Assembly (NCBI GenBank): GCA_964531375.1
Contig: CAZHDO010000004.1
Coordinates: 147-64,146, forward strand
DNA from: an uncultured Candidatus Saccharibacteria bacterium
GTDB taxonomy: Bacteria; Patescibacteriota; Minisyncoccia; Phycocordibacterales; UBA12445
Direction of reading: 5' to 3'
DNA length: 64,000 bases
Part shown: positions 1 through 64,000 of the stretch, piece by piece
Layout of the letters: every line of letters starts with the position of its first letter
Position numbering within the stretch: position 1 is the stretch's first letter
Made by a program: the position numbers and the translations under genes
Notes under the pieces: generated by a model
Told to the model about the DNA's origin: nothing
The model's input: only the letters and a program-made list of their open reading frames with translations
The model's database searches: none

Positions 1-121
1 TCGAAAGCCAGAGCACGGTTTTCCCATTCCTTCCTCTACGGGGAAAAATACTTTTCCCTGACTCCTTTTTGTGCGAATCCCCTCCTAAAAGATAAAAATC
101 GCCGTTGTTGGCGATTTTTGT

Positions 122-169
122 AATTGTTGCGGAGACCGGATTCGCACCGGTGCCCCAAGGTTATGAGCC
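122..169. repeat. 48-bp direct repeat (distal att-like copy) duplicating the 3' portion of tRNA-Met at 25155..25202
   Basis: The string attgttgcggagaccggattcgcaccggtgccccaaggttatgagcc occurs at 122..169 and at 25155..25202. The second copy overlaps the T-arm and acceptor 3' half of a tRNA on the minus strand. Confidence 0.8.
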
Positions 170-376
170 AGCCTTTGTGGTTTCTAAAATATCCTTATAA
201 TTCCAAATTATTGTTGATATATAAGGTTAATTTTAGATATTTGGATTTATCAGAAATTATCAAATTTGTCATATATTCTCACTTTTTGGGCAACGGGAGG
301 GCAACGTTTTTTGCGCTCTCATCTGTATTATTATCCAAAGTAGGCATGGTAAGCGAGAATAAAAAATGGCGAGCTT

Positions 377-404
377 GGAATAAAAAGACCCCTTTTAAAA
401 GAGG
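377..404 (-). terminator. Rho-independent terminator-like hairpin (gacccc-ttttaaaagag-ggggtc, then T-run) downstream of the 460..969 operon; potentially bidirectional
   Basis: 6-bp GC stem followed by ttttt; an A-run precedes it on the plus strand, so it is T-flanked on both strands. Confidence 0.5.
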
Positions 405-459
405 GGGTCTTTTTGTGGGTAAATTCTTATTTTAACCCCCACTTAAAATCACTAGACAG

Positions 460-969
460 CTATTTGTAAATAGCTATTATTTGTCTAATTATTAGTTCTT
501 CTGGTTTAAGAAAATATCCAGTAAAATCAAACCAAACTTTCATAAAATCTTCTTTATCTATTTTTCTTTCGTGTCCAATTTCAGGATCTTGTAAATAAAT
601 ATTTTTATCATCAATTCCAAAGGCAACAGAATAATGACCATCTGCAACTTCTGAATCGTCATAATCACTTCTCCCTCTCGTAAACCAATCAACAATCACA
701 GGCACACCTTTTTTTAACCAGTTCTCAATATCTTTAAAATCACACTCGTTTTTAATTTCAGCTTTTAAACCGAAGAATTCTACCGCTTTTACGATCCCTT
801 TATCGTCAACACCAATCCCCTTAACCAAGCCTGCAATTTTGGCAATTTCTTTTTCTGTCTTGTCTATTCCGTAATAGTTTAAAACTATTTTTAAAGATGC
901 TGGGCCGCACATATCGGCGTGTAGTGTTTCTTGGAATGGTTTTACGTCTAACATTATTTTCTTTTTCAT
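460..969 (-). CDS. papain-fold cysteine peptidase-like protein (peptidase C39-like / BtrH_N-like)
   Basis: Putative catalytic Cys in HADMCGPASLKIVLNYYG and His in GHYSVAFGID, followed by an Asp-rich segment. 4-nt overlap (ATGA) with the upstream ATP-grasp gene. Confidence 0.55.
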   Translation of the reverse strand: MKKKIMLDVKPFQETLHADMCGPASLKIVLNYYGIDKTEKEIAKIAGLVKGIGVDDKGIVKAVEFFGLKAEIKNECDFKDIENWLKKGVPVIVDWFTRGRSDYDDSEVADGHYSVAFGIDDKNIYLQDPEIGHERKIDKEDFMKVWFDFTGYFLKPEELIIRQIIAIYK

Positions 970-2309
970 TTTTTTATATTATCCTGCTTAAAAATATGTG
1001 TCAATTTTTCATGAATATCTAACACTCTTTGTTTCGTTTTACCAAAAATAACACAAGAAAAAATACAATGATATGAATCAACCGCTACCAATACAACCCC
1101 CTCCTTTTTACCATTTATCGGAAAAAGTATTTGTTTAATTTTATTAAAGATATTTTCAGCTGATAGTATTTTTTCACCGTAGCAAAAAGAATCCGAAGAC
1201 AATGCTATTGTTTTACTAAACCAACGATCCCCAAATACGTGTCTAGTTAAATCATAAACATGAGTTCCACCTGTTCTTCTAACATTAGTCTCGATTGGAA
1301 ACGTTATCCCCTTTTTAGACATAATAAAATCTACATCCAAAAAACCTCGATAACCCAATTTAAAATAACGTTGACCAATCGCATTTCCAATTTTTCTTAT
1401 CTGTTTGTCTATGCTTGTTTTTACACAATTTTTGCCAATTACAATACCAAGAAAACATCCAAATTTATCAACAATCTGATTACATACATAAGTAATTTTA
1501 GAACATTTATCATCAATGAAAATCTCTAAAGACGGAGAGCTTTGGTCATTGTTAGATGAAGGAATAAACTCCTCAACAACAAAAGGATAAAAATTCCAAA
1601 TTGAATCGCTGTTTAATATTGACTTGATTTTACTTATCAACTCCTCTTCTGATGAATATTCGTCGCGGTGAACCATATAAACTCCCCAACCGCCCTCTCC
1701 TGAATATACTTTAATTATCGAGGATTTATTTTTTTTATACATCCAGACAACTGTATCTAAAACCTCTTTCTTGCCCCTACAGATAAAAAACTCTGGAACT
1801 GGTATAGATAAATCTTTCGTCTCGACTCTAAAACCCACCTTCGAACCGAGATAATCCACGAGCCACTGTGCGTTATTTAAAGGTTCCTGATCAACCTTAA
1901 ACAAAAGCTTTTGACCCCTTAATATATTAATTAATTTAGAAAAACTTTCAGTAAAACAATATGAAGAAATAATAATCTTTGGATTATCCCTGATAATACT
2001 AACAATCCTATCCATCAAACAACTATCGTTAATAATTGCATCCGATAAATTAATGTCCATATTCTCAGGAAACAAATTTACGATGTTTTCATACCCCAAA
2101 GACTTTGCATATAAAATAATAGATTTATCTACAGGAAAAGGTGTTATAACAATCTTATTGTCCCCTTCCCAAAACAAAAACCTACTAGACAAAAAATGCT
2201 CTTTGCGAATCTTAGATATTCTTTGAGCCTTGTCTTCGATACTGTTTATTATTGAGGAAAATGCTTCAGTATCATTGGCAATTATTATATTTTTAATTCT
2301 ATTTTTCAT
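966..2309 (-). CDS. ATP-grasp superfamily ligase (divergent)
   Basis: Central VVEEFIP motif and C-terminal RGFLDVDFIM...PIETNVRRTGGTH Mg/ATP-binding-like motif. Translationally coupled to the 460..969 gene. Confidence 0.5.
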   Translation of the reverse strand: MKNRIKNIIIANDTEAFSSIINSIEDKAQRISKIRKEHFLSSRFLFWEGDNKIVITPFPVDKSIILYAKSLGYENIVNLFPENMDINLSDAIINDSCLMDRIVSIIRDNPKIIISSYCFTESFSKLINILRGQKLLFKVDQEPLNNAQWLVDYLGSKVGFRVETKDLSIPVPEFFICRGKKEVLDTVVWMYKKNKSSIIKVYSGEGGWGVYMVHRDEYSSEEELISKIKSILNSDSIWNFYPFVVEEFIPSSNNDQSSPSLEIFIDDKCSKITYVCNQIVDKFGCFLGIVIGKNCVKTSIDKQIRKIGNAIGQRYFKLGYRGFLDVDFIMSKKGITFPIETNVRRTGGTHVYDLTRHVFGDRWFSKTIALSSDSFCYGEKILSAENIFNKIKQILFPINGKKEGVVLVAVDSYHCIFSCVIFGKTKQRVLDIHEKLTHIFKQDNIKK

Positions 2310-2389
2310 ACGTATTATAAGTTATAAAAAAGAGGTGGCTAAGCTTTCGATCAGTCCACCTCTCTCTTTTTTATCACAAAAAATAAACA

Positions 2390-3391
2390 CTAAAGACCAT
2401 AACGCTTTTGAGCAATTAACAAAATTTGTTCAACAAGATATTCAAATGAATATCCGAGGAAACTAGCCATCATGGTAAGAGTATTATTCAAACCATGTGA
2501 ATTAGGACCAATGCCTGGGTTACAATTTGTCTCTAAAAGAAATATTTTTCCATCATCCGACAACCTGTAATCCATCCTCGCATAATCACAGCAGTCAGTC
2601 ATTAAAAATGCGATACGAGTATATTCTTGAAAAAGACGTACTAACTCGTCTGACAAAATCGCTTTTTCCATACCCTCTTTACCACCGCCCCACTTATACT
2701 CATACGAACGTATCCTCTGATAAGGCGGAATGTTTTCACCAAAAACAAACTCAAGAGGTGGAAAAATTTTAATATCTGACCGATTACCGATACAACCAAC
2801 AGAAATTTCTCTTCCCTGGATAAATTCTTCAACCAATACAGGTTGACGATACAACTGCGCGACATACTTAACCCTTTTTGAAAGCTCCTCTATACCCGAA
2901 ACAACACTGTCATAGGTTATGCCAATACTTGCATCTTCATACATCGGCTTAACAATAAGAGGAAACCTCAAATCAACAGCAACAACGTCTTGCTCAGGGT
3001 AAAATACCTGTCGCCTTGGAGTTGGAACGCCATATGTACTCAAAATTAAATTCATTTTCCCCTTATCGCGGGTAAAAATGAAGTTACGAAGAGAAGCACC
3101 TGTAAAGGGAATTTCCAGTGTTTCTAGAATCGCGATATTAAACACCTCACTGGAATTTGACCCACCAAAACCCTCTGCAAGATTAAAAACAATATCAACT
3201 TTTCCTTTTATCGCAGACAGCTTATCAAACAAATCAGGGGTTGATTCCATTAATTCAGCAGAATGACCCTTACTCTGCAAAACGTCCCGAACCAAGGGGG
3301 CAATAATGGTTATCTCTTTTTCACAAATCAGATCTTCTTTATTACCCCTCTTTAATGTCGTAGAAAGATTATACAGCACGATAATGTTCAC
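2390..3391 (-). CDS. ATP-grasp ligase, D-Ala-D-Ala ligase-like
   Basis: LIVKPMYEDASIGI (Ddl-like ATP-binding strand), EEFIQGREISVG, LLETNCNPGIG (E-x-N catalytic loop). Confidence 0.6.
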   Translation of the reverse strand: MNIIVLYNLSTTLKRGNKEDLICEKEITIIAPLVRDVLQSKGHSAELMESTPDLFDKLSAIKGKVDIVFNLAEGFGGSNSSEVFNIAILETLEIPFTGASLRNFIFTRDKGKMNLILSTYGVPTPRRQVFYPEQDVVAVDLRFPLIVKPMYEDASIGITYDSVVSGIEELSKRVKYVAQLYRQPVLVEEFIQGREISVGCIGNRSDIKIFPPLEFVFGENIPPYQRIRSYEYKWGGGKEGMEKAILSDELVRLFQEYTRIAFLMTDCCDYARMDYRLSDDGKIFLLETNCNPGIGPNSHGLNNTLTMMASFLGYSFEYLVEQILLIAQKRYGL

Positions 3392-3523
3392 TGGTTGTTT
3401 CTCCTTTAAAATGTTGGCTTAATTAAACAAAATTACGAAATTGCTCAATTTACGAAGAACTTAACCTCCTAAACATCAATCTATTCGAAACAAGTACCTT
3501 AGTCAAATCAAAATTAATTATTT

Positions 3524-5836
3524 TTACTTAGAATATAATCCCCTCTGCAAAGCATAAAAATTAGTCTGAATAGCTTCTACACCACCCAGCATTTGTTCTG
3601 CGTCTGAGATGGCGTGATATTTAAGGTTAAGTAATATTGGTAGTTGTTCCATACCGAGCTCATCAACACCTTTCTCCTCATACTTATCAAGAACGAAGTT
3701 TAGAAACTCCTTTTGTTTGTCGTCCAAGTCATCCAAGATAGCCACCCTGTTTGAAGCAACTCTATCTTTTCTAGAAATTGGCTGTGTAGCGAACTGAACA
3801 TAAGCAAGAACATCAAAGATATCGCTATCTTCGGCGCCTATTAATTTCTGAAGAACTTCTAACTCATCTCTACCATAACCGAGACCTGCTATCTTCTCCA
3901 AAAAGATCTTCCTAGTTTTTGGATCTGACCAGACCTTTCGCAACTCCTCTTCGTTCCTAAAGAAGTCGGGCATAATGCCAAACATATTCTGCATAAATTC
4001 TTCGACAGAAATCGGTCTTCCGTCTGCGCTCCAAAAAGAAGTGGCTATCATGTGCTGGATCTCTCTCTCCTTTCCATCTCGTAATTTTATTTTTAATTTC
4101 TTCACTGGTTCTTCTAATCCTTCCTGCACTTCGGATGATACTGGTGGATATTCGACGGCGGGTTTCTCTGCTTTTGGTTTTAGTGGATCTTCTGTTATAT
4201 CTGCTATAGGCTCCCCATCCCATTCAGGATCAGCAAAGTGATGATATGCGTCCACAAAATCTATAATAGTGAAATACTCTTTTCCTTCAAATAACCTTGT
4301 CCCCCTTCCGATAATCTGTTTGAACTCAATCATAGAATTAACCGGGCGCATTAAAACAATGTTCCTAATATTTCTTGCATCTACTCCGGTAGAAAGTTTC
4401 TGGGAAGTGGTCAGTATTGTTGGTATTGTTTTTTCGCTATCCTGAAACTCCTTCAAAAATTGTTCACCTCTTGTCCCATCATTTGCTGTAACACGGACAC
4501 AATAAAAAGGATCCTTACTCGTCTTATTTTGGTTTACAAGATCCCGGACAGCAGCGGCGTGCTCTTGCGTAGCACAAAAGACGAGAGTCTTCTCCTTTTG
4601 GTTTATCTCTTGAAGCATGAGCTTAACCCTCTTTTCCTCGCGTGCCTTTATTTCAATAATTCTATTAAAGTCTTCTTCTTTGTAAATTTTACCCTCTTCA
4701 ACTTCGCCCTCTATGATCTGGTCATCGGAAGTATAAACATACTCATCAAGTGTGGTCTGTATTCTTTTAACCCTAAACGGAGTTAAAAAACCATCATTAA
4801 TTCCTTCTTTTAGGGAATAAGTGTAAACAGGTTCTCCAAAATATTTATATGTGTCAACATTGTCTTTTCTTTTTGGTGTAGCAGTCATACCAATCTGAAC
4901 AGCCGGAGAAAAGTATTCTAAAATTGCCCTCCAGTTTGATTCATCATTTGCACCACCTCTATGGCACTCATCCACAAAAATTATATCAAAAAAGTCTTTT
5001 GGGTATTCACCATAGTATGGCGTATTATTCGGCCCACTCATAAATGTCTGAAATATAGTAAAGAAAACACTTCCATTTGTAGGAACACTACCCTTTTTTC
5101 TAATGTCCAATGGATTTATACGAACTAGAGCATCTTCTGGAAACACCGAGAAACCATTAAAGGCTTGATTTGCTAAAATATTTCTATCAGCCAAGAAAAG
5201 AATCCTAGGCCTTCTCACACAGTCCCGCTGTAAACTCCACCTTGTCTGAAAAAGTTTCCATGCAATTTGAAAAGTTATATCTGTTTTGCCTGTACCAGTG
5301 GCGAGTGTGAGAAGTATGCGCTGTTTATTTTCTGCGATAGCTTCTAGTGCTTTATTAACAGCAAGCTCTTTGTAATATCTAACACCAGAATCCCCAAACC
5401 TATTCTCAATAGTAATATCATTAAACTTCTCTCTCCATTCGTTTTGATCTGTATGAGTTCTATTCCAAAGTTCTTCGGGTGTGGGAAATTTGTCCACGTA
5501 TTCTTCATCACCCGTTTTCATATTTATCTGGTAAATTTCTTTACCATTAGTTGCGTAAGTATATTCTATTCTTAATTTTTGGGCATAAACTTTGGCTTGT
5601 GTGACTCCTTCTGTTGAGGGGTCATCTAATTTCTTAGCCTCAATTACAGCCAACTTTTCTTTTTTGTAAGACAAAATATAATCAGCTATCTCTGGCTTAC
5701 CACGGCCTCCACCCATTTGGATCTTTCCATCTGTAATACGAAACTCACGGTAGACTTTTGAGTCTTCAACAACACCCCATCCGCTTTCCTTAAGCTTTGG
5801 ATCTACATATTCAGCTCTTGTTTCTGATTCATTCAT
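3524..5836 (-). CDS. hsdR: type I restriction enzyme R subunit (HsdR)
   Basis: N-terminal HSDR_N-like segment, Walker A LATGTGKT, DEAH-box FVDECHR, helicase C-terminal motifs. Same strand as hsdM and hsdS. Confidence 0.85.
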   Translation of the reverse strand: MNESETRAEYVDPKLKESGWGVVEDSKVYREFRITDGKIQMGGGRGKPEIADYILSYKKEKLAVIEAKKLDDPSTEGVTQAKVYAQKLRIEYTYATNGKEIYQINMKTGDEEYVDKFPTPEELWNRTHTDQNEWREKFNDITIENRFGDSGVRYYKELAVNKALEAIAENKQRILLTLATGTGKTDITFQIAWKLFQTRWSLQRDCVRRPRILFLADRNILANQAFNGFSVFPEDALVRINPLDIRKKGSVPTNGSVFFTIFQTFMSGPNNTPYYGEYPKDFFDIIFVDECHRGGANDESNWRAILEYFSPAVQIGMTATPKRKDNVDTYKYFGEPVYTYSLKEGINDGFLTPFRVKRIQTTLDEYVYTSDDQIIEGEVEEGKIYKEEDFNRIIEIKAREEKRVKLMLQEINQKEKTLVFCATQEHAAAVRDLVNQNKTSKDPFYCVRVTANDGTRGEQFLKEFQDSEKTIPTILTTSQKLSTGVDARNIRNIVLMRPVNSMIEFKQIIGRGTRLFEGKEYFTIIDFVDAYHHFADPEWDGEPIADITEDPLKPKAEKPAVEYPPVSSEVQEGLEEPVKKLKIKLRDGKEREIQHMIATSFWSADGRPISVEEFMQNMFGIMPDFFRNEEELRKVWSDPKTRKIFLEKIAGLGYGRDELEVLQKLIGAEDSDIFDVLAYVQFATQPISRKDRVASNRVAILDDLDDKQKEFLNFVLDKYEEKGVDELGMEQLPILLNLKYHAISDAEQMLGGVEAIQTNFYALQRGLYSK

Positions 5837-5872
5837 AGATTTATTTTATTGTATTTGTTTTAAGAAATATTT

Positions 5873-6415
5873 TTATTTCTTTTGTAATGAATTTGGTATC
5901 TGCTCAAGAATATTCAATAATAGACCAACTGCATTTTCTACACGTTTTAAATCACAGCTTTTGTCCCTTGGTTTACTAAAATGGAAAGTATTTCTAACGT
6001 CATTAATCTCTAAAATCTCTTCCGCCAATTTTTCTTGAATAAGTTTCTTATCTCTAAAAAATACTATAAGTTCTTTTAAACCAATTTGATGTTCCTTCTT
6101 TTCAGCTATTTCTTGAACAGCAATCACTACTGGAAAATCCAATTTTTCTTTATGCCTGTATCCTGGCAACAATTGACTTGGATATTTATATTCAAAATAT
6201 TCAATTTTCTCACCGCGTTCTTTAAAAAAATACAAAAGCACAGCTTCTATTATAGAGATAACATATAAAATTATTACCCTATACACCTCCTCTTGGTATA
6301 GCTTATTTTGTTCATTTTCTTTAGCCTGTTTTGTGTAAAGTACAAAAATAAACTCCATAGAGTCTTCTAAGATTTTACGAAGTCCGTCGTCTTTAATAAA
6401 CTCAAGGTCAGACAT
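5873..6415 (-). CDS. hypothetical protein embedded in the type I R-M operon (candidate Abi/HEPN-like accessory)
   Basis: ORF between hsdR and hsdS. Contains NDVRNTFHF (R-x3-H), which is one residue short of the HEPN R-x4-6-H motif. Confidence 0.4.
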   Translation of the reverse strand: MSDLEFIKDDGLRKILEDSMEFIFVLYTKQAKENEQNKLYQEEVYRVIILYVISIIEAVLLYFFKERGEKIEYFEYKYPSQLLPGYRHKEKLDFPVVIAVQEIAEKKEHQIGLKELIVFFRDKKLIQEKLAEEILEINDVRNTFHFSKPRDKSCDLKRVENAVGLLLNILEQIPNSLQKK

Positions 6416-6421
6416 ATTTTT

Positions 6422-6595
6422 TTAATCAGACTTCTTTTGAGTCATCTTCAATAACTTCGAAAGGGACGGCAGACCTTCCTTTTTTAAAACAGTATGAAGC
6501 TGGGTATCTGATCTATAGCCCAAATCAACACCATATTTTTTCTCTATAGTTTTAACTAAAGTATCTCCCCTCTTTTTAGATATTAGCTTACTCAT
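6422..6595 (-). CDS. small hypothetical protein (57 aa), Lys-rich
   Basis: Hand-translated ORF MSKLISKKRGDTLVKTIEKKYGVDLGYRSDTQLHTVLKKEGLPSLSKLLKMTQKKSD in the hsdS-hsdR gap; not in the provided track. Confidence 0.3.
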   Translation of the reverse strand: MSKLISKKRGDTLVKTIEKKYGVDLGYRSDTQLHTVLKKEGLPSLSKLLKMTQKKSD

Positions 6596-6614
6596 AAATC
6601 AAGTTTAACATATT

Positions 6615-7706
6615 TTAAATTTCACCGCCAAAAGCTTTTTTAAGGACAGATTTTTTGAGCTCATCTAGATCAGCAAGTTTTTTGCTGTAAATTTCTTCTA
6701 GTTTTTTGGTTTCAACAGAGAGATCTTCTAATTTTTTAACAATTTCCTTTTGTTCAGAAATAGATTTTGGAAAAATGATTTCAATTGTTTGAAGTTCAGA
6801 TTTCACAAGACTTGGTATAGTTGTTCCTCTATTCATACTTTTGAAATCAATACCTAAGCATAAATAATAGACAAACCTTTTATCGATATCATTTTCATTT
6901 TTTGGGTAAAAACCAAATGCTGTATCTACATTCCAAAAACGTTCATCAATATAAATTGGTTTACTGATATTTCCCTTTCTCCCGATAATTGTTGTCCCTG
7001 CTTCACAAATGAAATCAGTTGCATAACCCATTACATTTCCAGCACTACCCAAAATTTTGTATTCACCCTTTTCAGATAATACTGCTTGTTGATTTTTACC
7101 GTTCCTAATTTCAATCATTTCCCCCAACTCCCTTTCCTCCCAACTATCCCCCGGATTCGCAAAAATACTCTGTAAATAAGATTCAAAAAGTTCGTGGGAG
7201 TTTTTTATATTTTTCTCTGCGTTTTCTTTCGCCTTAGCTGTCTTCTCAAAAACTTCGTCTAGGATTTTCACGATTCGGTTTTGTTCTGGGAGAGGTGGAA
7301 GGGGGATTTCGAAATTCATCATCTCTTTCATGTTCGCTCGTGGCATCCTTGCCCCAGTGCAAGTATCATTTATTTTTTCCACTATCTCGCCAGAGGTTAT
7401 CCAGTAGAATAAGTATTTCTTATCCAAAGCATTATCAGTTTTTATAGGAAATATTTCAGTTGAGCAATGACCGTCAAAATTCGGCAATAAGACCTTGTTA
7501 AGATAAGGTCTAAGTCTTCCATATAGTAGATACTCTTTATTAAATTTAAAAGTCACACTTTTTACCTTACGTGGTTTTATTGAGCCTATAAATTTACCTG
7601 TATTAGACTCAATGTCTTCCATCCCAATATATGGCAAAGACTCACCGTTATTGGGAGATTTATCAAAACTAGAAACATCGCCAAGTTTTTTTATTTGCCA
7701 AATCAT
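6615..7706 (-). CDS. hsdS: type I restriction-modification specificity subunit (HsdS)
   Basis: Conserved central repeat motif LPPLPEQNRIVKILDEVF. Two target-recognition-domain architecture. Confidence 0.85.
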   Translation of the reverse strand: MIWQIKKLGDVSSFDKSPNNGESLPYIGMEDIESNTGKFIGSIKPRKVKSVTFKFNKEYLLYGRLRPYLNKVLLPNFDGHCSTEIFPIKTDNALDKKYLFYWITSGEIVEKINDTCTGARMPRANMKEMMNFEIPLPPLPEQNRIVKILDEVFEKTAKAKENAEKNIKNSHELFESYLQSIFANPGDSWEERELGEMIEIRNGKNQQAVLSEKGEYKILGSAGNVMGYATDFICEAGTTIIGRKGNISKPIYIDERFWNVDTAFGFYPKNENDIDKRFVYYLCLGIDFKSMNRGTTIPSLVKSELQTIEIIFPKSISEQKEIVKKLEDLSVETKKLEEIYSKKLADLDELKKSVLKKAFGGEI

Positions 7707-7710
7707 GATA

Positions 7711-8295
7711 TTAAAAGAATTTTTGAAGTAATGGGGATAAAACCTGCCAAACGGTTAAAGAATTTGCAGCGACCTCTACCATCTTGGAAATACCCTGCAT
7801 TAGATTTTTAACAACATTCTTTTTACGATTCTCTGGTTTTTGGAACAATTCTTTAGTAATAATATCCAGACTTTCAAGGATTTCATCTTGTTGGTCTTTT
7901 ATCAAGCAGGGTTCAGTCAAGATTTTTTCAGAAAAACTTTTTATATTATCTGCCAATTCTTTTTGGGATGAAGAATATAGGGAATCAATAGTCTGGTTTA
8001 AATTTTGAATATTACCAGAATTCAAAATACCAATTTGGCTATTACTTATGGCTATGTGGTTGTTGTTTATTGTTCCGCCAGAGACCAATACTGGTCGCTT
8101 TACTGGATATCTTGGACCCATACTTATCCCGAACATAGAATCAATACTATCCATGGAGTAGTTCATCTCTTCTCTTAACATCTGAATATTTTTTTCATTC
8201 ATCTCTCGTACTGTTGCGTAGCAGTTCAGACATAGTAGCACCTTTTGATCACCTATCTCATACATTGCGTTGTTACTGCATTGGTAACATTTCAT
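7711..8295 (-). CDS. hypothetical zinc-ribbon protein inserted between hsdM and hsdS
   Basis: N-terminal C4 ribbon CYQCSN...CLNCYA then a predicted helical region. 4-nt overlap with the hsdM stop and 5 nt from the hsdS start. Confidence 0.45.
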   Translation of the reverse strand: MKCYQCSNNAMYEIGDQKVLLCLNCYATVREMNEKNIQMLREEMNYSMDSIDSMFGISMGPRYPVKRPVLVSGGTINNNHIAISNSQIGILNSGNIQNLNQTIDSLYSSSQKELADNIKSFSEKILTEPCLIKDQQDEILESLDIITKELFQKPENRKKNVVKNLMQGISKMVEVAANSLTVWQVLSPLLQKFF

Positions 8296-9764
8296 AAATA
8301 TTTCTGAATATCCTTTAAAATTTTTCCACCCTCGAAGTCTAGTTCTTCTATCTCTTTCAAAATATCCTTCGGTTCTCTCAACACAGCTCCCCCTCCTTTC
8401 TTTGGATTCTTCACAGAAAGGTCAAAAGTTTCCTGGTTAATACCTTTCATATCCACACTCCAGGAGTTTTCTGAATCAGCTTTGGTCTTTTGCAGCTCAA
8501 CGAATTCCGCAAGATCCTTTTCATTAAGAGGATTGGTCTTTCCTAGGTTTCTATCAAGATTAAGCTGGTAATACCAGATCTTTTTCGTAGGAGATCCTTT
8601 TTCAAAAAACAAGACGACGGTCTTTACACCAGCGCCTTGAAATGTACCCCCGGGGAGATCAAGTATTGTGTGTAAGTTACAGGATTCAAGGAGAAGTTTC
8701 CTTAAAGAGACTGAGGCATTATCGGTGTTTGAAAGAAAGGTATTCTTAATAACAATACCAGCTCGTCCCCCTGCTTTGAGAATCTTTATAAAATGCTGTA
8801 AAAAGAGGAATGCAGTTTCTCCTGTCTTAATGGGGAAGTTTTGCTGAACTTCCGCTCTCTCCTTACCACCAAAAGGTGGGTTGGCCAGCGCGACAGAATA
8901 GCGGTCTTTCTCTTGAATGTCGGAGAGGTTTTCTGAGAGGGTATTTGTATGAATAATATGGGGAGCCTCTATGCCGTGGAGGATCATATTCATTATTCCA
9001 ATGATGTAGGCCAAGGACTTCTTCTCCTTTCCGTAGAAGGTACTCTTCTGAAGAGTCTCCATGTCTTTGGTAGAGAGGTTCTTATTCTCTTTCAAATAAT
9101 CAAATGCTTCTACCAAGAAGCCGGCAGAGCCCACGGCGCCATCATAGATCTTATCTCCAATCTTAGGGGCTACAACTTTGATTATGGTTTTTATAAGAGG
9201 GCGTGGCGTGTAATACTCCCCACCGTTTCTGCCAGCATTACCCATGTTCTTGATCTTCACCTCATAGAGATGAGAGAGTTCGTGTTTTTCGGCATGAGAG
9301 CGGAAGCGCATACCGTCTATGATATTTATTATCTCTCTTAGGGCGTATCCGCTTTGAATCCTGTTCTTTATCTCACTGAAAATTTCCCCGATCTTATATT
9401 CAATAGTGTCCGGACTCACTGCGTCGGTCTTAAACTTTTTTAGATATTGAAATAGACCGTTGTCTTTTGGGTCTAAGCGATTAACAAATTCCAATAGGTC
9501 GTCTCCTGTTAAGGCCTTGTTGTGGTCTAGTTTACCATCCTTGCCCTTTGGAGAGGCCCAAGTGTCCCAGTGATACTTAGGAGAGATAATATGCGTATAT
9601 TCCTTACCAGAAAGCTTAGCGGCTAAAGCCCTGTCCTTTTCGAGGTCATCCAAATATCTCAAGAATAAAACCCAGGAAGTTTGCTCAACATAATCAAGCT
9701 CACTGGAGGCACCAGCATCCTTATGGAGAATGTCGTCTATATTTTTGAATGATTGTTCGAACAT
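8292..9764 (-). CDS. hsdM: type I R-M N6-adenine DNA methyltransferase (HsdM)
   Basis: NPPFG catalytic motif (LANPPFGGKERAE); AdoMet-binding region DGAVGSAGFL; HsdM N-domain. Confidence 0.9.
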   Translation of the reverse strand: MFEQSFKNIDDILHKDAGASSELDYVEQTSWVLFLRYLDDLEKDRALAAKLSGKEYTHIISPKYHWDTWASPKGKDGKLDHNKALTGDDLLEFVNRLDPKDNGLFQYLKKFKTDAVSPDTIEYKIGEIFSEIKNRIQSGYALREIINIIDGMRFRSHAEKHELSHLYEVKIKNMGNAGRNGGEYYTPRPLIKTIIKVVAPKIGDKIYDGAVGSAGFLVEAFDYLKENKNLSTKDMETLQKSTFYGKEKKSLAYIIGIMNMILHGIEAPHIIHTNTLSENLSDIQEKDRYSVALANPPFGGKERAEVQQNFPIKTGETAFLFLQHFIKILKAGGRAGIVIKNTFLSNTDNASVSLRKLLLESCNLHTILDLPGGTFQGAGVKTVVLFFEKGSPTKKIWYYQLNLDRNLGKTNPLNEKDLAEFVELQKTKADSENSWSVDMKGINQETFDLSVKNPKKGGGAVLREPKDILKEIEELDFEGGKILKDIQKYL

Positions 9765-9824
9765 GTGGATTTGTTAAAAATTAATTGTTTTTCAACATAC
9801 AATAAATGGGTGAAAGATAAAATA

Positions 9825-11924
9825 TTACTCACCTCCCCCTTGATTCTTTTCAAGCGCTTGTCTAACAAGACTTATGACATCTTCTATTTGTTCAGAAGAA
9901 GAAAGTTTAACCTGAACATCACCATTGCCCCATGTTCCAACACCTGTAACATCTCGACAAATACCCTTAGGATCATTAATCTCTGCGAAAGTTATGTTGA
10001 GCGATAAGGCGAGACACTGTCTCTGAGGAACAATATCTACAAAATTTGTCGTGGTCTTATAAGCAATGTAGCGACGCTTCACCTCCTCTCTAACAGAAGA
10101 GTCTAAATTTAAAATTTCTTTACGGATCTCATAAAACAAATCTAAAAGTGGACCTTGCAGATATTCACTATGTACTTCTAAATTATAAACACGTTCTCGC
10201 TTGTTTTCTTTCTTCTCCTTCTTGTATTTTTGTAGAACCTCAGTAGCCACATCAGGGAATGACCAAACATTTATTGCTACCTTTGTAATATTTTGAGCTC
10301 GCTTCTTGATCTCCTGTTCGTCCCAGTGATCCAATTCTGCGAGACTACGATTTAACATTATTGGGCTATTAGCAAAACCCCCCTTCATGTCTCTTTTCTC
10401 TAAGAATTTCTTATCACTCAATTCTGAATTGTATCCGGTAAGTGTGAGATTTCCGATCGTATGCAAATACTGATCCTGAATTAGCTTCCAATTATCACCC
10501 AATTCTTTTTGCCATGCTTCTGACAGATTCTCGTTCTGGGGTAAAATATGTTCTATTGTGTAACTCTCGACTGAAACTATTTCCTTTCTATCGTGATTTT
10601 CTAGTTTTCTTAATAGATAGTTCCTGTTTCGAAGATTGTAAATATCCTTAATAACAAACTCGCGACGGAACTCTTCGTTGTCTGGAAAACGCTGATATGA
10701 ATCCTTATTCAAAAGAGCGACCTTAACACTGTCTACATAATTCTGCTTATCTATTTCTCTCGAGAGTATGGCAAAGGTCTTATTGAGAGAGTTAGTGGGA
10801 ATACCACATATTGATCGGCGGAATACATAACTCTCGACCATCTTCAATATTTCTACAAAACCCTCTCGACTTAGCACATTAGAATAAAAATCATGATAGA
10901 CGGAAAGCAAAAAAGGATAAGAAACATCAACTTTTAGAGAATCGATATCGCCCAAAATATTATTTATTTCTTTATCCTCCTCTTTTAAGAAAGATAGCTT
11001 AATAAAATATTTCGAATACATAAAAATATCGGCAACAACCTCCTGAATTGTTTTCCTTCCGGTGTCTTTCTGTACATAATTCTTGAAGCTACCATAAACT
11101 TCTTTTATATTGGGAATAAGACCAGTCTTTAAAGTAAGATAATCGCGCATGAAATTATCAAACAGATCAGTGTATTCAGTATTCCCAAATCCCTGCTCCA
11201 TTGGATACCAATATTGACGGTAAAGATTATCTTGCTCCTCTTTCGGGAGAGACATCAAAACGAAGTTTCTTATAAGATCGGCTTGAGATAAGTCTAGACC
11301 AGTAGAATTAAGACTCTCAAAGATTAATTGTGGATTATCATGTTGGTGATCGAGCGAAATATCAACGATAAGAAGTTTCTGCAATCCTTGATAAATGGCT
11401 GTGGCAGAGATATTGGCTGTTTTAATCTTGTTCTCAAACCAGTTATAATTCTCGGCAATTCGGATGGAGCTTTTATCAAGTAGCCCTTTTCTTTCAATTA
11501 GACGGGTAAATGATTCTTTGTCTGTCTGAGTCAATAAAAGTTTATACCTATCTTCACCCTCTTCTTGTCCATTAAATAAATAATAATTTTCAATCTTAGT
11601 GGCTATGCTCTGGTGTTCCGGTATTTCCGACTCTCTTAATGTTTTAGAAAGAGCCGTAAGGAGTAATGAAATTGTAGTTAGGCGCTGTTGTCCGTCTATA
11701 ACCAAGAGCTGTGGCACACTCGCTACTTGATATAATCCCTTTTCAATATATACAATAGATCCAACAAAATGACCGCTCACGGTTGGTTCTTGAACTCTTA
11801 AGATATCTTTCCATAACTGTTCACACTGTTTAATGGTCCAGCTATATGGTCGCTGGTATATAGGTATAACGAACTGTGTCGGTTTTTGAAGAAATTTAAG
11901 TAAGTTTGTTTCTACTGCTTTCAT
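9825..11924 (-). CDS. DUF262/DUF1524 (GmrSD-like) nuclease, putative type IV restriction or defence protein
   Basis: N-terminal DUF262 signature IPIYQRPYSW and DGQQRLTT; C-terminal His-Me/HNH-like SYTIEHILPQN. Confidence 0.7.
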   Translation of the reverse strand: MKAVETNLLKFLQKPTQFVIPIYQRPYSWTIKQCEQLWKDILRVQEPTVSGHFVGSIVYIEKGLYQVASVPQLLVIDGQQRLTTISLLLTALSKTLRESEIPEHQSIATKIENYYLFNGQEEGEDRYKLLLTQTDKESFTRLIERKGLLDKSSIRIAENYNWFENKIKTANISATAIYQGLQKLLIVDISLDHQHDNPQLIFESLNSTGLDLSQADLIRNFVLMSLPKEEQDNLYRQYWYPMEQGFGNTEYTDLFDNFMRDYLTLKTGLIPNIKEVYGSFKNYVQKDTGRKTIQEVVADIFMYSKYFIKLSFLKEEDKEINNILGDIDSLKVDVSYPFLLSVYHDFYSNVLSREGFVEILKMVESYVFRRSICGIPTNSLNKTFAILSREIDKQNYVDSVKVALLNKDSYQRFPDNEEFRREFVIKDIYNLRNRNYLLRKLENHDRKEIVSVESYTIEHILPQNENLSEAWQKELGDNWKLIQDQYLHTIGNLTLTGYNSELSDKKFLEKRDMKGGFANSPIMLNRSLAELDHWDEQEIKKRAQNITKVAINVWSFPDVATEVLQKYKKEKKENKRERVYNLEVHSEYLQGPLLDLFYEIRKEILNLDSSVREEVKRRYIAYKTTTNFVDIVPQRQCLALSLNITFAEINDPKGICRDVTGVGTWGNGDVQVKLSSSEQIEDVISLVRQALEKNQGGGE

Positions 11925-12178
11925 AAAATTTTATTAATTAATGAATTTAAGTATACAACAAATACACTAAAAAAGCGCCTTGAGGAAAAGTGGCTTTTGT
12001 TTTAATAACCCCCCGACACACCCTTCTTAATTTACCCCCTGAGGAGGTCGAGAAACAGACACTTTTTGTGTTTTAAGGTCTTTTAAATAGATAAGATGAG
12101 TAACTTATCATGCCGGGTGAAAGTAGTAAGGACAGGCTCAATTATCTCCATTTTTTATATCTTATAAATGAGCAGAGT

Positions 12179-13036
12179 CTAAAATCCATACATACAAGTA
12201 ATAATTTCCTCTTTCTTAAGGCCCAGGGTCTCGGCTAAATACTGCTCGACTTCGTACATTCCACCAATGGCATCTATAAGGCCCAGCCCCAAAGCCTTCT
12301 TGGCAAAAAACGAAGAACCATCAGAAATCTTTGCGACATCTTCATATTTAAGTTTTCTATTATTTGCTATATCACCAACAAGCTCTTTGTGAAGTTCTTT
12401 TAAATTACCAAGAACCATATCCCTTTCCTCTTGCGTCACAAAACGTTCCCCACTAAAAGTATCCTTGTATTTTGCAGAACTAAGTTGATTATAGTTGAGT
12501 CCTTCTCTTATATTCTTTGCCGCATTATCAACAAAAGACTGAGATATTCCTATTCCCCCAACATCTGAATACTTAGAAGCAAAAATTCTTTGTGCTCCTG
12601 TAGCGGCCCAATAAGCGGCAGAAGCCCCCTGTCCTATTATTAGTGCGACAGTAGGCTTACTTATTCTCTTTAAAACACTCGAAATCTCTTCACCGGCGAC
12701 AGTCCTCCCTCCTCCGGAATCCACCTGAAGAACAACAGCTTGGATAGCTGGATCAGCTCCTGCATCTTCGATAGAATAGTAAACATTATCAGCCACTGTT
12801 TCGTCTGTCCATTCTTCGCTTGTCCCATTTTTATAAGTTGACAAATTTCCCTGCAATTTTATTACAGCCACATTGCAATCGGGTACGGATTCTTCAGAAA
12901 CGGCAAATTCTGGAAAACCTTTAATTAATACGAGAATAGAAGCAGAGGAAAATAAGACCAGAAACAAAACAGTAGTGACAACAAAAATGGTGGTCTTTAA
13001 ATTTAATCCCAAGAAAAAGTTCTTTATACGTTGCAT
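12179..13036 (-). CDS. sppA: signal peptide peptidase SppA (S49 family, 36K type)
   Basis: N-terminal TM helix; GQGASAAYWAATGAQRIFA with catalytic Ser; S49 fold motifs. Confidence 0.75.
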   Translation of the reverse strand: MQRIKNFFLGLNLKTTIFVVTTVLFLVLFSSASILVLIKGFPEFAVSEESVPDCNVAVIKLQGNLSTYKNGTSEEWTDETVADNVYYSIEDAGADPAIQAVVLQVDSGGGRTVAGEEISSVLKRISKPTVALIIGQGASAAYWAATGAQRIFASKYSDVGGIGISQSFVDNAAKNIREGLNYNQLSSAKYKDTFSGERFVTQEERDMVLGNLKELHKELVGDIANNRKLKYEDVAKISDGSSFFAKKALGLGLIDAIGGMYEVEQYLAETLGLKKEEIITCMYGF

Positions 13037-13686
13037 TTTTGTTTATTTTTTATTTTATTCTCGATTAAGGCTATTTGTTCTTCTGTGTCTGAAACCAATT
13101 CGGTGTCTCCCCTGGTTCCTGTTAATACTTGGTTATAGCTTTCTAGTGCCTCCTGAAAGCTACCAAGTTCCTCTAGAACTATCCCTCTTTTGTAGTATAT
13201 GGTTTCTTTTGCTCCTATTTTCTGTGTAATCTCTAATGCTGTATTAAAAGATTCCAATGCTTCGTTCCTTCTACCGAGACTGTCTAGAGAACTTCCTTTT
13301 GCATAATAGATTGAATACAATACTTCCTTATCAATATCGTTTTTCAGAGCATCTTTTATTGCTCGATCAAACATGAATACAGCTTCGTTATATTTTCCAA
13401 GTCCATTTAATGCGCAACCGTTACCATAGCACGAAGCCCCTACATATGAAACTTCTGTATCTTTTTGTTTAATTTTCAGTGCTTTGTTAAACACATGAGT
13501 AGCTTCTTTGTATTTATCTATTTTGTTTAAAGTAAAACCTTTGAGACAGAGAACTTCCATACTAGTTGAGTCAACTCTTAAGATGTCATCTAATACACAA
13601 AGAGCCTCTTCACTTTTATCGGAATAGAATAGGTTGTAGGCTTTTTCGAGATACTCTCCTAAGTTTTGACTGTTTATTATATTCAT
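13024..13686 (-). CDS. TPR-repeat protein
   Basis: Repeated A-x-x-x-F/Y-x-x-A-L TPR-like units (e.g. EEALCVLDDILRVD, EALESFNTALEI). Confidence 0.65.
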   Translation of the reverse strand: MNIINSQNLGEYLEKAYNLFYSDKSEEALCVLDDILRVDSTSMEVLCLKGFTLNKIDKYKEATHVFNKALKIKQKDTEVSYVGASCYGNGCALNGLGKYNEAVFMFDRAIKDALKNDIDKEVLYSIYYAKGSSLDSLGRRNEALESFNTALEITQKIGAKETIYYKRGIVLEELGSFQEALESYNQVLTGTRGDTELVSDTEEQIALIENKIKNKQKCNV

Positions 13687-13913
13687 AATTTATATAAATT
13701 TAAACTCCTTCCATCTTAGTCTTTTTGTAATAATTTAAAACGTAGACAAAATCACAAAAAACTGTTTTTCGGTGTGTAAAAACCTACACTCAAATAACCC
13801 TAGCGCAAGTGGCAGGTTTTTATCTAGACATACAAGGAATATATAAATACACCAACAGAAAATAATACTCCTATAATTCCCCCACCAGAGCCTTCCTTGT
13901 TGTTTATTTATAT

Positions 13914-14690
13914 TTATCTTGTAAATAACTTATTAATCTTCTCTAATTTTGCAATCAAATCGCCAAGGGTTGCCTGAATTATTTCTTCTGTGAATATGAC
14001 ATTACCCCTTGGAGTTGCTATTGGTTCTCCATTTGCAATTTTATTCATTAATACTTCATTTGCCCTTATCCTTACATCAGCTTTATCCTCCGGAAGCAAT
14101 CTCAAAATAGTTTTATTTTCACAATCTAATCTTTCTGGACTTTTATACACCTGACCCATACGCAATGAATACAGGGCATCTTGATAAAACAATCTATTAC
14201 ATTCCTGTGTAAATACTCCGACATCTCTGGTCAACACAAGATCTTCTTCGCACAATCTTCCATGTCGATCCATAATAGACCAAAACTCATTATAGACGGC
14301 ATCAGACGTTGGAATACTGGCATCGCCCTGCAGAACAGATACCATTATTTCTTTCATACGAGTTTCTTCTGCAATGGTGAATTTCACCTCGCCTGAATGA
14401 ATACAAGAACCGCCAGAAACAGATGAAACTGAAGATTTGGTAGTCTCTATTTTTGTTTCAACAACAGGGATACTATTAAAATCTTCAACCGCCTGTACAG
14501 GAAGGTCTGAATATCTTAAATCAATATTATTATTGTTTGTCGATGAATCATCTTGGGCCGATGGCTGAACTAAAGTACTCGAATTATTTGAATTAGTATC
14601 TTGATTAAAAATCATAAATACTCCCAACACAGAAAGAATAATTATAAATAAAACAATACCAGACGTATCTTGTGTTTTTTTGTTTTTCAT
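13914..14690 (-). CDS. membrane-anchored hypothetical protein
   Basis: N-terminal TM helix (IVLFIIILSVLGVFMIF) followed by an S/N-rich linker. Confidence 0.4.
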   Translation of the reverse strand: MKNKKTQDTSGIVLFIIILSVLGVFMIFNQDTNSNNSSTLVQPSAQDDSSTNNNNIDLRYSDLPVQAVEDFNSIPVVETKIETTKSSVSSVSGGSCIHSGEVKFTIAEETRMKEIMVSVLQGDASIPTSDAVYNEFWSIMDRHGRLCEEDLVLTRDVGVFTQECNRLFYQDALYSLRMGQVYKSPERLDCENKTILRLLPEDKADVRIRANEVLMNKIANGEPIATPRGNVIFTEEIIQATLGDLIAKLEKINKLFTR

Positions 14691-14710
14691 AATGTTTTAT
14701 CTTAATCAGA

Positions 14711-15865
14711 CTACTTATTAGGAAAACAATTTTTGCAAGCGCCCTGTGCCTGACCCACTGGGACAAAAGAACAACTTGAGACCGATTGAAATTGAGTACA
14801 ATCTATATAAGGAGTTGCCGTAATAGGCGTTTGTTTCATTGCCGCAACTTTAGCGATGAGGTCAGCCAGAATTGCCTGAAGCTTAATCAAAAGTTCCTTC
14901 ATTTGTTGTGCTGTCATGGTGTTAAGATTAGGAATTTCAACTGGTGTAATAATTATTGGGTCCTGAGAAATACACTTTTTAATTATAATAGGGTTATCAT
15001 TGACACAACCAGGTGGCTGAGAAGATATTATTATCCTTGTTTGTTGATTATTTATACACGAACTCCAATTAGAATAGGTCCATGAAGTACACGCTGGGGG
15101 GACATAAGTGCAAGATTGAGTTGTAACAGGATTACCCTCAACACAACCAGATGGCTGTGAAGATATAATTGTTCTTGTCTGAATTCCATTTGCGCATTGG
15201 CCCCAGTTTGAGTATGTCCAAGAGCTACAACAAGAAACCATTTCATCTTTTAAAATTTCACGATAGTGAGCAATTGTTTCTCTGAGATTCTCTATCTCGG
15301 AGTTTAAGGTAGTTCGATTATATTCTTGATATAAATTATTTTTATAATTAGTAACTTCATCTATTTTTTTGATATAAGATTCCAATAAGGCATCATTGCC
15401 AAACTCATTTCTACAATTAAACAAAAAAGATCCACCAACGGTTAAATAACTAGAAAGACCTCCCTCTTTTTTAAAATTAAAATCTCCCCTAATTGATTTT
15501 AGACAATTAATGTATTTAATTAATTTAGATTGAATATCCATATTACTTTCTAAAAGAAACTCATTGTTTTTGGCTTTAATCAAGTTGTCAATTTCTGCTA
15601 CTAAATAACCATATCTCTCAATTAATTTATTATTAAAATTCTTAAAATTTGTTTCGACTAGCGCTATTTTACTTGCTAATTCTGCTTCCTTTTCTTTTAA
15701 TATCGTTGGGTATTTACAGTAGGTGGTTGGAACATAAATACTTACAAAACCCTGAGGACCAAAGAATGCAACTGCCAATGCGGTTTGGTAAAATCCAAAA
15801 TATCCAAGCATTACAAAAAACATACCTGCCAGGAAAAACATATTCTTTTTGATTTTATTTTTCAT
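14711..15865 (-). CDS. secreted/membrane-anchored protein with coiled-coil region and two thrombospondin type-1-like (W-x-x-W-x-x-C) Cys repeats
   Basis: Tandem ~38-aa repeats CSSWTYSNWGQCANGIQTRTIISSQPSGCV and CTSWTYSNWSSCINNQQTRIIISSQPPGCV, also visible as a diverged ~114-bp nucleotide repeat at about 14960..15240. Confidence 0.5.
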   Translation of the reverse strand: MKNKIKKNMFFLAGMFFVMLGYFGFYQTALAVAFFGPQGFVSIYVPTTYCKYPTILKEKEAELASKIALVETNFKNFNNKLIERYGYLVAEIDNLIKAKNNEFLLESNMDIQSKLIKYINCLKSIRGDFNFKKEGGLSSYLTVGGSFLFNCRNEFGNDALLESYIKKIDEVTNYKNNLYQEYNRTTLNSEIENLRETIAHYREILKDEMVSCCSSWTYSNWGQCANGIQTRTIISSQPSGCVEGNPVTTQSCTYVPPACTSWTYSNWSSCINNQQTRIIISSQPPGCVNDNPIIIKKCISQDPIIITPVEIPNLNTMTAQQMKELLIKLQAILADLIAKVAAMKQTPITATPYIDCTQFQSVSSCSFVPVGQAQGACKNCFPNK

Positions 15866-15873
15866 ATTTTAAA

Positions 15874-17148
15874 TTATATTCCAAACCAAGATCTAAGGCG
15901 AAACCACCAGATATTCTTATTTACAACCGACTTTGATGGCCTATTGGTAGACGTGGCAAATTCATCAGTAGAGGTCACCCCTACTGATATTAAAGGGTTG
16001 AGCTTAAGAGTATCTTTAATTATTTCTTTTGGTGATACTTTAAGTTGGGTCTCAATTTTTTGGATTGGCATTTCTGGAGTTTCAGTCTTTTTTTCAACCT
16101 TAGGAGTCTCTGTGGAGGCTTTGTTGTTAATTTCATTTTGTTTATCAATCCTATTCTGTAGGTCTTGAATTTGATTCATAAGAACAGAGATTTGAGCTGC
16201 GACATCATTTTTCTTTTGTGTTGGTTGTATGGGCTGTACTTGTAAAGGTTGTATTTGTGGAGATTCTATCTGCGGGGGTGTTATCTGCATTGAACTTGTC
16301 AGAGGGTTAGTGGTTTTAGTTTTTAGCCCCCCTGATCTTTGCGCAGAAAGACTCTTTAGCTGAGGAATTGGGCTCTTGATTGTCCTTATAAACGAGGACA
16401 TCATTGATGGTGGGTCAAAAGAATTAAACCAATACTCTAGATTTTCTTTCGGGGATACAATTTCTGGGCGACCAAAAGGTTTGCCATAATACACAATATC
16501 ACCTTCGCTTAATTTTAATGATTTAATCTTTTGATTGTAATTAATTTTTTGAATTCTAACAGAATCAGAGTCACTTTGGTTTGTAAGAGGAAATAAAAAA
16601 TCATCGCTATTATAAATTGTCCATGCCCAACTATCTACATATTTTCCAATCAAATTTTCACACCAACCAAAATCCTCATACAGGGTGTTCTTCACAGAAA
16701 CCAAGGAGGTTCTATCTCCGCTTAATACCTGTTTGGTGCCCCACCCTGAAACATTCTTTGCAGAAAAACAAAGGGTTTTTAAATTTTCTACTGTAGGATT
16801 TTGAAGAAAAGCATCAATAATATTCAGCGAGCCAATCTCAATTTTAACCATATCAACAAACTCACTCTGTGGAATGTTTTCGTCAATGATTAAGGTTGCT
16901 GGTTTGAGTAGTGAGGCATTTCGTGAATTAGAGTCAAAAATAATTTCTTTTTCATCAGCTTTAGAGGTAGAAAAAAGGTCATTAACAGTATCTACCGCGT
17001 TAGACCACAACCCTGCGTGTACGGAAGAGGGGCATTGTAAAAATAAAAGGGTCGTAATGATAAGAAATGATAATTTATTTAGTTTGTTTTTCATATTTTT
17101 TATTCTTCCAAACAAAAAGCCCACCACATGAGTTAGTGACAAAGTCAC
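15874..17148 (-). CDS. secreted hypothetical protein with P/Q-rich linker
   Basis: Signal-peptide-like N-terminus; PQIESPQIQPLQVQPIQPTQ low-complexity linker. Confidence 0.4.
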   Translation of the reverse strand: MTLSLTHVVGFLFGRIKNMKNKLNKLSFLIITTLLFLQCPSSVHAGLWSNAVDTVNDLFSTSKADEKEIIFDSNSRNASLLKPATLIIDENIPQSEFVDMVKIEIGSLNIIDAFLQNPTVENLKTLCFSAKNVSGWGTKQVLSGDRTSLVSVKNTLYEDFGWCENLIGKYVDSWAWTIYNSDDFLFPLTNQSDSDSVRIQKINYNQKIKSLKLSEGDIVYYGKPFGRPEIVSPKENLEYWFNSFDPPSMMSSFIRTIKSPIPQLKSLSAQRSGGLKTKTTNPLTSSMQITPPQIESPQIQPLQVQPIQPTQKKNDVAAQISVLMNQIQDLQNRIDKQNEINNKASTETPKVEKKTETPEMPIQKIETQLKVSPKEIIKDTLKLNPLISVGVTSTDEFATSTNRPSKSVVNKNIWWFRLRSWFGI

Positions 17149-17369
17149 TCATACAAGTTTCCCTGTACGGCAGAACATGCAACCCCATATGATGGGTTCT
17201 TTATGCATGTTCTGACTCTTTTCACCATGCCTGACACTGTGCCAAGTTTAGGCTACTTATTATTAAATTGTCTGCCTCTCTAAAATACCACAAAAACAAG
17301 AAAATATCCAAAAAAATAAACAGTAACCCTGATATTGGATTACTGTTTATTTTTTCAATTTATTATATT

Positions 17370-17609
17370 TTATTCCTCAAGAGAGCGAATGTACGCTTCT
17401 GCTTCACTGCGAGTTAGGTCCTCAATATGATTCAAACATTGCTGGGTTGTAGAAATGTCGTCAAAATGCGAAAAAATCAAATCATGCAACCTCCTTCTCT
17501 GGCCTGGTGTAATAGTTTCCTCTTCATCAAATGGACGTTCAGAAAAATCACCGAAGTTAGCAGAATATTCCCTCGGATGATTATAGTCAGTTATAAAATT
17601 GTTTAACAT
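17370..17609 (-). CDS. hypothetical small acidic protein
   Basis: ORF only. Confidence 0.3.
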   Translation of the reverse strand: MLNNFITDYNHPREYSANFGDFSERPFDEEETITPGQRRRLHDLIFSHFDDISTTQQCLNHIEDLTRSEAEAYIRSLEE

Positions 17610-17659
17610 TGTTATAAATTTAAGTTATTAAAAAGACCAGCGAGTTGCTGGCCATGTAT

Positions 17660-18361
17660 CTATCTCAAACCAATAAAACTGGAGATTTGTTCTGAGGCTT
17701 GCTCACGGGTCATCTCTTCTAATTCAGCGAGCCAATTTTTTTTCTCATCATCCCCATGGACTCTTCGTTTTACCAATGATGTTAATAATTCCTTTTGACG
17801 TGCAGTGATCATCTTAGATTCTTTTGAAGGTTTTTCTTCTGTAACAGTGGGGAGAATTGGGAGATCTTCTAAGTCTTGGGTAAAAATTTCAGAAAGATTT
17901 GTGGATCTAATAACCCCATCTATAAATGCTGATTTTAACGACATCTTAATGGTCTTATTTGGATCATTGTCGTTCTTTGCAAGTGTACTAGCTCCTCGTC
18001 CCTGGCCCATGACACTATTACCGCGGTATAGATTGCATACATAGGCAATGAGACCAGGGACACTCTTAAATGCTTCCATTGTCTCATTATCGCGAGAGAA
18101 AGTAGCTGTCAGTGAATAAATACTGGCAAGTTTTTCTGCGCCACCCTTGGCCAGCGACTTTTTGCCTTTGATTACATAATAATCATGGTTCTCTTTGAGT
18201 GTTGGCAAAACTTGGGAAATAAAATAGCTTTTGCGGAGTAGCATGTCGTCTACCCCCTGCCTGAAGCTTTGCATGGCGGTGGTATCTCCCAAGCGGATAG
18301 CACCCTTCTCGATTGTTTGTACGTTGTTCATTGTTTTTAAATTATCTTCTAGTAATAACAA
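17660..18361 (-). CDS. hypothetical protein (island cargo; TTG start in the track, an internal ATG 10 codons in is likelier)
   Basis: ORF only; no motif recognised. Confidence 0.35.
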   Translation of the reverse strand: MLLLEDNLKTMNNVQTIEKGAIRLGDTTAMQSFRQGVDDMLLRKSYFISQVLPTLKENHDYYVIKGKKSLAKGGAEKLASIYSLTATFSRDNETMEAFKSVPGLIAYVCNLYRGNSVMGQGRGASTLAKNDNDPNKTIKMSLKSAFIDGVIRSTNLSEIFTQDLEDLPILPTVTEEKPSKESKMITARQKELLTSLVKRRVHGDDEKKNWLAELEEMTREQASEQISSFIGLR

Positions 18362-18518
18362 CAGAACCCTCTAGGTAATCCACATCGATTTTTTGGCCAA
18401 CACGGAAACCAAATCTATAGAGAATACTATTAGCAATGCGGATCATAGGTTTTAATTCTTTGTTTGAAACAAGACCATATTTACCAGTCGCATAATTAAC
18501 GATCATTTTTCTTTTCAT
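18342..18518 (-). CDS. SymE-like toxin (AbrB/SpoVT-fold, type I TA toxin family) candidate, 58 aa
   Basis: Hand translation MKRKMIVNYATGKYGLVSNKELKPMIRIANSILYRFGFRVGQKIDVDYLEGSVVITRR. It aligns by eye to E. coli SymE at V.YA..Y...P.I.....L...GF..G..VDV...EG..V.T. Confidence 0.45.
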   Translation of the reverse strand: MKRKMIVNYATGKYGLVSNKELKPMIRIANSILYRFGFRVGQKIDVDYLEGSVVITRR

Positions 18519-18524
18519 GTTTGA

Positions 18525-18830
18525 TTAATTAGAAGACAACTTCTCAACCTGAGGGTAATAAAAAAGATGGATAGTCTTCGGATATTTCTTAATGACCACA
18601 CCCTGATCGTTTTTCTTTTCTACAATCGTAATAGACCTCAAAGACTTCTCGCCTTTCTTAACGACGTAACCCAAGCTTCTCCAATCTCGAAAAGTTCTAC
18701 AATTACTATATGGATCGTATTGCTTGGCACTTTCTGCTCCATAGCGTTCGGATATCTGTTGAAAAATTAGCTCCCTAGTTATTTCCGAGCCTCGATAATT
18801 TGTTTTAACCTTATCTTCTGACATAACCAA
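18525..18830 (-). CDS. ArdC N-terminal-domain-like (DUF1738) ssDNA-binding protein, short
   Basis: CRTFRDWRSLGYVVKKGEKSL resembles the ArdC_N core motif TFKQW..LGR.V+KGEK. Confidence 0.45.
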   Translation of the reverse strand: MVMSEDKVKTNYRGSEITRELIFQQISERYGAESAKQYDPYSNCRTFRDWRSLGYVVKKGEKSLRSITIVEKKNDQGVVIKKYPKTIHLFYYPQVEKLSSN

Positions 18831-19222
18831 TAATTAACACTAATAAAAAGCACCAGGACTAGTGGTGCTAAGCATGAGAAAGTTTTTATTTAAACTATCT
18901 CACTTGAAAAGTATTTAAAGGTTGATCTAACTTAAATACCCAAAAGATAGGATTTCGTATGAGCCATAAGAAATAGAAAGCAATAGCAATGTGGAAGCAA
19001 ATAAATAGTATGCAAATAAGGTGTGCAAGCTCCTAGTCCTTAGGACTAGGGCCAAGGGGGGGGTTGTTCGATTTGGGTCCCCTGGTGTAAACAAGATACT
19101 ATCCGTTAGGTACTCACCCGTTCCCATGCCTACTTTCCCAAAACTTTCACCCTTAAAAAATCAACGAGCTCTAAATTTTTTTCTAAAAATTTTCAAAATG
19201 GGCCTTATGTTAAGATTTAGAC

Positions 19223-19786
19223 ATGACAAAAACACTAGTAGAAGGGTGCTTTTCACTGGACACAGCACACATTAAAAAGAACCTGGGACGAGCTAGAATA
19301 CACCAAGAGAACATCTCAGGCCAACTTGTAGGTATTCTTGCTGGAAAGCGTCTTATAATAAATTACTGGTTTGAATATGAAGAAGAAGACTCACTGGCGG
19401 TAAGTATAAATGGAAGGCTGGCTCAAAGGATAGGACTAAGTACCCAGGCAATAACATTTGGGACTCGGACATACCTTGTTTGTGAATGTGGCAAGAAGGT
19501 CAGCAAGCTTTATCTTGCCGACCATGGTGGTGATTTAAGGTGTAGAAAGTGTTTGGGTTTGACCTATGAACTGAACACCATAAACAAGGACACAGTACAT
19601 GGTAGGTTCTTTTATCAGATAAACAGGATGATAAAGTTAGCCAATAAAAGTGAGGCAATGGCTAGGATTTTTTACAAAGGAAGATATACCAAGGCGTTCC
19701 TTAGGAACTTAAGAATGATGGCCAAGGCCGGTTTCCCAGAGAAAGGGCTCGAAGCGAGAGGGCTTATGGAGAATATTTGGGCTTGA
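19223..19786 (+). CDS. hypothetical protein with Cys4 zinc-ribbon
   Basis: CECGKKVSKLYLADHGGDLRCRKC. Confidence 0.35.
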   Translation: MTKTLVEGCFSLDTAHIKKNLGRARIHQENISGQLVGILAGKRLIINYWFEYEEEDSLAVSINGRLAQRIGLSTQAITFGTRTYLVCECGKKVSKLYLADHGGDLRCRKCLGLTYELNTINKDTVHGRFFYQINRMIKLANKSEAMARIFYKGRYTKAFLRNLRMMAKAGFPEKGLEARGLMENIWA

Positions 19787-19961
19787 TCTAATATTTTTAA
19801 TGAGACTAGAATATTTAAATTGGGCCAATAAGCAAAAAGTACGAAGTTATCCGTACTTGGTTAGGAAACTAGGGTCAGTTTTTAAATAAAAAAAACATAA
19901 CAAAACGAGACTTGCTAAATAAACTAGTCTGTCCTAATGTTAGCTTAATAAACAAGCTAAT

Positions 19962-21014
19962 ATGGATTTCCTATCAAACAACTACATAGACGAAGAAGTC
20001 CTGTTGAGTTTACTAAAATACTCAAGACCGAAACTATTCCCCAAAAAAGAGGGTATTTTTAAGGGCATAACACTATTAAAAGAATTTGGCCCTTGGGGTC
20101 CTCAGGTTAAAACTAGAGGAATTGATTATTTAGCAGACCTACTAACACAGCTTGAGATTACAAAAACGAATAAAGTTGGTAAATTAATCAAAGACGAAGA
20201 TGGAAGTCTAAAGCCAGATTTTAATCAAGAAATAACACTCTTTGACCTGATAAAACAACTCAAAAACGAACCATTTAGTGAAAATTGGAATACTTATTTT
20301 ATTATTAACAATGGTTCTTCTAAATCAGCCAAAAGGGTAAGGGAATATTTAGATGGGTATATAGAAAGATTTAGGAAAGACGAACTTGTCGAAAATCAAA
20401 ACATAGCACATCTTCCCTATCAAAAACAAAAAGAGTATCTATTCAAAAGCATCATACAAGAGATATCTAACAAGACACCTGAGGGTGATAATATCATTAT
20501 TAAAATTAATGGGAAAATAACAACAGATGATGTTTCCCCTATCGCGTCATTCCTATCTTATGAACAAGAGCAACTGATAAAAATATTAAAAGGACCACAA
20601 CCAAAAACAGAAAATGGAATCACTAAATATTCAATAACCATAAAAGTCAAAAAAGAAAATCTGGAAAGATTTGAAAATGAGAGAAGAAAATATACTGATG
20701 AAATAATCGGGGTTAGAACTTTCTACGATTTCAAAAATGACATTTTATATGTTCGTGGAGATAAAATAAAAACCAACAGTGACGAACAAAGAAGGGTTTT
20801 GAGAATAATTTTTAAAGACGATAAAAAAATTAAAGAAAAATGGGAGTATAGTAAAGTAACAAAGGATCAAGCTGTAGATGAAATAATAACAAATGAAAAA
20901 TATAAAAACTTTTTTTCTCACCTTAATCACAAAATTAAAGAAAAAACAGGGATTGAATCTTTTTTCGAGGTGCATGAAAATTGGGTAAAAATAAGGGAAA
21001 GATATTTGGCTTAA
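19962..21014 (+). CDS. hypothetical Lys-rich protein
   Basis: ORF, followed by a terminator hairpin at 21062..21089. Confidence 0.35.
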   Translation: MDFLSNNYIDEEVLLSLLKYSRPKLFPKKEGIFKGITLLKEFGPWGPQVKTRGIDYLADLLTQLEITKTNKVGKLIKDEDGSLKPDFNQEITLFDLIKQLKNEPFSENWNTYFIINNGSSKSAKRVREYLDGYIERFRKDELVENQNIAHLPYQKQKEYLFKSIIQEISNKTPEGDNIIIKINGKITTDDVSPIASFLSYEQEQLIKILKGPQPKTENGITKYSITIKVKKENLERFENERRKYTDEIIGVRTFYDFKNDILYVRGDKIKTNSDEQRRVLRIIFKDDKKIKEKWEYSKVTKDQAVDEIITNEKYKNFFSHLNHKIKEKTGIESFFEVHENWVKIRERYLA

Positions 21015-21061
21015 ATAGGCTTATGTTTTTTTAAGCCAATCTAACAATCGCATATGACAAT

Positions 21062-21089
21062 CTAGGGACAATATTCCCTAGATTTTTTT
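21062..21089 (+). terminator. Rho-independent terminator (ctaggga-caatat-tccctag + T8)
   Basis: Perfect 7-bp stem followed by attttttt. Confidence 0.6.
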
Positions 21090-21127
21090 ATTACGGGAGT
21101 GGATTAAAAAATAAACATAAAATAAAG

Positions 21128-21544
21128 ATGAAAAAAGATAGTAAAAATCTACACGAGCTAATTGATGCGGGGCTCTCGCTTATCCCAATTAAGGAAGGCG
21201 AAAAGATTCCTCATCCTTCTTGTCTTGATTCAAACAAGAAACACAATCTCTTATATACGCAATCTACGCGTGAAGAACTCGATCATTGGATAAATTCGGG
21301 GGTCACCTCTTGGGCTATTGCTGGGGGCAAGGTCTCGGGCAATTTAGTGACTTTAGATTTCGACGAAAAAAACTATCCAGGATTATACGAACTCTGGTAC
21401 GCCAAACTATCAGATGACCAAAAAAGGATTGTTGATAGCTGCTATAAAAACAGCACACGAAACAAAGGGACGCATCTGAGATATAGAACAGAGACGCCAC
21501 AGCCGAGCATAAAGTTAGCTAGTAAAATTAATTTAAAAAAATAA
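21128..21544 (+). CDS. bifunctional DNA primase/polymerase N-terminal domain (prim-pol) protein
   Basis: GLSLIPIKEGEKIPH and NLVTLDFDEKN (the D-x-D of the Prim-Pol fold). Followed 3 nt later by the helicase gene. Confidence 0.5.
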   Translation: MKKDSKNLHELIDAGLSLIPIKEGEKIPHPSCLDSNKKHNLLYTQSTREELDHWINSGVTSWAIAGGKVSGNLVTLDFDEKNYPGLYELWYAKLSDDQKRIVDSCYKNSTRNKGTHLRYRTETPQPSIKLASKINLKK

Positions 21545-21546
21545 AT

Positions 21547-23208
21547 ATGAATAATGAAACAACAGCAGAAACTCGCGCAGAAGGTACCTATGCTCTTATT
21601 CCCCCATCTTCAGGCTACACGACACTACAGGGCGACTTATTAAACCTACCAATTATTTCAAATGAAATTCACGAAGAGTTAATAGACATACTACGCACTT
21701 TTAACGAAGTCAAAGAAGAGCCAGCCACCGAATATGAATGGAAATCGACAGACGCTTCGACCGAAGATAGACCCGGAGACGTACTAAATAGACAAGCTAC
21801 TTGGAAAGAAGTTCTCGAACCTCATGGTTGGGTTGAAGAAACTGAGAATCACTGGAGACGACCTGGCAAAAGAGATGGCGAAGGTATTTCTGCCACGACA
21901 GACCATGACGGCAAATCTATGCTTTATGTATTTTCAACATCTGCTGATCCATTCAAAGCAAACACCGGATATTCTAAATTCCATGTATACACGCTACTTA
22001 ATCACAATGGGAATTTTAAAGAAGCAGCTCGAGTCTTAGGAGAGAAATACGGTCTATCGCCAATAACAAAAGTAAATGACACAAATAACACGGTCTCAAA
22101 AATAGCGACAGCAATCCCCGTCCCTGTTCTCTGGGATGAGTTCAACAAAACGAGCTTCCCTACAAAAAATTGGCGCATAAAAGGACTTGTTCCAATAGAG
22201 GGATTTGTAATCCTAGCAGCAATATCTGGTGAGGGTAAAACATGGATTGCGTTGGAAATGGCAAACACAATAGCACAAGGCAGAAACTTTCTAAACAACC
22301 CAGAATTCGAAACCAAAAAAGGAACTGTCTTGTATTTAGATATCGAAATGGCTAAAAGCGAGTTCCAAAGACGTGGAAGATTGTTGAATATCGACGGCTC
22401 TATTCATGTTTTAAGTGGCTGCGAACTAAATCTAAACAATGACATCGGGGCCAATTGGCTACTTAAGTACATAGACGACAACAAGATTGATGTTGTTATT
22501 GTGGATACATTTAGAGCTGTTGCAGGAGGTATGAAGGAGGACAGAGCTGAGGAGGTTAGAAGTTTTTTCAACAAATTCAGACCCCTTAAAAGCAAGGAAG
22601 TAGTTGTTATCTTTCTAGACCACTTCAGAAAACCACAAAGGTTTGAGGGTAGGATTCCACAAAAGGAGCACCTCTTTGCCAGCCAAGATAAAGCTGCCTC
22701 GGTTGAAAGCTTAATAATGATGAGAAGAGACGAAAATACGGAAAATATAAACATTTATCAAAGAAAAAATCGCATAGGCAAAGAAGTACTCCCCTTCTAC
22801 GTAACAATGAAAGATGGAGTGTCTGGCAAAGATCCTAAAGTAGAAAGGTTAAATTTAACCTATGGAGGAATTATTTCTGAAAAAGAAAAAGTTATTGAAA
22901 AAATAATGCCGTTAATAATGGAGGCTCTAAAAGACGGTGGCAAAGACACAAACGAAATAATAGCTATTTGCAAAAGTGGCCTGAGTGCGGGTGACACAAA
23001 CATAAAGGAGGCTCTAAAGATTCTTTTGGCAGAAAAAACAATCACAATGAATAAAAAAGGGAGAAGGAATTTTTATACTTCAAATGTGCCTGTTGACACT
23101 GAGAATACTGACGACAACACCACTTCAACAGAAACTGGTGAAAATACCAGGGACGAGGACACTTTGAGTGAAGTTGAGAAGACAAACGCCCAATTTGATA
23201 ATTTTTAA
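21547..23208 (+). CDS. replicative RecA-like (AAA_25/RepA/DnaB-family) helicase with C-terminal wHTH, primase-associated
   Basis: Walker A ILAAISGEGKTW, Walker B IDVVIVDTFR, arginine finger region FLDHFRKPQR. Confidence 0.6.
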   Translation: MNNETTAETRAEGTYALIPPSSGYTTLQGDLLNLPIISNEIHEELIDILRTFNEVKEEPATEYEWKSTDASTEDRPGDVLNRQATWKEVLEPHGWVEETENHWRRPGKRDGEGISATTDHDGKSMLYVFSTSADPFKANTGYSKFHVYTLLNHNGNFKEAARVLGEKYGLSPITKVNDTNNTVSKIATAIPVPVLWDEFNKTSFPTKNWRIKGLVPIEGFVILAAISGEGKTWIALEMANTIAQGRNFLNNPEFETKKGTVLYLDIEMAKSEFQRRGRLLNIDGSIHVLSGCELNLNNDIGANWLLKYIDDNKIDVVIVDTFRAVAGGMKEDRAEEVRSFFNKFRPLKSKEVVVIFLDHFRKPQRFEGRIPQKEHLFASQDKAASVESLIMMRRDENTENINIYQRKNRIGKEVLPFYVTMKDGVSGKDPKVERLNLTYGGIISEKEKVIEKIMPLIMEALKDGGKDTNEIIAICKSGLSAGDTNIKEALKILLAEKTITMNKKGRRNFYTSNVPVDTENTDDNTTSTETGENTRDEDTLSEVEKTNAQFDNF

Positions 23209-23221
23209 TCTTTCTGTTTAT

Positions 23222-23280
23222 ACATGTTAATAAGTTAACAAGCTATTCACTCCCTCTAACCTGTTAACTTCTTAACATGT
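23222..23280. repeat. long inverted repeat (19-bp arms, 21-nt spacer): candidate origin of replication or terminator of the replication module
   Basis: acatgttaataagttaaca ... tgttaacttcttaacatgt (18/19 complementary), immediately 3' of the helicase gene. Confidence 0.45.
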
Positions 23281-23349
23281 ATTTACTACAAGAAGGAATT
23301 AAGAAGATGTGGTTAGACAACAAAATTACAATTCTAATTTAAAAACAAA

Positions 23350-23634
23350 ATGAGAAGTATTGAAAGACGTTTTAAGGAAATAGAGAACAAAGACCAAGGA
23401 CCGGGAACTGTCATTAACTTTGGCAAAGCAGTAGTGGGACAAAATTTCTCTCATAAAATTATTACTATGTGGTTCAATAAATTAGTTGATCCTGACGATT
23501 ACCTGAAAAGCGAGAAGAAAGGGATATTGGCACACCTCGACCAGCTTACCAAAATGCCTGAGGAGGTCGTTAAATTGAATAAATTTGAGATTAAAGGCAC
23601 TCCGTTTATTAAAGTGGCACAAAACCACAACTAA
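23350..23634 (+). CDS. hypothetical protein
   Basis: ORF only. Confidence 0.3.
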   Translation: MRSIERRFKEIENKDQGPGTVINFGKAVVGQNFSHKIITMWFNKLVDPDDYLKSEKKGILAHLDQLTKMPEEVVKLNKFEIKGTPFIKVAQNHN

Positions 23635-23775
23635 TCCCAAAAATAATGACAACCGTACAAAAAGTGCACCATTGCAACTTGACTGAAATATTGATGGGTC
23701 TATTCTTTAATAGGAACCCAATGACTTTTAAAATGATTGAAAGTCACACCATGCTTACTTTGAAAATTAAATAAA

Positions 23776-23994
23776 ATGGATGTATCGAGGGACAATACAG
23801 AAAGACTGCTGAATAGAAATGAGGTAATGAAAATGCTCAACATATCAAAAGCTGGATTTTATAGACTAGTCTATAAAAGAGAGATCCCCTTCTATAAAGT
23901 TGGCGGTGGCTTGAGATTTTCTGTGGAGGATATTCTTTCTTATCTGAAAAACAATAGAGTTCCCTCGATACATGAATATAAAAAACAAATATGA
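23776..23994 (+). CDS. excisionase/HTH_17-family DNA-binding protein
   Basis: LNISKAGFYRLVYKREIPFYKVGGGLRFSVEDILSYL is a typical helix-turn-helix excisionase domain. 4-nt overlap with the integrase start. Confidence 0.55.
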   Translation: MDVSRDNTERLLNRNEVMKMLNISKAGFYRLVYKREIPFYKVGGGLRFSVEDILSYLKNNRVPSIHEYKKQI

Positions 23995-25133
23995 GCGTTA
24001 GAAAAATAAGAAATAAGTACTGGGTGGACTTTACCCACGACCGTACCAGGTACAGAAGAATGAGTCCTGAAAATTCCAGAGCCGGAGCTTCCGCTTTTGA
24101 AGTGGCGCTTAGGCACAAGCTTGCGATAGGAGAAAGCATAGATAAAGTATCCTGCAAAAATGAAAAGGAAAAGACTTTCAAAGATTTCTCTCTTGAATGG
24201 TTTAATACTTATGTCAAAAACAATAATAAAGCGGCTGAGATAAAAAGAAAAGAGAGTGCTTTGAATAGACACCTTATCCCCTTTTTTGGAAAAAAAGAGA
24301 TAAACAAAATAACTGGAAGAGATGTGGAAAATTTCAAGGCTCTGAAAAGGAACGAAGGGCTATCTAATAAATCGACAAATAATTACCTTGATGTATTCAG
24401 TAAATGTTTAGCAAGTGCAAACGAGTGGTTTGGCCTGGACAATTTGCCAAAAATGAAGAAATTGAAACTCCCTCCACTGAAAAACCTTTTTCTTTCAACA
24501 GAAGAATGCAAGAAACTCCTGGAAAACACTGAAGGAATTTGGCGTGAAATTATACTTACGGCTATGACGACAGGAATGAGGCAGGGAGAATTAAAGGCGC
24601 TCGACTGGCCAGATGTCGATCTTGAAAACAAAGAGATAACGGTCAGGTACTCTTGGTGCGAGTATTCACAAGACAAAGTAGCCCCCAAAAGCAACAAGGA
24701 GAGAAAGATACCGATAACTAATGAGCTTTGTTGGGAATTAATAAAAAGAAGACAGAAGACAGGAATAGTATTCCCCGACATACTTGGCAAAAGGTTTGAT
24801 AAACAAAAATTAAATACGAAGATAGCTAGAGGATGTAAAAAGGCCGGCTTGGAAGTAATAACCTGCCACATACTGCGACACACCTATGCTTCACACTTAG
24901 CACTGGCGGGAGTTTCTATACAGAAAATTCAAGCACTGCTGGGCCACGCAAACATACAGATAACAATGCGTTACGCTCATTTGACCCCCTCCAGTTTAAG
25001 AGAAGCAGTAAATATGTTAGAGCCGCTAGTCACTCCTTCTTTAATTTTAAGGCAACCGGCAGGCAACGCGGTAAAAAAAAGCGCCGTTGCATTTTGGGGC
25101 GAAACGGCACCTTTTCCAAATAAGCTTATCTGA
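23991..25133 (+). CDS. int: tyrosine-type site-specific integrase (phage integrase family)
   Basis: Catalytic residues TGMRQGE (Arg), HILRHTYASHLA (His-x-x-Arg), GHANIQITMRYAHL (Tyr). The gene ends 27 nt from the tRNA 3' end. Confidence 0.85.
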   Translation: MSVRKIRNKYWVDFTHDRTRYRRMSPENSRAGASAFEVALRHKLAIGESIDKVSCKNEKEKTFKDFSLEWFNTYVKNNNKAAEIKRKESALNRHLIPFFGKKEINKITGRDVENFKALKRNEGLSNKSTNNYLDVFSKCLASANEWFGLDNLPKMKKLKLPPLKNLFLSTEECKKLLENTEGIWREIILTAMTTGMRQGELKALDWPDVDLENKEITVRYSWCEYSQDKVAPKSNKERKIPITNELCWELIKRRQKTGIVFPDILGKRFDKQKLNTKIARGCKKAGLEVITCHILRHTYASHLALAGVSIQKIQALLGHANIQITMRYAHLTPSSLREAVNMLEPLVTPSLILRQPAGNAVKKSAVAFWGETAPFPNKLI

Positions 25134-25154
25134 AGAGCTTATTTCGAGAAACAA

Positions 25155-25202
25155 AATTGTTGCGGAGACCGGATTCGCACCGGTGCCCCAAGGTTATGAG
25201 CC
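25155..25202. repeat. 48-bp direct repeat (att core within tRNA-Met), partner of 122..169
   Basis: Identical to 122..169. Confidence 0.8.
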
Positions 25203-25230
25203 TTGTGAGGTACTACTCCTCCACTCCGCT
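25160..25230 (-). tRNA. tRNA-Met(CAU)-type (initiator, elongator Met or Ile2 not resolved); no encoded CCA
   Basis: Hand fold of the minus strand: acceptor AGCGGAG/CTCCGCA with a 1-72 A.A mismatch; D-stem GAGG/CCTC; anticodon stem CAAGG/CCTTG; loop CTCATAA (anticodon CAT); T-stem ACCGG/CCGGT; T-loop TGCGAAT. Confidence 0.7.
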
Positions 25231-25464
25231 ATAAGTCCTGATATAGTACACCCGAATAGAACATTCTGTCAAATATACTACAAAGACAAGCTACTGCTGT
25301 TGTACTAAATTGGCCTCAGTTCCCCCACTTCCCGTAATATAACCACTAATTATTCCAATAGAAATCAAGGTTACGAGAATTACCAAAAAAAACTGAGCGG
25401 TGTATTTCCAAAAATCTTTATCAAAATATTCCATTTCAAAATTATATCACAAACTACCTAAGAT

Positions 25465-26076
25465 TTACTCATCTAATTTATCAAAAATTTTATTATGAGG
25501 AAAATCAATCACATCTCTCACAAACTTATCATAAACAGTCAATCGATATTTGAAATCTTCAGTCTCAAAAACCCCATAATTTAACTCCCTTCCAATCTCA
25601 GATTCGATTGCCTTTATAACATTACTGACAGATTTCTTATTTATATTATCTCCGACAACAAGCAGGTCTGCTCGACTTTTTTCATCATTCATAAAAACGC
25701 CCGCAGTAATAATTAGCCTTATTTTACCAGCACCCTTAAATTTCTTGATCAAATACTCACTATCTAAAACCTCGCCCCCCATAAGAAAAACCTTTAGCTC
25801 GCTTAAATATTTAAAGCCTGGATTTAATTCCCAACCGACCAAAATAGCTTTTTTCTTTTTACCAAGCTTTTTTGTCTCTTTTTCTCCCTTAAATTTCTTC
25901 TTTTTTAGAAATTTTGCCTTTGTAAGTAAAGTTAATTCTTTTAAAACATTATCTTCACTAATTTTAGATTTTGAGGAAATTTGCTCTCTCGTAAAAAGGC
26001 CATTTGGGTTCGCAAAAAACAACCTGAACAATTTTACTCTATTAATACTTCCAAATATTTTTCCAAGTATATCCAT
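25465..26076 (-). CDS. hypothetical Lys-rich protein
   Basis: ORF only. Confidence 0.35.
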   Translation of the reverse strand: MDILGKIFGSINRVKLFRLFFANPNGLFTREQISSKSKISEDNVLKELTLLTKAKFLKKKKFKGEKETKKLGKKKKAILVGWELNPGFKYLSELKVFLMGGEVLDSEYLIKKFKGAGKIRLIITAGVFMNDEKSRADLLVVGDNINKKSVSNVIKAIESEIGRELNYGVFETEDFKYRLTVYDKFVRDVIDFPHNKIFDKLDE

Positions 26077-26098
26077 CCTGTAGTAGAATTTTATTTTA

Positions 26099-26374
26099 TT
26101 AAATCTTTTTCCGACGCTCGTAAAGATACTCTTTTAATCTTAACTTTAACAATCTATTGCCTTGTGTGGTTTTCAAATACCTCTCCCGCCTCCTTGCGTC
26201 CTTTTCGCTAATGCAAGCTTCATAATATATTATTTTCCAGGGACGATATCTTTTTGTAGAAAGATTTAATCCTTGATTATGTTCTATTAATCGCCTTTTT
26301 AGGTTCTCAGTATATCCTATATACAAATTTTCACCTTCCTCGCTTTCTAAAACATAATTATAGAACATAATCAA
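26099..26374 (-). CDS. GIY-YIG nuclease family protein (small)
   Basis: YVLESEEGENLYIGYTENLKRRLIEHNQG (GIY...YIG...R...E). Confidence 0.7.
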   Translation of the reverse strand: MIMFYNYVLESEEGENLYIGYTENLKRRLIEHNQGLNLSTKRYRPWKIIYYEACISEKDARRRERYLKTTQGNRLLKLRLKEYLYERRKKI

Positions 26375-26535
26375 AATAAAATTTCACTACAGGATCCATG
26401 ACGCCACTCATTCTACTAGAACGAATCACTAATTCAAAATGTAAAAACTAAAATGCAAGATTATTCCGATTCCGTCGAGAAGCATCGATAAAATCGTGGT
26501 AATTAAAAAGTCAAAATTTGTAAAATAAAGACACA

Positions 26536-26576
26536 AACAAAAAACTCGCCTTTATTATAAAAGCGAGTTTTTTGTT
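26536..26576 (-). terminator. Rho-independent terminator downstream of rplL
   Basis: aaaactcgc/gcgagtttt 9-bp stem with a T-run on the minus strand. Confidence 0.6.
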
Positions 26577-26612
26577 TTATATACTAAATACCAGATACTT
26601 GATACCTAATAC

Positions 26613-26993
26613 TTATTTCAATGTAACCTTTCCACCTGCGTCCTCAACTTGCTTCTTGAGAGCATCAGCAGCTGTCTTGTCCATTCCCTCCTTAATCATT
26701 GTAGGAGCTTTGTCTACTAAGTCCTTAGCTTCTTTTAAGCCAAGACCAAGAACTTCCTTAACAACCTTGATAACTGCAATCTTATTGTCTCCTGCTGCTG
26801 TTAATTCAGCATTAAAAGAAGACTTCTCAGCTGCAGCCTCACCAGCTGCTACTGGAGCAGCCATCATCATACCTCCGGCCTGTGCCTTTACTCCAAACTT
26901 CTCTTCTAATAAGTGAACTAATTCGGAAAGATCAAGAACAGACATTGTTTCGATCTTCTCTACGATATCTTTAAATTTTGCTGGAATTTCCAT
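26613..26993 (-). CDS. rplL: 50S ribosomal protein L7/L12
   Basis: N-terminal dimerisation helix, Ala/Gly-rich hinge AAPVAAGEAAAEK, C-terminal KIAVIKVVKEVLGLGLKEAKDLVD. Confidence 0.9.
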   Translation of the reverse strand: MEIPAKFKDIVEKIETMSVLDLSELVHLLEEKFGVKAQAGGMMMAAPVAAGEAAAEKSSFNAELTAAGDNKIAVIKVVKEVLGLGLKEAKDLVDKAPTMIKEGMDKTAADALKKQVEDAGGKVTLK

Positions 26994-27016
26994 TTTGTTA
27001 AAATTTAATTTAATAA

Positions 27017-27538
27017 TTATTGCTTTTTCTTAGCAACCTGATCCAACACCATTACAAAGTCTCTAACAACACCGTTTACAGTGCCAACGAATCCTTGAAT
27101 TGGTGCATTCATTACATTCAAAAGTTGTGACAACAAAACTTCTCTACTTGGAACCTTTGAAAGTGCGACCATCTCGCTTTTTGAGAGGAACTTACCTTCC
27201 AAGATACCACCAATGATTGAAACCATTCCCTTGAGCTTTTTCTCAGATTCAGCAATTAGCTTAGCTGAAGTAACCTCATCTGAACCAAAAGCCAAAGCAA
27301 CTTGTCCATCCATTTGTGGTAATGTGCCAGTAATGCCAGCTTCGTTGAAAGCTCTCTTCATAAGAGTTTTCTTTGAAACTACCATCTTTACACCCTGCTC
27401 TCTTAAAGTTTTTCTAAGAGGTGTTACGTCTGAGATCTTTAGTTTATTGAAACCAACAAGCACAGTTGAAGTGGCATTCTTTACACTATCGGTCAAAGAA
27501 ACAACTAATTCCTTCTTTTTATCTTTTGTTATTGCCAT
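27017..27538 (-). CDS. rplJ: 50S ribosomal protein L10
   Basis: Size, position immediately upstream of rplL, and L10 family sequence (VVLVGFNKLKISD...). Confidence 0.85.
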   Translation of the reverse strand: MAITKDKKKELVVSLTDSVKNATSTVLVGFNKLKISDVTPLRKTLREQGVKMVVSKKTLMKRAFNEAGITGTLPQMDGQVALAFGSDEVTSAKLIAESEKKLKGMVSIIGGILEGKFLSKSEMVALSKVPSREVLLSQLLNVMNAPIQGFVGTVNGVVRDFVMVLDQVAKKKQ

Positions 27539-27656
27539 GAGTTTTTTAAAAATAAAAAACGGCCAAAAACCGCTTTCGACCCTCGACAGGACTTATGGAT
27601 GCCTGTTTTCTACGGTTACATTGATAAATATAGATTAAATATCAAGATTAGTCAAC

Positions 27657-27692
27657 CAAAAAGCCTGATCTATGAAGACCAGGCTTTTTATC
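27657..27692. terminator. bidirectional terminator hairpin (aaaagcctg...caggctttt)
   Basis: 8-9 bp stem flanked by an A-run and a T-run. Confidence 0.55.
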
Positions 27693-27712
27693 AAACTTTT
27701 AAATACTCTATA

Positions 27713-28555
27713 TTATTCTATCTCGTATCGAAGTGTTACGTTTACAGAAACATCCTGAGAACCAGCTTCAATCTGTGGCGCTGGTGCTGATCCGGCGGAT
27801 TCGGCCATCATATCCATCTTTGAATACATCACCCTTGGAGCATATGAATAATTATTCCCCTCCTCAATCGCTATAAGCCTTCCAATTTCGAATCCTCCAG
27901 CCTTCGCAACCATTTTGGCCTTAACTTTCGCCTTAGCAATAGCATCAGCCCTTGCACCTGCCTCAACCATTGTCTGATCATCTATACCAAAGCTGAGCTG
28001 AGAAACATCGTTTACTCCATAAGTAACAATTCCAGAAACAATATCGCCAATAGTTGAGAAATCTCGAATCTTCACTGAAACCGTCTGATTAATCGTATAT
28101 CCAACAATCTCTGGAGGAGGACATACCTTGGCAGTACCAACAACCCTAGTACAATCAAAATATTGATATCTTGGGCTTAAATTATAATTACTTGTTTTTA
28201 TATCTTTTGGAAGAACACCTTTTGATTTAACAAAGTCTATAGCCTTATTCATCTTTTCTGTATTTTCTTTCTGAATCTTACCCATATCCTTTGCGCCTTC
28301 TGTTATGACACTAAAACTAAACTGAGCAATGTCTGGAATTGCAGTCACCTTACCCTCTGACGAAACACTGAAACTTCTATATGTAGTTGGCTCGCTTGAC
28401 CTTGAGTATGAGCTCGCAACAATAAAAGCAGAATACGCAAAAGTAAGCATCATAACCGCCAAAGATATTGCAATAAGTCTTTTGGCGCAAAGTGGCATCA
28501 TTCCCATTGGCATGTTACCCATTTCCTCCCCGCAGCATTCTTTGTTTTTTTCCAT
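27713..28555 (-). CDS. SIMPL/DUF541-domain periplasmic protein
   Basis: N-terminal TM/signal; GYTINQTVSVKIRDFSTIGDIVSG matches the DUF541 core. Confidence 0.55.
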   Translation of the reverse strand: MEKNKECCGEEMGNMPMGMMPLCAKRLIAISLAVMMLTFAYSAFIVASSYSRSSEPTTYRSFSVSSEGKVTAIPDIAQFSFSVITEGAKDMGKIQKENTEKMNKAIDFVKSKGVLPKDIKTSNYNLSPRYQYFDCTRVVGTAKVCPPPEIVGYTINQTVSVKIRDFSTIGDIVSGIVTYGVNDVSQLSFGIDDQTMVEAGARADAIAKAKVKAKMVAKAGGFEIGRLIAIEEGNNYSYAPRVMYSKMDMMAESAGSAPAPQIEAGSQDVSVNVTLRYEIE

Positions 28556-28584
28556 AATATTATTTCTATTATTTATAATAATTT

Positions 28585-29190
28585 TTAATTAAGATATCCC
28601 GACTCCTTAAAAACCTCCTCATAATTACTAATGGCGACTCTGGCCTCCCTCCTCTCAAGGACATAGCCAGCTTCGTGAGCAATTTTGTTTCTTATCTTAT
28701 GAGCCTCCCATGCACTTTGTAATGTTTTTAATTTGCCTTCTGGGATCGCTTTTAGTCTTTCTCCTATATTAGTACCATCATACCCTTTTTCTATCAAAAG
28801 TCTATCTAATATTTTATCTGCCTCAATAATTGCCAGCACCCAGCCAGAACTGTTTTCAGAATCCATATGAGCCGTAATTTCCTTCCATTCTTTATTAACC
28901 TTCTTATCTTCTTTTTTCTGTTCAGGTTGATTAAAAAGAGCTAGGTATTTTTCATTCTCTTTTTGTTTTAATTCAACAATTTTATAAATAGAATAAAAAA
29001 GTATATAGCTAATCAAAACAGTCAAAGTCCATAGAACGACCTGTAATTTAAAACCGCCAAATCCGCCAATCATATCATTCCAAAAATAAAAAACATAAGT
29101 AATATAATCAGGCAAATTAAAAACAGCCTTATAAACAAGATTGAAAATATATTCGATATTGAAAAAATTTATATTGTCGAAATAAGTCAT
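28585..29190 (-). CDS. membrane-anchored protein with C-terminal HEPN-like (DUF4145-like) domain
   Basis: Two N-terminal TM helices; C-terminal HKIRNKIAHEAG (R-x4-H HEPN signature). Confidence 0.4.
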   Translation of the reverse strand: MTYFDNINFFNIEYIFNLVYKAVFNLPDYITYVFYFWNDMIGGFGGFKLQVVLWTLTVLISYILFYSIYKIVELKQKENEKYLALFNQPEQKKEDKKVNKEWKEITAHMDSENSSGWVLAIIEADKILDRLLIEKGYDGTNIGERLKAIPEGKLKTLQSAWEAHKIRNKIAHEAGYVLERREARVAISNYEEVFKESGYLN

Positions 29191-29281
29191 AAGTTAGAAG
29201 TAAATATATTTTAACATAAAAAAACAAAAAATAAATTACTAATTTATGAGCGAGTTTCGCAGTATTAGAATATGCAAAATA

Positions 29282-30712
29282 CTACTTAAAAATCTTTTCC
29301 ACCTCCCTGCCCAATTCAAACAAAACATCTTCTCTAAAATGTGGCGCCTGAATCTGAAAACCAACCGGAAGTTTAACTCCATCTTTTTCAGTAAAACCAC
29401 ATGGCACAGATATCGCAGGTATACCAGCAATGTTTGCAGGTACGGTAAAAATATCTTCCAAGTACATCGTAAGAGGATCGCTCGTTTTCTCCCCTATCTT
29501 AAAAGCAACAGAAGGGGTTGTTGGAGTGACAAAAGCACAAACAGCTTCGGGCCCGCCAAAAATTTTATTTAAATCAGAACGAATAAGATTCCTAACTTCC
29601 TCGGCTTTTTTATAATAAGCATCGTAATAACCAGAAGAAAGAACATAATTACCAAGCATTATTCTCCTCCTAACTTCCTTTCCAAAACCAGCAGTTCTAG
29701 ATTTTACATAATCCCCCAAAAGCCCTACCCCATCAAGATGAAGTCCATAACGTACTCCATCAAACCTCGCAAGATTAGTAGAAACTTCCGCAGGCATTAC
29801 TACATAATAAGCAGGAAGCGAATAACCAATATTTTTAAGTTCAATATCTACAATTTCGTAACCAGCTTTTTTCAAACCCTCCAGGGTTTTCTCAAAATTC
29901 TCTTTCACTTCTGGTGCGACACCTTTGTCCAAAAACCCCCTCGGAACCCCAATTCTTTTGTTTAAATTTTGATTTTTCTGAACAGGATATTCCTGACTTG
30001 TAGAATCTTTTGAATCTTTACCCTTCATCACATTAAACAAAATCTCAACATCTTCGACATTTTTTGCAAAAGGGCTTATCTGGTCAAGCGAGCTTCCCAT
30101 CGCGATAGCGCCATATCGAGAAACTGCTCCATAAGTAGGCTTTAGTCCAATTATCCCGCAAAAGCTGGCTGGCTGCCTTACAGAGCCTCCAGTGTCGGTT
30201 CCAAGTGCCCCGAGCGCGAAATCTGCAACAACAGAGGCCGCAGAACCTCCAGAAGAGCCCCCAGGAACTCTTGAATGATCAAGTGGGTTTTTTGTAATTT
30301 TATATGCAGAATTCTCAGTAGAGCTACCCATGGCAAATTCGTCCATGTTCGTTCTTCCTAAGATTACAGCACCCTCTTTTTTTAGATTTGAAATAACAGT
30401 TGCATCATAAACTGCGCGGTGATTTTCTAAAATCTTTGAACCAGCAGAGGCAATCTTTCCTTCAATAAGAATATTGTCCTTAAAAACCATCGGTATGCCT
30501 AACAGCGCGCCAGTTTTATCTCCCGCCTTAATTCTTTCATCTATTTTCTTGGCAGTTTCTATTGCGTCATCAAAAACCTCAAGCAGGGCACCAATCTCGC
30601 CATCTTTTTCTTTAATATTCTGAATACAAGCCTCAGTAAGTTCCGTCGCAGTAATCTCTCCATTCTTAATAGACCCAACCGCTTTTTTAATTGTAAGATT
30701 TTTTATATCCAT
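29282..30712 (-). CDS. gatA: Glu-tRNA(Gln)/Asp-tRNA(Asn) amidotransferase subunit A
   Basis: Amidase signature GGSSGGSAASVVADFALGALGTDTGGSVRQPASFCG. Confidence 0.9.
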   Translation of the reverse strand: MDIKNLTIKKAVGSIKNGEITATELTEACIQNIKEKDGEIGALLEVFDDAIETAKKIDERIKAGDKTGALLGIPMVFKDNILIEGKIASAGSKILENHRAVYDATVISNLKKEGAVILGRTNMDEFAMGSSTENSAYKITKNPLDHSRVPGGSSGGSAASVVADFALGALGTDTGGSVRQPASFCGIIGLKPTYGAVSRYGAIAMGSSLDQISPFAKNVEDVEILFNVMKGKDSKDSTSQEYPVQKNQNLNKRIGVPRGFLDKGVAPEVKENFEKTLEGLKKAGYEIVDIELKNIGYSLPAYYVVMPAEVSTNLARFDGVRYGLHLDGVGLLGDYVKSRTAGFGKEVRRRIMLGNYVLSSGYYDAYYKKAEEVRNLIRSDLNKIFGGPEAVCAFVTPTTPSVAFKIGEKTSDPLTMYLEDIFTVPANIAGIPAISVPCGFTEKDGVKLPVGFQIQAPHFREDVLFELGREVEKIFK

Positions 30713-30728
30713 TCGTAATTATTAATTC

Positions 30729-31025
30729 CTAACTATTCCTCTTCTCCCCCATGACCTGTTTAACCACAACATACCCGTCTTTTATTTTTGGGGCATTTTT
30801 TAATATAGCATCAGTATATTCTCCAGAATCGTGAGCCTCTATATCTTCTCTAAAAACATTAATGTGTTTTTTATCACCTGCATATTCAACCACAGGAGCA
30901 TCTTTTAACTGCGACACATAGTCAAGAATCGAACCCAAATCCGTTTGCATTTTGGTTTTCTCCTCTTCTGTGAGCTCTATCCTCCCCAACTCCGCAAGCT
31001 TTTCTATTTCTTTTATTGTAATCAT
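30729..31025 (-). CDS. gatC: Glu-tRNA(Gln) amidotransferase subunit C
   Basis: Size, position immediately upstream of gatA, and LAELGRIELTEEE. Confidence 0.65.
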   Translation of the reverse strand: MITIKEIEKLAELGRIELTEEEKTKMQTDLGSILDYVSQLKDAPVVEYAGDKKHINVFREDIEAHDSGEYTDAILKNAPKIKDGYVVVKQVMGEKRNS

Positions 31026-31065
31026 TTATAAATAAATCCTAGCACTTTTAAAGAATTTTTTAAAA

Positions 31066-33186
<2,121 letters not shown>

Positions 33187-33207
33187 TTAAGCGAAAAATT
33201 ATTTTAA

Positions 33208-35034
33208 TTATTGTTCGATTATATCGCCACCAGTGGTTCCAACAAACAGATCTCTTGAGGAATAGACAGGATTTTCTACAGGAGCACACCCTGGAGCAGG
33301 ATCAATACTTACCTCAAAATTAACCCTATAGTTATGAGCTGGGGTAAACACCCAAGAAGATTTTGTTTTTAGTTTAAGATCCATAATAAGTGGATCGCTA
33401 GAATTAGCAAAAGTACTCATTTTTTGTGTCCCATCAACTGCCTTATTAAAAGACACCTCCATAGTACCTAATGTCATAGGACTACCATTCGTAATATCTG
33501 TAATGTTTAAAAGCTTGAATGTCAATTTTGAATCATTACAGTGATTATTTATATCGCCAATAATAAAAGCAACAGGTGTTCCGTCTGCTTTTGTTACAGG
33601 TGCTATGTTAGAAGTACCAAACTTAGCATTAAGTCGACCTTCACTACCCTGCACAACTATAATACCCTTTGACGAAAAACTACTAGCATCATTAAACGCA
33701 AAACTTGTTCCACGATTACTACACTGTTCTATTAAAGCACCCGCCCCTGTACCCACCTTAACAGACATAGTTACCTTGTCAGTATTGCTATAGTTTCTCT
33801 GGCAAGCTACACCAGAACATGCTGGATTAATAGTTTGATCAACCCCATTCACCTTCTCATTCCAAACAACAGTTGGATTAATAGTCGTGCCATCATATTT
33901 ATACAATCTCCATATGTAGGACCCATTTGGCTGCGCTGTACCGTCTACAGGAGTAGAAGCGAGCAAACTACCTCTTTCCAGCTGACAAGCTGTTATACAA
34001 AGAGGGCCTGATGTAATTGTTTTCTGTACGACTCCATTACTATTTCCCACAGTTACGCAAGAATTTCCTCCAGCCCCCCCGGTACAAGCTGGACATTGGC
34101 CGCCACAATCTAGACCCGTTTCAAGAGTTGGCTCAAAAACACCATCTGTGCAGTGATTACTACCACCAACACCACCACCAATAGGACAAGCAGAGCAGGA
34201 AGGACCACCACAATCCACTCCAGTTTCGGAACCATTCATAACTCCATCAGAACAAGTGGGTGTCGCTGGAACTATGTGATAATTAAAAGCAATCCAACCA
34301 GGAAACTGTGGGGACCTGTTATCTTTCTCCGGATCAGGACCCTCTTCTCCTCCACCCCAAGCACAACCGTAAAAAGAATTGCCTCCTACAGAAAATTTAT
34401 CGCGAATATCACATCCATACCCATCTGGTTTTGGGTTGTTAGAGGGGTTGTACATAACCTGATAACCAGGACCAGACATTCTTATCCAACCATCCCAACC
34501 ACCTCGTGCCGTACTAGACTTCAAAGCACCACTGCAGTTATTAGCATAAACAGTACATGCCCTAGCCCAACCTTTAATCTTGGTAGAACTATTATTATCA
34601 AACTCAGCCCAAACCGGAGCGGGGTCATCTGGTGGATTATCAGAACCTAGATTAATAGCTCTTTCGCTCCCTGAATCAGGACCAAAACTTATGTACCCCC
34701 CAGACCTACCATTATCACCCCCTCCGATATTTGAACTCCAAGCATAACCCGTCAACTGAGTTCCATTAATATTAACCCCATAAGGATATGCTGGCTCTAC
34801 ACCAGTACCCTCACATCTTCCGATGTCTATCTTTCCATCTCCAACACCATTATTCTCCGAGTCACAATTCGAACTACTAAAACTTATCCATCCAAGACTG
34901 TGACTCCAAGCCCAGCCAGTAACAGGGATAGTTGCCGCCGATGTTTGTAGCGCTCCATTTCCTGAGAAAAATAAAACTGGACCAAATACAACAAGAAGAA
35001 GCGTTAATAATAAAAGATGGTGACGATGGAACAT
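33208..35034 (-). CDS. large secreted Cys/Gly-rich protein (possible pilus-associated adhesin)
   Basis: Signal peptide; many Cys in G-rich repeats (CGGQCPACTGGAGG, CGGPSCSACPIGGG); lies at the distal end of the pilin gene block. Confidence 0.4.
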   Translation of the reverse strand: MFHRHHLLLLTLLLVVFGPVLFFSGNGALQTSAATIPVTGWAWSHSLGWISFSSSNCDSENNGVGDGKIDIGRCEGTGVEPAYPYGVNINGTQLTGYAWSSNIGGGDNGRSGGYISFGPDSGSERAINLGSDNPPDDPAPVWAEFDNNSSTKIKGWARACTVYANNCSGALKSSTARGGWDGWIRMSGPGYQVMYNPSNNPKPDGYGCDIRDKFSVGGNSFYGCAWGGGEEGPDPEKDNRSPQFPGWIAFNYHIVPATPTCSDGVMNGSETGVDCGGPSCSACPIGGGVGGSNHCTDGVFEPTLETGLDCGGQCPACTGGAGGNSCVTVGNSNGVVQKTITSGPLCITACQLERGSLLASTPVDGTAQPNGSYIWRLYKYDGTTINPTVVWNEKVNGVDQTINPACSGVACQRNYSNTDKVTMSVKVGTGAGALIEQCSNRGTSFAFNDASSFSSKGIIVVQGSEGRLNAKFGTSNIAPVTKADGTPVAFIIGDINNHCNDSKLTFKLLNITDITNGSPMTLGTMEVSFNKAVDGTQKMSTFANSSDPLIMDLKLKTKSSWVFTPAHNYRVNFEVSIDPAPGCAPVENPVYSSRDLFVGTTGGDIIEQ

Positions 35035-35100
35035 AAAAATTTTAATAAAATTTATTAATAATGGTTTATATAGATATTATAACATAAAAAATATATTTTT

Positions 35101-35763
35101 TTACAATTTTCTATAAACTAATTTTCTCTCTACCACCCTACCTTGTTCCGGATTTCCGTCTGGGCCACAAGCAACATTATAACCACGTGCAACTATTTTA
35201 CCTTTCTTGGCTAATGGATCATTACAATCATCAGTACCGCTACCATCGTTACAAAAAGTTATTTTAACGCAAGTTCTTGGAATTTCTGGATCTACGACGT
35301 ACCCAGAAAGACTAATGTTCCCGCCCCCTGCGTTGAAAGAAACAGTTGTTCCATTTTGTATTTTATTTACTTCGTCTAAAAATTCTGGTGAGCCCGCTCC
35401 AATCTTTTTAAGTCTTTCAAGATTACAATATGCACCAGCAGGAGGTGTAGGTCCGCCTGGGATAGGAGTGCTATACCAATATCTTCCACATTCAAGTCCA
35501 GAATCAGCGGCATAGAGTGCCATTTGAGAATCTCTTTGGACAGAGGCAAGGTATATTTGTTTAACCATAATCCTAGTCACTGCAAGTCCGGCTGTCAGAA
35601 TAACGCTAGAAATAAGTAGAGAAAAAAGAAGTATAAAACCTTTTTTTGCAAAAAAGTCTTTTTTGTTTTTAACAACAGTAATTGTGTCTGCTTGTTTATT
35701 TTTTTTAAACACAGAATCCTTTTTATTAATCAATCTTATTTTTGCACCTAAAAAATTATTCAT
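35101..35763 (-). CDS. pilin-like/pseudopilin protein (degenerate prepilin N-terminus)
   Basis: KKGFILLFSLLISSVILTAGLAV hydrophobic N-terminal helix. Confidence 0.4.
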   Translation of the reverse strand: MNNFLGAKIRLINKKDSVFKKNKQADTITVVKNKKDFFAKKGFILLFSLLISSVILTAGLAVTRIMVKQIYLASVQRDSQMALYAADSGLECGRYWYSTPIPGGPTPPAGAYCNLERLKKIGAGSPEFLDEVNKIQNGTTVSFNAGGGNISLSGYVVDPEIPRTCVKITFCNDGSGTDDCNDPLAKKGKIVARGYNVACGPDGNPEQGRVVERKLVYRKL

Positions 35764-35771
35764 TGAAATAA

Positions 35772-36389
35772 TTATAGCTTAAACATATTTTCACTAACGA
35801 TTACACTTCTAGGAATACCGTTTTTTGCGGTCCAAGAAACAGCTGAAGTAACCAAAATTTCAGTACAACTCGAATCAGTACAACCCGAAGGATTAACTCC
35901 ATTTACGACAATTTTTCTAGAGAAAATAGTATCTGGGTTTACACCACTCTGACAACTACTCTTTGAGCCAAAAGTGTCTCCATAAATAACAATACCACCA
36001 TCATTACAATTTTTTAACGGAGCTGCGGTACTAGAAAAAGAACTTTCAAGATGAGTCGGGGTTTGCCATACATCAAAAGTACAACCACTAGAACATGTAC
36101 TTATAAGACTCGCGGGACTACTACCAGTGATGTCCGGTAATTTTAACCACTCGCTCCCTCCTGACTTTAAATTCGTATCTCTAATGTTTCTTATTGCATC
36201 CAATGTCTCGTTTGCAAGATAAAAAGCAGTAATTTCATCTTTAGCATACTGAGAATAAGAAAGACCTTTCGAGGCCAACGAGAGTGGACCAGTAACCGCA
36301 ATTACAAGAATAGAAACAGCAACAAGGGTTTCAATAATAGTAAAACCCGCATTTTTTATGTTATTTCTAATTCTAATTTTATAATTCAT
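35772..36389 (-). CDS. type IV pilin-like protein (prepilin-type N-terminal cleavage/methylation domain)
   Basis: GFTIIETLVAVSILVIAV (the G|FTxxE signature). Confidence 0.7.
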   Translation of the reverse strand: MNYKIRIRNNIKNAGFTIIETLVAVSILVIAVTGPLSLASKGLSYSQYAKDEITAFYLANETLDAIRNIRDTNLKSGGSEWLKLPDITGSSPASLISTCSSGCTFDVWQTPTHLESSFSSTAAPLKNCNDGGIVIYGDTFGSKSSCQSGVNPDTIFSRKIVVNGVNPSGCTDSSCTEILVTSAVSWTAKNGIPRSVIVSENMFKL

Positions 36390-36398
36390 AATTCACAA

Positions 36399-37112
36399 TT
36401 AATTTATACCGCTTCTCTGTGATACTGTTGTTTGAATATTAAATGGGGTTTTTAATTTTTCTCCTCCAGCGTTTGCCCCCGCAACGAATTCTCCATTTAA
36501 ATCAATGATAGTTATGGGTTGTTGTTTATTGGCACTTACGTCCGGGTTTACTACATAAAACTGTCCATCATTAACAAGAACCTCAGGAGAAATAAGATTA
36601 GAAAAATCAGAGATATTCCATGGAAGTGTATTACAGGAATTTTCGCCTTCTTGATCGGTTGTTTTCTCCGCATACTTTAAAGTGCCGTTTCGGGTTATTG
36701 TTCCTGTTACCGAATCTTTAACTGTAGATTCAACAATATACGCATAGCATTTATAAGAGATACATTTCAGATCTGTCCAATCATACTCATCACAAGCCCC
36801 CTTGAATACGACGCCCTTAGTTGCCTGGCCGTTTGTACAAGTGGCAGGAGTACCAATGCTCCCATCTAGATTCAAGACCACACAACTATAGTCCTTACCC
36901 GTTCTTAAGTTCCTGGTTATATCTTCAATAGCGAAATTAAGATTATCTACAACAGCGCGAACTGCCTGTGCCTTTTTGTTCGCATCACTCAAAAGAAGTA
37001 ACGCACCAATAACAACCACCATAACAATACTAAAAATAGAAATAGAGACCATCATTTCGATAAGAGTGAAGCCGGTATTTATTTTTTTATTTTTATTAAA
37101 AGAAGCTACCAT
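36399..37112 (-). CDS. type IV minor pilin-like protein
   Basis: GFTLIEMMVSISIFSIVMVV. Confidence 0.7.
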   Translation of the reverse strand: MVASFNKNKKINTGFTLIEMMVSISIFSIVMVVVIGALLLLSDANKKAQAVRAVVDNLNFAIEDITRNLRTGKDYSCVVLNLDGSIGTPATCTNGQATKGVVFKGACDEYDWTDLKCISYKCYAYIVESTVKDSVTGTITRNGTLKYAEKTTDQEGENSCNTLPWNISDFSNLISPEVLVNDGQFYVVNPDVSANKQQPITIIDLNGEFVAGANAGGEKLKTPFNIQTTVSQRSGIN

Positions 37113-37113
37113 T

Positions 37114-38004
37114 TTATTTGTCTATTGAAATTTGACCATTTGCCCAAGCTACGACCACTCTCGTTTCTCCGTTATCATCTGAGGTAACAACTATTCCAAA
37201 ATTATTTATATAACGATTCAAGGGATCGGCGGACATGTTCCCGTTTTCACTACCCCAAAGGTCTCCGCTAGACATCTTGGTTGTTATAATAGCTTTTAAT
37301 TTTGGCCTTCTATATACAATATCAATGGAGGCACCAGGAATCAATTTAGGTATCAAGGCCTCTTTTCGACACTCATCCACCCTTGCGTTTTTATCCCATT
37401 CTTTACCAGTAATTCTATTGTAACCCATTGTCGAACTATTCATATAGTTCAAACAGATATCCGTAATTTTATCTTTGCCTGTCACAACATAAGGCTGAAG
37501 ACACTCATTTTCAATACCAGCTGCAAAACTTGGAGAACCACAAGAAACTGGGGGGTTTTTTACACATTTAGATTCGTCGTTCATGCAAATATCAGATGCT
37601 TCATTATAGACATTATAATTTGGATTATCAGACAGATACCCCAGAGAATTCGTTAACTTACTGGACAAGTCGGCAAAAACTACGAAACGGTAGTCCTTTG
37701 AAGTTCCGTTTATGATTCGAGCACTCTCATCATCTGGATTTGGGAAACTTACACCATATGCGTCGGCAATTTCGCTATTTGCACCAACACCCATAACCGT
37801 CGTACCAAATACTTGAGCCTGGCGGAGAGAAAGGGCGATGTCTTGGGCGAGAAGGTCGAGGGAAAGCTTGCTATTCATCTTCGGAAAACCAGCGAAAGAT
37901 ATGGTGGCGATTACAGCGGAAATACTAATAACAATCAGGAGTTCGAATAGAGAAAAACCTTTATTTTGGCGTTTGTTGTTATTTTTACTTCGGTTATAAA
38001 TCAT
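37114..38004 (-). CDS. type IV minor pilin-like protein
   Basis: KGFSLFELLIVISISAVIATI. Confidence 0.65.
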   Translation of the reverse strand: MIYNRSKNNNKRQNKGFSLFELLIVISISAVIATISFAGFPKMNSKLSLDLLAQDIALSLRQAQVFGTTVMGVGANSEIADAYGVSFPNPDDESARIINGTSKDYRFVVFADLSSKLTNSLGYLSDNPNYNVYNEASDICMNDESKCVKNPPVSCGSPSFAAGIENECLQPYVVTGKDKITDICLNYMNSSTMGYNRITGKEWDKNARVDECRKEALIPKLIPGASIDIVYRRPKLKAIITTKMSSGDLWGSENGNMSADPLNRYINNFGIVVTSDDNGETRVVVAWANGQISIDK

Positions 38005-38071
38005 TTTTATATTTTGCCACTTACCACCTTATTATACAAAATATTTTCAACATAATACAGTTACTTTTCCC

Positions 38072-38875
38072 CTACCCTAAACATACGGCAATACCGCTCA
38101 CCAAAAGGCCAATTACGTCAAAATTAAAAACAAAGGCGACAAATGTTGAAAAAATTAAAAATGGGGCGAAGGGAATTTCTTTATCAAAGTCGAATTTCTT
38201 ACCTTTTCTTAAACTTGATATTTTGGCGACGAACATAATAAGTAATCCAACGATAGAACCGACAAAAAAAGATAACATTACGGCGCTTATATTCTGGCAA
38301 AAAGGAAGAAGCCACCCTATGCCAAGAACAAGTTTGGCATCACCAAACCCCATCCACGAACCATCAGATATCCACCAAAGCGTCGCAAAAAATGCTGAGA
38401 TAGCGAGGCCAGAAAAGAAGTCGTGGAAGAAATCTCCCTTTCCTAAATTAAAATCGAGAATCATTCTTAAAAAAGACAGTGCTATAAAGGCAAAAACAAG
38501 ACCATCAGGAATTATTTTGTGTCGATAGTCATAAACAGCAATAACGAGAAGAATAGAGAAAACTGTTAAATAAAGAGCGAGAATTGGAACAAATGAAACC
38601 TTGTATGCGACAAGAAGAAAAGCGAGACCAGTCAACACCTCGACGATCGGATACTGGATAGAAATCTTTGTTTTACAATAAGCGCACTTCCCCATTAGGA
38701 AAATATAGCTAAGAACAGGAACAAGATGAATCCAGCTTAAAGTCTTACTGCAAGAAAAACACATCGATCGCCCACCAAAAGTTTTGCCAGTGTTATAACG
38801 AAGAATTACAACATTCAAAAAACTACCGATAATTGTTCCGAGAATAAAAGTGGCTATAAAAAGTATTGTATCCAT
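38072..38875 (-). CDS. pilD: prepilin peptidase (A24 family); track ORF over-extended, start likely at MDTILF (38875)
   Basis: Zn-binding CFSCSKTLSW...CAYCKTKI; multiple TM helices; aspartyl-peptidase motifs. Confidence 0.8.
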   Translation of the reverse strand: MDTILFIATFILGTIIGSFLNVVILRYNTGKTFGGRSMCFSCSKTLSWIHLVPVLSYIFLMGKCAYCKTKISIQYPIVEVLTGLAFLLVAYKVSFVPILALYLTVFSILLVIAVYDYRHKIIPDGLVFAFIALSFLRMILDFNLGKGDFFHDFFSGLAISAFFATLWWISDGSWMGFGDAKLVLGIGWLLPFCQNISAVMLSFFVGSIVGLLIMFVAKISSLRKGKKFDFDKEIPFAPFLIFSTFVAFVFNFDVIGLLVSGIAVCLG

Positions 38876-39222
38876 TGGGTAAATTATATCATAAACAAAA
38901 ATCAAAAAGTAACTGTGGATATCTATGCTTTGGAAACGACGTTTCCAAAAAAGAAAGTAAACAAAATAGACAGCGGGAAACATTGCTTTTAAAAAATAAA
39001 CTACGCTTGGGGTTCGGAACTCTTCGGGAGAGGAGGAGGGAGTTCTGAACCCTGCTGGCTGCGGGAAACGTGGCTTCCAGGGGAAGACACGTTTCGTAAG
39101 TGGGAATGTGCTTCGCAAGTGGGAATGTGTTTGTGGGTTGGAGTGCGTTAAAAGACCAATAGCAAAACATCGTTTCACTTTGGAAACGATGTTTTGGAAT
39201 GCGTAAAATTTTCGACTTAAAC

Positions 39223-39681
39223 TTAAGGTGTTACATCGTACACGTTAGCGGCTGTGCCGTCGAATCCACCTGTTGTGGCGGCTGCTGCGAAACAAGCACC
39301 TGTGCCTGTAATAAGCGAATTACAGTCTCTGTCATTAGCTAGTACGCCCGTTCCTGCGGCAACTTGTTCCAACGTGGCTCCTAGGTGATAACTTGTTCCA
39401 TCTGGAGAAGCAGCGTAACTATAAGCAACTCCTGGTGTTGGAGCAACAGGTGCAGCTGCTAAAAACTCAGAACCAATAGCTGCGATTGTAGCTGGATAAG
39501 ACTGATTTGTATCATAATACAAACCCAAAGCTGTCTTAATTTCTCCAATATCTGCTACCCTCTTCGCATCTCTGGCCTTTGTCCTAGCGCTTTGTAATGA
39601 TACAACTACGACTGATGATAGAATGCCGATGATTGCAATAACAACGAGCAATTCAATCAATGTAAAACCTTTCTTTTTCAT
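39223..39681 (-). CDS. type IV major pilin (PilA-like)
   Basis: KKGFTLIELLVVIAIIGILSSVVVVSLQSARTKARDAKR is a canonical class III signal with mature F1/E5. Confidence 0.85.
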   Translation of the reverse strand: MKKKGFTLIELLVVIAIIGILSSVVVVSLQSARTKARDAKRVADIGEIKTALGLYYDTNQSYPATIAAIGSEFLAAAPVAPTPGVAYSYAASPDGTSYHLGATLEQVAAGTGVLANDRDCNSLITGTGACFAAAATTGGFDGTAANVYDVTP

Positions 39682-39711
39682 TTATTTTTAATGATTACTA
39701 ATAATTTATAA

Positions 39712-40239
39712 TTAATTTATTAACGTATAACAAGCTATCCCAGTATCACCAGTCAAACATTTTGCTGGATTCGCATCTGTACCAGTAGGTAAACCTAACC
39801 ACGAAGCATGCTCAGCACTCCCAGCGCACACAACCCAACCAGTACCTGGTGTCCAACTTTCAAGAGAGGATGATTGCAGTGCAGGACTCCCATTTTCTAA
39901 AGTAACGCTCATTTTAAATCTTGTACACTTGGTATTGTTTGTGTTACTGGCATAAGCTGTGTAAGTATAAGTATTATTAGCGGGATCGCTTGGTAAAACA
40001 CTCATATACTTTGACCCATTTAGAGTGGCCAGAGTTGGAGGAACTTGACCGAGATTATCATCGGCATACATTGTTAACGCTAATTGTATATTTTGAAGAT
40101 CTGAGATCCTCTTTGCATCCCTCCCCTTTGACCTTGCGGCACCCAACGATGTCAAAACTGTTGCAGCAAGCATACCAATTATGGCGATAACCACAAGAAG
40201 TTCTATAAGCGTAAAACCTTTATTTTTATTCTTATGCAT
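39712..40239 (-). CDS. type IV pilin (second major-pilin paralog); start at MHKNKNKGFTLIEL
   Basis: KGFTLIELLVVIAIIGMLAATVLTSLGAARSKGRDAKR. Confidence 0.8.
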   Translation of the reverse strand: MHKNKNKGFTLIELLVVIAIIGMLAATVLTSLGAARSKGRDAKRISDLQNIQLALTMYADDNLGQVPPTLATLNGSKYMSVLPSDPANNTYTYTAYASNTNNTKCTRFKMSVTLENGSPALQSSSLESWTPGTGWVVCAGSAEHASWLGLPTGTDANPAKCLTGDTGIACYTLIN

Positions 40240-40321
40240 TTTGTTTTTAATAATATTAATATTTATAAATTTTAAATTAAATCTGGATTGCTTCGCCCAA
40301 AGCTCGCAATGATGGGACGGA

Positions 40322-40657
40322 CTACGAAGTGGCAAGTTCTAAATTTTTAATTCTTTTGCCGTGGTCGATAATCGCAATTTCCTCAAATTCTTCCATTCTA
40401 TTATTTATCGTAAATACCTCTTTATGTAAGCCGTCGAGACTAACTTTCATAGAAGAAATATCAGTTTTAATTGAAGAAACATCTGATTCTAAAGAATTAA
40501 GTCTACTATCTACAATATCAAATCTTTTATCAATAGACTCAAACCTCTTATCAACAGATTCGAAACCATTTAACACGGCCTTTGCAAGCTGGTCTATGTT
40601 TTTATTAACCTCCCTGATTTCCCCAACCAAATCATCAATTGTAGTTTCTTTTTTCAT
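40322..40657 (-). CDS. coiled-coil hypothetical protein
   Basis: Heptad-like repeats (FESIDKRFDIVDSRLNSLESDVSSI). Confidence 0.35.
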   Translation of the reverse strand: MKKETTIDDLVGEIREVNKNIDQLAKAVLNGFESVDKRFESIDKRFDIVDSRLNSLESDVSSIKTDISSMKVSLDGLHKEVFTINNRMEEFEEIAIIDHGKRIKNLELATS

Positions 40658-41081
40658 AAATTAAATCTGGATTGCTTCGCCCACAGCTCGCAATGACGAG
40701 TGAGTGAAGATGAAAGTATCACTTGCCATCGACCTGTTAAAGTAAAAGCAAGGGATAATTTCCTATGCTGACAATTTTACTACTATCGCAAGTTAAATGC
40801 AAAAGTGGTGGTGGGGATAAATTAGAGGATAAATCGAAAAAGACAAGATTAAGGACCGTATTGGGAATCAGAAACGTTGTTTCCAAAAAGGAAGCTACGT
40901 TTCGGTTGGTGATAGATGGTGGTAATTAAAAATTGAGATTAATAGTGGCAAGATTAAATGGCCGTATTGGGAAATCAGAAACGTGGCTTCCACAGGAAGA
41001 CACGTTTCGCAGGTGGTAATACACCAATAGCGAAACGTCGTTTCCTTTTTGGAAACGACGTTTCTGAGACACCACGCTAGA

Positions 41082-42287
41082 TTAAATTCCGGTTGTGATG
41101 TTGTAGATTGGGCCGAGGACAGATGTGAGAAGAATACCAACAGCGAGACCAAGGACGACAATCATTAATGGTTCGATAAGACCGACTAAAGATTCGACGG
41201 CATTGTCTACTTCCCTCTTGTAAAATCTAGACATTGTCTTTAAGACGAAACCAAGGTTACCCGTCTCTTCGCCAATCTTTATCATTTGAATAAGAATTGC
41301 TGGCATTTGTGGGTATTGGCCGAGCGACTTCGAGAGAGAATTACCGGCCTTAACTTGCGTAACTGTTTCAAGGAGAATACCTCGATATAGGTCCGAGCCG
41401 ACAACGTCCGCTGTAATCTCAACTGAGCGCACCATTGCAACACCGCTTGAAATAAGCGTATCCATATTTTCTGAAAAACGAGACAAATAGAACATTTTAT
41501 AAAGATTTCCAACATAAGGTGTTCTCATTTTTATATCGGCAAGTATTGCCTGACCTTCTTTTGATTTTGAATATTTATAGAAAAAATATCCAGCAAAAAC
41601 AAGAGCGACAATTATTAATATACCGTTGTTCAACAAGAACTGGCTCAACGCAATAATAATTTTTGTGTAAATCGGGATATCACCGCCTGTTTCGGTAAGA
41701 ATATCTGTAAGTTTCGGAATAACAAAAACCAACATTAAAATCATAACAATGATAAATGAAGCAATGACAAATGCGGGATAAATAAGAGCGTTCTTTGCCT
41801 TTGAAACTAATTCGTATTCCCTCTCAAGATGGTCTGCTAAGTAATTAAAAGATTGATTTAACTTACCGGACTCCTCTCCAGACCTAACCATACTTACGAA
41901 AAATGGGGTAAATGCATTCTCATGCTTAGCCATAGCCGAAGAAATAGAAATACCGCTCTGAAGGTCATCTGCGATAGAAAGCATAACCTTTGTAAGTTGA
42001 GGATTATCTACCCCACTAGCAAGCAATTTAAAAGAATCGAGTGCAGAAACCTTGGCTTCAAATAACGTCGCAATCTGGCGAGACATAATAACCAGGTCCC
42101 TCTGACTAATACTTTGGAATTGCTCGAAAAATCTAGCGACGCCAACACTTTCACCGACAGGGTTTATTGAAACAACAATAAGTCCTTTTCTCTGTAGGGC
42201 GGTTATCGCTATGTCCATAGAAACAGCGTCAAAAACGCCTTCTTTTGGTTCATTCGCCTCGGTTATTGCTTTATAATTAAATAACAT
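41082..42287 (-). CDS. pilC: type IV pilus inner-membrane platform protein PilC (GspF family)
   Basis: Two GspF repeats; three TM segments; PilC-like GEESG motif region. Confidence 0.8.
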   Translation of the reverse strand: MLFNYKAITEANEPKEGVFDAVSMDIAITALQRKGLIVVSINPVGESVGVARFFEQFQSISQRDLVIMSRQIATLFEAKVSALDSFKLLASGVDNPQLTKVMLSIADDLQSGISISSAMAKHENAFTPFFVSMVRSGEESGKLNQSFNYLADHLEREYELVSKAKNALIYPAFVIASFIIVMILMLVFVIPKLTDILTETGGDIPIYTKIIIALSQFLLNNGILIIVALVFAGYFFYKYSKSKEGQAILADIKMRTPYVGNLYKMFYLSRFSENMDTLISSGVAMVRSVEITADVVGSDLYRGILLETVTQVKAGNSLSKSLGQYPQMPAILIQMIKIGEETGNLGFVLKTMSRFYKREVDNAVESLVGLIEPLMIVVLGLAVGILLTSVLGPIYNITTGI

Positions 42288-42376
42288 AAGATGATTAAAT
42301 TAATGATTACGAGTTATGAAATAAATTATAACATATTTGAGCCCGTAAAGTCGAAACTAGCTGTGAATAATTTAAA

Positions 42377-43441
42377 TTAAAGCAATCTTTCTAAACTTCT
42401 TGGACTTAATGAATGCTTTATTGCACTTTCAACGGTTATTTCTCCCCTTCGAACAAGATCCGCAAGAGAATGATTTAAATCAACCATTCCCGCCTCTGTA
42501 CCGGTTTCAATAACAACATTTATCTCAGCAGTCCTCCCCTCTCTTATTAAATTTGATACTGCGTTATTATTTATCAAAAGTTCGTAAGCTGGAATTAATC
42601 CACCTGAAATTCTTGGGATAAGTCTTTGAGAAAATACACCAAGCAAAGTAACAGATAGCTGAATTTTTATTTGAGACTGCTGATCTCCGGGAAAAGAATC
42701 GATAATTCTATCGATGGTCTGTGCTGCGTTGTTTGTATGTAATGTCGAAAGAATTAAATGACCTGTCTCAGCGGCAGTGACAGCCGTGCTTATTGTTTCT
42801 GGTGCTCTCATTTCACCAATCATCGCAACGTTTATGTCTTGTCGGAACATAGACTTTAGGGCTGATGGGAAACTTTCAGTATCAAATCGCACTTCGCGCT
42901 GGTCTATTATTGATCTATCACTTTCAAACAAATATTCAATAGGATCTTCAATTGTAAGAATGTGCTCTGCTCTTTCTCTATTTATATGATCAACCATTGC
43001 TGCGAGGGTTGTAGATTTACCTTGTCCGACAGGACCAACAACCAAAAAGAAACCTTGTTCTTTAAAAGCAAACTCCTCAAGAACAGGTGGCAAGCTAAGC
43101 TCTTTCATGCTTCTAATCTTCTTTGGAATTACCCTAAGAGCGCACCCAATCTGACCCTTTTGAAAAAAACCATTACCCCTAAACCTAACACCATGGGAAG
43201 AATCGTAGGCAAAATCAATATCTTTGTTTTGTAAAAACTTCTGTTTATTCTCTTCATTCAAAAGCTCAAAAATCAAACCCCTTGTATCTTCTGCTGTCAA
43301 AATTGGCTTAGAAACAAGCGGAATCAATTCACCAGACACTCTTATGCTTGGCTTTCTTCCGGCCGTGATGTGCAAATCAGAAGCGCCTTCTTTAAGAGTT
43401 ATACTAACTAATTCCTCTATTTGATTCTTGTAGTCGGTCAT
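42377..43441 (-). CDS. pilT: twitching-motility/retraction ATPase PilT
   Basis: Walker A GPVGQGKSTT; Asp box and His box of the PilT/GspE family; no N-terminal extension. Confidence 0.8.
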   Translation of the reverse strand: MTDYKNQIEELVSITLKEGASDLHITAGRKPSIRVSGELIPLVSKPILTAEDTRGLIFELLNEENKQKFLQNKDIDFAYDSSHGVRFRGNGFFQKGQIGCALRVIPKKIRSMKELSLPPVLEEFAFKEQGFFLVVGPVGQGKSTTLAAMVDHINRERAEHILTIEDPIEYLFESDRSIIDQREVRFDTESFPSALKSMFRQDINVAMIGEMRAPETISTAVTAAETGHLILSTLHTNNAAQTIDRIIDSFPGDQQSQIKIQLSVTLLGVFSQRLIPRISGGLIPAYELLINNNAVSNLIREGRTAEINVVIETGTEAGMVDLNHSLADLVRRGEITVESAIKHSLSPRSLERLL

Positions 43442-43478
43442 ATTAAATAAATTATATTAAAATTTTAAATCGTAAAAA

Positions 43479-45056
43479 TTACAACTTACCTACCTCCTCA
43501 AAACCAATCTCGCCCTTAAAAGCCTTAAGGATAGCGTCTTCTCTCATTGTCTTCATACCCTTACTTCGCGCCAACTTTCTAACGTCGTCTTCGGATGGGT
43601 TTGTAAAAATGAGATTTTGCATATCTCGGTCAACTGTAAGTGCCTCAAGAACAGGCGTTCTTCCTCTATTTCCCGTAGAGCAAGTCGCAGATGGTTTTGC
43701 GTTATACACAACATCTGGAATTTTAATGTCTTTTCTTATCTCTTCAGGTAAATCTGCAAACTGAGCTTCAATGGTCGCTCTCATTTCTGGAGTTACGGGA
43801 ATTTCGCTCTTTGATTCTGAACACAATGTACCAACAAGTCTTTGTCCAATAACCAGGGTTAAGGTAGGAGCAATTAAATAAGGCTCGATTCCCATATCTA
43901 TTAGTCTAGGAATAGCAGCGATCGCATTATTTGTGTGAAGTGTTGAGAATACAATATGACCAGTCAAAGCAGCTTGAATAGCAAGTCTTGCTGTAATGGC
44001 ATCTCGAATTTCTCCCACCATTATAATATCAGGGTCCTGTCTTAAGATAGAACGCAAGCCACTAGCAAAAGTGTATTTAATTTCCGGACGAACTTGCGAC
44101 TGACTAACACCCTTAATATTGTATTCAATTGGATCTTCCAAACTGACGACGTTGTTCTCTTCTCTGTCGACTTCATTCATCATCGAATAAAGAGTTGTCG
44201 TTTTACCGGAACCTGTCGGTCCTGTAACAAGAATAAGGCCGTATGGCTTATCCATCGCCTCTTTAATAGCTTTCATGTGCGTCTCACTAAAACCAAGATC
44301 GTTAATTTTTTTAACACCTTTTTCAAAATCAAGGATTCTTAGCACAACTTTTTCGCCAAAATAAGTTGGGAAAGTAGAAACACGAAAATCTATTTGTCTT
44401 CCTTCTATTCTAGTAGAAAATCTTCCGTCTTGCGGAACCCTCTTTTCGTCCAGTTTCATATTTGTAAGAATTTTAATTCTCGCAACAATAGCATCTGCAA
44501 TATTTAAAGGAAGTGTGATACTTGTGTTTAAAACGCCGTCCATTCTAAACCTAACTTGTACCTTATCTAAGGTCGGCTCAATGTGAATATCGGAAGCGTT
44601 ACCGGTAACTGCATTTTGAATGATAACAGAAACTATCTTCGCCATTGGGGCGTCTTCTTTGTTTACTTCAAGAGTCTTAGAGGAAATATCTTTCATCAAT
44701 TCGTTCGTCACAGAATCTGCCGTCATTGGCATACCTTGTGTTGTGGCAAATTGCTGAAGAGCTTGATGTACTTCCCCCGACATTTCCTTATAACCGCCCA
44801 AGACAAGCTTCAGGTCGTCTTCTGAAATTACAAAGATTTTAAAAGGCAAATTGTGTTTATTTGCAGTAAAAGAAATAGCGTCTCTTGTCTCGATACTTTC
44901 TGGATCAATAACTCCAAATTCCAAAACCCCATCTTTAAAATCGATAGGCACAAATTTATAATAAGAGGCTGATTCCTCTGGAACATACTTCAAAACCTCC
45001 AGATTCGCAATTTTTCCTCCTAGGTCTCTCTTAGGGACTTCTTTTTTTGTATCCAT
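43479..45056 (-). CDS. pilB: type IV pilus assembly ATPase PilB (GspE family)
   Basis: Walker A VTGPTGSGKTTTL; N-terminal GspE_N domain; tetracysteine motif. Confidence 0.85.
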   Translation of the reverse strand: MDTKKEVPKRDLGGKIANLEVLKYVPEESASYYKFVPIDFKDGVLEFGVIDPESIETRDAISFTANKHNLPFKIFVISEDDLKLVLGGYKEMSGEVHQALQQFATTQGMPMTADSVTNELMKDISSKTLEVNKEDAPMAKIVSVIIQNAVTGNASDIHIEPTLDKVQVRFRMDGVLNTSITLPLNIADAIVARIKILTNMKLDEKRVPQDGRFSTRIEGRQIDFRVSTFPTYFGEKVVLRILDFEKGVKKINDLGFSETHMKAIKEAMDKPYGLILVTGPTGSGKTTTLYSMMNEVDREENNVVSLEDPIEYNIKGVSQSQVRPEIKYTFASGLRSILRQDPDIIMVGEIRDAITARLAIQAALTGHIVFSTLHTNNAIAAIPRLIDMGIEPYLIAPTLTLVIGQRLVGTLCSESKSEIPVTPEMRATIEAQFADLPEEIRKDIKIPDVVYNAKPSATCSTGNRGRTPVLEALTVDRDMQNLIFTNPSEDDVRKLARSKGMKTMREDAILKAFKGEIGFEEVGKL

Positions 45057-45170
45057 TTTTTAATATCGTAATTTCTCGACAACTCTTGTCATTGCAAGAA
45101 AATAGTATTAATTCAAATCTGGATAATTTCACTCACATCCCGCAATGACGAGGGCATGAGCACAAGAAAA

Positions 45171-45587
45171 CTAATCGCTAAGAACCTTCTTAACAGGGGC
45201 TGTTGTTGTAGCTGACTTTGCAACTACGACAGGGGTCGCAGTTTTTTGAACTTCGGTAACTTGTGTCGTCTTTGTGTTTAAAGCCTGTGCACCGAAAGGA
45301 GCAAAAGGGTTAATTCGTCCTTTTTCTTCAGGAGTTAACTCCCTGCCTTGATCCTGTAAACCATTCTTTAAAACTTTATTTTCAAAAACAGCCTTGTCTA
45401 ATGAGATATTTTTAATGGAGGATATTTTCTTTAAGAATATGGATATATTATTCTCTTCTGTGTTCTTTGTAGTTATAAGCCCGCTTGATACAGCACCTGC
45501 GCCACTTGTGCCTGTATATAAATAAACAGACAAAAGAACAATGAAAGCAAGTACTCCAATCAAAATATTTGTTTTTTTTGAGTCCAT
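45171..45587 (-). CDS. pilus assembly protein (PilP-like?), N-terminal TM helix
   Basis: Position within the pilMNO(P) block. Confidence 0.35.
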   Translation of the reverse strand: MDSKKTNILIGVLAFIVLLSVYLYTGTSGAGAVSSGLITTKNTEENNISIFLKKISSIKNISLDKAVFENKVLKNGLQDQGRELTPEEKGRINPFAPFGAQALNTKTTQVTEVQKTATPVVVAKSATTTAPVKKVLSD

Positions 45588-45591
45588 ATTT

Positions 45592-46131
45592 TTATATTGT
45601 TTCCTTTAGCCAATAAGTTTTTAATTCTACGTTATATTCATTAATATCCTTATCCCCCGCCGTGAAGCTCACAGAAGAAGCATCAACAATTCTCAAGCTA
45701 TTCTCAAGATCGGTCAAGAAAGATCTAAATTTGTCATACGGAGCTGATACAGAAAATCTTAGGGTAGCTGTGCCGTAATCTTTTGAAGCTTCTTGAGGAT
45801 TCTGAGTGTCATTGTTTGTCTTAAGATCAATATTCCTAATCTTCATCTGATACCTAGAAGCCACATCATCAATATCAATAACAAGCTTAATATTGTCAAT
45901 ACTATCTGGTAGGAGTTTATTTATCTTTGTCCTTTCCTCGTCAGTGAAATTATTATATAAACCTTCTTTTTGAGCCAAAATGGTTCTTAAATTTTTACTT
46001 TCAGATAAGGAATTATTCAAAGAATCTCTTGTCGACGAAAGTGCAGATATATTGGTCATTAATGGATTTATAGAGCCAAAATAGACCAAGACTGAAACGG
46101 CCAATAAAATTGTTGTTACTAAGTAATTCAT
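45592..46131 (-). CDS. PilO-like pilus assembly protein
   Basis: TM helix plus coiled coil; gene order. Confidence 0.45.
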   Translation of the reverse strand: MNYLVTTILLAVSVLVYFGSINPLMTNISALSSTRDSLNNSLSESKNLRTILAQKEGLYNNFTDEERTKINKLLPDSIDNIKLVIDIDDVASRYQMKIRNIDLKTNNDTQNPQEASKDYGTATLRFSVSAPYDKFRSFLTDLENSLRIVDASSVSFTAGDKDINEYNVELKTYWLKETI

Positions 46132-46134
46132 ATT

Positions 46135-46773
46135 TTAAATGCTATTTTTTATACCATCAAGGTTCTTATAAAAGACCAAATCAGGTTTAACACTTGCAGA
46201 TGCCTTGAATACAACATTGCCTGTGAGCGAAGGATTTAAGTCAGAAAAAATTACATTTGTGAAATCCTTGTCCCCTGTTTTCTTTGAAGCATTAAACTCT
46301 TTGACCTGAAGAGCGATGCTTGAGTAATTCAACGACTCCCCGCTTAATTTTAAATCAACAGACTGATTGTCTTTGTTTGTGTATTTAAAATCATTATATC
46401 GAACATCCTTTATGGTTGACTCTTCGAGGAAACCAAAAAGATTTCTTAAAGTGATGTGGCCATCCAAAAGACTTCCTATTGTCTTAAGTTTCGAATCGAA
46501 CCTAATCATTTCTGTCATTAAGGTGTTTTTGTTCTCAAGTTCGGACTGTACTTTCGCCAAATCTGATTTTATTCCAGCAATTGAACTATCCAGAGTGGCT
46601 TTATAAACATAAGCGCCACCATAAACAGACAACGTTGTAATAAAAATTATTATTGAAATAAAATTTAAAACACCAGAGAAACCGGCTTTCTCTTTTATTA
46701 CCCCTGAAGAAGTGAGTGGCTTCTTTGGGATAAAAGAAGTCTGCACGCTATTTTTTTGAAAATCTCCTATCAT
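46135..46773 (-). CDS. PilN-like pilus assembly protein
   Basis: TM helix plus coiled coil; gene order after pilM. Confidence 0.45.
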   Translation of the reverse strand: MIGDFQKNSVQTSFIPKKPLTSSGVIKEKAGFSGVLNFISIIIFITTLSVYGGAYVYKATLDSSIAGIKSDLAKVQSELENKNTLMTEMIRFDSKLKTIGSLLDGHITLRNLFGFLEESTIKDVRYNDFKYTNKDNQSVDLKLSGESLNYSSIALQVKEFNASKKTGDKDFTNVIFSDLNPSLTGNVVFKASASVKPDLVFYKNLDGIKNSI

Positions 46774-46808
46774 ATTTTAATAATTAATTTATACATTCAT
46801 TATAAAAC

Positions 46809-47930
46809 TTATTGCAGCGCACGTAAAGCAAGGCCTGTGGCTATTGAAAAACCTGAGCCGTTTTCTGCCAAAACCTTTTCCATTATAGCTGGCACTTTAA
46901 CCTTCTTAAAGGAATCGCCCAACTCAACATCTATCTCCAACTCCCTCTTTGCTAATTCCACGATACCTTTTAGCTGTGCGCCACCGCCTGTTAATATTAC
47001 TTTTGCAATTTCTCTTGAATATTTTTTCTGATAAGCCAAAAGTATTTTTTGCGCTTCATAAAATATGTAATCGAGCGTTGGGCTTACGACGGTAGATAGA
47101 TCTCCACCTTCGGAACTATTTAAAACACCCAACCTTCTCTTAGCCTCTTCTGCCTCAGCAAATCCAAAACCTAAAGATTTTTGCAAAGAAATGGTTATAT
47201 CTTGTGAGCCCTTGTCTATAACGTGCGAACTTCGAACAGCTCCGTAGTCAATTATAAAAAGCCTTGACGAAGTCGCGCCGACATCAATAACACCTATCGC
47301 ATTTAAATCGTTATTCAAAACAGCCCTTGCTGCACTGAAAGTCTCTATTTCAAGAGGCGACGTTGTAAGACCAGCTTTTTTTACAATCTCTTCATATGAA
47401 GAAATCATACTTTTGTGAATTGCTACCACTAAAACTTCTATTTTTTCCACCTTTTTAACCTCAGTACCTGGTGCTTCAGCACTAGACTTATTGTCTCCAT
47501 CAAAATCTCTTGAGGGGATTATAAGCCAATCAAGCATAACTTCATTTATTGGAACAGGAATATACTTTCTAGCTTCCATTTGAACAACTTGGTCAATATT
47601 TTTCTCATCAACTTTTGGAATTTCAATAAGCCTCAATAAGCTCGAGCGAAGTGGGACAGAAAAGGTGGCCTCTGTAGCAGTTATGTTTACTTCTTTAAAA
47701 AGGTCTTTCATCGCCTCAACAAGCTTGTCTGGAGGCAAAACAACAGCCTGGCCAACAGCATTTCCCGCATAAGGGCCTAGTGCCATTTCCCCGTAAGTTT
47801 CAAGAATTGCAACACCCTTTTCTTTTCTTAATTGAACAACTTTTATAGAAGATCCGCCAATATCAACACCAACAACACTTCCCTGTTGTTTAAATAAGCC
47901 TAAATTTTTGAATATATCAGTAAATGCCAT
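46809..47930 (-). CDS. pilM: type IV pilus assembly protein PilM (actin-like ATPase fold)
   Basis: VGVDIGGSSIKVVQL phosphate-1 motif; DVGATSSRLFII; ILTGGGAQLKG. Confidence 0.8.
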   Translation of the reverse strand: MAFTDIFKNLGLFKQQGSVVGVDIGGSSIKVVQLRKEKGVAILETYGEMALGPYAGNAVGQAVVLPPDKLVEAMKDLFKEVNITATEATFSVPLRSSLLRLIEIPKVDEKNIDQVVQMEARKYIPVPINEVMLDWLIIPSRDFDGDNKSSAEAPGTEVKKVEKIEVLVVAIHKSMISSYEEIVKKAGLTTSPLEIETFSAARAVLNNDLNAIGVIDVGATSSRLFIIDYGAVRSSHVIDKGSQDITISLQKSLGFGFAEAEEAKRRLGVLNSSEGGDLSTVVSPTLDYIFYEAQKILLAYQKKYSREIAKVILTGGGAQLKGIVELAKRELEIDVELGDSFKKVKVPAIMEKVLAENGSGFSIATGLALRALQ

Positions 47931-48035
47931 AGTTTTTTATACTTATAAAACATTATATCACACTTAAACAAAGACCGTATGTCGTAAATGCGCTAGTTAT
48001 CCCCAACCACAACCAAAACATGGTAAAATAAAAAA

Positions 48036-48710
48036 GTGAATAATTTACTAAAAGATACTTTTAATAAAATATTAGACCTTCTTTTGCCCCAAAAGTGTAT
48101 CGGTTGCGGTATTTCGGGTGAACTTTTTTGCGAAGAATGCCTGTATGGTGCGAAAAAATGTGAAAAATATCTTGGGGATGATACTTTTGCAGTATTCTCT
48201 TATAAAGATAAAAACATTAAAAAAGCAATTTCCCTTATAAAGTACAAAGGGGTTAAATATATGACTCCCCCGCTAGCCAAATATATTTACGACCTTGCGC
48301 TAGAAGAAATATCACAAATAAAGATGATGTCGGGAAATAATATTGATGAAAAAATAATTGTTATTCCTGTGCCACTTCACAAAAGCCGTTTAAAAACGAG
48401 GGGTTTTAATCAATCAGAACTTATTGCAAGACAATTTCTAAAACTCGATACAGGAAATTCTTTCTTTCTCGATACAGAATCCCTGGAGCGCGTAAAAGAA
48501 ACGGAAAGTCAGGTTAAAACAGATGGGCGCGAAAAGAGATTAGTAAACCTCAAAGACGCCTTTTGTGTTCCATATCCAGAAAATGTAAAAAATAAGATAA
48601 TACTTCTTGTTGATGATGTTATTACAACAGGCGCGACAATTGATGAATGTCGAAAAACACTTAAAAATGCTGGCGCTAGAAAGGTTTTTGCGGTCGCAAT
48701 TGCACATTAA
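48036..48710 (+). CDS. comFC: ComF family protein (ComFC-like phosphoribosyltransferase)
   Basis: N-terminal Zn finger CIGCG...CEEC; C-terminal PRTase motif LLVDDVITTGATIDEC. Confidence 0.7.
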   Translation: MNNLLKDTFNKILDLLLPQKCIGCGISGELFCEECLYGAKKCEKYLGDDTFAVFSYKDKNIKKAISLIKYKGVKYMTPPLAKYIYDLALEEISQIKMMSGNNIDEKIIVIPVPLHKSRLKTRGFNQSELIARQFLKLDTGNSFFLDTESLERVKETESQVKTDGREKRLVNLKDAFCVPYPENVKNKIILLVDDVITTGATIDECRKTLKNAGARKVFAVAIAH

Positions 48711-48760
48711 AATGAAAAACAGGCCGATATGGCCTGTTTGATTTAAGCCTGGTTTGTAAA

Positions 48761-49102
48761 TCAATGCAAACCGGGGTTCACAATAACACTCCCTACTCGA
48801 ATCTCGGGGTTAAGAAAGCTTCTCCGAACCTCAGCTCGAGTAAAACTGACGAGCAGCTCTCCTTCCACGTCAACATAACCTTTTAACAGGTTACGGATTG
48901 CAAGCCCAGAACCCATACTGAATTTTATATTCTCCGCAACTTCATCGAAGGTTTTTTCAATCTCCTCAATAAGACTCTCGCTGTCCATATTTGCCCCATG
49001 AACAACAAGCTCTGTTGGAGGGATCAAAACACCATTAACTGAAAAGCGAATCCCAAGCACCACTCTCGGTTCTCTTTCTTCAGCATTATTTAAATCACCC
49101 AT
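48761..49102 (-). CDS. hypothetical protein (possibly PilZ-like)
   Basis: Weak R-x-x-x-R and D-x-S-x-x-G-like segments only. Confidence 0.25.
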   Translation of the reverse strand: MGDLNNAEEREPRVVLGIRFSVNGVLIPPTELVVHGANMDSESLIEEIEKTFDEVAENIKFSMGSGLAIRNLLKGYVDVEGELLVSFTRAEVRRSFLNPEIRVGSVIVNPGLH

Positions 49103-49180
49103 GACCGATACTCCTTTGTGAATTTACTATCTCTGGGCGAGTTTATAACACATCACAGTCAAAAAGTAAATAGATAAAAA

Positions 49181-50857
49181 TTACAAAAGATCTTGTGGTT
49201 TGTAAACTGGACATTCAGAAGAATTATTAATCTGAGCAGGAATCGATACACCCAGGAATCTTAACGCCTGCTCTGACTTCTCAAAAACTAAACCTTTTGC
49301 TTTTAATTTTTTATACCCACTCGATAATTGTTCCAATAAAACCAAAACATTTTGGTCTACACCTGTCAAAACAACCCTCTGTCCTCTTGATTCAATAATA
49401 TTTATTATCTCATCAAGCGCCTCTACCCCATCAGTATCTAAAAAATAAACCTCGCGTAATCTCAAAACAATTGTTTTATATTTTCTGAGATTCGCCTCAA
49501 AACGCTGAATATGCGAACGGCTATTTATATAACATAGCTTACCCTTGAAAAAATATACAAGAACATCAGCATTCTCTTCAATTTCTTTTGGCATTACATC
49601 GCAAACTGACCCAATCATACCATCGTTAAATCTATTAAGCTTCAATTCAAAATGACCCTGAGAAATTCTATCAATAAAAATAAGAAGAGAAACCGAAACA
49701 CCAAGAAGTATTCCGATTATTGGGTCAATTACAATTGTGGCCAAAGCAACAAAGAGAGAAATATAGAAACCAGATCTATCATATAACCATAATTTCTTAT
49801 AATTCTCTTCTTCAACCATTTGAACAGCTACGTACACCAGAATAGCTGCTATTACAGCCAGTGGGATATATTTAAAATAACCAAGAAAGACAAGAGAGAT
49901 AATTGAAATACTTATGACACTTATTACAGAAGAAGTGCTGTGAGTTGCGCCTGTCTTAATATTTAATGAAGTTCTAGCAAGCGCAGCCGTTGCAGGCATA
50001 CCACCAACAAGACCAGAAACAATGTTCGCCAAACCAAGACCAAGCATTTCTTTTCTTTCGTCGTATTTTGTGCCGGTCATACAATCAGCGATTTTTGCAG
50101 AAAGCATTGTCTCTAATATTGCAATAAGCGCCACGACCGCGGCCGTCTGAAGCATGTACATTGAAAAAACGAGATTGGGAACCTCAAAAAAATGAAAGGA
50201 AATGTCACCAAATTTACCACCAAGTGTAAGTAAATTAATAGGGATTATCTGAGATTCACTTAAAAAACCCAAAACAATTCCAACAGGCGCAAGAATTATG
50301 GCACCTGGTAATTTTGGTACATATTTTTTAAACAAAAGAAGCCCGATGAAAAATATTATAAAAACAAAAAACGCAATAAACGAAGTATTGCCCACGTTTT
50401 TAAAAGACTCAATCATATTTTCGAAGAAACTTTCGTGAACAGGAAGACCTCGCAATCCAAAAGCAAAATTAAACTGACCAAGTCCAATTATAAAAGCAAC
50501 ACCTAGTGTAAAGCCGTGAATAACGCTTGACGGAATAAGGATTAGATATTTTTCGAGTTTAAGAACATAGGCGATGATAATTAAAATACCAGAAATTAAG
50601 GTCAACATCGGTAAACCACCTATACCATGCAAGACTACATATGTAGCAACAATTCCAGAGAGAGCCCCAGTTGGTCCAACAATATTATAATTACTTCCGC
50701 CAAAAACAGCAGCCATAAAACCGGCCCAGATCGCAGTAATTATACCAATAACCGGAGTGGCGCCAGAAGAAACAGCTAGAGACACAGAAAGAGGAATGGA
50801 AATAAGAGAAACGGTCAACCCTGACTTTAAATTCTTCTTAATATTTTCAAGATCCAT
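49181..50857 (-). CDS. SulP family inorganic anion transporter with C-terminal STAS domain
   Basis: About 11 TM helices with the SulP signature region; C-terminal STAS. Confidence 0.85.
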   Translation of the reverse strand: MDLENIKKNLKSGLTVSLISIPLSVSLAVSSGATPVIGIITAIWAGFMAAVFGGSNYNIVGPTGALSGIVATYVVLHGIGGLPMLTLISGILIIIAYVLKLEKYLILIPSSVIHGFTLGVAFIIGLGQFNFAFGLRGLPVHESFFENMIESFKNVGNTSFIAFFVFIIFFIGLLLFKKYVPKLPGAIILAPVGIVLGFLSESQIIPINLLTLGGKFGDISFHFFEVPNLVFSMYMLQTAAVVALIAILETMLSAKIADCMTGTKYDERKEMLGLGLANIVSGLVGGMPATAALARTSLNIKTGATHSTSSVISVISISIISLVFLGYFKYIPLAVIAAILVYVAVQMVEEENYKKLWLYDRSGFYISLFVALATIVIDPIIGILLGVSVSLLIFIDRISQGHFELKLNRFNDGMIGSVCDVMPKEIEENADVLVYFFKGKLCYINSRSHIQRFEANLRKYKTIVLRLREVYFLDTDGVEALDEIINIIESRGQRVVLTGVDQNVLVLLEQLSSGYKKLKAKGLVFEKSEQALRFLGVSIPAQINNSSECPVYKPQDLL

Positions 50858-51080
50858 AGTATTTTAAAATTCTATTTTATTAAATTAACAACATAGAAAG
50901 CTAAACTGCGCTAGTTTTTTACTAACGATATGATATAAACCGGGCTTCATTATTACACCTGAAATAATTTTCGTACAGTGGATATCTTCCAAAACACCTC
51001 GAAATGCAACACAAAAACACACATAAAAATAAAAACAAATTTATTTTATTAAAGACAACAAGAAACAATGGACTATTAAA

Positions 51081-54000
51081 CTACACTAAATAAGTATCAT
51101 CGGTGACATTATATCCATTAAAATCCGAACCACCGCCTGGCGTGTCCCAATTACCAACTAAAGAAATTTTTTTTAAATTCTTACTTTTTTCATCGAGGTA
51201 ATTATAAAGATTAGGCCTATTTGTAGAGGCACCCCCAGAATGGTCGTCTATTACAATCGCAAGTTTTCTATCTAGACCATCAGCTATTTTTCTAAAATAA
51301 GAAATCGTTTTGTCAAAAAAGTCACTGACAGATAGGGAATTTATAACATTTTCTAGTGGATTTAATCCTCTAATCACAAGAAGAGGTGTACCATCTCTTC
51401 CCTTAGTTTCAATAAGAATACATGCACCCGCCAACCTCTCATATTTTGTTCCCCTATGTTGCACCATAATCACAGCAGAAAAATTTGGGAATTGTGCAGA
51501 AATAGAGTCGTATTTTTCATTCCAACACGCATCGGCAATGTGCCCAGAAAACTCCATCAGCAAACCACGCGTCGGTATAAAATCAAAAGAGGTTGTTCCT
51601 ATATTTTCTTGATTTTGTGCCCTGAAGTACTCTTCCTTCAAAGCGCTTATGTTTATCAAACTATCAAGGGCCTTTTTTGAATTTTTGTCTTTAAAATATT
51701 TTTTCCATGTTTCTTCATTAACTATATGCTCAACAAAATTTACCACAACACCAACGTCTTCAAAACTTGGCTTATCTTTTTGTAATATATCGCTAATTTT
51801 ATCTCTATGATTTCTATGTTTATGAAGCGCCATAAAAAACAATATTTGTCTTAATGACTCCAAAAATTCTTTAATTTCTGCCATTTTGACGAAATTTTTT
51901 TCGAACTGCCTAATGTCTCGTAGGTTTAATGAATTTAAAAAATCTAGCTTAATTCTCAAATTTTCCAATGCTTTCGGATTTACTGTACTATTTATTTTTA
52001 TTTGCAAATCAGATATTACCTCAGAACGCTTTTCTTCTAACCCCTCAACTAAAAAAGAAAGCGGTGCCTTTTCTTGCAAAAGATAACCCGATTCTAATAT
52101 AGAATTTTTAATAGTTTCGTAACGTAATAAAAACTGTTCTGAATATTTAAATTTCTGTTGCGCATCCTTGTTAACCTTATTAATCTTCACCTCACCAGAA
52201 CTAACATACTTATCTCCAACTGGAACATATTCACCATGCTCCTTAAGCCAGGTAAATTCTCTTACTACTTCTTCAAAACTATTAACTTTATTCGGATAAC
52301 CATCATCATCCATGTAATTACCGAACTCGCTAGAATCAAATCGAACATAAGATTTAAGGTATTGAGCAAAAAACTCATTTTTTTCCAAAATTTTTTCATC
52401 AAAGTCTTGAGTAAGAACCTCCGCTTTAAACTTTAAAATTCGCTCGCGCAATTGCGACATCCCAGCCTCCCCCATTTTTGTAAGTCCAAAAGTTAAAAGT
52501 TCTTGCTCTGAAAGCTCGCCATCTTTAAGCCTTCTTACAAATTTATATAAATCAACCGTAAGGTAAGTATCAAAAAGCTCGTTACAGAATAATATTTCTT
52601 TGTCGAGTGGAGGGTTAAAATATTCCGACATTTCTACAAGCCTATCTAAGTTCTGTGTGGTGTTAATATTTTCAACACCCTTCTTGTAAACTTCCTCGCA
52701 AACACTACGATCAAAATTTATTTTACCACTCAGAGATTTAAAGTTATCAATAATAGCACGCCACTCACCCGCCCTCGAAGATTGCGCAATAATATCTTCA
52801 TAATTTACTCCCTTAAGATTATTCAAATGACTTATTAAATCCTTAAATTTACCATCTCTTATGGCTATGCCTACTATCTTTCTATGGTCTAAATTTGGAA
52901 ATTTATCTAAACTATACAATATATCAGCTACACCACCGCTATTAATTACCTCCTCTCCTACTTCATTAATATTAACATCCAAAAAATAATTAATGTTACT
53001 ACACAAAGACCTAAAAAATGATTTTTTAATTAACATTTCCACAAGCTTTCTGTCTAGGGCGAATTTCTTTTCTTTCCAACTTGAAATAAAATCATATTCA
53101 TTTTCACGTTCCAAATACCCCAAAGCTTTTTCAAAATCATTAATTGTGAGATCTTTGAAAATACTCAACTTACAAGCAGCTTTCTTCGGATTAGCTTCTA
53201 GCAAATATTTAAATATTTTAGGAAATTTTCTAAATTGCCAACCCTTTTCGAGCACGTAATCGACACCAGCATACTGTACTATCTTTTTTGATAATTCTTC
53301 ATCAACTTTATAATATTTCGCAAAAAAATCTATATCCTCCTCCTTAACTCTTTTTATAGTTAAATGCAAAATAACATCTTTATCAATTTTATTTATTAAG
53401 TATTTTGTTAATTTTTTTGGATATTTTTCGGCCATTTTTCCTAAAATGTCCTCAGGAATTTTTTCGCACCATAATTTTGGCAAATATTCCAAACCCTCAA
53501 CCATTATCTGTAATTCATTATGTTCAAATATTTTTTTATATGATTCTGCAACATTAATATCTTTAAAATTATTCAATAATTCAAAATCTTTTGCCTCAGC
53601 AAAAACAGCGTTATCTAATATTTTTTTCCAATATTTTTTATTAATATTATTAATATGCCCAAAGAGAGAAGGCGTATGCTTGTATAAAATACACAAATCA
53701 ATTAATTTTGATTCACTAATTTGACTAAAACTAGCCGTGTTTTGAAAAATTACTTCTGGGTGATATCTAGCAAACCAATCAACCACAAAATCGTCAGAAA
53801 TAGCACCAAAAGCCTTAACCAGATTATCCAAAGAACTTTTATAACTTACTCCGTACCTTAAACTATTAATAATTTCTCTATGCGATTCACTGGGTATTTT
53901 ACCCATCTTATCTATATGCTTTAAAAAATATTGAACATCTTTTTTAAGTAAAGCGCTTATTATTTTCATCTTAAGCGGTTTTGGAATTATTTCATCTATT

Positions 54001-54251
54001 TTAAGACGACTATCATCATCAACCTTTTCACCAAGAAAAAAAGAAACCAAAGGGCCTATTAAACTACGCAGATCATATTTTTCCGCATTTGAAATTTTCA
54101 ATGATTTTATTTTTGATTCAGACAATATTTGAGATATTTTTTGAAAAATTTCTTTATTAATCGATTCTTCTGATTCAGGTAACACAACGACTTGTTTCTT
54201 CTTAAAAGTATTATTATTTTTTATATTTTCCATTTTATTTAAAATTATCAC
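51081..54251 (-). CDS. large (1056 aa) hypothetical cytoplasmic protein
   Basis: Long ORF with no recognisable motif; K/E-rich helical repeats and a distinct C-terminal ~200-aa domain. Confidence 0.4.
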   Translation of the reverse strand: MIILNKMENIKNNNTFKKKQVVVLPESEESINKEIFQKISQILSESKIKSLKISNAEKYDLRSLIGPLVSFFLGEKVDDDSRLKIDEIIPKPLKMKIISALLKKDVQYFLKHIDKMGKIPSESHREIINSLRYGVSYKSSLDNLVKAFGAISDDFVVDWFARYHPEVIFQNTASFSQISESKLIDLCILYKHTPSLFGHINNINKKYWKKILDNAVFAEAKDFELLNNFKDINVAESYKKIFEHNELQIMVEGLEYLPKLWCEKIPEDILGKMAEKYPKKLTKYLINKIDKDVILHLTIKRVKEEDIDFFAKYYKVDEELSKKIVQYAGVDYVLEKGWQFRKFPKIFKYLLEANPKKAACKLSIFKDLTINDFEKALGYLERENEYDFISSWKEKKFALDRKLVEMLIKKSFFRSLCSNINYFLDVNINEVGEEVINSGGVADILYSLDKFPNLDHRKIVGIAIRDGKFKDLISHLNNLKGVNYEDIIAQSSRAGEWRAIIDNFKSLSGKINFDRSVCEEVYKKGVENINTTQNLDRLVEMSEYFNPPLDKEILFCNELFDTYLTVDLYKFVRRLKDGELSEQELLTFGLTKMGEAGMSQLRERILKFKAEVLTQDFDEKILEKNEFFAQYLKSYVRFDSSEFGNYMDDDGYPNKVNSFEEVVREFTWLKEHGEYVPVGDKYVSSGEVKINKVNKDAQQKFKYSEQFLLRYETIKNSILESGYLLQEKAPLSFLVEGLEEKRSEVISDLQIKINSTVNPKALENLRIKLDFLNSLNLRDIRQFEKNFVKMAEIKEFLESLRQILFFMALHKHRNHRDKISDILQKDKPSFEDVGVVVNFVEHIVNEETWKKYFKDKNSKKALDSLINISALKEEYFRAQNQENIGTTSFDFIPTRGLLMEFSGHIADACWNEKYDSISAQFPNFSAVIMVQHRGTKYERLAGACILIETKGRDGTPLLVIRGLNPLENVINSLSVSDFFDKTISYFRKIADGLDRKLAIVIDDHSGGASTNRPNLYNYLDEKSKNLKKISLVGNWDTPGGGSDFNGYNVTDDTYLV

Positions 54252-54357
54252 TTAATTATACACAAAATATAATCAAAAAAACAATACAAAAAACACATAT
54301 AAAAATAAAAAACCACCTAAATTAATAGATGGTTTTTTGGTTTTTCTCAGTTAAATT

Positions 54358-54975
54358 TTATTTAAGCAATTCTTTCTTGTGTTCCTCGAATTCTTCCTTA
54401 CTCAACTCCCCTTTTGCGTAGCGTTCTTTTAAAATGTCGACGGGAGACTTATTGTTTTGTGAATCATCACAAATTTCTTTTTTACCTCGAGTAAGCCTCA
54501 GAACAACTCTCACAATGATATACAAAACAATTAAACCAAAAACAAAAGAAATAAGAGACATAAACCAACCAATTATACCCATCATTCCGAGATAGCCACT
54601 ATAGACCCCACTGTAATCTGGAATATTAACCTTCCCCGCAGTCATACCCTGACCCACCTCTACGCCAGGAATCTGACACGCGGTGAAATACTTACCCATT
54701 AATGTCGTAAAATCAGCATCGCTCATTGTGCCCTTATACTGTTTAACATAAACATCCATAGCACCTCTTTGAGCCTCTGGCATCTGAGTTAAAACGTAAT
54801 CACCAACCGCATTAAAATCAGTATCTTTTAAATCAGCACACTTAGTCTGGCCCATTATAAACTTCTGGTAAATCTCCAATCCTGGCCCACCGGTACCTAC
54901 CGCATAACTAAAAGAAGGCAAGATAAGTGATATAATAAGCACTAAATAAACAATTACTCCAGAAAACTTATTCAT
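54358..54975 (-). CDS. secreted/membrane protein with C-terminal SHOCT domain
   Basis: Signal peptide and an internal TM helix; C-terminal ILKERYAKGELSKEEFEEHKKELL (SHOCT). Confidence 0.5.
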   Translation of the reverse strand: MNKFSGVIVYLVLIISLILPSFSYAVGTGGPGLEIYQKFIMGQTKCADLKDTDFNAVGDYVLTQMPEAQRGAMDVYVKQYKGTMSDADFTTLMGKYFTACQIPGVEVGQGMTAGKVNIPDYSGVYSGYLGMMGIIGWFMSLISFVFGLIVLYIIVRVVLRLTRGKKEICDDSQNNKSPVDILKERYAKGELSKEEFEEHKKELLK

Positions 54976-55106
54976 TTTATAAAAATTATTTATAATAGCT
55001 TAATTTTATAGAGTATTAAGCGGAAAGTAAAATTATTTATCTAAAAAACTAGTTTCACTTGTTTTTAAATAATAAAAAAATTTAATATTAGATCACACAA
55101 TGGCAG

Positions 55107-55832
55107 CTATGTAACCATAGCTATAAGTTTTTCTTTCCAACCGTTTAAGAATTTATTTCCAGGGCAAGTTGTTTTGAGATTAACTTCTCTGTGTCCCTTA
55201 ATATTTTCTGGACTAATTCGTGGATAATGTTCTTTAATAAGTTTTACAATCGCCGAAAGAACAAGATCGGACGGTGATGAGTTCTCAAAGTCATTATCCA
55301 AACATATTGCGACACTCCGGCAATTCACGTCCCAATTTCCAGCTTGCCAGCCGATTTCACCATCACCCAGCAATCTTTCAACAGAACCATCCATTCTTAC
55401 TAGCCAGTGGTAGGCATAAAAAACTTGTTCACTATCCTTAAAATGATTTGAATAGATTGCTTGTCCTTTTATATGTCTTTCTTTTTCATACAAGGTTGAA
55501 GCGTAATATGTCGCATAAAGGCGAATCAATTGCATTGCACTTAATCTTTGCCAAGTAATACCTGGTGAATTTTTAGTGTGGTGAATTACTATGATATCAA
55601 CGGATTTTCTTTCCTCATCCCAATTTGGACCATCTTTTCCTAATGCGATGCTTTTATTTTTAATATGGCGCTCAAAAAACTGGTAGAGTTCCTCCTTTAT
55701 TTCTTTTGACATCTCCAAACTACTTTCCTCAGCCTTCTTTATTAAATTTTTGTAATCGTCGGAAATTTGCAAATACCAATCGTTGTATTTTATAGCTTTT
55801 ATCCATTTGTTTTCATCAAAATATTTCGCCAT
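55107..55832 (-). CDS. N-acetylmuramoyl-L-alanine amidase (Amidase_2/PGRP fold)
   Basis: VDIIVIHHTKNSPG and C-terminal GHREV...TTCPG Zn-ligand pattern. Confidence 0.55.
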   Translation of the reverse strand: MAKYFDENKWIKAIKYNDWYLQISDDYKNLIKKAEESSLEMSKEIKEELYQFFERHIKNKSIALGKDGPNWDEERKSVDIIVIHHTKNSPGITWQRLSAMQLIRLYATYYASTLYEKERHIKGQAIYSNHFKDSEQVFYAYHWLVRMDGSVERLLGDGEIGWQAGNWDVNCRSVAICLDNDFENSSPSDLVLSAIVKLIKEHYPRISPENIKGHREVNLKTTCPGNKFLNGWKEKLIAMVT

Positions 55833-56089
55833 AATTAAAATTATATTACATTCAATCGATTCTTAAAACCGTTTGATTACTTAATAAAATTAGGAACAAA
55901 GAGTGGGATTCGGTCACGGATATTTTTTTGCAGAAAAATTCCTCGAAGTCCGTCAGTTGCGACGGACACCTGTAGACGGCCCACACAGCTCCTTTTCTTG
56001 CAGAAAGGGACCCGCTTCCGTCTTTCGAAGCCCACCTTCTCGCGCAAAATACAGTCATAAAACGCTTTCTCATTTTATTCATTATTTTA

Positions 56090-56176
56090 CGGAGAGAGTG
56101 GGATTCGAACCCACGGTTCCGATAAAGGAACGACAGTTTAGTAAACTGTTGATATAAACCACTCATCCATCTCTCC
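56090..56176 (-). tRNA. type II (long variable arm) tRNA, Ser-like; anticodon reads ACU in my fold (unusual)
   Basis: Minus strand: acceptor GGAGAGA/TCTCTCC; D-stem GATG/TATC; anticodon stem ACAGT/ACTGT; loop TTACTAA; long variable arm CGTTCCTTTATCGGAACCG; T-arm GTGGG-TTCGAAT-CCCAC. Confidence 0.7.
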
Positions 56177-56249
56177 AGATGATTTAGACAATATACAATA
56201 TATTAAAAAATAATTCTAGAAAAAACGAGGGTAAATAATTTAGTAAAAT

Positions 56250-56525
56250 TTATTCAACAATATCCATATTAACAATCATCCCTTTAGGAATAAAATAAAA
56301 AGTTGGGTCTTTTTGAGGGTGTTTTTTGTTTGTTTCAATATTAATAGTTTTAGGGTCTTTGATAATTATCCCCTCTTCGGAATCTTGAACCAAAACACCA
56401 TTAGTTTCCATTTTAGTAAGCTTGGCATTATTTGTGTTTTTCGATTTAGAAAAAGACCTATCAGCTGGATATATAACAACAGCGTCGTTCCATAATATTT
56501 TTACTTTCTTTCCTATATTACTCAT
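56250..56525 (-). CDS. hypothetical protein (tandem paralog 2)
   Basis: Shares the ILW(N/R)DA motif with the adjacent ORF. Confidence 0.3.
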   Translation of the reverse strand: MSNIGKKVKILWNDAVVIYPADRSFSKSKNTNNAKLTKMETNGVLVQDSEEGIIIKDPKTINIETNKKHPQKDPTFYFIPKGMIVNMDIVE

Positions 56526-56832
56526 TATAATTACCTATTTTTCTAAATTCTAAAATCGTTTTTCCTGGCACGATAAAACCATCTACCATAGACATAGCGC
56601 CAGTCTTATCATCATAAGAAACATTGGTCGCAATCACAGTATAATCATCATTTGTTTCCATAATAAAGCCTGTGGTTAATTGCGGTAATGGTAAAATTTC
56701 CGGCATTTTTTGCATAAAGGTATAAGAAGCATCTCTCCATAAAATAGTACAAATTGGATCATTTTTCTTTTTCATATGCGTAAATATAACACAAAAAATC
56801 AAAAACGCCTTTAGCCGGATGGATTCGGTCAC
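56518..56832 (-). CDS. hypothetical protein (tandem paralog 1)
   Basis: TILWRDASYTF...; overlaps the next ORF by 8 nt. Confidence 0.3.
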   Translation of the reverse strand: MTESIRLKAFLIFCVIFTHMKKKNDPICTILWRDASYTFMQKMPEILPLPQLTTGFIMETNDDYTVIATNVSYDDKTGAMSMVDGFIVPGKTILEFRKIGNYNE

Positions 56833-57040
56833 GAGTTACTAAGTCTGCTCACACTGCTTTGCAATATTGTGCGGACTAAGTACTCTCGATCCTTACAGGA
56901 TCAGTACACCTTTTGGACTTTTTCATTCGCTTTGCTCTAAAAAATTCTCAAGAAGGTTCTTCGCTATTCGCTTTCGCGGCTCAGCCCGCCTCGCCCCCCC
57001 CCTTTTTCTTGCAGAAAGGGGCCCGGCTGTGGCTTTCGAA

Positions 57041-57090
57041 TCCATCCAGCACTCGAAATTAACCACTAAAATATTTCATATTTTAGTGGT
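57041..57090. repeat. perfect long hairpin (19-bp stem aaattaaccactaaaatat / atattttagtggttaattt, loop ttca)
   Basis: Exact inverted repeat read directly from the sequence. Confidence 0.8.
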
Positions 57091-57365
57091 TAATTTCGGA
57101 GCCGGATGGAATTTCTCTCCTTACAGGAGCAGTATCACAGATATTTTTCTGCAGAAAAATTCTTCGACCCCAACTCACTCGTCTTCACTCGCTCCGTCTT
57201 TGAAATGCTACCTGTCGTCGCATTTCAACCCCGATGGATTTTCTCTACGTCCTACGGACTATAAAAAATGCTCATCGGGGCTTCGAATCCATCTCGCAAG
57301 ACATTTAGTATGTCTTGCTCGGCTCCATATTTAAAAAAACCGCAATATCGCAGTTTTTTTAAATA

Positions 57366-57452
57366 CGGAGCCGGATGGATTCGAACCATCGAGGGCTTTT
57401 ACACCCTGCCTCTTTAGCAAAGAGGTACGTTAGACCACTCTGACACGGCTCC
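57366..57452 (-). tRNA. tRNA-Ser(GCU), type II
   Basis: Minus strand: acceptor GGAGCCG/CGGCTCC; anticodon stem CCTCT/AGAGG; loop TTGCTAA (anticodon GCT); long variable arm; T-arm GATGG-TTCGAAT-CCATC. Confidence 0.8.
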
Positions 57453-57779
57453 ACTTTATTTGATTATTAACTTAAAACAGCATTCTGGCAAAGAGGTACG
57501 TTAGGTCACGGATATTTTTCTGCAGAAAAATTCCGCTATCCTTACAGGATCAGTACACCTTTTGGACTTTTTCATTCGCCTTGCTCTGAAAAATTCTCAA
57601 GAAGGTTCTTCGCCTTTCGCTTTCGCGGCTCAGCCCGACTCGTTCACCATTACTCTCGCCCTTAATTTGCTTCAAGTATTCGCAAATTAACACTCTGACA
57701 CGGCTCCACTTTATTTGGTTATTTTCCTCAAAAACCTTGACTAGTATAGACTAAAACGTCCTTATCTACAAGCTTATGG

Positions 57780-60032
57780 GTGTTGTTTAACAAACCTAAA
57801 AAATTCTATTTAGTAGATATTTTTTGTACTAAATGTAGAATATATAGAATGGAACTTGATAAACCTATTGAAAAAGAATTCAGACTAAACCCTTACCAAA
57901 AGGAGGGGTTGTTAAAATTGGGGCTTGAAACCTTGTTGGACCTTTTATTCTACCTACCTTCCAGATATGGCGACAAAGGAGAATTAATGCACGTTACAGA
58001 TACAAAAAATGGCGAACTTGCGGTTGTTTGCGGAAAGGTGCTCAGCACAAAAATGTCGAAATCATATATCTCAAAAGTTCCAATGGCAGAAATGATGATT
58101 GAAGACGAAACGGGGAAAATAAAAGCAATTTGGTTCCATCAGCCGTATATGGCAAAAAAAGTTGCCGTGGGTAATTTTGCAAAGCTATCTGGGCAAATTT
58201 CAGAAAAAAATGGACAAAGAACAATGATTAATCCAGACATTGAAGAGGCTGAAAGTTTAGAAATAACCCACCACGGAAGCTTATTTTCAAAAGAGGAAAT
58301 TAGCTCGACTCCTGTTTATTCGGAAACAAAAGGAATTACATCGCTTTGGTTTCGTCACGTAATCGGCAAGCTTTTAAAGAACAAGCTTCATGAAAAAATT
58401 ATTGATCCTATTCCCGAAAATATTTTAAACAAATACCATCTCCCATCCATCCAAACAGCACTCGTCTGGATCCATGCGCCAAAGAAAGACGACGACGCAA
58501 AATCTGCAAGAAAAAGATTTTCTTTTGAAGAAGTTTTTTACATTCAACTTGCAAGGCAAAAAGAGAGAAGAGAATACGAAAGCAATCCATCTTTTAAAAT
58601 TTCGGCCAAAAGTGATATTGAAAATTTCAAAGGACGATTCGGTTTCAAAATGACAGAGGCGCAAGAAAACGCGATTAACCAAATAATCAATGACCTAAAG
58701 GGAGATAAACCAATGACAAGGCTTCTCGAGGGCGATGTCGGTTCTGGAAAAACAGCAGTCGCAGCCACAGCCGCCTTTGGGGTAATAAGCACAAGTCCAT
58801 ACAAAAAATCAACATTCGGTGAATTCGGAAATCTTCAAGTCGCCTATATGGCTCCGACCGAAATTCTTGCGAATCAACATTTTGAATCGTTCATAAAATA
58901 TTTTAAACACACAGGCATCAATGTCGGTCTTATTACAGGAAGCGGATGCAAAAAATTCCCTTCAAAAATAAACCCTGAAGGCTGGACGACGATTTCTAGA
59001 GCTCAAATACTAAAATGGGTTGCAAACGGAGAAATACCGATACTAATCGGCACACATTCTCTTATTCAAAAAACAGTTAAATTCAAACATCTGGGACTTG
59101 TAATAATAGACGAACAACATAGATTTGGAATAGAACAGAGACTAAAACTCGCCAAAAAAAGCTCTGATTTTATAGAGGGAAAAGCCTCGCCAGTTCCCCA
59201 CTTTCTTTCTATGACCGCGACGCCCATACCAAGAACACTTGCACTTACAATATATGGAGACTTAGACTTAACGCTTCTTGACCAAATGCCAGCAGGAAGA
59301 AAGCCGATAATCACAGACATAGTTCTCCCCGCCCAAAGAAATGGTGTTTATGAAAAAATAAGGAGCGAACTTGAAGCAGGAAGACAGGCTTACATTATAT
59401 GTCCAAGAATAGACGAGCCAGATCCAGACAAAGAATTAGCACTAAATGCAAAATCAGTAACAGCTGAAGCCAAGAGACTCAAAAAGGACGTTTTTCAAAA
59501 ATACGAAATCGGAATTTTACATAGCAAAATGACTCCAAAAGAAAAAGAGTCAGTAATGGACGAATTTTCAAAAGGGAAAATTAATATATTAGCAGCCACG
59601 TCTGTGGTGGAGGTTGGTGTAAACGTCCCAAACGCAACCTCAATAATCATCGAAGGCGGAGAAAGATTTGGACTATCACAACTCCATCAACTTAGAGGTA
59701 GAGTTTTAAGAAGCAACCACCAAGCTTATTGCTATATTTTTAGTGAATCAAAAACAGAAAAGACAAGAGAAAGATTAAAAGCAATCAAAACAGCCAAAAA
59801 CGGATTCGAATTGGCAGAAATGGACCTGCAGTTACGTGGTTTTGGCGAGCTATCTGGTGGCAAACAATGGGGTATTTCTGATATCGGAATGGAAGCAATA
59901 AAAAATTTAAAAATGGTAGAAGCGGCCAGAAATGAAGCAAAAGAAATTCTCGACACTGACCCCAAAATAGACAGACACCCACTATTAAAAGAAAAAATAA
60001 AAAGAATAAACACAGAAACCCATTTTGAATAA
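57780..60032 (+). CDS. recG: ATP-dependent DNA helicase RecG (start possibly at MELDKP about 57850)
   Basis: Wedge/OB N-terminal domain; Walker A GDVGSGKT; DEAH-like IIDEQHRFG; motif MTATPIPRTL; helicase C-domain QLHQLRGRV. Confidence 0.9.
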   Translation: MLFNKPKKFYLVDIFCTKCRIYRMELDKPIEKEFRLNPYQKEGLLKLGLETLLDLLFYLPSRYGDKGELMHVTDTKNGELAVVCGKVLSTKMSKSYISKVPMAEMMIEDETGKIKAIWFHQPYMAKKVAVGNFAKLSGQISEKNGQRTMINPDIEEAESLEITHHGSLFSKEEISSTPVYSETKGITSLWFRHVIGKLLKNKLHEKIIDPIPENILNKYHLPSIQTALVWIHAPKKDDDAKSARKRFSFEEVFYIQLARQKERREYESNPSFKISAKSDIENFKGRFGFKMTEAQENAINQIINDLKGDKPMTRLLEGDVGSGKTAVAATAAFGVISTSPYKKSTFGEFGNLQVAYMAPTEILANQHFESFIKYFKHTGINVGLITGSGCKKFPSKINPEGWTTISRAQILKWVANGEIPILIGTHSLIQKTVKFKHLGLVIIDEQHRFGIEQRLKLAKKSSDFIEGKASPVPHFLSMTATPIPRTLALTIYGDLDLTLLDQMPAGRKPIITDIVLPAQRNGVYEKIRSELEAGRQAYIICPRIDEPDPDKELALNAKSVTAEAKRLKKDVFQKYEIGILHSKMTPKEKESVMDEFSKGKINILAATSVVEVGVNVPNATSIIIEGGERFGLSQLHQLRGRVLRSNHQAYCYIFSESKTEKTRERLKAIKTAKNGFELAEMDLQLRGFGELSGGKQWGISDIGMEAIKNLKMVEAARNEAKEILDTDPKIDRHPLLKEKIKRINTETHFE

Positions 60033-60060
60033 AACCACCTCTGATTAAGGTGGTTTTTTA
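60032..60060. terminator. bidirectional terminator hairpin between recG and gpmA
   Basis: aaaccacct-ctgattaa-ggtggttt followed by tttt; an A-run lies upstream. Confidence 0.6.
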
Positions 60061-60072
60061 TAAATTTAATTT

Positions 60073-60819
60073 TTATTTCTTAATACTGGTCTGATTTTTT
60101 ACTTTCTCTATTTTACTGGCAATTTCAGCTTGGTTGCCAAGGTAATAATGTTTAATGGGTTTGTAATTTTCGTCAAACTCGTAAACCAAAGGTACGGCTG
60201 TTGGAATATTTAAATCCATGACCTCTTCTTCAGACAAGCCATCAAGATGTTTAACCAAAGCCCTAACACCCGAACCGTGCCCGGCGATTAAAACATTTTT
60301 TCCTTTTTTAATTTCGGGAAAAATAACCTCCTCCCAATAAGGCATTAATCTTTTTGTTGTATCATCCAAAGACTCTGCAAGCGGAACTTCTTCTCTTTTT
60401 AGTCCACTGTACTTGGGGTCATTAAACGCGTCTTTAGAATCGCCCTCTTTTAATGTAGGTGGGCGAACATTATAACTTCTTCTCCATATCTTCACCTGTT
60501 CTTCTCCGTATTTTTCAGTCGTTTCTGACTTATTTAAACCCTGAAGAGCACCATAATGTCTTTCATTTAATCTCCATGAATTAAAAATTGGAATATTTTG
60601 ACCCAATTCCCCTAAAACGATATCAAGTGTTTTTACAGCACGCTTAAGAACAGAAACAAAAGCCATATCAGGCTTCATTCCTGCCTCTTTTAAAGATTTA
60701 CCCGCCTTATGCGCCTCATCTTCGCCCTGAGGTGACAAATCCACATCAACCCACCCAGTAAAAATGTTCTCCTTATTCCAAACACTCTCTCCGTGCCTAA
60801 TTATTATTAGTTTGTTCAT
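60073..60819 (-). CDS. gpmA: 2,3-bisphosphoglycerate-dependent phosphoglycerate mutase
   Basis: LIIIRHGESVWNKENIFTGWVDVDLS (the RHGE catalytic His motif), ERHYGALQG, and AGHGSGVRAL (second His). Confidence 0.9.
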   Translation of the reverse strand: MNKLIIIRHGESVWNKENIFTGWVDVDLSPQGEDEAHKAGKSLKEAGMKPDMAFVSVLKRAVKTLDIVLGELGQNIPIFNSWRLNERHYGALQGLNKSETTEKYGEEQVKIWRRSYNVRPPTLKEGDSKDAFNDPKYSGLKREEVPLAESLDDTTKRLMPYWEEVIFPEIKKGKNVLIAGHGSGVRALVKHLDGLSEEEVMDLNIPTAVPLVYEFDENYKPIKHYYLGNQAEIASKIEKVKNQTSIKK

Positions 60820-61303
60820 TTGTTGTTGTGCTTATTTTTCTTTTAGCTGACCACCCCCCAATATCAAGTCCCCTTTTGATTATATTCCCATAAACCTGAT
60901 CTCCAACAATCTCCCCGCCAAAGTCTCTACCACCAAACGATGGTGTCCATTTTAAATATGATGTCGACACAGTATATTCTCCCTTTTTATTTGTACTACT
61001 TGTAAATGTTCCACCGCTCTTATTACCACTGAAAACAACTTCATAATTAATTTCGTCCTCTCCTGCAATCTTCTCTTTTACATCCCATGCCCCCCTTACA
61101 TCAATAGTCGTACTAGCCTCCCTTCTAGCCAAAATCATTGGATCTTCTATCGCGGGCCCTTTTTCTTCAACCTTAATACTTTCCTTTTTCTTATCAATTA
61201 CTGGTTTTTTTGTATGAGCGTCCAAATAAAACATATAACACACAATACCAATAATCAGTGCGTATATTGTTAAATCAAAATATGAAAACTTTTTTTTCTC
61301 CAT
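60797..61303 (-). CDS. membrane-anchored hypothetical protein
   Basis: N-terminal TM helix. Confidence 0.35.
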   Translation of the reverse strand: MEKKKFSYFDLTIYALIIGIVCYMFYLDAHTKKPVIDKKKESIKVEEKGPAIEDPMILARREASTTIDVRGAWDVKEKIAGEDEINYEVVFSGNKSGGTFTSSTNKKGEYTVSTSYLKWTPSFGGRDFGGEIVGDQVYGNIIKRGLDIGGWSAKRKISTTTNEQTNNN

Positions 61304-61352
61304 GACAAAAAATAATTAAATTAATAGTAACGTTATTATATAATAAAAATTA

Positions 61353-62342
61353 TTATAAGCCAGCAATGATTAAAGCCACCTTTTCATTGTGACGAACAAT
61401 ACCCCCAACCTCATCAACCAAATTTTCTGACTTAATTAATTTTGTATACTTACCCAATCTTTCTTTGTCTATTTTTACCGGAAAAGAACCTTGTTCCTCA
61501 TATGATCTTGAGGCTGTCTTGCTTATATTAGCATTATTACAAACGATAACATCAAATTTTTCCCTACCAATATGTTTCAACATCGTTTCGGCAAATTTCG
61601 AAGCCTTAAAATGGTTGGTTTCAGACTTCTTATTCATTATATTAACAACATATATAAGCTTCGCCCGACTTTCTTTTATTGCTTCTCTAAAACCATTAAC
61701 TAAAGTATTGGGTATAACAGATGTATATAAATCACCAGGACAAAAAACGATTTTATCAGCGGAAACAATCGCTTCGTGGGAATTACAATGTATAAACGCC
61801 TCGGGTTCTAGAAAAGCAGAGATAATTGTTCGATTATCAGATATTACCCTTGTGTCAATAAGTCCCTCCCCCCTCAAAACAGAACCATCAGATAATTTCA
61901 CACACAACTCAGCGTCATTTAAACTAACAGGAAGAACTTTGCCCCTTACCTTAAACCAACGACAAAGAATGTTAATAGCATTCAACATATTTCCTGTAAT
62001 TTCAGTCAGAGCCGTCAAAAGGATATTACCAACGGTGGCCGAATCCAAAGAAGAACCATTTTTTGGAGCAAAACGATATGAAAGTAATGCTCGGAGATCG
62101 GATTCTATCTCATCATCCGATAAAGCAAGTATCGCCTGTCTAATATCGCCCGGTGGTAAGACACCTCTTTCATCACGCAAAATTCCAGAATGACCACCAT
62201 GATCAAAAGTAGATTGAATCGTCGTTATATTAGGACGAATATGTTTCAAAAATCTAGCAATTCTATAAACCCCACCCCCACCACCGACAAGGACAATTGA
62301 TTCATTAATGTTTACTGGCGCAATTTTCCTTTTTTCAATCAT
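61353..62342 (-). CDS. UPF0052/CofD-like (YvcK-family gluconeogenesis factor-like) protein
   Basis: N-terminal ESIVLVGGGGGVYRIARFL nucleotide-binding loop and overall family-like length. Confidence 0.55.
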   Translation of the reverse strand: MIEKRKIAPVNINESIVLVGGGGGVYRIARFLKHIRPNITTIQSTFDHGGHSGILRDERGVLPPGDIRQAILALSDDEIESDLRALLSYRFAPKNGSSLDSATVGNILLTALTEITGNMLNAINILCRWFKVRGKVLPVSLNDAELCVKLSDGSVLRGEGLIDTRVISDNRTIISAFLEPEAFIHCNSHEAIVSADKIVFCPGDLYTSVIPNTLVNGFREAIKESRAKLIYVVNIMNKKSETNHFKASKFAETMLKHIGREKFDVIVCNNANISKTASRSYEEQGSFPVKIDKERLGKYTKLIKSENLVDEVGGIVRHNEKVALIIAGL

Positions 62343-62433
62343 TATTTTTAAAAAATCATTATTAACCCATCCATACTATCAAAACAACAGAACTGAACAA
62401 ATAGTGACACTATAGAATTAAGTGTCTTAAATA

Positions 62434-63171
62434 TTGTTTTTAGGGGCAACAAAACCTTTAAAAAAACTTGACACTATTTTACCCAAGAGGTACCGTAAGT
62501 ATATGAATCCACAAAAAACACTTGTTCTGTTCTCCGGTGGGCGCGACTCTTCGTGCGCGGTTATTGAAATGTTACGTGCAGGGTATTTTGTTAGACTATT
62601 CACCTGCCAAGCCGTATCATCAGAAACAACTGGTCCTAAAGGTGATTCAGCCCCCGACATAAGACAAAAGGAGCTCATAACTAATTTTCCAAACAAAATT
62701 GACGCCGAAAGAGTTATTCGTAAAGATGCGTACTTAATTAGAAAATTAGCAATAAGCAGAACCAATAAAACACACGTTGTTTATCCAATAGCCATTGCCC
62801 TCGCAATCCATTCTGAAGCGATTTTATACTGCCTCAAAAATAATATTAAAAACATAGCTTGTGGGTACTCAGGTTATCAATCAAAAGAAGATAGGTATAT
62901 TGAGCAAAGTACAGACTTTTTCGAATTAATGAAATCATTTTTAAAAGAATACGGCATTGAATACCACGCCCCTGTTATAAATAAAACAAAAAAGGAAATA
63001 AATGATATTCTAGAACAATGCAATATTGAATCCAGTTCCCTCGAGAATAAATCCATTTTTGGAGATATCGAATTTGACACTAACAAGGCGCTAGAATTTT
63101 GGAATGAATCCATTCCTGTGTGTCGAGATTATATATCAAAGATGCAATCTTTTGATATAATAAAAGAATAA
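62434..63171 (+). CDS. PP-loop (adenine nucleotide alpha-hydrolase) family ATPase, possibly QueC-like
   Basis: SGGxDS PP-loop motif in TLVLFSGGRDSSCAV. Confidence 0.45.
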   Translation: MFLGATKPLKKLDTILPKRYRKYMNPQKTLVLFSGGRDSSCAVIEMLRAGYFVRLFTCQAVSSETTGPKGDSAPDIRQKELITNFPNKIDAERVIRKDAYLIRKLAISRTNKTHVVYPIAIALAIHSEAILYCLKNNIKNIACGYSGYQSKEDRYIEQSTDFFELMKSFLKEYGIEYHAPVINKTKKEINDILEQCNIESSSLENKSIFGDIEFDTNKALEFWNESIPVCRDYISKMQSFDIIKE

Positions 63172-63746
63172 TGCACTTATCTAAATTATTTAAAAAAGCT
63201 CTTTATTTTGCAGCAGAAAAACACGACGGACAATATCGCAAAGGTGGAAAAACCCCATACATAGTACATCCAATACAAGTAGCATTTGGTGTAAGAAAAT
63301 ACACAAAAGATGAAAAAATAATAATTGCAGCCCTGTTGCACGATACACATGAGGACTGCAAAAATGTCTCTCTTTCTGATCTAAAAAAGGAATTCGGAGA
63401 AAGCATAGCCGGGCTTGTAAAGGAAATAAGTTTTGTTGATAATAAAAAATACTCAACTTGGAAAAAGAAAAAGGAGGTCTATTTAGAAAAAGTAAAATTA
63501 GTTTCCAAAGAAGCTTTGCTAATTATAGCCGTAGATAAATTATGTAATATGCAGGCCTATTTTGGAGCATTAGAAGACAAAAAAGAAATAAAAAACCTTT
63601 TTGGCGGAACCCCACGAGATTATATTTGGTACTACAAATCTGTGGGAGATATTTTGGAATTGTCTACACTTAAAAATCATAGAATTACAAAAGACTATTT
63701 TAGAAAAATAAAAGCGATATCGAAGATAGAGTCAATAAATAAATAA
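63171..63746 (+). CDS. HD-domain phosphohydrolase
   Basis: H...HD motif: YIVHPIQVAFGV ... AALLHDTHEDC. Confidence 0.65.
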   Translation: MHLSKLFKKALYFAAEKHDGQYRKGGKTPYIVHPIQVAFGVRKYTKDEKIIIAALLHDTHEDCKNVSLSDLKKEFGESIAGLVKEISFVDNKKYSTWKKKKEVYLEKVKLVSKEALLIIAVDKLCNMQAYFGALEDKKEIKNLFGGTPRDYIWYYKSVGDILELSTLKNHRITKDYFRKIKAISKIESINK

Positions 63747-63780
63747 AACCCATGACATTTTTTCTGTCATGGGTTTTTTA
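63746..63780. terminator. bidirectional terminator hairpin (aaacccatgaca/tgtcatgggttt + T-run)
   Basis: 12-bp stem followed by ttttt. Confidence 0.6.
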
Positions 63781-63999
63781 CTAACCGTCGTATTTTTTAC
63801 GATGATAATTGTCGTGGAGAGCTTCATTAACAAGGTGAAACTCGTGAGTAGTAATCTGTACCTCAAAAGGTACGTCGTTCTTATGAGCCACAAATTGCAA
63901 AAGACGTAGCACTTTACCCTGAACACTTGGACATGGTTTTGATTCTTTAATATAATCGTGATCCAAAAAACCAGGAAAGGATTTTTCAATGATTCCCAA
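63781..63999 (-). CDS. 6-pyruvoyl-tetrahydropterin synthase/QueD-like protein, C-terminal part (gene truncated by the window edge)
   Basis: C-terminal FLDHDYIKE ... TTHEFHLVNEALHDNY resembles the QueD/PTPS C-terminus; the ORF runs off the window. Confidence 0.35.
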   Translation of the reverse strand: MGIIEKSFPGFLDHDYIKESKPCPSVQGKVLRLLQFVAHKNDVPFEVQITTHEFHLVNEALHDNYHRKKYDG

Positions 64000-64000
64000 G

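Follow-up and report, generated by a model that had tools for sequence, protein, structure and literature searches.

A probable integrative element in a tRNA-Met(CAT) gene of a Patescibacteria chromosome, with restriction and secreted-protein cargo

Results

The main finding of this work is that positions 170-25154 of the window, as we call the whole stretch of 64,000 nucleotides that was analysed, very probably constitute an integrative mobile element, inserted by its own tyrosine integrase in the 3' part of a tRNA-Met(CAT) gene of a Patescibacteria chromosome. This agrees with the original prediction and is supported by the anatomy of the ends, namely a regenerated tRNA, a displaced tRNA fragment beside a probable old terminator, and an integrase with an excisionase-like gene at the tRNA end, as well as by comparison with relatives, one with an island-free tRNA and one with a sibling element in another tRNA-Met gene. 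None of the structural hallmarks of tyrosine-recombinase integration into the 3' portion of a tRNA gene is missing, among them candidate arm-type sites on both arms, a replication module and defence cargo. The host is a Paceibacteria-like CPR bacterium (Patescibacteria, ultra-small), and both flanks are ordinary host DNA, one carrying rplJ, rplL, gatCA and ligA and the opposite one a tRNA cluster, a release factor gene and ftsEX.

Island boundaries and target tRNA

As read directly from the flanks, 25 kb are bracketed by an exact 48-bp direct repeat, whose limits are set by mismatches on both sides (position 121 differs from 25154, and 170 from 25203). Its sequence occurs exactly twice, finds no match in 100 shuffles and is by far the longest repeat within the first 25.4 kb; no degenerate internal copies of it were found. 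The features of the two ends are as follows.

95..119, minus strand: terminator-like hairpin AAAAATCGCC-GTTGTT-GGCGATTTTT, read directly, just outside the left repeat
122..169: attL core, left repeat copy, displaced tRNA-Met 3' fragment
288..306, plus strand: left-arm tandem pair GGGCAACG-N3-GGGCAACG, 11 bp start to start
25050..25068, plus strand: right-arm tandem pair AGGCAACC-N3-AGGCAACG, 11 bp start to start, located in the 3' terminal part of the integrase gene
25155..25202: attR core, right repeat copy, 3' part of the intact tRNA
25159..25230, minus strand: intact tRNA-Met(CAT), the integration target (ARAGORN)

The repeat spans tRNA positions 29-72 plus 4 nt downstream. The right copy is, as predicted, the 3' portion of an intact tRNA, which the Rfam tRNA model also recognizes at 25160-25230 (55 bits versus a threshold of 29), and in the left copy the first 28 nt of the tRNA (5' side) are missing, which makes it the fragment that it had been taken for. 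Judging from textbook identity elements, the target is probably the initiator tRNA, as it displays an A1xA72 mismatch, A11:U24 and a tRNA-fMet-like acceptor stem. The position of the hairpin at 95..119 suggests that it is probably the original terminator of the tRNA gene, cut off by the insertion. With both strands counted, the motif GGCAACG has just three occurrences in the whole 64-kb window, all of them within the two island arms, and the paired motifs are candidate arm-type binding sites for the integrase or the excisionase at both ends.

Integrase and excisionase

Two genes with overlapping ends (4 nt) lie at the tRNA side of the island.

23776..23994, plus strand: excisionase-like HTH_17 (AlpA/MerR-type) DNA-binding protein (Pfam HTH_17 8.3e-13; PHROG 66 excisionase 2.9e-7)
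23991..25133, plus strand: tyrosine integrase, 380 aa (Pfam Phage_integrase 1.5e-31, and SAM_3)

The predicted R-H-R-Y residues of the integrase are all present, since R197, H293, R296, H319 and Y328 align with the catalytic residues of XerA (4a8e). The protein has an arm-binding-like N-terminus, and its gene reads outward, toward the tRNA, ending 21 nt from the repeat; it does end near the tRNA, but at a measured 25-26 nt from the tRNA 3' end, not at the 27 nt first given. The Pfam match of the preceding gene bears out the expectation of an excisionase-like HTH protein at this position.

Replication module and backbone genes

Inward of the excisionase-like gene lie the replication gene and a set of small backbone genes.

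17310..17356, minus strand: strong terminator hairpin, a 20-bp stem followed by a T-run, closing the leftward backbone operon
17370..18830, minus strand: leftward backbone operon of four genes, given in the next four lines
17370-17609, minus strand: 79-aa protein
17660-18331, minus strand: single-strand annealing protein with a RAD52/Sak-like fold, 223 aa
18342-18518, minus strand: SymE/AbrB-like protein, 58 aa, weak (SymE 18 bits versus a Pfam cut-off of 29)
18525-18830, minus strand: ArdC-N-like protein, 101 aa, weak (22.4 bits versus a Pfam cut-off of 22.6)
19223-19786, plus strand: 187-aa protein with a Cys4 zinc-ribbon-like motif and no family match
19962-21014, plus strand: 350-aa protein with no family match, whose single-sequence structure model (pLDDT 47) was unusable
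21128..23208, plus strand: primase-polymerase/RecA-like helicase (AAA_25, DnaB_C), split into 21128-21544 and 21547-23208

The predicted prim-pol and RecA-like helicase module is thus present, but not as two separate genes: it is a single gene that a 1-nt frameshift interrupts at an A7 run (21535-21541, A_AAA_AAA then TAA). Both ORFs match consecutive stretches of PHROG 19930, the closest homologues are single proteins of 655 aa, a conceptual -1 fusion of the two ORFs aligns without a break, and DNA comparison revealed one uninterrupted ORF in the relatives, where the A-run is absent. The frameshift falls within the catalytic domain, for which the Prim-Pol Pfam score is 22.7 bits, under the cut-off of 22.8, and it could mean that the element is no longer able to replicate. 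Matches do exist for the SymE-like toxin and the ArdC-N-like protein that had been proposed, but both are weak and fall under the Pfam cut-offs.

Cargo genes

The remaining genes, all on the minus strand, include the type I restriction-modification system, which is complete, and the GmrSD-like nuclease that the original prediction placed inside the island.

460..3391, minus strand: module of two ATP-grasp ligases and a C39-like peptidase (Pfam, NCBIfam), given in the next three lines
460-969, minus strand: stand-alone C39-like cysteine peptidase
966-2309, minus strand: 447-aa protein, weakly like ATP-grasp L-amino-acid ligases (LdmS/BesA, E 1.6e-6, far below cut-off)
2390-3391, minus strand: Ddl-like ATP-grasp ligase
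3524..9764, minus strand: complete type I R-M system, hsdM/hsdS/hsdR (Pfam), given in the next four lines
3524-5836, minus strand: hsdR (ResIII 1.8e-33, and EcoEI_R_C)
5873-6415 and 7711-8295, minus strand: two ORFs without assigned function among the hsd genes
6615-7706, minus strand: hsdS (Methylase_S 1.5e-38)
8292-9764, minus strand: hsdM (N6_Mtase 5.5e-62)
9825..11924, minus strand: GmrSD-family type IV (modification-dependent) restriction nuclease with a C-terminal DUF5655 (Pfam GmrSD_N 4.7e-39, GmrSD_C 1.6e-25; PADLOC Orf5 3e-185, HEC-06, mREase_IV)
12179-13036, minus strand: membrane-anchored SppA-like S49 peptidase (Pfam; TIGR00706 SppA 2.2e-38)
13024-13686, minus strand: TPR protein (Pfam)
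13914..17094, minus strand: three secreted or membrane-anchored protein genes, with N-terminal hydrophobic signal or anchor segments in their translations, given in the next three lines
13914-14690, minus strand: 258-aa protein
14711-15865, minus strand: 384-aa protein with Cys-rich repeats like thrombospondin type 1 repeats
15874-17094, minus strand: 406-aa protein
17135..17254, minus strand: LOOT RNA (Rfam RF03000, 70.6 bits versus a gathering score of 46.4)

The 406-, 384- and 258-aa proteins gave no matches in Pfam, PADLOC or PHROG. The LOOT RNA lies 40 nt upstream of their operon, just past the terminator of the backbone operon, and recurs at the equivalent relative position in related elements. 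The S49 peptidase, whose translation begins with a transmembrane helix, is also encoded in a related element (L096). No relaxase, oriT protein, T4SS, capsid or terminase gene was found in the island, and the suggestion that it is mobilisable is therefore without support.

Comparison with relatives

Four separate assemblies (two from ENA, one NCBI MAG and one more) carry identical joins on contigs of 65-93 kb. In the closest available relative (L011) the same tRNA comes after a gene homologous to the 203-aa one (52% identity), and a counterpart of the tRNA-Asp/Thr/Met cluster follows after a further 4 kb; neither an integrase nor an island was found at the tRNA site. L011 is only distantly related, with L10 proteins 53% identical, and the site is occupied by 4 kb of genes that are its own. 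No conspecific empty site was found, because only six contigs have the flanking genes and every long one bears the island. Nor was an excised circle seen; genome, metagenome and viral collections do not contain the 35-nt att core. When the proposed composition check was run, GC was 0.360 against 0.362 for the host and tetranucleotide usage was likewise indistinguishable, so that composition does not by itself point to a foreign origin and the check was unhelpful.

The replication gene has CPR-specific relatives, and more than 25 further CPR loci carrying it abut tRNA or tmRNA genes with the same geometry. These elements have mostly serine recombinases, and most carry the LOOT RNA (RF03000); no relaxase, coupling protein or T4SS component was seen in them either. 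A complete sibling of 9.1 kb (L107) lies in another tRNA-Met gene between 27-bp direct repeats, and its module order is that of the island: helicase, xis, tyrosine integrase, tRNA-Met.

Discussion

The anatomy of the island, the identities of its genes, its family relationships and the gene order that it has in common with a relative are shown by the data; we infer that the integrase made the insertion and that excision and replication still work. The integrase would have recombined the attP of a circular element with the 3' portion of the tRNA-Met gene, a segment that starts at the anticodon stem and extends 4 nt downstream of the gene. Since the element would carry a copy of the 48-bp segment, a complete tRNA would be rebuilt at the integrase end, and the original 3' fragment and terminator would be pushed 25 kb away. 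Well-studied elements suggest by analogy that excision would require both the integrase and the HTH_17 excisionase next to it, which would probably act on the paired GGCAACG motifs of the two arms. Once excised, the circle would be copied by the primase-polymerase/helicase of the element, with the RAD52/Sak-like annealing protein assisting. The type I R-M system, GmrSD, the LOOT-RNA-led secreted-protein/SppA-like operon and the peptide-ligase/peptidase cluster would be cargo that benefits the host.

It is possible, though in our judgement rather unlikely, that the island arrived in the same way but has since become fixed and is decaying, retained because of its defence and surface-protein cargo after replication and movement were lost. 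The split of the catalytic domain where relatives are uninterrupted, the fully host-like composition, the presence of the island on every long contig of the population and the lack of detected transfer genes are all consistent with this. However, the 48-bp repeats are still identical, the integrase, the excisionase and the candidate arm sites are all intact, and the A7 run sits directly before a stop, so that the full protein would be recovered through a -1 ribosomal slip or through one extra A inserted by RNA polymerase; host-like composition is equally expected if the element circulates only among related CPR hosts. An assembly artefact, whether a chimera formed at the 48-bp sequence common to both ends or a tRNA partly duplicated by chance, is extremely improbable. 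The source data are metagenome assemblies, and Logan k=31 contigs break within the repeat, but such breaks are expected in a k=31 graph at any repeat of at least 31 nt, this repeat is shorter than a normal read, the four assemblies agree on the joins, and the sibling L107 reproduces the architecture.

Other vehicles were also considered. P4-like and PICI-like satellites combine an integrase, an AlpA-type excisionase, a primase-helicase and defence cargo, a set that the island fits, and a prophage or a satellite of this kind, spread in phage capsids, might be suspected from the phage relatives of the annealing protein and the primase and from the match of the S49 peptidase to PHROG 53 'head maturation protease' (1.5e-39). 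We consider this very unlikely: Pfam and PHROGs revealed no capsid, portal, terminase, tail or lysis gene, the S49 protein has its N-terminal membrane helix and matches SppA equally well, and a search of 2.9 million viral contigs matched neither the helicase nor the att core. Conjugative plasmids typically encode ArdC-type proteins, and the ArdC-N-like match, just under its cut-off, is what would point to an integrative mobilisable or conjugative element transferred as ssDNA through a type IV secretion system. That reading is highly improbable, as no library turned up a relaxase, a coupling protein or a T4SS component in the island, and the related elements showed none.

Similar architectures are known from other bacteria. 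As in Islander islands, which target tRNA and tmRNA genes with a tyrosine integrase (PMC4383910), the integrase adjoins the intact tRNA, the far end is a displaced fragment, the element sequence regenerates the 3' part of the target, the block of identity begins in the anticodon stem and reaches the 3' end, and accessory cargo is carried; in contrast to them, the present island sits in a CPR bacterium whose genome is very small, its target is an initiator-like tRNA, and its backbone (primase-helicase, annealing protein, LOOT RNA) is CPR-specific. The tycheposons of Prochlorococcus, some of which are PICI-like, are also cargo elements of a streamlined genome with the integrase at one end, an excisionase and a small primase/helicase module adjoining it, tRNA (including Met-CAT) and tmRNA sites and no conjugation genes (10.1101/2020.12.28.424599). 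Tycheposons have mostly tyrosine integrases and some large serine recombinases (10.1101/2020.12.28.424599), whereas serine recombinases are the majority in the CPR family; their integrase is by definition inward, and here it is outward; their cargo serves nutrient uptake, unlike the defence and surface proteins found here; and the conserved LOOT RNA sets the CPR family apart. Pipolins (PMC11551731) and P4-like satellite hotspots (PMC13586616) are likewise integrative, often at tRNA genes and with direct repeats, and join a replication gene to an exchangeable defence reservoir. However, the island lacks the primer-independent PolB that is the pipolin hallmark (PMC11551731) and the capsid-size and packaging genes (psu, sid, delta, cos) of P4-like satellites (PMC13586616), and the host phylum differs from both. 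Within the same host class, Paceibacteria, island-borne hsdR/hsdM/hsdS genes have been described in Patescibacteria MAGs, one island encoding an entire type I R-M system; compositional prediction with IslandViewer and DarkHorse identified those islands, and the main text of that work contains no integrase or tRNA terms (PMC12455944), whereas the ends of the present island are base-exact and its composition is not atypical.

As a type of element, the island with its anti-phage defence genes is familiar and ordinary. The family to which it belongs, with its conserved LOOT RNA, is little studied and may be undescribed.

Attachment site and integration module

The island at 170-25154 proves to be a tRNA-targeting island of a familiar kind, found in an unusual host. 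The tyrosine integrase, the intact tRNA gene, the displaced tRNA fragment and the direct repeats all bear out the original prediction of such an element. The features on which the argument draws are the following (window positions):

95-119: hairpin and T-run just beyond the left repeat, which reads as the original terminator of the tRNA gene
122-169: left copy of the 48-bp direct repeat (attL)
288-306: tandem pair of candidate arm sites, left arm
17135-17254, minus strand: LOOT RNA (RF03000)
21128-23208: primase-helicase replication gene
23991-25133: tyrosine integrase gene
25050-25068: tandem pair of candidate arm sites, right arm
25155-25202: right copy of the 48-bp direct repeat (attR)
25159-25230, minus strand: target tRNA-Met(CAT) gene

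The two repeat copies are exact over 48 bp, and the bases directly outside them differ on both sides. The repeat is by a wide margin the longest in the first 25.4 kb, and the predicted sequence occurs exactly twice in the window and never in shuffled sequences. A tandem or composite island was rejected, as there is no degenerate third att copy inside the island. The right copy comprises positions 29-72 of the tRNA-Met(CAT) plus 4 nt past its 3' end, and the left copy is without the 5' 28 nt of the tRNA. The intact gene was called in full by ARAGORN and at 25160-25230 by the Rfam tRNA model (55 bits against a threshold of 29). The predicted repeat was therefore recovered as described, its ends being confirmed by comparison of the flanks, and the same is true of the tRNA-Met(CAU), intact at the right end and partial at the left.

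Bacterial initiator tRNA-fMet is marked by a 1:72 mismatch, an A11:U24 pair and three consecutive G:C pairs at the base of the anticodon stem. The target tRNA has A1xA72, A11:U24 and a tRNA-fMet-like acceptor stem, with just two of the G:C pairs (G30, G31); its D loop, AGTAGTA, is without the usual GG, and its T loop is TGCGAAT instead of TTCRANY. The tRNA-Met of L011, the nearest relative without the island (a Vogelbacteria MAG; 6599-6671), has C1xA72, an identical D loop and, in its T loop, a similar departure from the canonical sequence (TGCAATT). The target therefore looks like an unusual, lineage-specific, initiator-like tRNA.

The integrase matches Pfam Phage_integrase at 1.5e-31, and R197, H293, R296, H319 and Y328 align with XerA 4a8e, so that the R-H-R-Y residues claimed for it are all present. 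The gene is transcribed outward and its stop codon lies 21 nt from the att core, while an HTH_17 excisionase-like gene overlaps its start. Homologues at 45-56% identity are numerous, and the named ones all belong to non-CPR phyla, the nearest being from Dadabacteria, Nitrospinales and Desulfosarcina. Two relatives of the integrase (L091 and L092, 54% and 53% identical) share the xis-int pair with no tRNA nearby, which indicates that the integrase family is not tied to tRNA-Met. The heptamer GGCAACG occurs three times in the 64-kb window, always within the two arms of the island, where the candidate arm sites are arranged as two matching tandem pairs with 11-bp spacing, the right one within the 3' end of the integrase gene. 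Together with an N-terminal segment of the integrase that resembles an arm-binding domain, these sequence pairs would fit directional integration under excisionase control.

Host, flanks and evidence of insertion

The region of the window is part of an 88.7-kb metagenome contig, and was also assembled in the NCBI MAG GCA_037130235.1 and in other assemblies. The L10 protein of the host is at most 53% identical to that of any of 185,579 species genomes, and its best matches are all Patescibacteria (Vogelbacteria, Paceibacteria and others), which makes the host a CPR bacterium that has been poorly sampled. Beyond the tRNA, the right flank carries a gene for a 203-aa protein, a GIY-YIG gene, rplL, rplJ, gatA, gatC and ligA, and the left flank, outside the window, carries tRNA-Asp, tRNA-Met, tRNA-Thr, a PemK toxin gene, a release-factor gene and ftsEX.

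When two proteins of the right flank and one of the island were looked up by exact match, each gave just six contigs; the long ones all carry the island, and no conspecific genome without it was found among them. A 35-nt att core had no exact match in the 185,579 species genomes, the JGI metagenomes or IMG/VR. Logan contigs, built with k=31, break in the repeat and cannot reveal new junctions, because the 48-nt repeat is longer than k-1. The best comparison at hand for the insertion is L011, in which the 203-aa gene has a homologue (52% identity) and next to it stands a tRNA-Met of the same unusual type, with no integrase; ordinary genes (a DnaJ-domain gene, dsbA and dsbB) come after it, and a tRNA-Asp/Thr/Met cluster lies 4 kb on. 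In the host, a similar tRNA cluster begins 195 bp past the left repeat. Both flanks thus agree in gene order with L011, a distant relative, and the 25 kb between them appear to be extra.

The comparison of base composition that had been proposed as a check did not discriminate, since the GC content and tetranucleotide distances of the island lie within the host range (z from -1.5 to +1.5 across island windows). A host-like composition fits long residence as well as circulation among similar CPR hosts and is neutral in this respect.

Other features of the flanks were also observed. In L004, the contig that holds the left flank, a gene for a 114-aa GIY-YIG endonuclease (11043-11439) adjoins tRNA-Asp, and a 24-nt copy of the 5' part of this tRNA, TAACCAGTTGAGCTACGACCGCAT, is found both at 11097-11120 and at 11402-11425, a pattern that a homing-endonuclease insertion could have left behind. 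The right flank has another small GIY-YIG gene, at 26099-26374 of the window. At 56089-56177, on the minus strand, there is a class II tRNA-Ser with anticodon loop TTACTAA and anticodon ACT, which places A at position 34; it sits 1.2 kb from a normal tRNA-Ser(GCT). A34 is unusual in bacteria outside tRNA-Arg.

Gene content and a broken replication gene

Profile searches with Pfam, NCBIfam, PHROGs and PADLOC gave the following gene order, from the tRNA end inward:

integrase; HTH_17 gene; primase-polymerase/AAA_25 helicase; two unmatched genes
divergent leftward operon of weak ArdC-N-like, weak SymE/AbrB-like, 223-aa and 79-aa proteins
strong terminator; LOOT RNA; three secreted or membrane proteins
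TPR protein; membrane-anchored, SppA-like S49 peptidase
GmrSD type IV nuclease; complete type I R-M system
two ATP-grasp ligases and a C39-like peptidase, at the far end of the cargo

The type I R-M system comprises HsdR (ResIII, EcoEI_R_C, HSDR_N), HsdM (N6_Mtase, HsdM_N) and HsdS (two Methylase_S domains); both this system and the GmrSD-like nuclease had been predicted and are present by Pfam. The SymE-like and ArdC-N-like genes are also present, with just weak matches to the families to which they had been assigned. The suggestion that the element is possibly mobilisable found no support, as no relaxase or T4SS was matched in the island by Pfam, NCBIfam or PHROGs. Neither did Pfam and PHROGs detect capsid, terminase, packaging or capsid-redirecting genes, and a viral origin was rejected, the helicase being without a relative in viral contigs. 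The 223-aa protein, judged by its AlphaFold model (pLDDT 87), appears to resemble the single-strand annealing proteins RAD52, Mgm101, Sak and Red-beta. A structure model of a 350-aa protein was discarded (pLDDT 47, built without an alignment).

No PolB domain was found in the island, whose replication gene fuses an AEP prim-pol to an AAA_25 helicase. The gene is broken. Its two ORFs, of 138 aa (Prim-Pol) and 553 aa (helicase), match successive portions of one phage primase family, and its closest homologues, at 56-57% identity, are single 655-aa proteins. The original prediction of a prim-pol plus a RecA-like helicase was right in that both domains are present; they belong to a single gene split by a frameshift and not to two genes. 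The break lies at 21535-21544, where A_AAA_AAA (A7) is followed by TAA and the second ORF is shifted to the -1 frame; joining the two conceptually by a -1 shift gives a gapless alignment across the catalytic domain.

Either a run of eight A or a -1 slip would restore a single protein as in all relatives. Slippage on A_AAA_AAA, whether as programmed -1 frameshifting or during transcription, may allow the full-length protein to be made from the gene as it stands. The A-run is absent from the relatives at this site, and a recent inactivating deletion, from A8 to A7, may also account for the break. A consensus error is a less likely explanation.

A possible family of related elements in Patescibacteria

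CPR homologues of the primase-helicase and of the annealing protein number in the hundreds. Other CPR contigs show the same replication gene ahead of an ORF of about 50 aa and then a large serine recombinase gene, the 3' end of which abuts a tRNA or tmRNA gene encoded on the other strand or overlaps it by up to about 90 nt. The neighbours in these contigs are tRNA-Asn, Trp, Gln and tmRNA, to which the metagenome scan added tRNA-Ala, Tyr, Glu, Lys, His, Ser and Met; the scan used a narrower helicase alignment (A4), the first one (A3) being too divergent for locus search. This arrangement suggests that the serine recombinases integrate at tRNA targets. Long direct repeats were absent from the serine recombinase loci that were checked, as expected for this class of enzyme. 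The cargo of the related elements includes DpnII-type and type III-like R-M systems and SIR2 with HerA.

Regions in which a large serine recombinase gene meets a tRNA or tmRNA gene, and LOOT sites, in related CPR element loci
L093: serine recombinase 4161-5780
L096: serine recombinase 9186-10946; LOOT 1027-1145 (Rfam model)
L097: serine recombinase 12185-13947; LOOT 9369-9484 (Rfam model)
L099: LOOT 1958-2075 (covariance model built in this analysis)
L101: serine recombinase 11483-13406; LOOT 9122-9236 (covariance model built in this analysis)
L103: serine recombinase 12718-14460
L107: LOOT 6764-6885 (metagenome locus)

The strongest independent support for tRNA-end duplication by the island's integrating module comes from L107, a metagenome contig with a complete 9.1-kb tyrosine-integrase sibling in the order helicase, HTH_17 xis, integrase and tRNA-Met(CAT). 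Its ends are exact 27-bp repeats, and its cargo consists of HEPN/nucleotidyltransferase genes and a trypsin-like gene. In addition, a 64%-identical paralogue (P0244, WCO84_02525) of the 223-aa annealing protein (WCO84_01925) carries the same MAG locus-tag prefix, which suggests that the same genome holds a second element of this kind. In L097, six copies of TGGGACGATGTTGGAA are found every 450-585 bp between small ORFs at 1907-4558, in a cassette-array-like arrangement; the motif is absent from the window.

LOOT is a metagenomic-based family in Rfam. The island copy scores 70.6 bits against a gathering threshold of 46.4 over model positions 1-121, and compensatory changes are visible in its alignment with L096 and L097. 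In the metagenome scan, LOOT was detected in 22 of 52 loci, and in 16 of the 22 loci with at least 2.5 kb upstream of the helicase; it lies on the strand opposite the helicase in all but one of its 22 occurrences, with a median distance upstream of 743 nt. Five elements were checked for its position relative to the cargo: it precedes the leftward cargo operon on the same strand, with 40-72 nt between it and the first gene. Inspection of five cases also showed a conserved GGGYUUUnUGUU tail beyond the part covered by the Rfam model. A search of CPR chromosomal DNA around rplJ, about 1.15 Mb in all, gave no match. We hypothesize that LOOT may be a cis-acting leader controlling cargo expression; in that case, both a host phylum and a genetic context could be assigned to what has been an orphan RNA motif.

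It is about as probable as its opposite, in our judgement, that the island belongs to a family of Patescibacteria integrative elements for which full-text searches gave no description. Such a family would share the AEP-primase/AAA_25-helicase module and the conserved structured RNA LOOT (RF03000), would be inserted beside many different tRNA and tmRNA genes, and would have an interchangeable integration module, namely a large serine recombinase with the ORF of about 50 aa in most elements or, in L107 and the present island, a tyrosine integrase with xis.

Comparison with known elements

In its mode of action, the island is like the classical tRNA-targeting islands of the Islander type. In organisation, tycheposons are the closest, as they also reside in a streamlined host, with integrase, xis and primase/helicase at one end, cargo, and no conjugation genes; tRNA and tmRNA targets are likewise common to tycheposons and to the elements described here. 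Tycheposons are defined by a site-specific integrase at one end, an optional adjacent small replication module and cargo, and their integrase faces inward and belongs to its own tyrosine recombinase lineage (10.1101/2020.12.28.424599). The island has the same layout of integrase, xis, primase-helicase and then cargo, but its integrase faces outward. Defence-carrying pipolins and P4-like satellites also resemble the island, although the pipolin hallmark piPolB is absent from it, and so are the packaging or capsid-redirecting genes of prophages and of PICI- or P4-like satellites. For these reasons (the outward integrase, no piPolB and no packaging genes), we did not file the island under any of the three groups. 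For Paceibacteria, a published compositional analysis has already predicted islands that carry type I R-M systems; the main text of that paper makes no mention of integrases or tRNAs (PMC12455944). A description of the CPR element family outlined here did not come up in full-text searches of the literature.

The island itself is a textbook case and will not surprise specialists in mobile elements. The CPR/Patescibacteria have tiny genomes with few recognised mobile elements, and we know of no account of how they exchange genes. With its ends mapped to the base, the island amounts to about 3% of a typical CPR genome and brings two restriction systems together with surface proteins, offering a concrete view of how CPR cells gain defence and surface functions. 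The combination of the primase-helicase and LOOT beside a tRNA or tmRNA gene provides a practical handle for recognising CPR elements, and the relatives of the island give this orphan structured RNA a testable context.

Follow-up and report, generated by a model that had tools for sequence, protein, structure and literature searches.

Near the start of the 64-kb stretch of DNA analysed here (the window), three genes lie on the minus strand and are transcribed in the order Ddl-like ATP-grasp ligase, 447-aa ATP-grasp ligase (AG447) and C39 cysteine peptidase (Table 1). The GTG start of the Ddl-like gene is preceded, at a distance of 8 nt, by an AAGGAG Shine-Dalgarno sequence, and hsdR (3524-5836) lies directly upstream of the trio. 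The three open reading frames, their common strand, the 4-nt ATGA overlap (969-966), the 80-nt gap (2310-2389) and all quoted motifs were found as given in the original prediction. The adjacency and coupling of its "first two" genes also held, and only the numbering had to be reversed: because transcription runs from the Ddl-like gene through AG447 to the C39 gene, these two are the last to be transcribed.

Table 1. Features of the trio and of the island that carries it
Feature	Position	Strand	Remarks
Direct repeat, 48 bp	122-169	-	blastn 48/48 identical to 25155-25202, the 3' part of tRNA-Met
Terminator-like hairpin, bidirectional	389-407	.	3' of the C39 gene
169-aa C39 cysteine peptidase gene	460-969	-	stand-alone; ATGA-coupled to AG447
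447-aa ATP-grasp ligase gene (AG447)	966-2309	-	ORF
GC-rich hairpin followed by U-run	2326-2368	-	directly 3' of the Ddl-like stop codon
Ddl-like ATP-grasp ligase gene	2390-3391	-	333 aa; GTG start
Tyrosine integrase gene	23991-25133	+	Phage_integrase 1.5e-31 and Phage_int_SAM_3; adjoins tRNA-Met, proximal island end
tRNA-Met	25159-25230	-	proximal island end

The 48-bp repeat of tRNA-Met and the tyrosine integrase place the trio just inside the distal repeat of an integrated element of about 25 kb, in agreement with its proposed position at an island tip next to hsdR. The repeat copy at 122-169 marks the distal att-type boundary of this island, which also bears a type I restriction-modification (R-M) system and GmrSD. 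Searching the 64-kb window by tblastn for SbnA, SbnB, KamA and Dat, the supply genes that flank the trio elsewhere, found none. Here the trio is cargo acquired with the tRNA-Met integrative island, without supply genes, and this copy demonstrates horizontal movement of the module from one CPR genome to another. The possibility that the R-M block is an insertion splitting a larger cluster was rejected, because the window holds no supply genes and Pfam assigned the ORFs preceding the R-M block to nothing but an S49 peptidase, a TPR protein and unknowns.

The gap between the Ddl-like gene and AG447 contains a terminator-type hairpin, which folds at -23.7 kcal/mol (z = -4.3; equalled by 0 of 200 shuffles) and is predicted to be an element of the intrinsic-terminator or attenuator type. 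When the sequences were read by eye, a hairpin followed by a T-rich tract, differing in sequence but placed identically, was seen in about 14 of 19 other trio loci, and a strict run of at least five T within 60 nt of the Ddl-like stop codon was present in 12 of 20 collinear loci. A TATAAT-like hexamer is located 5 nt upstream of the AG447 ATG, and a promoter-like TAGCCA-16-TATAAT lies at 2341-2314. The conserved terminator parts the Ddl-like gene from AG447-C39 and splits the trio into two predicted transcription units. AG447 and C39 often overlap by 4 nt or stand no more than 16 nt apart. An Rfam scan of positions 1-3600 returned a sub-threshold Thr_leader as its sole match. No precursor gene would fit into the short intergenic gaps within the cluster.

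In Pfam the 169-aa protein reached 54.5 bits for Peptidase_C39_2 and 48.8 bits for Peptidase_C39, above the respective cut-offs of 24 and 22, and Q13, C21, H112 and D128 were invariant in 31 homologues, with a His-to-Asp spacing of about 16 residues. The papain fold and the intact Cys/His pair proposed earlier were thereby borne out, and with the Gln/Cys/His/Asp set intact the protein is predicted to be an active cysteine peptidase. Its best solved relative was PeiR, as found by three methods. PeiR, PeiW and PeiP are C39-type pseudomurein endoisopeptidases that cleave the epsilon-Ala-Lys bond; the substrate of PeiR, the nearest characterised relative, is a Glu-gamma-Ala-epsilon-Lys isopeptide. 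In the sequence-profile search PeiR scored 1e-11 against 3e-6 for ComA. Double-glycine C39 proteases scored almost level with PeiR elsewhere, the margin for the Pei enzymes being small. PeiR cuts isopeptide analogues, not double-glycine peptides (PMC13642728). The Pei enzymes carry pseudomurein-binding (PMBR) repeats and belong to a viral or lytic setting, whereas the window protein consists of the catalytic domain alone, is bacterial and not virus-encoded, and is probably cytoplasmic, since no signal peptide is visible; nor is a membrane anchor or a wall-binding repeat. Unlike the N-terminal C39 domains of exporters, it was neither fused to an ABC transporter nor did one recur immediately beside it. 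The suggested analogy to BtrH/BtrJ proved weak: BtrH_N was absent from the window protein (and faint or listed in two homologues), the best solved relatives were PeiR and double-glycine C39 domains, and no carrier protein was found in six loci with gene tables or among the recurrent families.

The 333-aa protein matched Dala_Dala_lig_C in Pfam (84 bits, cut-off 24; 1e-23) and remained under the NCBIfam cut-offs for Ddl (117 versus 243 bits for PRK01372; 110 versus 245.65 bits for TIGR01205). Thirty orthologues were aligned to E. coli DdlB, and the residue outcome agrees with an alignment to PDB Ddl. K97, K144, E180, E187, K215, R255, D257, E270 and N272 were kept in 29-30 of the 30 orthologues and E15 was also retained, which suggests that the ligase is catalytically competent. 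The pocket was changed at four positions (H63 to E, S150 to A, Y216 to W and S281 to G) in 26-29 of the 30, and is therefore predicted not to be of the D-Ala-D-Ala type. The fold and the catalytic and ATP/Mg residues are common to Ddl and Van ligases; in contrast to these, the N-terminal motif has an insertion of about 11 residues where its GGxS portion would be. The gene also differs from ddl in its partner, which is AG447 (20 of 23 well-flanked loci) rather than cell-division or Mur genes.

For AG447, no Pfam family was above threshold (PreAtp-grasp, 12.7 bits against 27.5), and it fell below all family thresholds of the curated equivalogs (LdmS, 27 against 475; BesA, 20 against 750). A profile of 40 homologues, however, matched PDB 8ynd over its full length (2.9e-17), PGM1 (2.8e-13) and BesA (1.6e-11). 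With the AF2 model (pLDDT 93), Foldseek gave TM scores of 0.80 for PGM1, 0.76 for 8ynd and 0.74 for BesA, and at most 0.59 for other ATP-grasp enzymes. PGM1 is the pheganomycin peptide ligase, BesA is the L-propargylglycine--L-glutamate ligase, and the 8ynd entry is entitled 'ATP-grasp peptide ligase from Streptomyces'. AG447 has the same general fold as these three proteins, with a pre-ATP-grasp domain at the N-terminus, and the same ATP-grasp catalytic residues, at just 14-16% sequence identity. By the model and the profile matches, AG447 belongs to the PGM1/BesA peptide-ligase clade, and its closest structural relatives join the carboxylate of an amino acid to another amino acid or to the N-terminus of a peptide. 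K157, K200, E246, D327, E340-x-N342 and RRTGGTH were invariant in the family, and AG447 is predicted to be active as an ATP-grasp ligase. Its partners differ from those of PGM1, 8ynd and BesA, being the Ddl-like ligase, C39, SbnA/SbnB, KamA and Dat, with no precursor peptide gene. The trio thus contains two divergent ATP-grasp ligases, as had been expected, one recognized by its Dala_Dala_lig_C match and the other by fold and by profile to solved structures.

The AG447-C39 pair recurred in 43 distinct loci, nearly all of them in CPR/Patescibacteria, which supports the original prediction of a recurrent module other than a housekeeping Ddl or RimK. The C39 gene was immediately downstream of AG447 in about 39 of 45 close relatives, and the pair stayed joined in four loci with altered gene order (L012, L017, L052 and L058). 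Median identities to the window copy over 25 loci were 64% for C39, 54% for the Ddl-like protein and 40% for AG447; the three core proteins co-vary in divergence, in line with co-inheritance. The trio usually sits in a cluster of 5-7 genes; this larger cluster and the conserved terminator had been missed by the earlier reader. The 23 well-flanked loci contained Ddl-like (20), KamA (12), SbnA (12), SbnB (12) and Dat (10) genes, with at least one supply gene in 15 and all four in 6. The family assignments were supported by 386 bits for SbnA (cut-off 350), 323 bits for SbnB (just under its cut-off of 327), 457 bits for Dat (cut-off 402) and 188-249 bits for five KamA-family proteins (cut-off 199; three pass and two are slightly below). 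SbnA and SbnB are enzymes of L-2,3-diaminopropionate synthesis, the KamA-family enzyme is a 2,3-aminomutase and Dat is a diaminobutyrate transaminase. In the remaining 8 of 23 loci, this window included, no supply gene was found within about 7-10 kb, suggesting that diamino acids may not be obligatory substrates. The cluster is apparently undescribed so far: the gene combination was not found in the literature searched, the amidoligase survey of Iyer et al. (2009), which may list a related operon, being outside that search.

We consider the trio to be the core of a mostly CPR cluster in which diamino and beta-amino acids are joined, independently of ribosome and NRPS, into a small compound held together by amide or isopeptide bonds, with a probability of about 0.5. 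Among the functions offered in the original prediction, a small peptide-ligation system is the one favoured by the neighbourhoods. On the best reading, the product is a cationic (iso)peptide, and C39 is a processing or hydrolytic partner. The domain identities, intact catalytic residues, synteny and two-unit operon are observed; the substrates, order of steps and peptidase role given next are proposed. Where encoded, SbnA/SbnB would give L-2,3-diaminopropionate, the Dat/EctB-type transaminase L-2,4-diaminobutyrate and the KamA-family radical-SAM aminomutase a beta-amino acid. The Ddl-like ligase would form the first amide by converting a carboxylate to an acyl phosphate, to be attacked by the amine of a diamino acid. 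AG447 would form the second bond, which would either lengthen the product or link it to an amine acceptor. The co-translated C39 peptidase might then trim, release or hydrolyse the product, as in a synthetase/amidase pair. Two ligases alone cannot cover three to four building blocks unless they are iterative or promiscuous.

Several known systems resemble this pathway in part. Pyrrolysine biosynthesis (PylB, a radical-SAM lysine mutase, with PylC and PylD) follows a like logic, since in both a radical-SAM amino-acid mutase lies beside an ATP-grasp ligase that could couple the rearranged product to the amine of a side chain. PylC, a Ddl-like ATP-grasp enzyme that makes an epsilon-isopeptide, was one of the weaker structural hits for the AG447 model. 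The trio clusters differ in that the radical-SAM enzyme is a KamA-type 2,3-aminomutase and not PylB, PylD is absent, and an extra ligase and a peptidase are present. In the glutathionylspermidine/trypanothione synthetase-amidases and in CtaD/CtaG of closthioamide biosynthesis, an ATP-grasp and a papain-fold activity act on the same amide (PMC2427367, PMC7183216, PMC12865890). CtaG and phytochelatin synthase were weaker structural hits for the C39 model. In the trio, by contrast, the activities are on separate proteins, the peptidase is of C39 type, not CHAP or BtrH-type, and the loci inspected show neither carrier proteins nor a thiotemplate. Finally, relatives of this locus have the SbnA/SbnB pair beside amide-forming ligases, as in dapdiamide- and staphyloferrin-type pathways, whereas NIS synthetases and fumaramoyl chemistry genes are lacking and SbnA/SbnB are absent from the window.

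CPR/Patescibacteria have minimal biosynthetic capacity; many of them nevertheless keep a compact cluster for non-proteinogenic diamino acids and two ligases. None of the core families is correctly annotated today, each being either unannotated or mis-annotated, with the Ddl-like family being named 'D-alanine--D-alanine ligase' in public records and the others 'hypothetical protein' or 'double-glycine peptidase'. Discovery of the product would bring a new NRPS-independent peptide or isopeptide to light, give a function to the 168-aa CPR cysteine peptidase and correct the Ddl annotation.

The relationship of C39 to PeiR, together with the Ddl-like nature of one ligase, also fits a role in cell-wall tailoring or salvage, in which C39 would act as an endoisopeptidase on muropeptides and the ligases would add or rebuild a diamino residue or cross-bridge on precursors; we regard this as unlikely. 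That SbnA/SbnB and Dat would supply auxotrophic cells with their own diamino acid for cross-linking is likewise a tentative suggestion. ATP-grasp side-chain ligases for peptidoglycan exist, such as D-aspartate ligase. S66 LD-carboxypeptidase genes were found in 8 C39-anchored loci, usually one or two genes from C39, and also near the trio in L173; in L008 a PBP gene precedes the cluster. In addition, the 168-aa C39 family is 65-77% identical across much of CPR, and such a wide and highly conserved distribution fits a housekeeping envelope role. However, the peptidase lacks the visible export, anchoring and wall-binding features mentioned above, the genes called in the six tabulated loci include no Mur ligase, no MraY and nothing from a dcw cluster, the Ddl-like enzyme has an altered D-Ala pocket, and the cluster is patchy and, here, island-borne. 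With similarly low confidence, the 5-7 gene pathway of the CPR bacteria, in which amino-acid biosynthesis is otherwise largely missing, might make Dap, Dab and a beta-amino acid that the ligases join into an isopeptide of the envelope or host interface, with C39 as the matching hydrolase. If true, this would be a bacterial counterpart of pseudomurein isopeptide chemistry, with C39 as a PeiR-like endoisopeptidase, with or without the ligases.

It is rather improbable that C39 is a functionally independent CPR housekeeping peptidase, next to which the ligase genes just happen to fall, and that the pathway consists only of the supply genes and the ligase pair. The C39 homologues (2484) are far more widespread than the ligases, and C39 is more conserved than either of them. 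A ligase was adjacent in only about 20 of 83 C39-anchored loci, so that about three quarters lack one, and linked and unlinked copies were equally alike (67/68/67% identity) and interspersed in the tree, with no separate clades. Given this wider distribution and the lack of distinction between copies, the primary role of C39 may lie outside the pathway. From the ligase side, however, the immediate 3' position of C39 is near-obligate, the junction is commonly overlapping or very short, and the pair has been kept despite reordering and the move to an island.

Slightly less probable still is a pheganomycin-like scheme, in which C39 would strip the leader of a remote ribosomal precursor, and the PGM1-like ligase would cap the N-terminus so exposed, using either a non-proteinogenic amino acid or a dipeptide from the Ddl-like enzyme. 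AG447 comes structurally closest to PGM1 and the Streptomyces peptide ligase, C39 enzymes canonically remove leaders, AG447 and C39 are translationally coupled, and the frequent occurrence of C39 without ligases would be expected if several precursors were served. The near-equal scores of the double-glycine proteases also agree with it. Yet no family common to any two trio loci emerged when all intergenic ORFs of 20-100 aa lying up to 1.5 kb from the clusters were grouped, the gaps inside the cluster leave no room for a precursor, a fused or recurrent ABC transporter is lacking, and the C39 profile favours PeiR over ComA.

An undescribed anti-phage or conflict module, in which the ligases and peptidase would modify or deplete a component of the cell or phage upon infection, had been proposed as an alternative for this defence-rich island, where the trio sits beside type I R-M and GmrSD, and is very improbable: the three proteins had no PADLOC match (E <= 0.01), viral contigs scanned with both protein profiles contained no relatives, defence neighbours were found in only 1 of 43 loci, namely here, the recurrent partners elsewhere being the biosynthetic supply genes, no integrase was found near the trio in other genomes, and several clusters lie beside housekeeping genes, such as a tRNA Thr-Tyr-Thr-Trp cluster (L019, L077 and L173) and the L33 ribosomal-protein gene (L173).

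A graspetide or other RiPP cluster was also considered and rejected, as the ligases are Ddl-type and PGM1-type and not MdnB/MdnC (RimK-like), and no precursor ORF is shared. CPR graspetide loci have other partners than the trio (PMC8939145). AG447 paralogues with 27-30% identity in Gottesman- and Collierbacteria were found in uninformative contexts (T4SS coupling-protein-like, NUDIX, TsaD, RNase J and FtsK genes). Relatives of AG447 are present in 184 species genomes.

The trio consists of a Ddl-like ATP-grasp ligase, a 447-aa ATP-grasp ligase and a C39 cysteine peptidase. All three co-directional ORFs were located on the minus strand at the positions tabulated below, and every motif quoted for them in the original prediction was found. 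Only the direction had to be corrected: transcription runs from the Ddl-like gene through the 447-aa ligase gene to the C39 gene. The Ddl-like gene starts 132 nt from the end of hsdR, which lies upstream, and an 80-nt gap separates it from the 447-aa ligase gene, whose ORF is joined to that of C39 by an ATGA overlap. The 48-bp tRNA-Met repeat, the abutting integrase and the genes of the interval mark the trio as cargo sitting at the distal tip of an integrative element. Three minus-strand ORFs (5873-6415, 6422-6595 and 7711-8295) are interleaved with hsdR, hsdS and hsdM in the type I R-M operon; Pfam gave no match for those of 180 and 194 aa, and the remaining one encodes 57 aa.

Trio and integrative island: features and window coordinates
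Feature	Position	Strand	Remarks
Direct repeat, perfect, 48 bp	122-169 and 25155-25202		Copy of tRNA-Met 3' part
Island interior	about 170-25154		~25-kb integrative element between repeats
C39 protein, 169 aa	969-460	-	ORF
447-aa ligase	2309-966	-	ORF
Ddl-like ligase, 333 aa	3391-2390	-	ORF; GTG start, good Shine-Dalgarno
Type I R-M	3524-9764		Island genes
GmrSD	9825-11924		Island gene
Several ORFs, no Pfam match	13914-18361		Island genes
Prim-Pol	21128-21544		Island gene
AAA_25/DnaB-like helicase	21547-23208		Island gene
Tyrosine integrase	23991-25133		Abuts tRNA-Met

Relatives of the 447-aa ligase were found in 184 species genomes, nearly all of them CPR/Patescibacteria. After clustering of the ORFs, the order Ddl-like, ligase, C39 was almost always observed around close relatives (more than ~33% identity), and the trio stayed together even in the few permuted loci. 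The Ddl-like protein as query recovered the same cluster. The core proteins diverge in step, with median identities to the window copy of 64% (C39), 54% (Ddl-like) and 40% (447-aa ligase). Among 43 distinct ligase-C39 loci, 23 were well flanked; 20 of these carried the Ddl-like gene, while radical-SAM, PALP and OCD genes occurred in 12 each and a class-III aminotransferase gene in 10. At least one of the latter four types was present in 15/23 and all four in 6/23, and none was present in eight loci, including the window. Loci L014, L016 and L174 are examples of a full seven-gene cluster (kamA, sbnA, sbnB, ddl-like, 447-aa ligase, C39 and dat). NCBIfam identified SbnA (386 bits, cut-off 350), SbnB (323 bits, cut-off 327), the diaminobutyrate--2-oxoglutarate transaminase family (457 bits, cut-off 402) and KamA-family 2,3-aminomutases of Lys, Glu or Arg type (of five proteins examined, three exceeded the 199-bit cut-off and two stayed just under it). 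By family assignment, all of these partners are makers of diamino or beta-amino acids.

For the 447-aa protein, Pfam returned no above-threshold match. A 40-sequence profile of its family, searched against solved structures, matched the Streptomyces 'ATP-grasp peptide ligase' 8ynd (2.9e-17), PGM1 (2.8e-13) and BesA (1.6e-11) over the full length or most of the protein. Its AF2 model (pLDDT 93) superposed on these three structures with TM scores of 0.74-0.80, compared with at most 0.59 for all other ATP-grasp enzymes. Two lysines, acidic residues and an ExN motif are invariant in the family, which is real but small: an exhaustive profile search of 1.84 billion representatives retrieved 365 clusters (50% identity) at E <= 1e-30.

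The 333-aa protein is Ddl-like over most of its length, but its score of 117 bits falls short of the 243-bit cut-off. Thirty orthologues were aligned with E. coli DdlB (the outcome agrees with a PDB Ddl alignment). The ATP/Mg residues, the catalytic residues and E15 are retained, whereas H63->E, S150->A, Y216->W and S281->G occur in 26-29 of the 30, and part of the N-terminal motif is replaced by an insertion. The protein is therefore predicted to be an active ligase with a substrate pocket unlike that of Ddl, and the public label 'D-alanine--D-alanine ligase' is probably wrong for this family.

Both C39 Pfam models detected the 169-aa protein above threshold. In an alignment of 31 homologues, the oxyanion residue Q13 and the Cys/His/Asp triad (C21, H112 and D128) were invariant, with a His-to-Asp spacing like that of the ComA peptidase domain. 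Neither a signal peptide nor a membrane segment nor a wall-binding repeat was visible in the window C39 protein. PeiR was reported to cut Glu-gamma-Ala/Thr isopeptide analogues but to leave peptides of the double-glycine type uncut (PMC13642728).

The best-supported reading, to which we assign a probability of about 0.5, is that the cluster specifies an assembly line for amides or isopeptides that depends on neither the ribosome nor an NRPS. Diamino and beta-amino acids would feed it, and the C39 enzyme would act as a trimming or hydrolytic partner. Closest in logic are PylB/PylC, which pairs a radical-SAM mutase with a Ddl-like isopeptide ligase, glutathionylspermidine synthetase-amidase as a synthetase-amidase pair, and CtaD/CtaG as an ATP-grasp/papain-fold pair. 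All components are members of known superfamilies, and their type of chemistry is known too; the searchable literature yielded no account of such a gene combination, and the graspetide loci of CPR bacteria (PMC8939145) are different. A role in cell-wall tailoring or salvage seems unlikely.

Confidence in the assembly line is limited to this level mainly because the C39-ligase association is asymmetric: the ligases are nearly always accompanied by C39, but C39 mostly occurs without ligases, at least locally. Among 2484 C39 homologues, the best 120 showed 67-77% identity and lengths of 164-182 aa. A ligase lay upstream in only ~20 of 83 C39-anchored loci, the others having NUDIX, CYTH, GNAT and S66 LD-carboxypeptidase genes as neighbours, and copies with and without a ligase were equally similar to one another and interspersed in the tree. 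It is improbable that the C39 gene is functionally independent, and there is a slim chance that the cluster performs pheganomycin-like capping of a ribosomal peptide. The anti-phage module also proposed originally has the island context of the window as its single point in favour; PADLOC, viral-contig scans and the neighbourhoods of other loci all count against it, and it is very improbable.

Across many CPR lineages, 168-aa C39 homologues (L091-L172, e.g. L091:7001-7504 and L092:7001-7507) share 63-77% identity and usually lack ligases; an S66 LD-carboxypeptidase gene adjoins C39 in eight of these loci, and NUDIX, CYTH and GNAT neighbours also occur.

No integrase was found near the trio in other genomes. 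The cluster adjoins housekeeping genes in several of them, namely, in three loci, a tRNA Thr-Tyr-Thr-Trp cluster and, in locus L173, the L33 ribosomal-protein gene.

Folding revealed a strong hairpin with a U-run right behind the Ddl-like stop codon (z = -4.3). Read by eye, the same arrangement, unrelated in sequence, occupies this site in about 14 of 19 other trio loci. Counted strictly, as five or more consecutive T no further than 60 nt from the stop, a T run was present in 12 of 20 collinear loci. The cluster thus seems to comprise two units, the supply genes (sbnA, sbnB, kamA and dat homologues) with the Ddl-like gene and, beyond a putative terminator or attenuator, ligase-C39. A second putative terminator lies behind the C39 gene. 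Only 10-25 nt separate the U-run from the ATG of the 447-aa ligase (window 2314-2341, minus strand; same site in loci L007, L011 and L014). In these four loci the ATG has a TATAAT-like hexamer ~5 nt upstream and lacks a Shine-Dalgarno sequence. The ligase may be translated from a leaderless transcript or by re-initiation after read-through.

A second subfamily consists of solitary 447-aa ligase paralogues (27-30% identity) in Gottesmanbacteria (L049, L054, L066-L069, L071, L078 and L088) and Collierbacteria (L055, L070, L076, L079, L083, L085 and L086). Their positions are lineage-conserved, beside a 784-aa T4SS-coupling-protein-like ATPase or RNase J and without C39 or Ddl-like genes; these surroundings are housekeeping and uninformative. 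A few ligase relatives lie on contigs with non-CPR labels, namely Aminicenantes (L024, a MAG; Ddl-like and ligase without C39), Victivallales (L013) and Sulfitobacter aquimarinus (L037; a solitary copy, 28% identity), which may reflect horizontal transfer or mis-binning.

Elsewhere in the window, ARAGORN predicted a tRNA-Ser with anticodon ACT (A34) and loop TTACTAA at 56089-56177 (minus strand). A34 serine tRNAs are unusual for bacteria. At a distance of 1.2 kb (57365-57453) there is a normal tRNA-Ser(GCT).

What the first reader, a model, noticed from the sequence alone, without database searches (positions are those of the whole stretch)
3524..9764. Type I R-M operon (hsdM, unknown, hsdS, small ORF, unknown, hsdR) with unknown genes embedded between subunits
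hsdM (NPPFG), hsdS (LPPLPEQNRIV) and hsdR (HSDR_N, LATGTGKT, DECHR) are on one strand. A 194-aa zinc-ribbon protein is wedged between hsdM and hsdS, with a 4-nt overlap with the hsdM stop. A 57-aa ORF and a 180-aa protein with an R-x3-H segment sit between hsdS and hsdR. Genes inserted inside hsd operons are typically R-M-coupled abortive-infection or anticodon-nuclease modules such as PrrC, RloC or Abi. These three do not resemble those by eye, so they may be new R-M-associated effectors or regulators.
Basis: partly seen in the sequence, partly recalled or inferred. Interest (0 to 1): 0.55.

Follow-up and report, generated by a model that had tools for sequence, protein, structure and literature searches.

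The report
Restriction operon carrying embedded HEPN toxin cassette
A complete Type I restriction-modification operon from an uncultured candidate-phyla-radiation (CPR) bacterium has picked up two unrelated passenger modules, a mobile two-gene cassette encoding a predicted HEPN RNase with a tiny, very conserved partner, and a zinc-ribbon protein coupled to the methylase gene; this is a new example of the known habit of defence genes nesting inside restriction operons.

Summary
On the minus strand lie hsdM (9764-8292), ORF194 (8295-7711), hsdS (7706-6615), ORF57 (6595-6422), ORF180 (6415-5873) and hsdR (5836-3524). HsdR is an EcoAI/FtnUII-family (Type IB) enzyme.

All three inserts are real genes. 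Each has large families, almost all in CPR/Patescibacteria, with saturated synonymous sites and low non-synonymous change.

ORF57 and ORF180 form one autonomous cassette. ORF57 precedes ORF180 in every locus examined. The cassette carries its own extended -10-like element 6 nt before the ORF57 ATG. It occurs between hsdS and hsdR in 9 operons, beside Type III and MmeI-type systems, beside SLFN-like helicases, and between housekeeping genes.

ORF180 has a HEPN fold. Its family-wide invariant residues are E57 and R141-N142-x2-H145, so it is probably a metal-independent RNase. ORF57 is basic, far more conserved than ORF180, and stays intact where ORF180 has decayed, which fits an antitoxin-like role.

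ORF194 overlaps the hsdM stop in most loci. It resembles only the untested PADLOC candidate PDC-M14B, and its function is open.

No biochemistry was tested. This is a new family of a known kind, of moderate interest.

The parts
9825..11924 (-). GmrSD-like Type IV restriction gene (GmrSD_N + GmrSD_C + DUF5655). It lies 60 nt upstream of hsdM on the same strand and is context for the same defence island.
   Evidence: Pfam GmrSD_N 4.7e-39, GmrSD_C 1.6e-25, DUF5655 4e-13. PADLOC Orf5 3.2e-185 and HEC-06 3.6e-73.
8292..9764 (-). hsdM, the Type I methyltransferase subunit (490 aa).
   Evidence: N6_Mtase 5.5e-62 and HsdM_N. PADLOC MTase_I 1.7e-154.
7711..8295 (-). ORF194. It has an N-terminal 4-Cys zinc ribbon (C3, C6, C22, C25; about 8289-8221), a long helix, a conserved Asn/Gly-rich middle and a helical C-terminal domain. 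Its start overlaps the hsdM stop by 4 nt.
   Evidence: alignment A2. 18 of 33 family members hit PADLOC PDC-M14B, best E 2.3e-6, over the C-terminal part only. It lies immediately 3' of hsdM in 8 loci (window, L001, L046-L050, L054), and its start codon abuts or overlaps the hsdM stop in five of them (window, L047-L050). The AF2 model is poor, pLDDT 59.
6615..7706 (-). hsdS, the specificity subunit (363 aa, two target-recognition domains).
   Evidence: Methylase_S 1.5e-38 with 2 stretches. PADLOC Specificity_I 5.2e-49.
6602..6610 (-). Extended -10-like element TGTTAAACT, 6 nt upstream of the ORF57 ATG. It is the predicted cassette promoter and would give a leaderless ORF57 mRNA.
   Evidence: TGnTAnnnT occurs with exactly a 6-nt spacer in 23 of 31 distinct cassette loci, and with 7-9 nt in 5 more. 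The expected frequency is 0.002 per position. Promoter function is inferred.
6422..6595 (-). ORF57, a basic 57-aa protein (pI 10) and the obligate upstream partner of ORF180. Predicted antitoxin or regulator.
   Evidence: Found directly upstream of ORF180 in every locus. 256 clusters, all small proteins. pN is lower than for ORF180 in 28 of the 29 loci compared (0.06-0.14 vs 0.22-0.33 in the 13 closest). It stays intact where ORF180 is broken.
5873..6415 (-). ORF180, a HEPN-fold protein and predicted metal-independent RNase effector. The RNTFH motif is encoded at 5995-5981.
   Evidence: AF2 pLDDT 86.6, pTM 0.80. The Foldseek top PDB hits are HEPN toxins. The only confident BFVD hit is a HEPN protein. 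Only E57, R141, N142 and H145 are invariant across about 20-35%-identical relatives.
3524..5836 (-). hsdR, the Type IB restriction subunit (770 aa).
   Evidence: NCBIfam EcoAI/FtnUII family R subunit, 1e-244, 814 bits. ResIII, Helicase_C and EcoEI_R_C.

Best explanation
The region is an intact Type IB (EcoAI-family) R-M operon. Two of its intergenic junctions have been used as landing sites for unrelated defence-type cargo.

Module 1 (about 6610-5873) is a self-contained, horizontally mobile two-gene cassette with its own extended -10 promoter. ORF180 is a HEPN-fold protein. Its invariant E57 and R141-N142-x2-H145 form a HEPN-type active site, so it most likely cleaves RNA without a metal ion and acts as a growth-arresting toxin or abortive-infection effector. 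ORF57 is a very basic, ultra-conserved 57-aa protein translated first from a probably leaderless mRNA. It most likely keeps ORF180 inactive, in an antitoxin-like way, until a trigger such as infection or loss of expression releases it. Sitting in the same hsdS-hsdR position as prrC, the cassette would serve as a second line of defence behind restriction, but it does not need the R-M system to function.

Module 2 is ORF194, a zinc-ribbon and helical protein co-translated with HsdM. It is a distant relative of the untested candidate PDC-M14B and is most likely an accessory sensor or regulator of embedded defence functions.

Shown here: gene structure, conservation, linkage, contexts, fold and motif. 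Inferred: RNase activity, toxicity, neutralisation by ORF57, promoter function, and any role for ORF194.
For: - The R-M operon is complete and Type IB.
- ORF57 lies immediately upstream of ORF180 in all loci.
- The cassette has about 34 distinct contexts. Nine are in the Type IB hsdS-hsdR slot (window, L004, L014, L016, L017, L022, L025, L030, L060). Two are with Type III systems (L035, L038). Two are with MmeI-type systems (L013, L064). Three are beside SLFN-like helicase+S24 genes (L018, L034, L042). One is on an integrative element. The rest lie between housekeeping genes.
- The hsdS-hsdR junction is empty in the related operon L001.
- A conserved TGnTAnnnT lies 6 nt before the ATG in 23 of 31 loci.
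- HEPN fold: about 25 of the top 30 PDB Foldseek hits are HEPN proteins such as HepT and the Aphanizomenon HEPN toxin, with probability up to 1.0 and TM up to 0.6. A phage MAE_28990-like HEPN protein matches with probability 0.89.
- Only E57, R141, N142 and H145 are invariant in the divergent alignment. Divergent members give sub-threshold hits to DUF4145 and HEPN.
- The HEPN motif rules and the habit of R-M embedding are described in PMC3710099.
- Decay is asymmetric. ORF180 is truncated or frameshifted in L039, L060 and L064-67 while ORF57 is intact, and the reverse was never seen.
- 'Guilt by embedding' is an established pattern (10.1101/2024.01.29.577857).
- ORF194: PDC-M14B hits and hsdM coupling.
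Against: - Foldseek E-values are weak (0.05-0.6), and no sequence profile method links ORF180 significantly to any HEPN family.
- The motif is Rx3H, one residue shorter than the canonical Rx4-6H.
- ORF57 is more conserved than its presumed toxin, which is atypical for antitoxins. It has no recognisable fold or family.
- No structure prediction of ORF57 or of the complex could be run.
- ORF194 has only a partial, weak similarity to an uncharacterised candidate, and its AF2 model is unreliable.
- Nothing was tested experimentally.
Confidence: 0.6

Rival explanations
1. The ORF57-ORF180 cassette is functionally coupled to restriction enzymes in the way PrrC is. It would be held latent by the R-M complex and switched on when a phage anti-restriction factor disables that complex, which would explain why it sits between hsdS and hsdR.
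For: - It occupies the same gene position as prrC and has a HEPN-type effector.
- 13 of about 34 distinct loci lie inside or directly beside R-M systems of three different types.
- PrrC-like and other HEPN genes are known to be embedded in R-M operons (PMC3710099).
Against: - About 60% of cassette loci have no R-M gene within 5-8 kb, and some lie between tRNA synthetase or ribosomal genes.
- The cassette has its own promoter-like element.
- It associates with three unrelated R-M architectures, which argues against a specific protein-protein latch.
- It has no ABC-ATPase regulatory domain like that of PrrC.
Confidence: 0.2
2. ORF180 is a non-catalytic HEPN-like protein, for example a ligand- or nucleic-acid-binding regulator, and ORF57 is a small DNA-binding protein. 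The pair would be a selfish stabilisation or regulatory module without nuclease activity.
For: - Several HEPN families are non-catalytic (PMC3710099).
- The Rx3H spacing is non-canonical.
- ORF57 is highly basic, with pI 10.
Against: - The only four family-wide invariant residues are exactly the acidic residue, R, the polar residue after R, and H, as expected of a catalytic HEPN site.
- ORF180 decays repeatedly while ORF57 is retained, which suggests that ORF180 is costly.
Confidence: 0.15
3. ORF194 is not a separate defence gene but a dedicated accessory of this R-M lineage. It could be a controller-type regulator or an HsdM-binding assembly or specificity factor.
For: - ORF194 lies immediately after hsdM in 8 loci and overlaps or abuts the hsdM stop in 5 of them (window, L047-L050).
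- A zinc ribbon could bind nucleic acid.
- In the window and in L046 it is followed directly by hsdS.
Against: - It occurs without any hsd gene in L002, L051 and L052.
- Sister operons of the same HsdM/HsdR lineage (70-80% identity) lack it and carry other cargo in that slot.
- Its C-terminal part resembles an embedded-defence candidate.
Confidence: 0.2
4. The inserted ORFs are chance reading frames in long intergenic spacers.
For: None of the three matches any curated family.
Against: - Each has tens to hundreds of homologous clusters with conserved length.
- Synonymous sites are saturated while pN/pS is 0.26-0.39.
- The AF2 model of ORF180 is confident.
Confidence: 0.01

Closest known systems
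EcoAI / EcoEI family Type IB restriction-modification systems
   Same: - The HsdR subunit matches the NCBIfam equivalog above its cutoff.
- HsdM and HsdS have the standard domains.
- The gene order is M-S-R on one strand.
   Different: The operon is interrupted by three extra genes, and it comes from an uncultured CPR bacterium.
PrrC (EcoprrI-embedded anticodon nuclease) and RloC
   Same: - Both have a HEPN-type nuclease domain.
- Both are encoded inside a Type I operon, between hsdS and hsdR.
- The expected role is a suicidal back-up to restriction (PMC3710099).
   Different: - ORF180 is only 180 aa and has no ABC-ATPase/NTPase domain.
- It has a separate 57-aa partner.
- Its motif is Rx3H.
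- The cassette is frequently found away from any R-M system.
HepT-MntA (HEPN-MNT) type VII toxin-antitoxin systems
   Same: - These give the best structural matches for ORF180 (6m6w, 7bxo, 5yep, 7ae*).
- Both are two-gene modules with a small HEPN toxin.
   Different: - The partner is a 57-aa basic protein, not a nucleotidyltransferase.
- ORF180 carries an inserted beta-hairpin (residues about 72-105).
- There is no sequence-level similarity.
DUF4145 and MAE_28990-like HEPN families
   Same: - Four divergent relatives give sub-threshold DUF4145 hits and one gives a PF05168 HEPN hit.
- The best viral structural match is a MAE_28990/18760-like HEPN protein.
- DUF4145 is typically linked to R-M systems.
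   Different: - No match reaches a curated threshold.
- The window protein itself has no hit.
- The spacing of the R...H motif differs.
PADLOC candidate PDC-M14 (component B), and the 'guilt-by-embedding' class of Payne et al. 2024
   Same: - The C-terminal ~70 residues of the window ORF194 (113-182) match a PDC-M14B model, and 18 of 33 family members hit PDC-M14B models.
- ORF194 is embedded in a Type I R-M operon, like the genes from which the PDCs were derived.
   Different: - The match is weak (E 2e-4 to 2e-6) and partial.
- No PDC-M14A partner was found.
- PDC-M14 itself is uncharacterised, and no paper mentions it.

Membership tests
Type IB R-M (EcoAI/EcoEI family) | The HsdR subunit matches the family equivalog model above its curated cutoff and has the EcoEI_R_C tail. 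| tested here: met
   NF046051, 814.5 bits against a cutoff of 550, full length 1-769. EcoEI_R_C 1.2e-21.
Type IB R-M (EcoAI/EcoEI family) | HsdM has an N6-adenine methyltransferase domain with the NPPF motif, HsdS has two target-recognition domains, and the genes are co-directional. | tested here: met
HEPN superfamily (ORF180) | An alpha-helical up-down bundle fold shared with solved HEPN domains. | tested here: met
HEPN superfamily (ORF180) | A conserved Rx4-6H motif before the last helix. | tested here: not met
   The motif sits at the right place, just before the last helix, and is invariant. Its spacing is R-x3-H (R141-N-T-F-H145), one residue shorter than the published range.
HEPN superfamily (ORF180) | A polar residue (N/D/H) directly after the R, and a conserved acidic residue upstream. 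| tested here: met
   N142 and E57 are invariant in the alignment of 45 divergent relatives. The criterion comes from PMC3710099.
HEPN superfamily (ORF180) | A significant sequence-profile match to a curated HEPN-clan family. | tested here: not met
   The window protein has no Pfam hit. Only sub-threshold hits were found in relatives: DUF4145 in 4 of 45 (E 0.009) and HEPN in 1 of 45 (E 0.034). PDB profile searches returned no HEPN entry (A1: five unrelated hits, best E 0.1; A3: none).
HEPN superfamily (ORF180) | Metal-independent RNase activity that depends on R and H. | not testable with these tools
   This needs biochemistry.
PrrC / RloC anticodon nucleases | An N-terminal ABC-type NTPase domain fused to the HEPN nuclease. 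| tested here: not met
   ORF180 is 180 aa, has no P-loop, and has no PADLOC, Pfam or NCBIfam PrrC/RloC hit.
HEPN-MNT (type VII TA) | An adjacent minimal nucleotidyltransferase antitoxin. | tested here: not met
   The partner is a 57-aa protein with no NTase domain, and it is conserved as such in all loci.
Toxin-antitoxin module (generic, two-gene) | An obligate gene pair with a small upstream neutraliser, patchy and mobile distribution, and tolerance of toxin loss but not of antitoxin loss. | tested here: met
   Linkage is 100%. The contexts are varied. ORF180 is broken in 3 lineages with ORF57 intact, and the reverse was never seen. Toxicity and neutralisation themselves were not tested.
PADLOC PDC-M14 (ORF194) | A match to the PDC-M14B model. 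| tested here: inconclusive
   For the window protein, E 2.1e-4 over residues 113-182 only. 18 of 33 relatives hit, best E 2.3e-6.
PADLOC PDC-M14 (ORF194) | An adjacent PDC-M14A component. | tested here: not met
   No PDC-M14A hit was listed for the seven window proteins (hsdM, hsdS and the GmrSD-like gene show only their best 25 families), and none was found among nine genes flanking ORF194 in other loci.

The most novel reading that the evidence does not exclude
ORF57-ORF180 is a previously undescribed, CPR-wide immune module. Its 57-aa protein is not a simple antitoxin but the sensing element. Its extreme conservation (75-93% identity where the nuclease is 47-62%, and 72-85% where the nuclease is only 29-37%) would reflect binding to an invariant cellular or restriction-associated target. 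Disturbance of that target during infection would release an atypical Rx3H HEPN RNase. The module would then be a general 'guard' that has been recruited repeatedly next to Type I, Type III and Type IIG restriction enzymes.
Probability: 0.15. Interest if true: 0.7.

Novelty: new member of a known kind. Interest (0 to 1): 0.42.

Why it matters
CPR/Patescibacteria are tiny episymbionts with small genomes, and few defence systems other than R-M have been recognised in them. This locus gives a compact CPR-specific HEPN cassette and an hsdM-coupled protein family, and neither is represented in Pfam, NCBIfam or PHROGs (in PADLOC only ORF194 has a weak, partial match, to PDC-M14B).

It also shows that one CPR Type IB operon lineage acts as a two-slot carrier for interchangeable defence cargo. 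Cargo seen in sister operons includes Abi_C, Swt1-like HEPN, Shedu, RloB/AAA_21, RelA/SpoT, Panacea-type TA modules and Fic.

If ORF180 is an active RNase, the Rx3H site would extend the known range of HEPN active-site geometry. The very strong constraint on the 57-aa partner is unexplained and could be tested. The general phenomenon of defence genes embedded in R-M operons is already well described, so the advance is incremental.

Tried and rejected
- **Family scans.** Pfam, NCBIfam, PADLOC and PHROGs scans of the three ORFs found nothing above threshold. The one exception was a weak PDC-M14B hit for ORF194.
- **PDB sequence-profile searches.** Searches with A1, A2, A3 and A4 gave only noise, such as CARD or designed repeat proteins.
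- **hhalign of the ORF180 profile.** Comparisons with the Abi_C and Swt1-like HEPN proteins from sister operons were not significant.
- **Local hmmsearch.** A search with the A3 profile against all ORFs of the fetched loci found no link to other HEPN-like cargo.
- **ORF194 structure.** The AF2 model was poor (pLDDT 59, pTM 0.27), and the PDB fold search with it was meaningless.
- **PDC-M14.** A literature search for 'PDC-M14' returned nothing, and a search for a PDC-M14A partner next to ORF194 found none.
- **ORF57 conservation as an RNA or DNA element.** Rejected, because synonymous sites are saturated (pS about 0.8) while pN is 0.06-0.14 in the 13 closest loci.
- **ORF57 as the toxin.** Rejected, because ORF57 persists intact where ORF180 is deleted or truncated.
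- **The inserts as obligate R-M subunits.** Rejected for the cassette and unlikely for ORF194, because both occur in loci without R-M genes.

Full report
**1. The observation**

One search shows six co-directional ORFs on the minus strand, exactly as described:
- hsdM, 9764-8292
- a 194-aa ORF, 8295-7711, overlapping the hsdM stop by 4 nt
- hsdS, 7706-6615
- a 57-aa ORF, 6595-6422
- a 180-aa ORF, 6415-5873
- hsdR, 5836-3524

The remaining gaps are 4, 19, 6 and 36 nt. The consensus scan finds no convincing terminator between the genes.

Domain searches confirm the three Hsd subunits. HsdR is placed in the EcoAI/FtnUII family at 814 bits against a cutoff of 550, so this is a Type IB system.

A GmrSD-like Type IV restriction gene lies 60 nt upstream on the same strand (11924-9825). 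It has GmrSD_N, GmrSD_C and DUF5655 domains and PADLOC hits to Orf5 and HEC-06. The whole stretch from 11924 to 3524 is therefore a small defence island.

**2. The inserted ORFs are real genes**

None of the three matches a curated family. All the same, ORF194 has 53 homologous 90%-identity clusters, ORF180 has 156 and ORF57 has 256. Where the homologues are named, nearly all come from CPR/Patescibacteria lineages: Parcubacteria, Saccharibacteria, Berkelbacteria, Shapirobacteria, Gracilibacteria, Peribacteria and Uhrbacteria.

Codon-level comparison shows saturated synonymous divergence (pS about 0.8). Measured against the window copy, non-synonymous divergence is 0.06-0.37 for ORF57 (0.06-0.14 in the 13 closest loci) and 0.22-0.51 for ORF180 (0.22-0.33 in those loci). 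The median pN/pS for ORF194 is 0.29.

**3. ORF57 and ORF180 form one autonomous cassette**

Across the cassette loci scanned by tblastn (L004-L045, about 30 of them distinct), an ORF57 homologue lies immediately upstream of the ORF180 homologue in every case. Further loci reached through ORF57 itself show the same pairing.

ORF57 is much the more conserved of the two. It is 75-93% identical where ORF180 is 47-62% identical. In L034-L038 it is still 72-85% identical where ORF180 has fallen to 29-37%.

Sequence upstream and downstream of the pair is context-specific, with one exception. A TGnTAnnnT element (an extended -10 consensus) ends exactly 6 nt before the ORF57 ATG in 23 of 31 distinct loci, and 7-9 nt before it in five more. 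The chance expectation is 0.002 per position. In the window this element is TGTTAAACT at 6610-6602, inside the 19-nt gap between hsdS and ORF57.

I infer that the cassette brings its own promoter and that ORF57 is translated from a leaderless, or nearly leaderless, mRNA.

**4. Where the cassette sits**

After removing duplicates there are about 34 contexts:
- **Type IB operons, between hsdS and hsdR (9 loci):** window, L004, L014, L016, L017, L022, L025, L030, and L060, where it is followed by a Fic gene.
- **Type III systems (2 loci):** between mod and res in L035, and after a mod-res pair in L038.
- **MmeI-type Type IIG enzymes (2 loci):** directly after the enzyme gene in L013 and L064.
- **SLFN-like helicase fused to an S24 peptidase (3 loci):** directly after that gene in L018, L034 and L042.
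- **An integrative element (1 locus):** L057, with a serine recombinase and a Rep gene.
- **Housekeeping neighbours (the remaining 17 or so):** ArgRS/IleRS, AspRS, PolA, an aminoacyl-tRNA synthetase, NusB/S2 and others.

A closely related operon, L001 (HsdR 71% identical), has hsdS and hsdR directly adjacent.

The cassette is therefore cargo rather than a core R-M component. It is strongly enriched next to restriction systems but does not depend on them.

**5. What ORF180 is**

The AF2 model is confident, with pLDDT 86.6 and pTM 0.80. It shows long helices with an inserted beta-hairpin at residues 72-105.

Foldseek against the PDB returns HEPN proteins for about 25 of the top 30 hits. These include the HepT toxins 6m6w, 7bxo and 5yep, the Aphanizomenon HEPN toxin 7ae*, YutE, AF_0298 and HI0074. 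Probabilities reach 1.0 and target-normalised TM is about 0.6, but E-values are only 0.05-0.6. In the viral structure library the single confident match is a MAE_28990/18760-like HEPN protein, at probability 0.89.

A profile search of 1.84 billion representative proteins finds 141 relatives; the full-length ones are stand-alone proteins of about 165-250 aa and the rest are shorter fragments. In an alignment of 45 of the most divergent relatives (18-35% identity), only four positions are invariant: E57, R141, N142 and H145.

These four positions are what the HEPN literature defines as the active site. That site consists of an R...H motif before the last helix, a polar residue after the R, and an upstream acidic residue. 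In PrrC, RloC and RNase L it supports metal-independent RNA cleavage (PMC3710099).

Two caveats apply:
- The spacing is Rx3H, one residue shorter than the published Rx4-6H.
- Sequence-only methods give at best sub-threshold links: DUF4145 in 4 relatives and PF05168 in 1. PDB profile searches and hhalign against neighbouring Abi_C and Swt1-like proteins found nothing.

I put HEPN-superfamily membership at about 0.8. RNase activity is an inference from the motif.

**6. What ORF57 is**

ORF57 is a 57-aa stand-alone protein with pI 10 and 14 Lys/Arg residues. All homologues are equally small, and the longer database entries are mis-called starts. No family or solved structure matches it.

Three independent lineages have lost ORF180 while keeping ORF57 intact:
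- L039 has a frameshifted ORF180.
- L060 has ORF180 truncated to 108 aa, while sister contigs carry 179 aa.
- L064-67 retain only the first 30 or so codons, fused to an hsdS tail.

The reverse was never seen. This asymmetry is what a toxin and neutraliser pair predicts, and it rules out ORF57 as the toxin.

Why a presumed antitoxin should be far more constrained than its toxin is unexplained. It may also bind DNA, RNA or some conserved host component.

**7. ORF194**

The family is 53-79% identical to the window copy. It shares an N-terminal CxxC...CxxC zinc ribbon, a long helix, a strongly conserved Asn/Gly-rich segment (GGTVNNNHIAINNSQIGILNTGNI...) and a helical C-terminal domain.

The AF2 model is unreliable, with pLDDT 59 and the conserved middle segment below 50. 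The fold search on it is uninformative.

The only lead is PADLOC's candidate PDC-M14B. Eighteen of 33 family members match it (best E 2.3e-6), and for the window protein the match covers only residues 113-182. PDCs were defined as genes embedded in BREX, DISARM or Type I R-M systems and are mostly untested (10.1101/2024.01.29.577857). No paper mentions PDC-M14, and no PDC-M14A partner was found.

In context, ORF194 lies immediately 3' of hsdM in the window, L001, L046-L050 and L054, with its start abutting or overlapping the hsdM stop in five of these (window, L047-L050). It occurs with no hsd gene nearby in L002, L051 and L052.

It is often followed by a variable gene:
- membrane proteins (L001, L050)
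- a RelA/SpoT-domain protein (L047)
- an AbiJ-C-like protein (L055)
- a protein with an RNRIVH motif (L053)

In the window and in L046, hsdS follows it directly.

My best guess, with low confidence, is a sensor or regulator-type accessory that travels with hsdM. The rival reading is an R-M-specific controller or assembly factor.

**8. The wider pattern**

Operons of the same HsdM/HsdR lineage (66-80% identity) carry other cargo in the same two slots.
- **M-S slot:** Abi_C (L004), Swt1-like HEPN (L014), Shedu SduA_C (L016, L060), AAA_21 + RloB (L022), an HATPase_c protein (L030) and RelA/SpoT (L047).
- **S-R slot:** Panacea-type TA modules (L048, L050), or Fic together with the cassette (L060).

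This is the 'defence genes embedded in defence systems' phenomenon described by Anantharaman et al. 2013 and Payne et al. 2024.

**9. Verdict**

There are two modules rather than three unknowns. One is an autonomous HEPN toxin-type cassette that belongs to the same superfamily as the PrrC, RloC and Abi nucleases. The other is an hsdM-coupled protein of unknown function.

The kind of system is known. The families are new to Pfam, NCBIfam and PHROGs, and PADLOC offers only a weak, partial PDC-M14B match for ORF194; all are essentially CPR-specific. Interest is moderate. The features most worth following up are the Rx3H site, the ultra-conserved leaderless 57-aa partner, and the cassette's repeated recruitment next to three classes of restriction enzyme.

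Noticed in passing
window 56089-56177 (-) and 57365-57453 (-): There are two class II tRNA-Ser genes about 1.2 kb apart. One has the normal GCU anticodon. The other has an ACU anticodon (A34; anticodon loop UUACUAA), which is unusual for bacteria because AGY codons are normally read by GCU alone.
   Followed up: partly
window 17135-17254 (-): A LOOT RNA (Rfam RF03000) matches at 70.6 bits against a gathering score of 46.4, covering the full-length model.
   Followed up: no
window 9825-11924 (-): A GmrSD-like Type IV restriction gene with an extra C-terminal DUF5655 domain lies directly upstream of hsdM. It matches PADLOC Orf5 (3e-185) and the experimentally validated HEC-06 class, so the R-M operon is part of a larger defence island.
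   Followed up: partly
L018 5173-7284, L034 5977-7707, L042 3706-5730: In three unrelated CPR contigs the ORF57-ORF180 cassette sits directly after a protein that fuses a Schlafen-group-3-like helicase to a LexA-type S24 peptidase. This fusion may itself be a defence gene or damage sensor.
   Followed up: no
L064-L067 about 2288-8734: This is a decaying locus. It has an intact MmeI-type enzyme, an intact ORF57, only the first 30 or so codons of ORF180 fused to an hsdS tail, a Fic gene, and an hsdR broken into three pieces. It looks like a snapshot of a Type I operon being replaced or eroded while ORF57 is retained.
   Followed up: partly
L053 797-1759; L047 2690-3724: Genes directly downstream of ORF194 homologues include a 320-aa protein with an RNRIVH (Rx4H, HEPN-like) motif and no family hit, and a 344-aa RelA/SpoT-domain protein (8e-18). 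This suggests that ORF194 pairs with interchangeable effectors.
   Followed up: partly
window 460-3391 (-): Immediately downstream of hsdR are a 333-aa ORF (2390-3391) and a 447-aa ORF (966-2309), followed by a small 169-aa protein. By eye, from the translations, the first looks like a D-Ala-D-Ala-ligase/ATP-grasp protein and the second like an ATP-grasp protein. They were not examined further.
   Followed up: no

Follow-up and report, generated by a model that had tools for sequence, protein, structure and literature searches.

A predicted minimal SymE-branch protein encoded in a tightly packed operon with an ArdC-N-like gene in integrative elements of CPR bacteria

Introduction

The SymE of Escherichia coli (YjiW; Pfam PF08845, NCBIfam PRK13605) is built around an AbrB/MazE-type core, and its gene is solitary, LexA-controlled and accompanied by the antisense RNA SymR. 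Kawano et al. (2007) described the SymE family as almost restricted to proteobacteria, with genes linked to restriction-modification (R-M) systems and mobile islands. According to the same authors, SymE genes located in operons always occur with a regulator of the cHTH, RHH or YefM type, while the solitary ones are presumably controlled by sRNAs. The view of SymE as an RNase toxin has been revised since then. In the summary of Thompson et al. (2022) given in PMC11894785, E. coli SymE is presented as a non-specific DNA-binding, nucleoid-condensing protein without RNase activity, whose MazE-like domain binds DNA and whose C-terminal helices are predicted to drive tetramerization; the same summary states that overexpressed SymE condenses the nucleoid and kills the cells by DNA binding. 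Its RefSeq name is now "nucleoid-associated protein SymE."

Another reference system is the ArdC of R388 and pSa, which comprises an ArdcN domain (PF08401) and a metalloprotease domain. On the side of the AbrB/MazE/SpoVT domains, the pSSVi C56 and pSSVx C68 are small DNA-binding proteins of integrative elements.

The DNA considered here, called the window, is the whole analyzed stretch of 64,000 nt from an uncultured Candidatus Saccharibacteria bacterium. A first-pass annotation of this DNA had proposed an unannotated 58-aa SymE-like toxin gene next to a short ArdC-N-like gene inside a mobile island, and had expected a SymR-like cis-antisense RNA opposite the 5' end of the toxin gene.

The Operon and the Element That Carries It

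Exact 48-bp direct repeats bound a 25-kb element integrated in tRNA-Met (Table 1). The cargo of the element includes a tyrosine integrase, an HTH_17 excisionase-like gene, a prim-pol and an AAA_25/DnaB-like helicase, in addition to type I hsdR/S/M, GmrSD and several genes without assigned family, and the placement of the two small genes inside an island is thereby borne out. The E. coli symE region and the 25-kb element are alike in being mobile and in carrying type I and type IV restriction genes. No conjugation genes of the element were detectable in the window.

The operon and the features after it lie on the minus strand in the order ArdC-N-like gene, SymE-like gene, 223-aa gene, terminator-like hairpin, 79-aa gene, second hairpin, LOOT RNA and 424-aa ORF. 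In the 390-nt region upstream of the operon, only weak AT-rich palindromes and one block of ~50 nt, common to the locus L014 alone, were seen, and a shared operator or repeat in this region was rejected on that account.

Table 1. Features of the window and related loci discussed in the text.
Feature	Position	Strand	Remark
Left att repeat, 48 bp	122..169	plus	identical to 25155-25202
Right att repeat	25155..25202	plus	3' part of tRNA-Met (25159-25230, minus); adjoins integrase gene 23991-25133
LOOT RNA (Rfam RF03000)	17135..17254	minus	follows closely after the operon, at the 424-aa ORF's 5' end; 70.6 bits, gathering threshold 46.4
79-aa protein, last operon gene	17370..17609	minus	bears only the C-terminal motif of p200; p200 profile E 1.2e-6
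Terminator-like hairpin between the 223-aa and 79-aa genes	17635..17653	minus	
223-aa protein (p200), constant partner of the ArdC-N-like gene	17660..18331	minus	N-domain phrog_10048
58-aa SymE-like protein, AbrB/MazE fold (predicted)	18342..18518	minus	net charge about +8; NCBI WCO84_01920
ArdC-N-like protein, putative ssDNA-binding, 99 aa, first operon gene	18525..18824	minus	NCBI WCO84_01915
Terminator-like hairpin directly upstream of the first operon gene	18849..18869	minus	
Loci with the ArdC-N-like, SymE-like and ~200-aa genes			window; L014 (Saccharibacteria); L007/L016 (Paceibacterota); L012; L017 (Kaiserbacteria); L018 (Parcubacteria); L026; L032; cut locus L033
Loci with the ArdC-N-like gene directly followed by the ~200-aa gene, no SymE-like gene			at least 7: L001 group, L021, L022, L023, L024, L031, L034
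SymE-like gene outside the operon, phage-like or recombinase-rich settings			L006, L010, L011, L015

The SymE-Like Gene and Its Predicted Fold

The ORF of the SymE-like gene lies 6 nt from the stop of the upstream ORF and 10 nt from the ATG of the 223-aa ORF, and its translation is MKRKMIVNYATGKYGLVSNKELKPMIRIANSILYRFGFRVGQKIDVDYLEGSVVITRR, exactly as given in the first-pass annotation. ORFs of this size are frequent by chance in the window (36% G+C), so that conservation has to serve as the test of the gene's reality. The closest relative, encoded in the Saccharibacteria MAG L014, shares 71% protein identity. Between the window and L014 the synonymous sites are saturated, and the dN of the SymE-like gene is 0.22, the lowest of the four operon genes (0.54, 0.47, and 0.62 for its operon neighbors). 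Therefore, the SymE-like gene is real and strongly constrained, yet it is dispensable for the operon, as its distribution demonstrates. It was not unannotated, since NCBI already lists the identical protein and that of the upstream neighbor, both under the name "hypothetical protein."

For the 58-aa sequence alone, the resemblance to SymE is weak. The SymE models are its best matches in both the Pfam and the NCBIfam library, at scores below the curated cut-offs (SymE_toxin, PF08845: E 0.003, 18 bits, cut-off 29; PRK13605: E 0.005, 16.6 bits, cut-off 132), and BLASTP finds 34% identity to E. coli SymE over 35 residues. At the family level the resemblance is solid. HMMER, run exhaustively against 1.8 billion representatives, collected 42 family proteins, nearly all of 50-110 aa, with the consensus MKR.MTV.YAPG..KPMIRIaN.fL...GF.VG.KIeV.Y..G.I.I.K, and a second search found a further 82 clusters, many of which carry a precomputed PF08845 match. 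The SymE_toxin model is matched by 34 of 39 family members (best 4e-10) and the NCBIfam SymE model by 19, whereas MazE_antitoxin is matched by only 2 of the 39. For a relative from Paceibacterota, 43% identical, the NCBI name is "SymE family type I addiction module toxin." Thus, the SymE_toxin profile search proposed in the first-pass annotation leaves the sequence itself under the threshold and recovers most of its family. A pattern scan of IMG/VR for viral relatives of the family found none.

When the family profile was compared with E. coli K-12 SymE by hhalign, residues 3-58 aligned to SymE 21-77 with 92% probability (E 6e-7), a match that spans the whole small protein and takes in the SymE-type N-terminal "TV.YA" strand. 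Both proteins also have the motif "P.I.l....L...GF..G..vdV." In contrast to E. coli SymE, the 58-aa protein is half the size and has neither the N-terminal tail nor the C-terminal helical region, and while the SymE family was described as nearly proteobacterial, this short branch is found in CPR bacteria. The AF2 model, built from an alignment of 70 sequences, has a pLDDT of 90. Its Foldseek neighbors, nearly all from the SpoVT/AbrB superfamily, include pSSVi C56, MazE, Sso7c4-like proteins, pSSVx C68, AbrB-N, SpoVT and VapB, with probabilities up to 0.97 but E values of only 0.2-6, which is weak as expected for a query of 58 residues; the top neighbors C56, C68 and Sso7c4 have the same predicted fold and size. 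In BFVD, the model matches SpoVT/AbrB and "Toxin SymE" phage proteins with probabilities up to 0.99. The predicted fold agrees with solved members of the AbrB/MazE/SpoVT swapped-hairpin superfamily, and the proposed SymE-family, AbrB-fold homology is supported at the level of the family and of the model. Because 34 members match SymE models and only 2 match MazE models, and because the SymE-type strand is part of the alignment, the 58-aa protein is placed on the SymE branch and not with the classical MazE or AbrB proteins. Judged by profiles and the predicted structure, it is a minimal SymE-branch member of the AbrB/MazE fold.

The Partner Genes

The 101-aa ORF (18525..18830) of the first-pass annotation and its ArdC-N-like core both stand, but the start does not: the ATG at 18824, used also by NCBI, is the better one and gives 99 aa, the TTG at 18830 being the alternative. 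The match of this protein to ArdcN (E 1.5e-4, 22.4-22.5 bits) is below the cut-off of 22.6 and spans only 34 residues (34/123 profile positions), and six of its seven homologues match the same model at an E of 0.1 or better. A profile of 16 sequences aligned with residues 72-128 of R388 ArdC (6i89) at an E of only 0.2. The protein has in common with ArdC the core "tf..W..lG..VkkGEk...vF...Qv"; in contrast to ArdC, it is without the metalloprotease domain, its N-terminal half is unrelated, and every match is at or below threshold. The kinship to the second half of ArdC-N is weak but consistent, and may be regarded as plausible and remote.

In tblastn searches against plasmids, the 99-aa protein matched genes annotated as "ArdC-like ssDNA-binding domain-containing protein," DUF3560 and zincin-like metallopeptidase, and 39 of the 55 matches were on conjugative plasmids. 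The closest annotated analogue is a stand-alone "ArdC-like ssDNA-binding domain-containing protein" of 105 aa on a Peribacillus plasmid. A lambda-exonuclease gene is located about 2 kb away from the latter gene. By analogy with ArdC, the 99-aa protein may be an anti-restriction helper, as had been suggested.

The third gene encodes the p200 protein of 223 aa, whose homologues directly follow the ArdC-N-like or the SymE-like gene in all cassette loci. Both subtypes of p200 occur with and without the SymE-like gene. The protein has the C-terminal helical motif I-T-x-x-Q-K-x-x-L...T-x-x-x-A-S, gave no match in Pfam, PDB or PADLOC, and none of the toxin families of Pfam, NCBIfam and PADLOC is matched by it. 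Among its phage homologues is ORF36 of Geobacillus virus E2, which bears an ExoX-like_C motif and lies between a Mu Gam-like gene and replication genes. From the motif resemblance and this E2 homologue adjoining a Gam-like gene, p200 was suspected to be a single-strand annealing protein of the Rad52/Redβ/RecT type. The idea was dropped as unsupported in tests that are insensitive: the hhalign comparison with lambda Bet and with Rac RecT yielded a probability of 0.1%, profile searches of PDB gave nothing, and the single-sequence AF2 model had a pLDDT of 38.

Homologues of the 79-aa protein are encoded in L014 and L018, with lengths of 71 and 80 aa, and in L015 the SymE-like gene is followed by a version of 63 aa that bears the same C-terminal motif. 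It was also considered whether the cassette and the genes around it belong to a defense system, and this was rejected, with no PADLOC matches.

Recurrence of the Operon in CPR Bacteria

At least 8 independent loci of CPR bacteria carry the trio of ArdC-N-like, SymE-like and ~200-aa genes (Table 1). The trio of L014 shares 50, 71, and 57% identity with that of the window and is likewise accompanied by a homologue of the 79-aa gene. At the junctions within the trio, the genes overlap by 4 nt (start/stop) or are separated by at most 12 nt, with a single exception of 47 nt between the first two genes of L007, and the start of the SymE-like gene overlaps the upstream stop in four of eight related loci (L012, L014, L018, and L032). 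Of 18 related loci scanned, 9 have a LOOT RNA no farther than about 3 kb from the cassette.

In other loci, the ~200-aa gene comes directly after the ArdC-N-like gene and the SymE-like gene is missing. Since the same operon is found without it, the neighbors do not depend on the SymE-like gene. Conversely, members of the SymE-like family also occur outside the operon, so the protein is not strictly dependent on these partners. All five matches to the family in the genome collection were from CPR bacteria. Hence, the SymE-like gene stands second in a conserved, tightly packed and translationally coupled operon of CPR integrative elements, and its presence there is optional. Absence of the ORF from related islands, which the first-pass annotation had named as speaking against its proposal, was found in about half of the related operons.

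Tests of the Toxin and Antisense Model

The spacing of 6 and 10 nt in the window and the start/stop overlaps in relatives leave no room for an own 5' UTR or promoter, and the SymE-like gene is thus not a transcription or translation unit of its own with a regulatory 5' UTR. On the plus strand, no sigma-70-like site was present at 18480-18560, the nearest one lying at 18805-18834, in a search with an E. coli-type consensus, which the promoters of CPR bacteria may not follow. The plus strand at 18470-18590 folds no better than shuffled sequences (z +0.47), and an Rfam scan for an antisense RNA at the SymE-like gene gave no match. The operon contains no gene for an antitoxin-type regulator of the cHTH, RHH or YefM class, the companions of the operonic SymE genes in Kawano et al. 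(2007). In these respects the arrangement differs from that of E. coli symE, the small gene being the middle gene of a packed operon. Given that neither an antitoxin-type regulator nor an antisense promoter-like site or stable antisense structure was found, an antisense-controlled type I toxin is unlikely. The two functional proposals of the first-pass annotation, the stand-alone toxin or addiction module and the SymR-like cis-antisense RNA, are consequently not upheld.

Discussion

As the optional middle gene of a conserved mobile-element operon, the SymE-like gene looks like that of a DNA-binding helper and not like an RNA-controlled toxin. The 58-aa protein is just a swapped-hairpin (AbrB/MazE) domain of ~55 residues and is strongly basic. 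From its fold, it is predicted to dimerize and to bind nucleic acid, and it would act with its operon partners on the element's own DNA, either as a DNA-binding accessory subunit or as the autoregulator of a module for replication, recombination or establishment; in both roles it would probably be non-toxic. About an even chance is given to the reading in which this basic protein, as a dimer, binds nucleic acid and serves a DNA-handling module of the 25-kb element as an accessory or regulatory subunit. The module is referred to as DNA-handling because of the weak ArdC-N match, the primase-helicase and integrase setting and the phage homologue adjoining a Gam-like gene. A wider reading is more tentative: the ArdC-N-like, SymE-like, ~200-aa and ~79-aa genes and the LOOT RNA may possibly form an undescribed CPR-element module for DNA entry and establishment or for recombination, in which a minimal SymE domain acts on DNA beside an ssDNA-binding protein.

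In the main rival reading, the protein is an effector that condenses DNA, toxin-like or directed at the host, and no RNA antitoxin is involved. As a basic dimer of the AbrB fold, it would cover the host DNA and cause growth arrest when the element is induced or lost, and would be restrained by operon-level control or by a neighbor. Several observations are in line with such an effector, among them the very basic protein, the family members that stand single in phage-like and recombinase-rich settings, the commonness of phage proteins with the AbrB/SymE fold and the toxicity of overexpressed E. coli SymE, which condenses the nucleoid by binding DNA according to PMC11894785. However, the helices to which the same source attributes the predicted tetramer and bridging of SymE are absent from the 58-aa protein, and the gene is translated together with genes that serve the element in housekeeping-type functions. 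Furthermore, the gene is dispensable in about half of the otherwise equivalent operons, so that the neighbors are not dedicated antidotes. A host-directed effector is therefore rather doubtful.

Considerably less probable is a type I toxin-antitoxin system, in which a SymE-type toxin would be blocked by a plus-strand cis-antisense RNA at its 5' end and would stabilize the island. The SymE models as best profile matches, the NCBI name of the Paceibacterota relative, the hsd and GmrSD genes that recall the E. coli symE region and the association of SymE genes with R-M systems and mobile islands (Kawano et al., 2007) all invite this label. Against it stand the packed operon with its overlaps in several relatives and the plus strand opposite the 5' end, which has no promoter-like site, stable structure or Rfam match; moreover, the RNase-toxin view of SymE itself is the one that the summary in PMC11894785 reports as revised. 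A type II antitoxin in the manner of MazE, VapB and PemI, which would neutralize the product of the downstream ~200-aa gene as its toxin, was rejected as very improbable, because at least 7 loci have the supposed toxin gene but not the small one. A small AbrB-fold protein whose gene immediately precedes that of a partner, with stop and start codons overlapping, is typically an antitoxin, and MazE and VapB are among the structural neighbors, but no toxin family is matched by the ~200-aa protein, a cognate toxin gene is absent and matches of the family to SymE models far outnumber those to MazE models.

Returning to the accessory-subunit reading, the finding is a modest one, as the protein family and the fold are already known and the function of the cassette is a proposal from sequence. 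The literature searched appears to contain no description of the operon that joins the SymE-like gene to an ArdC-N-like one, of its distribution in CPR bacteria or of its linkage to LOOT, and no work linking SymE and ArdC was found in it. Automatic annotation of SymE-family genes as "type I addiction module toxins" is routine, and the minimal member described here is found in a quite different setting. Its operon with an ArdC-N-like gene agrees with the recent reassessment of SymE as DNA-binding, and cautions against carrying the toxin label over. A recurrent four-gene cassette with a LOOT RNA is thereby defined in integrative elements of Patescibacteria, whose mobile elements, and the movement of these without obvious conjugation genes, are poorly understood. 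If true, the module reading would provide the first functional context for the orphan LOOT RNA and for the short SymE branch.

The integrated element and its neighbours
The cassette of the ArdC-N-like gene and the ~200-aa gene lies in a 25-kb integrated element bounded by an exact 48-bp direct repeat (122-169 and 25155-25202), the sequence of which is the 3' part of tRNA-Met. Besides the cassette, the element carries type I hsdR/S/M genes, GmrSD, a C39 peptidase, an S49 peptidase and a D-Ala-D-Ala-ligase-like gene. Restriction or modification genes recur beside the cassette in the window, where hsd and GmrSD (3524-11924) share its element, and in two related loci: GmrSD is immediately 3' of the cassette in L007 (5799-7895), from Paceibacterota, and an N6_N4 methylase and a SNF2/ResIII helicase precede it in L012 (1-3247). 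ARAGORN also predicts in the window a tRNA-Ser with the anticodon ACT, 1.2 kb away from the normal tRNA-Ser(GCT) (57365-57453). Serine tRNAs with A34 are uncommon among bacteria.

The ~200-aa protein
At its C-terminus, the ~200-aa protein (17660-18331, minus strand) carries a helical motif of ~45 residues, I-T-x-x-Q-K-x-x-L ... W ... T-x-x-E-A-S-x-x-I, which also occurs as stand-alone small proteins adjoining the ~200-aa gene (17370-17609, minus strand, in the window). In L015, where the SymE-like gene lies outside the usual operon, such a protein is encoded immediately 3' of that gene (3164-3355). L007 gives a weak match to DUF3072. Homologues of the N-domain (phrog_10048) are encoded by temperate phages, and that of Geobacillus virus E2 has an ExoX-like_C (PF20600) match at the position equivalent to the motif. 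The E2 gene has a Mu Gam-like end-protection gene on one side and DnaA-like/DnaB-like replication genes on the other, where recombination functions are typically encoded.

Non-coding sequences near the cassette
A non-coding block of ~50 nt, GGGGWCCCAAAT..AACAACCCCCCC (19045-19100, minus strand), is positioned ~230 nt 5' of the operon and is common only to the window and its closest relative, L014 (2505-2550). A terminator-like hairpin is found immediately 5' of the first gene. This region may serve as a leader or an operator, or may encode an sRNA.

A scan of 18 related loci placed LOOT, an orphan RNA (Rfam RF03000), within ~3 kb of the cassette in 9 of them, and the window shows the same proximity; it holds both with and without the SymE-like gene. 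Immediately 3' of LOOT there is often a large uncharacterised ORF, of 424 aa in the window and 562 aa in L001. The RNA may thus far be read as a possible characteristic feature of the CPR integrative elements of the cassette-bearing family.

Coordinates of features in the window, related loci (L001-L032) and phages
Feature	Locus	Position	Strand	Remark
LOOT RNA	Window	17135-17254	-	RF03000
LOOT RNA	L001	10038-10160		RF03000
LOOT RNA	L017 (Kaiserbacteria)	4066-4185		RF03000
LOOT RNA	L018 (Parcubacteria)	2176-2289		RF03000
LOOT RNA	L023	5500-5621		RF03000
LOOT RNA	L024	5559-5675		RF03000
LOOT RNA	L026	1902-2023		RF03000
LOOT RNA	L028	3116-3237		RF03000
LOOT RNA	L031	1580-1710		RF03000
LOOT RNA	L032	3316-3436		RF03000
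Terminator-like hairpin	Window	18869-18849	-	
Type I hsdR/S/M	Window	3524-9764		
GmrSD	Window	9825-11924		
tRNA-Ser(ACT)	Window	56089-56177	-	ARAGORN; Rfam tRNA model, 56.7 bits
phrog_10048 homologue	L037, Geobacillus virus E2	4935-5735		
phrog_10048 homologue	L038, Eggerthella phage PMBT5	3881-4741
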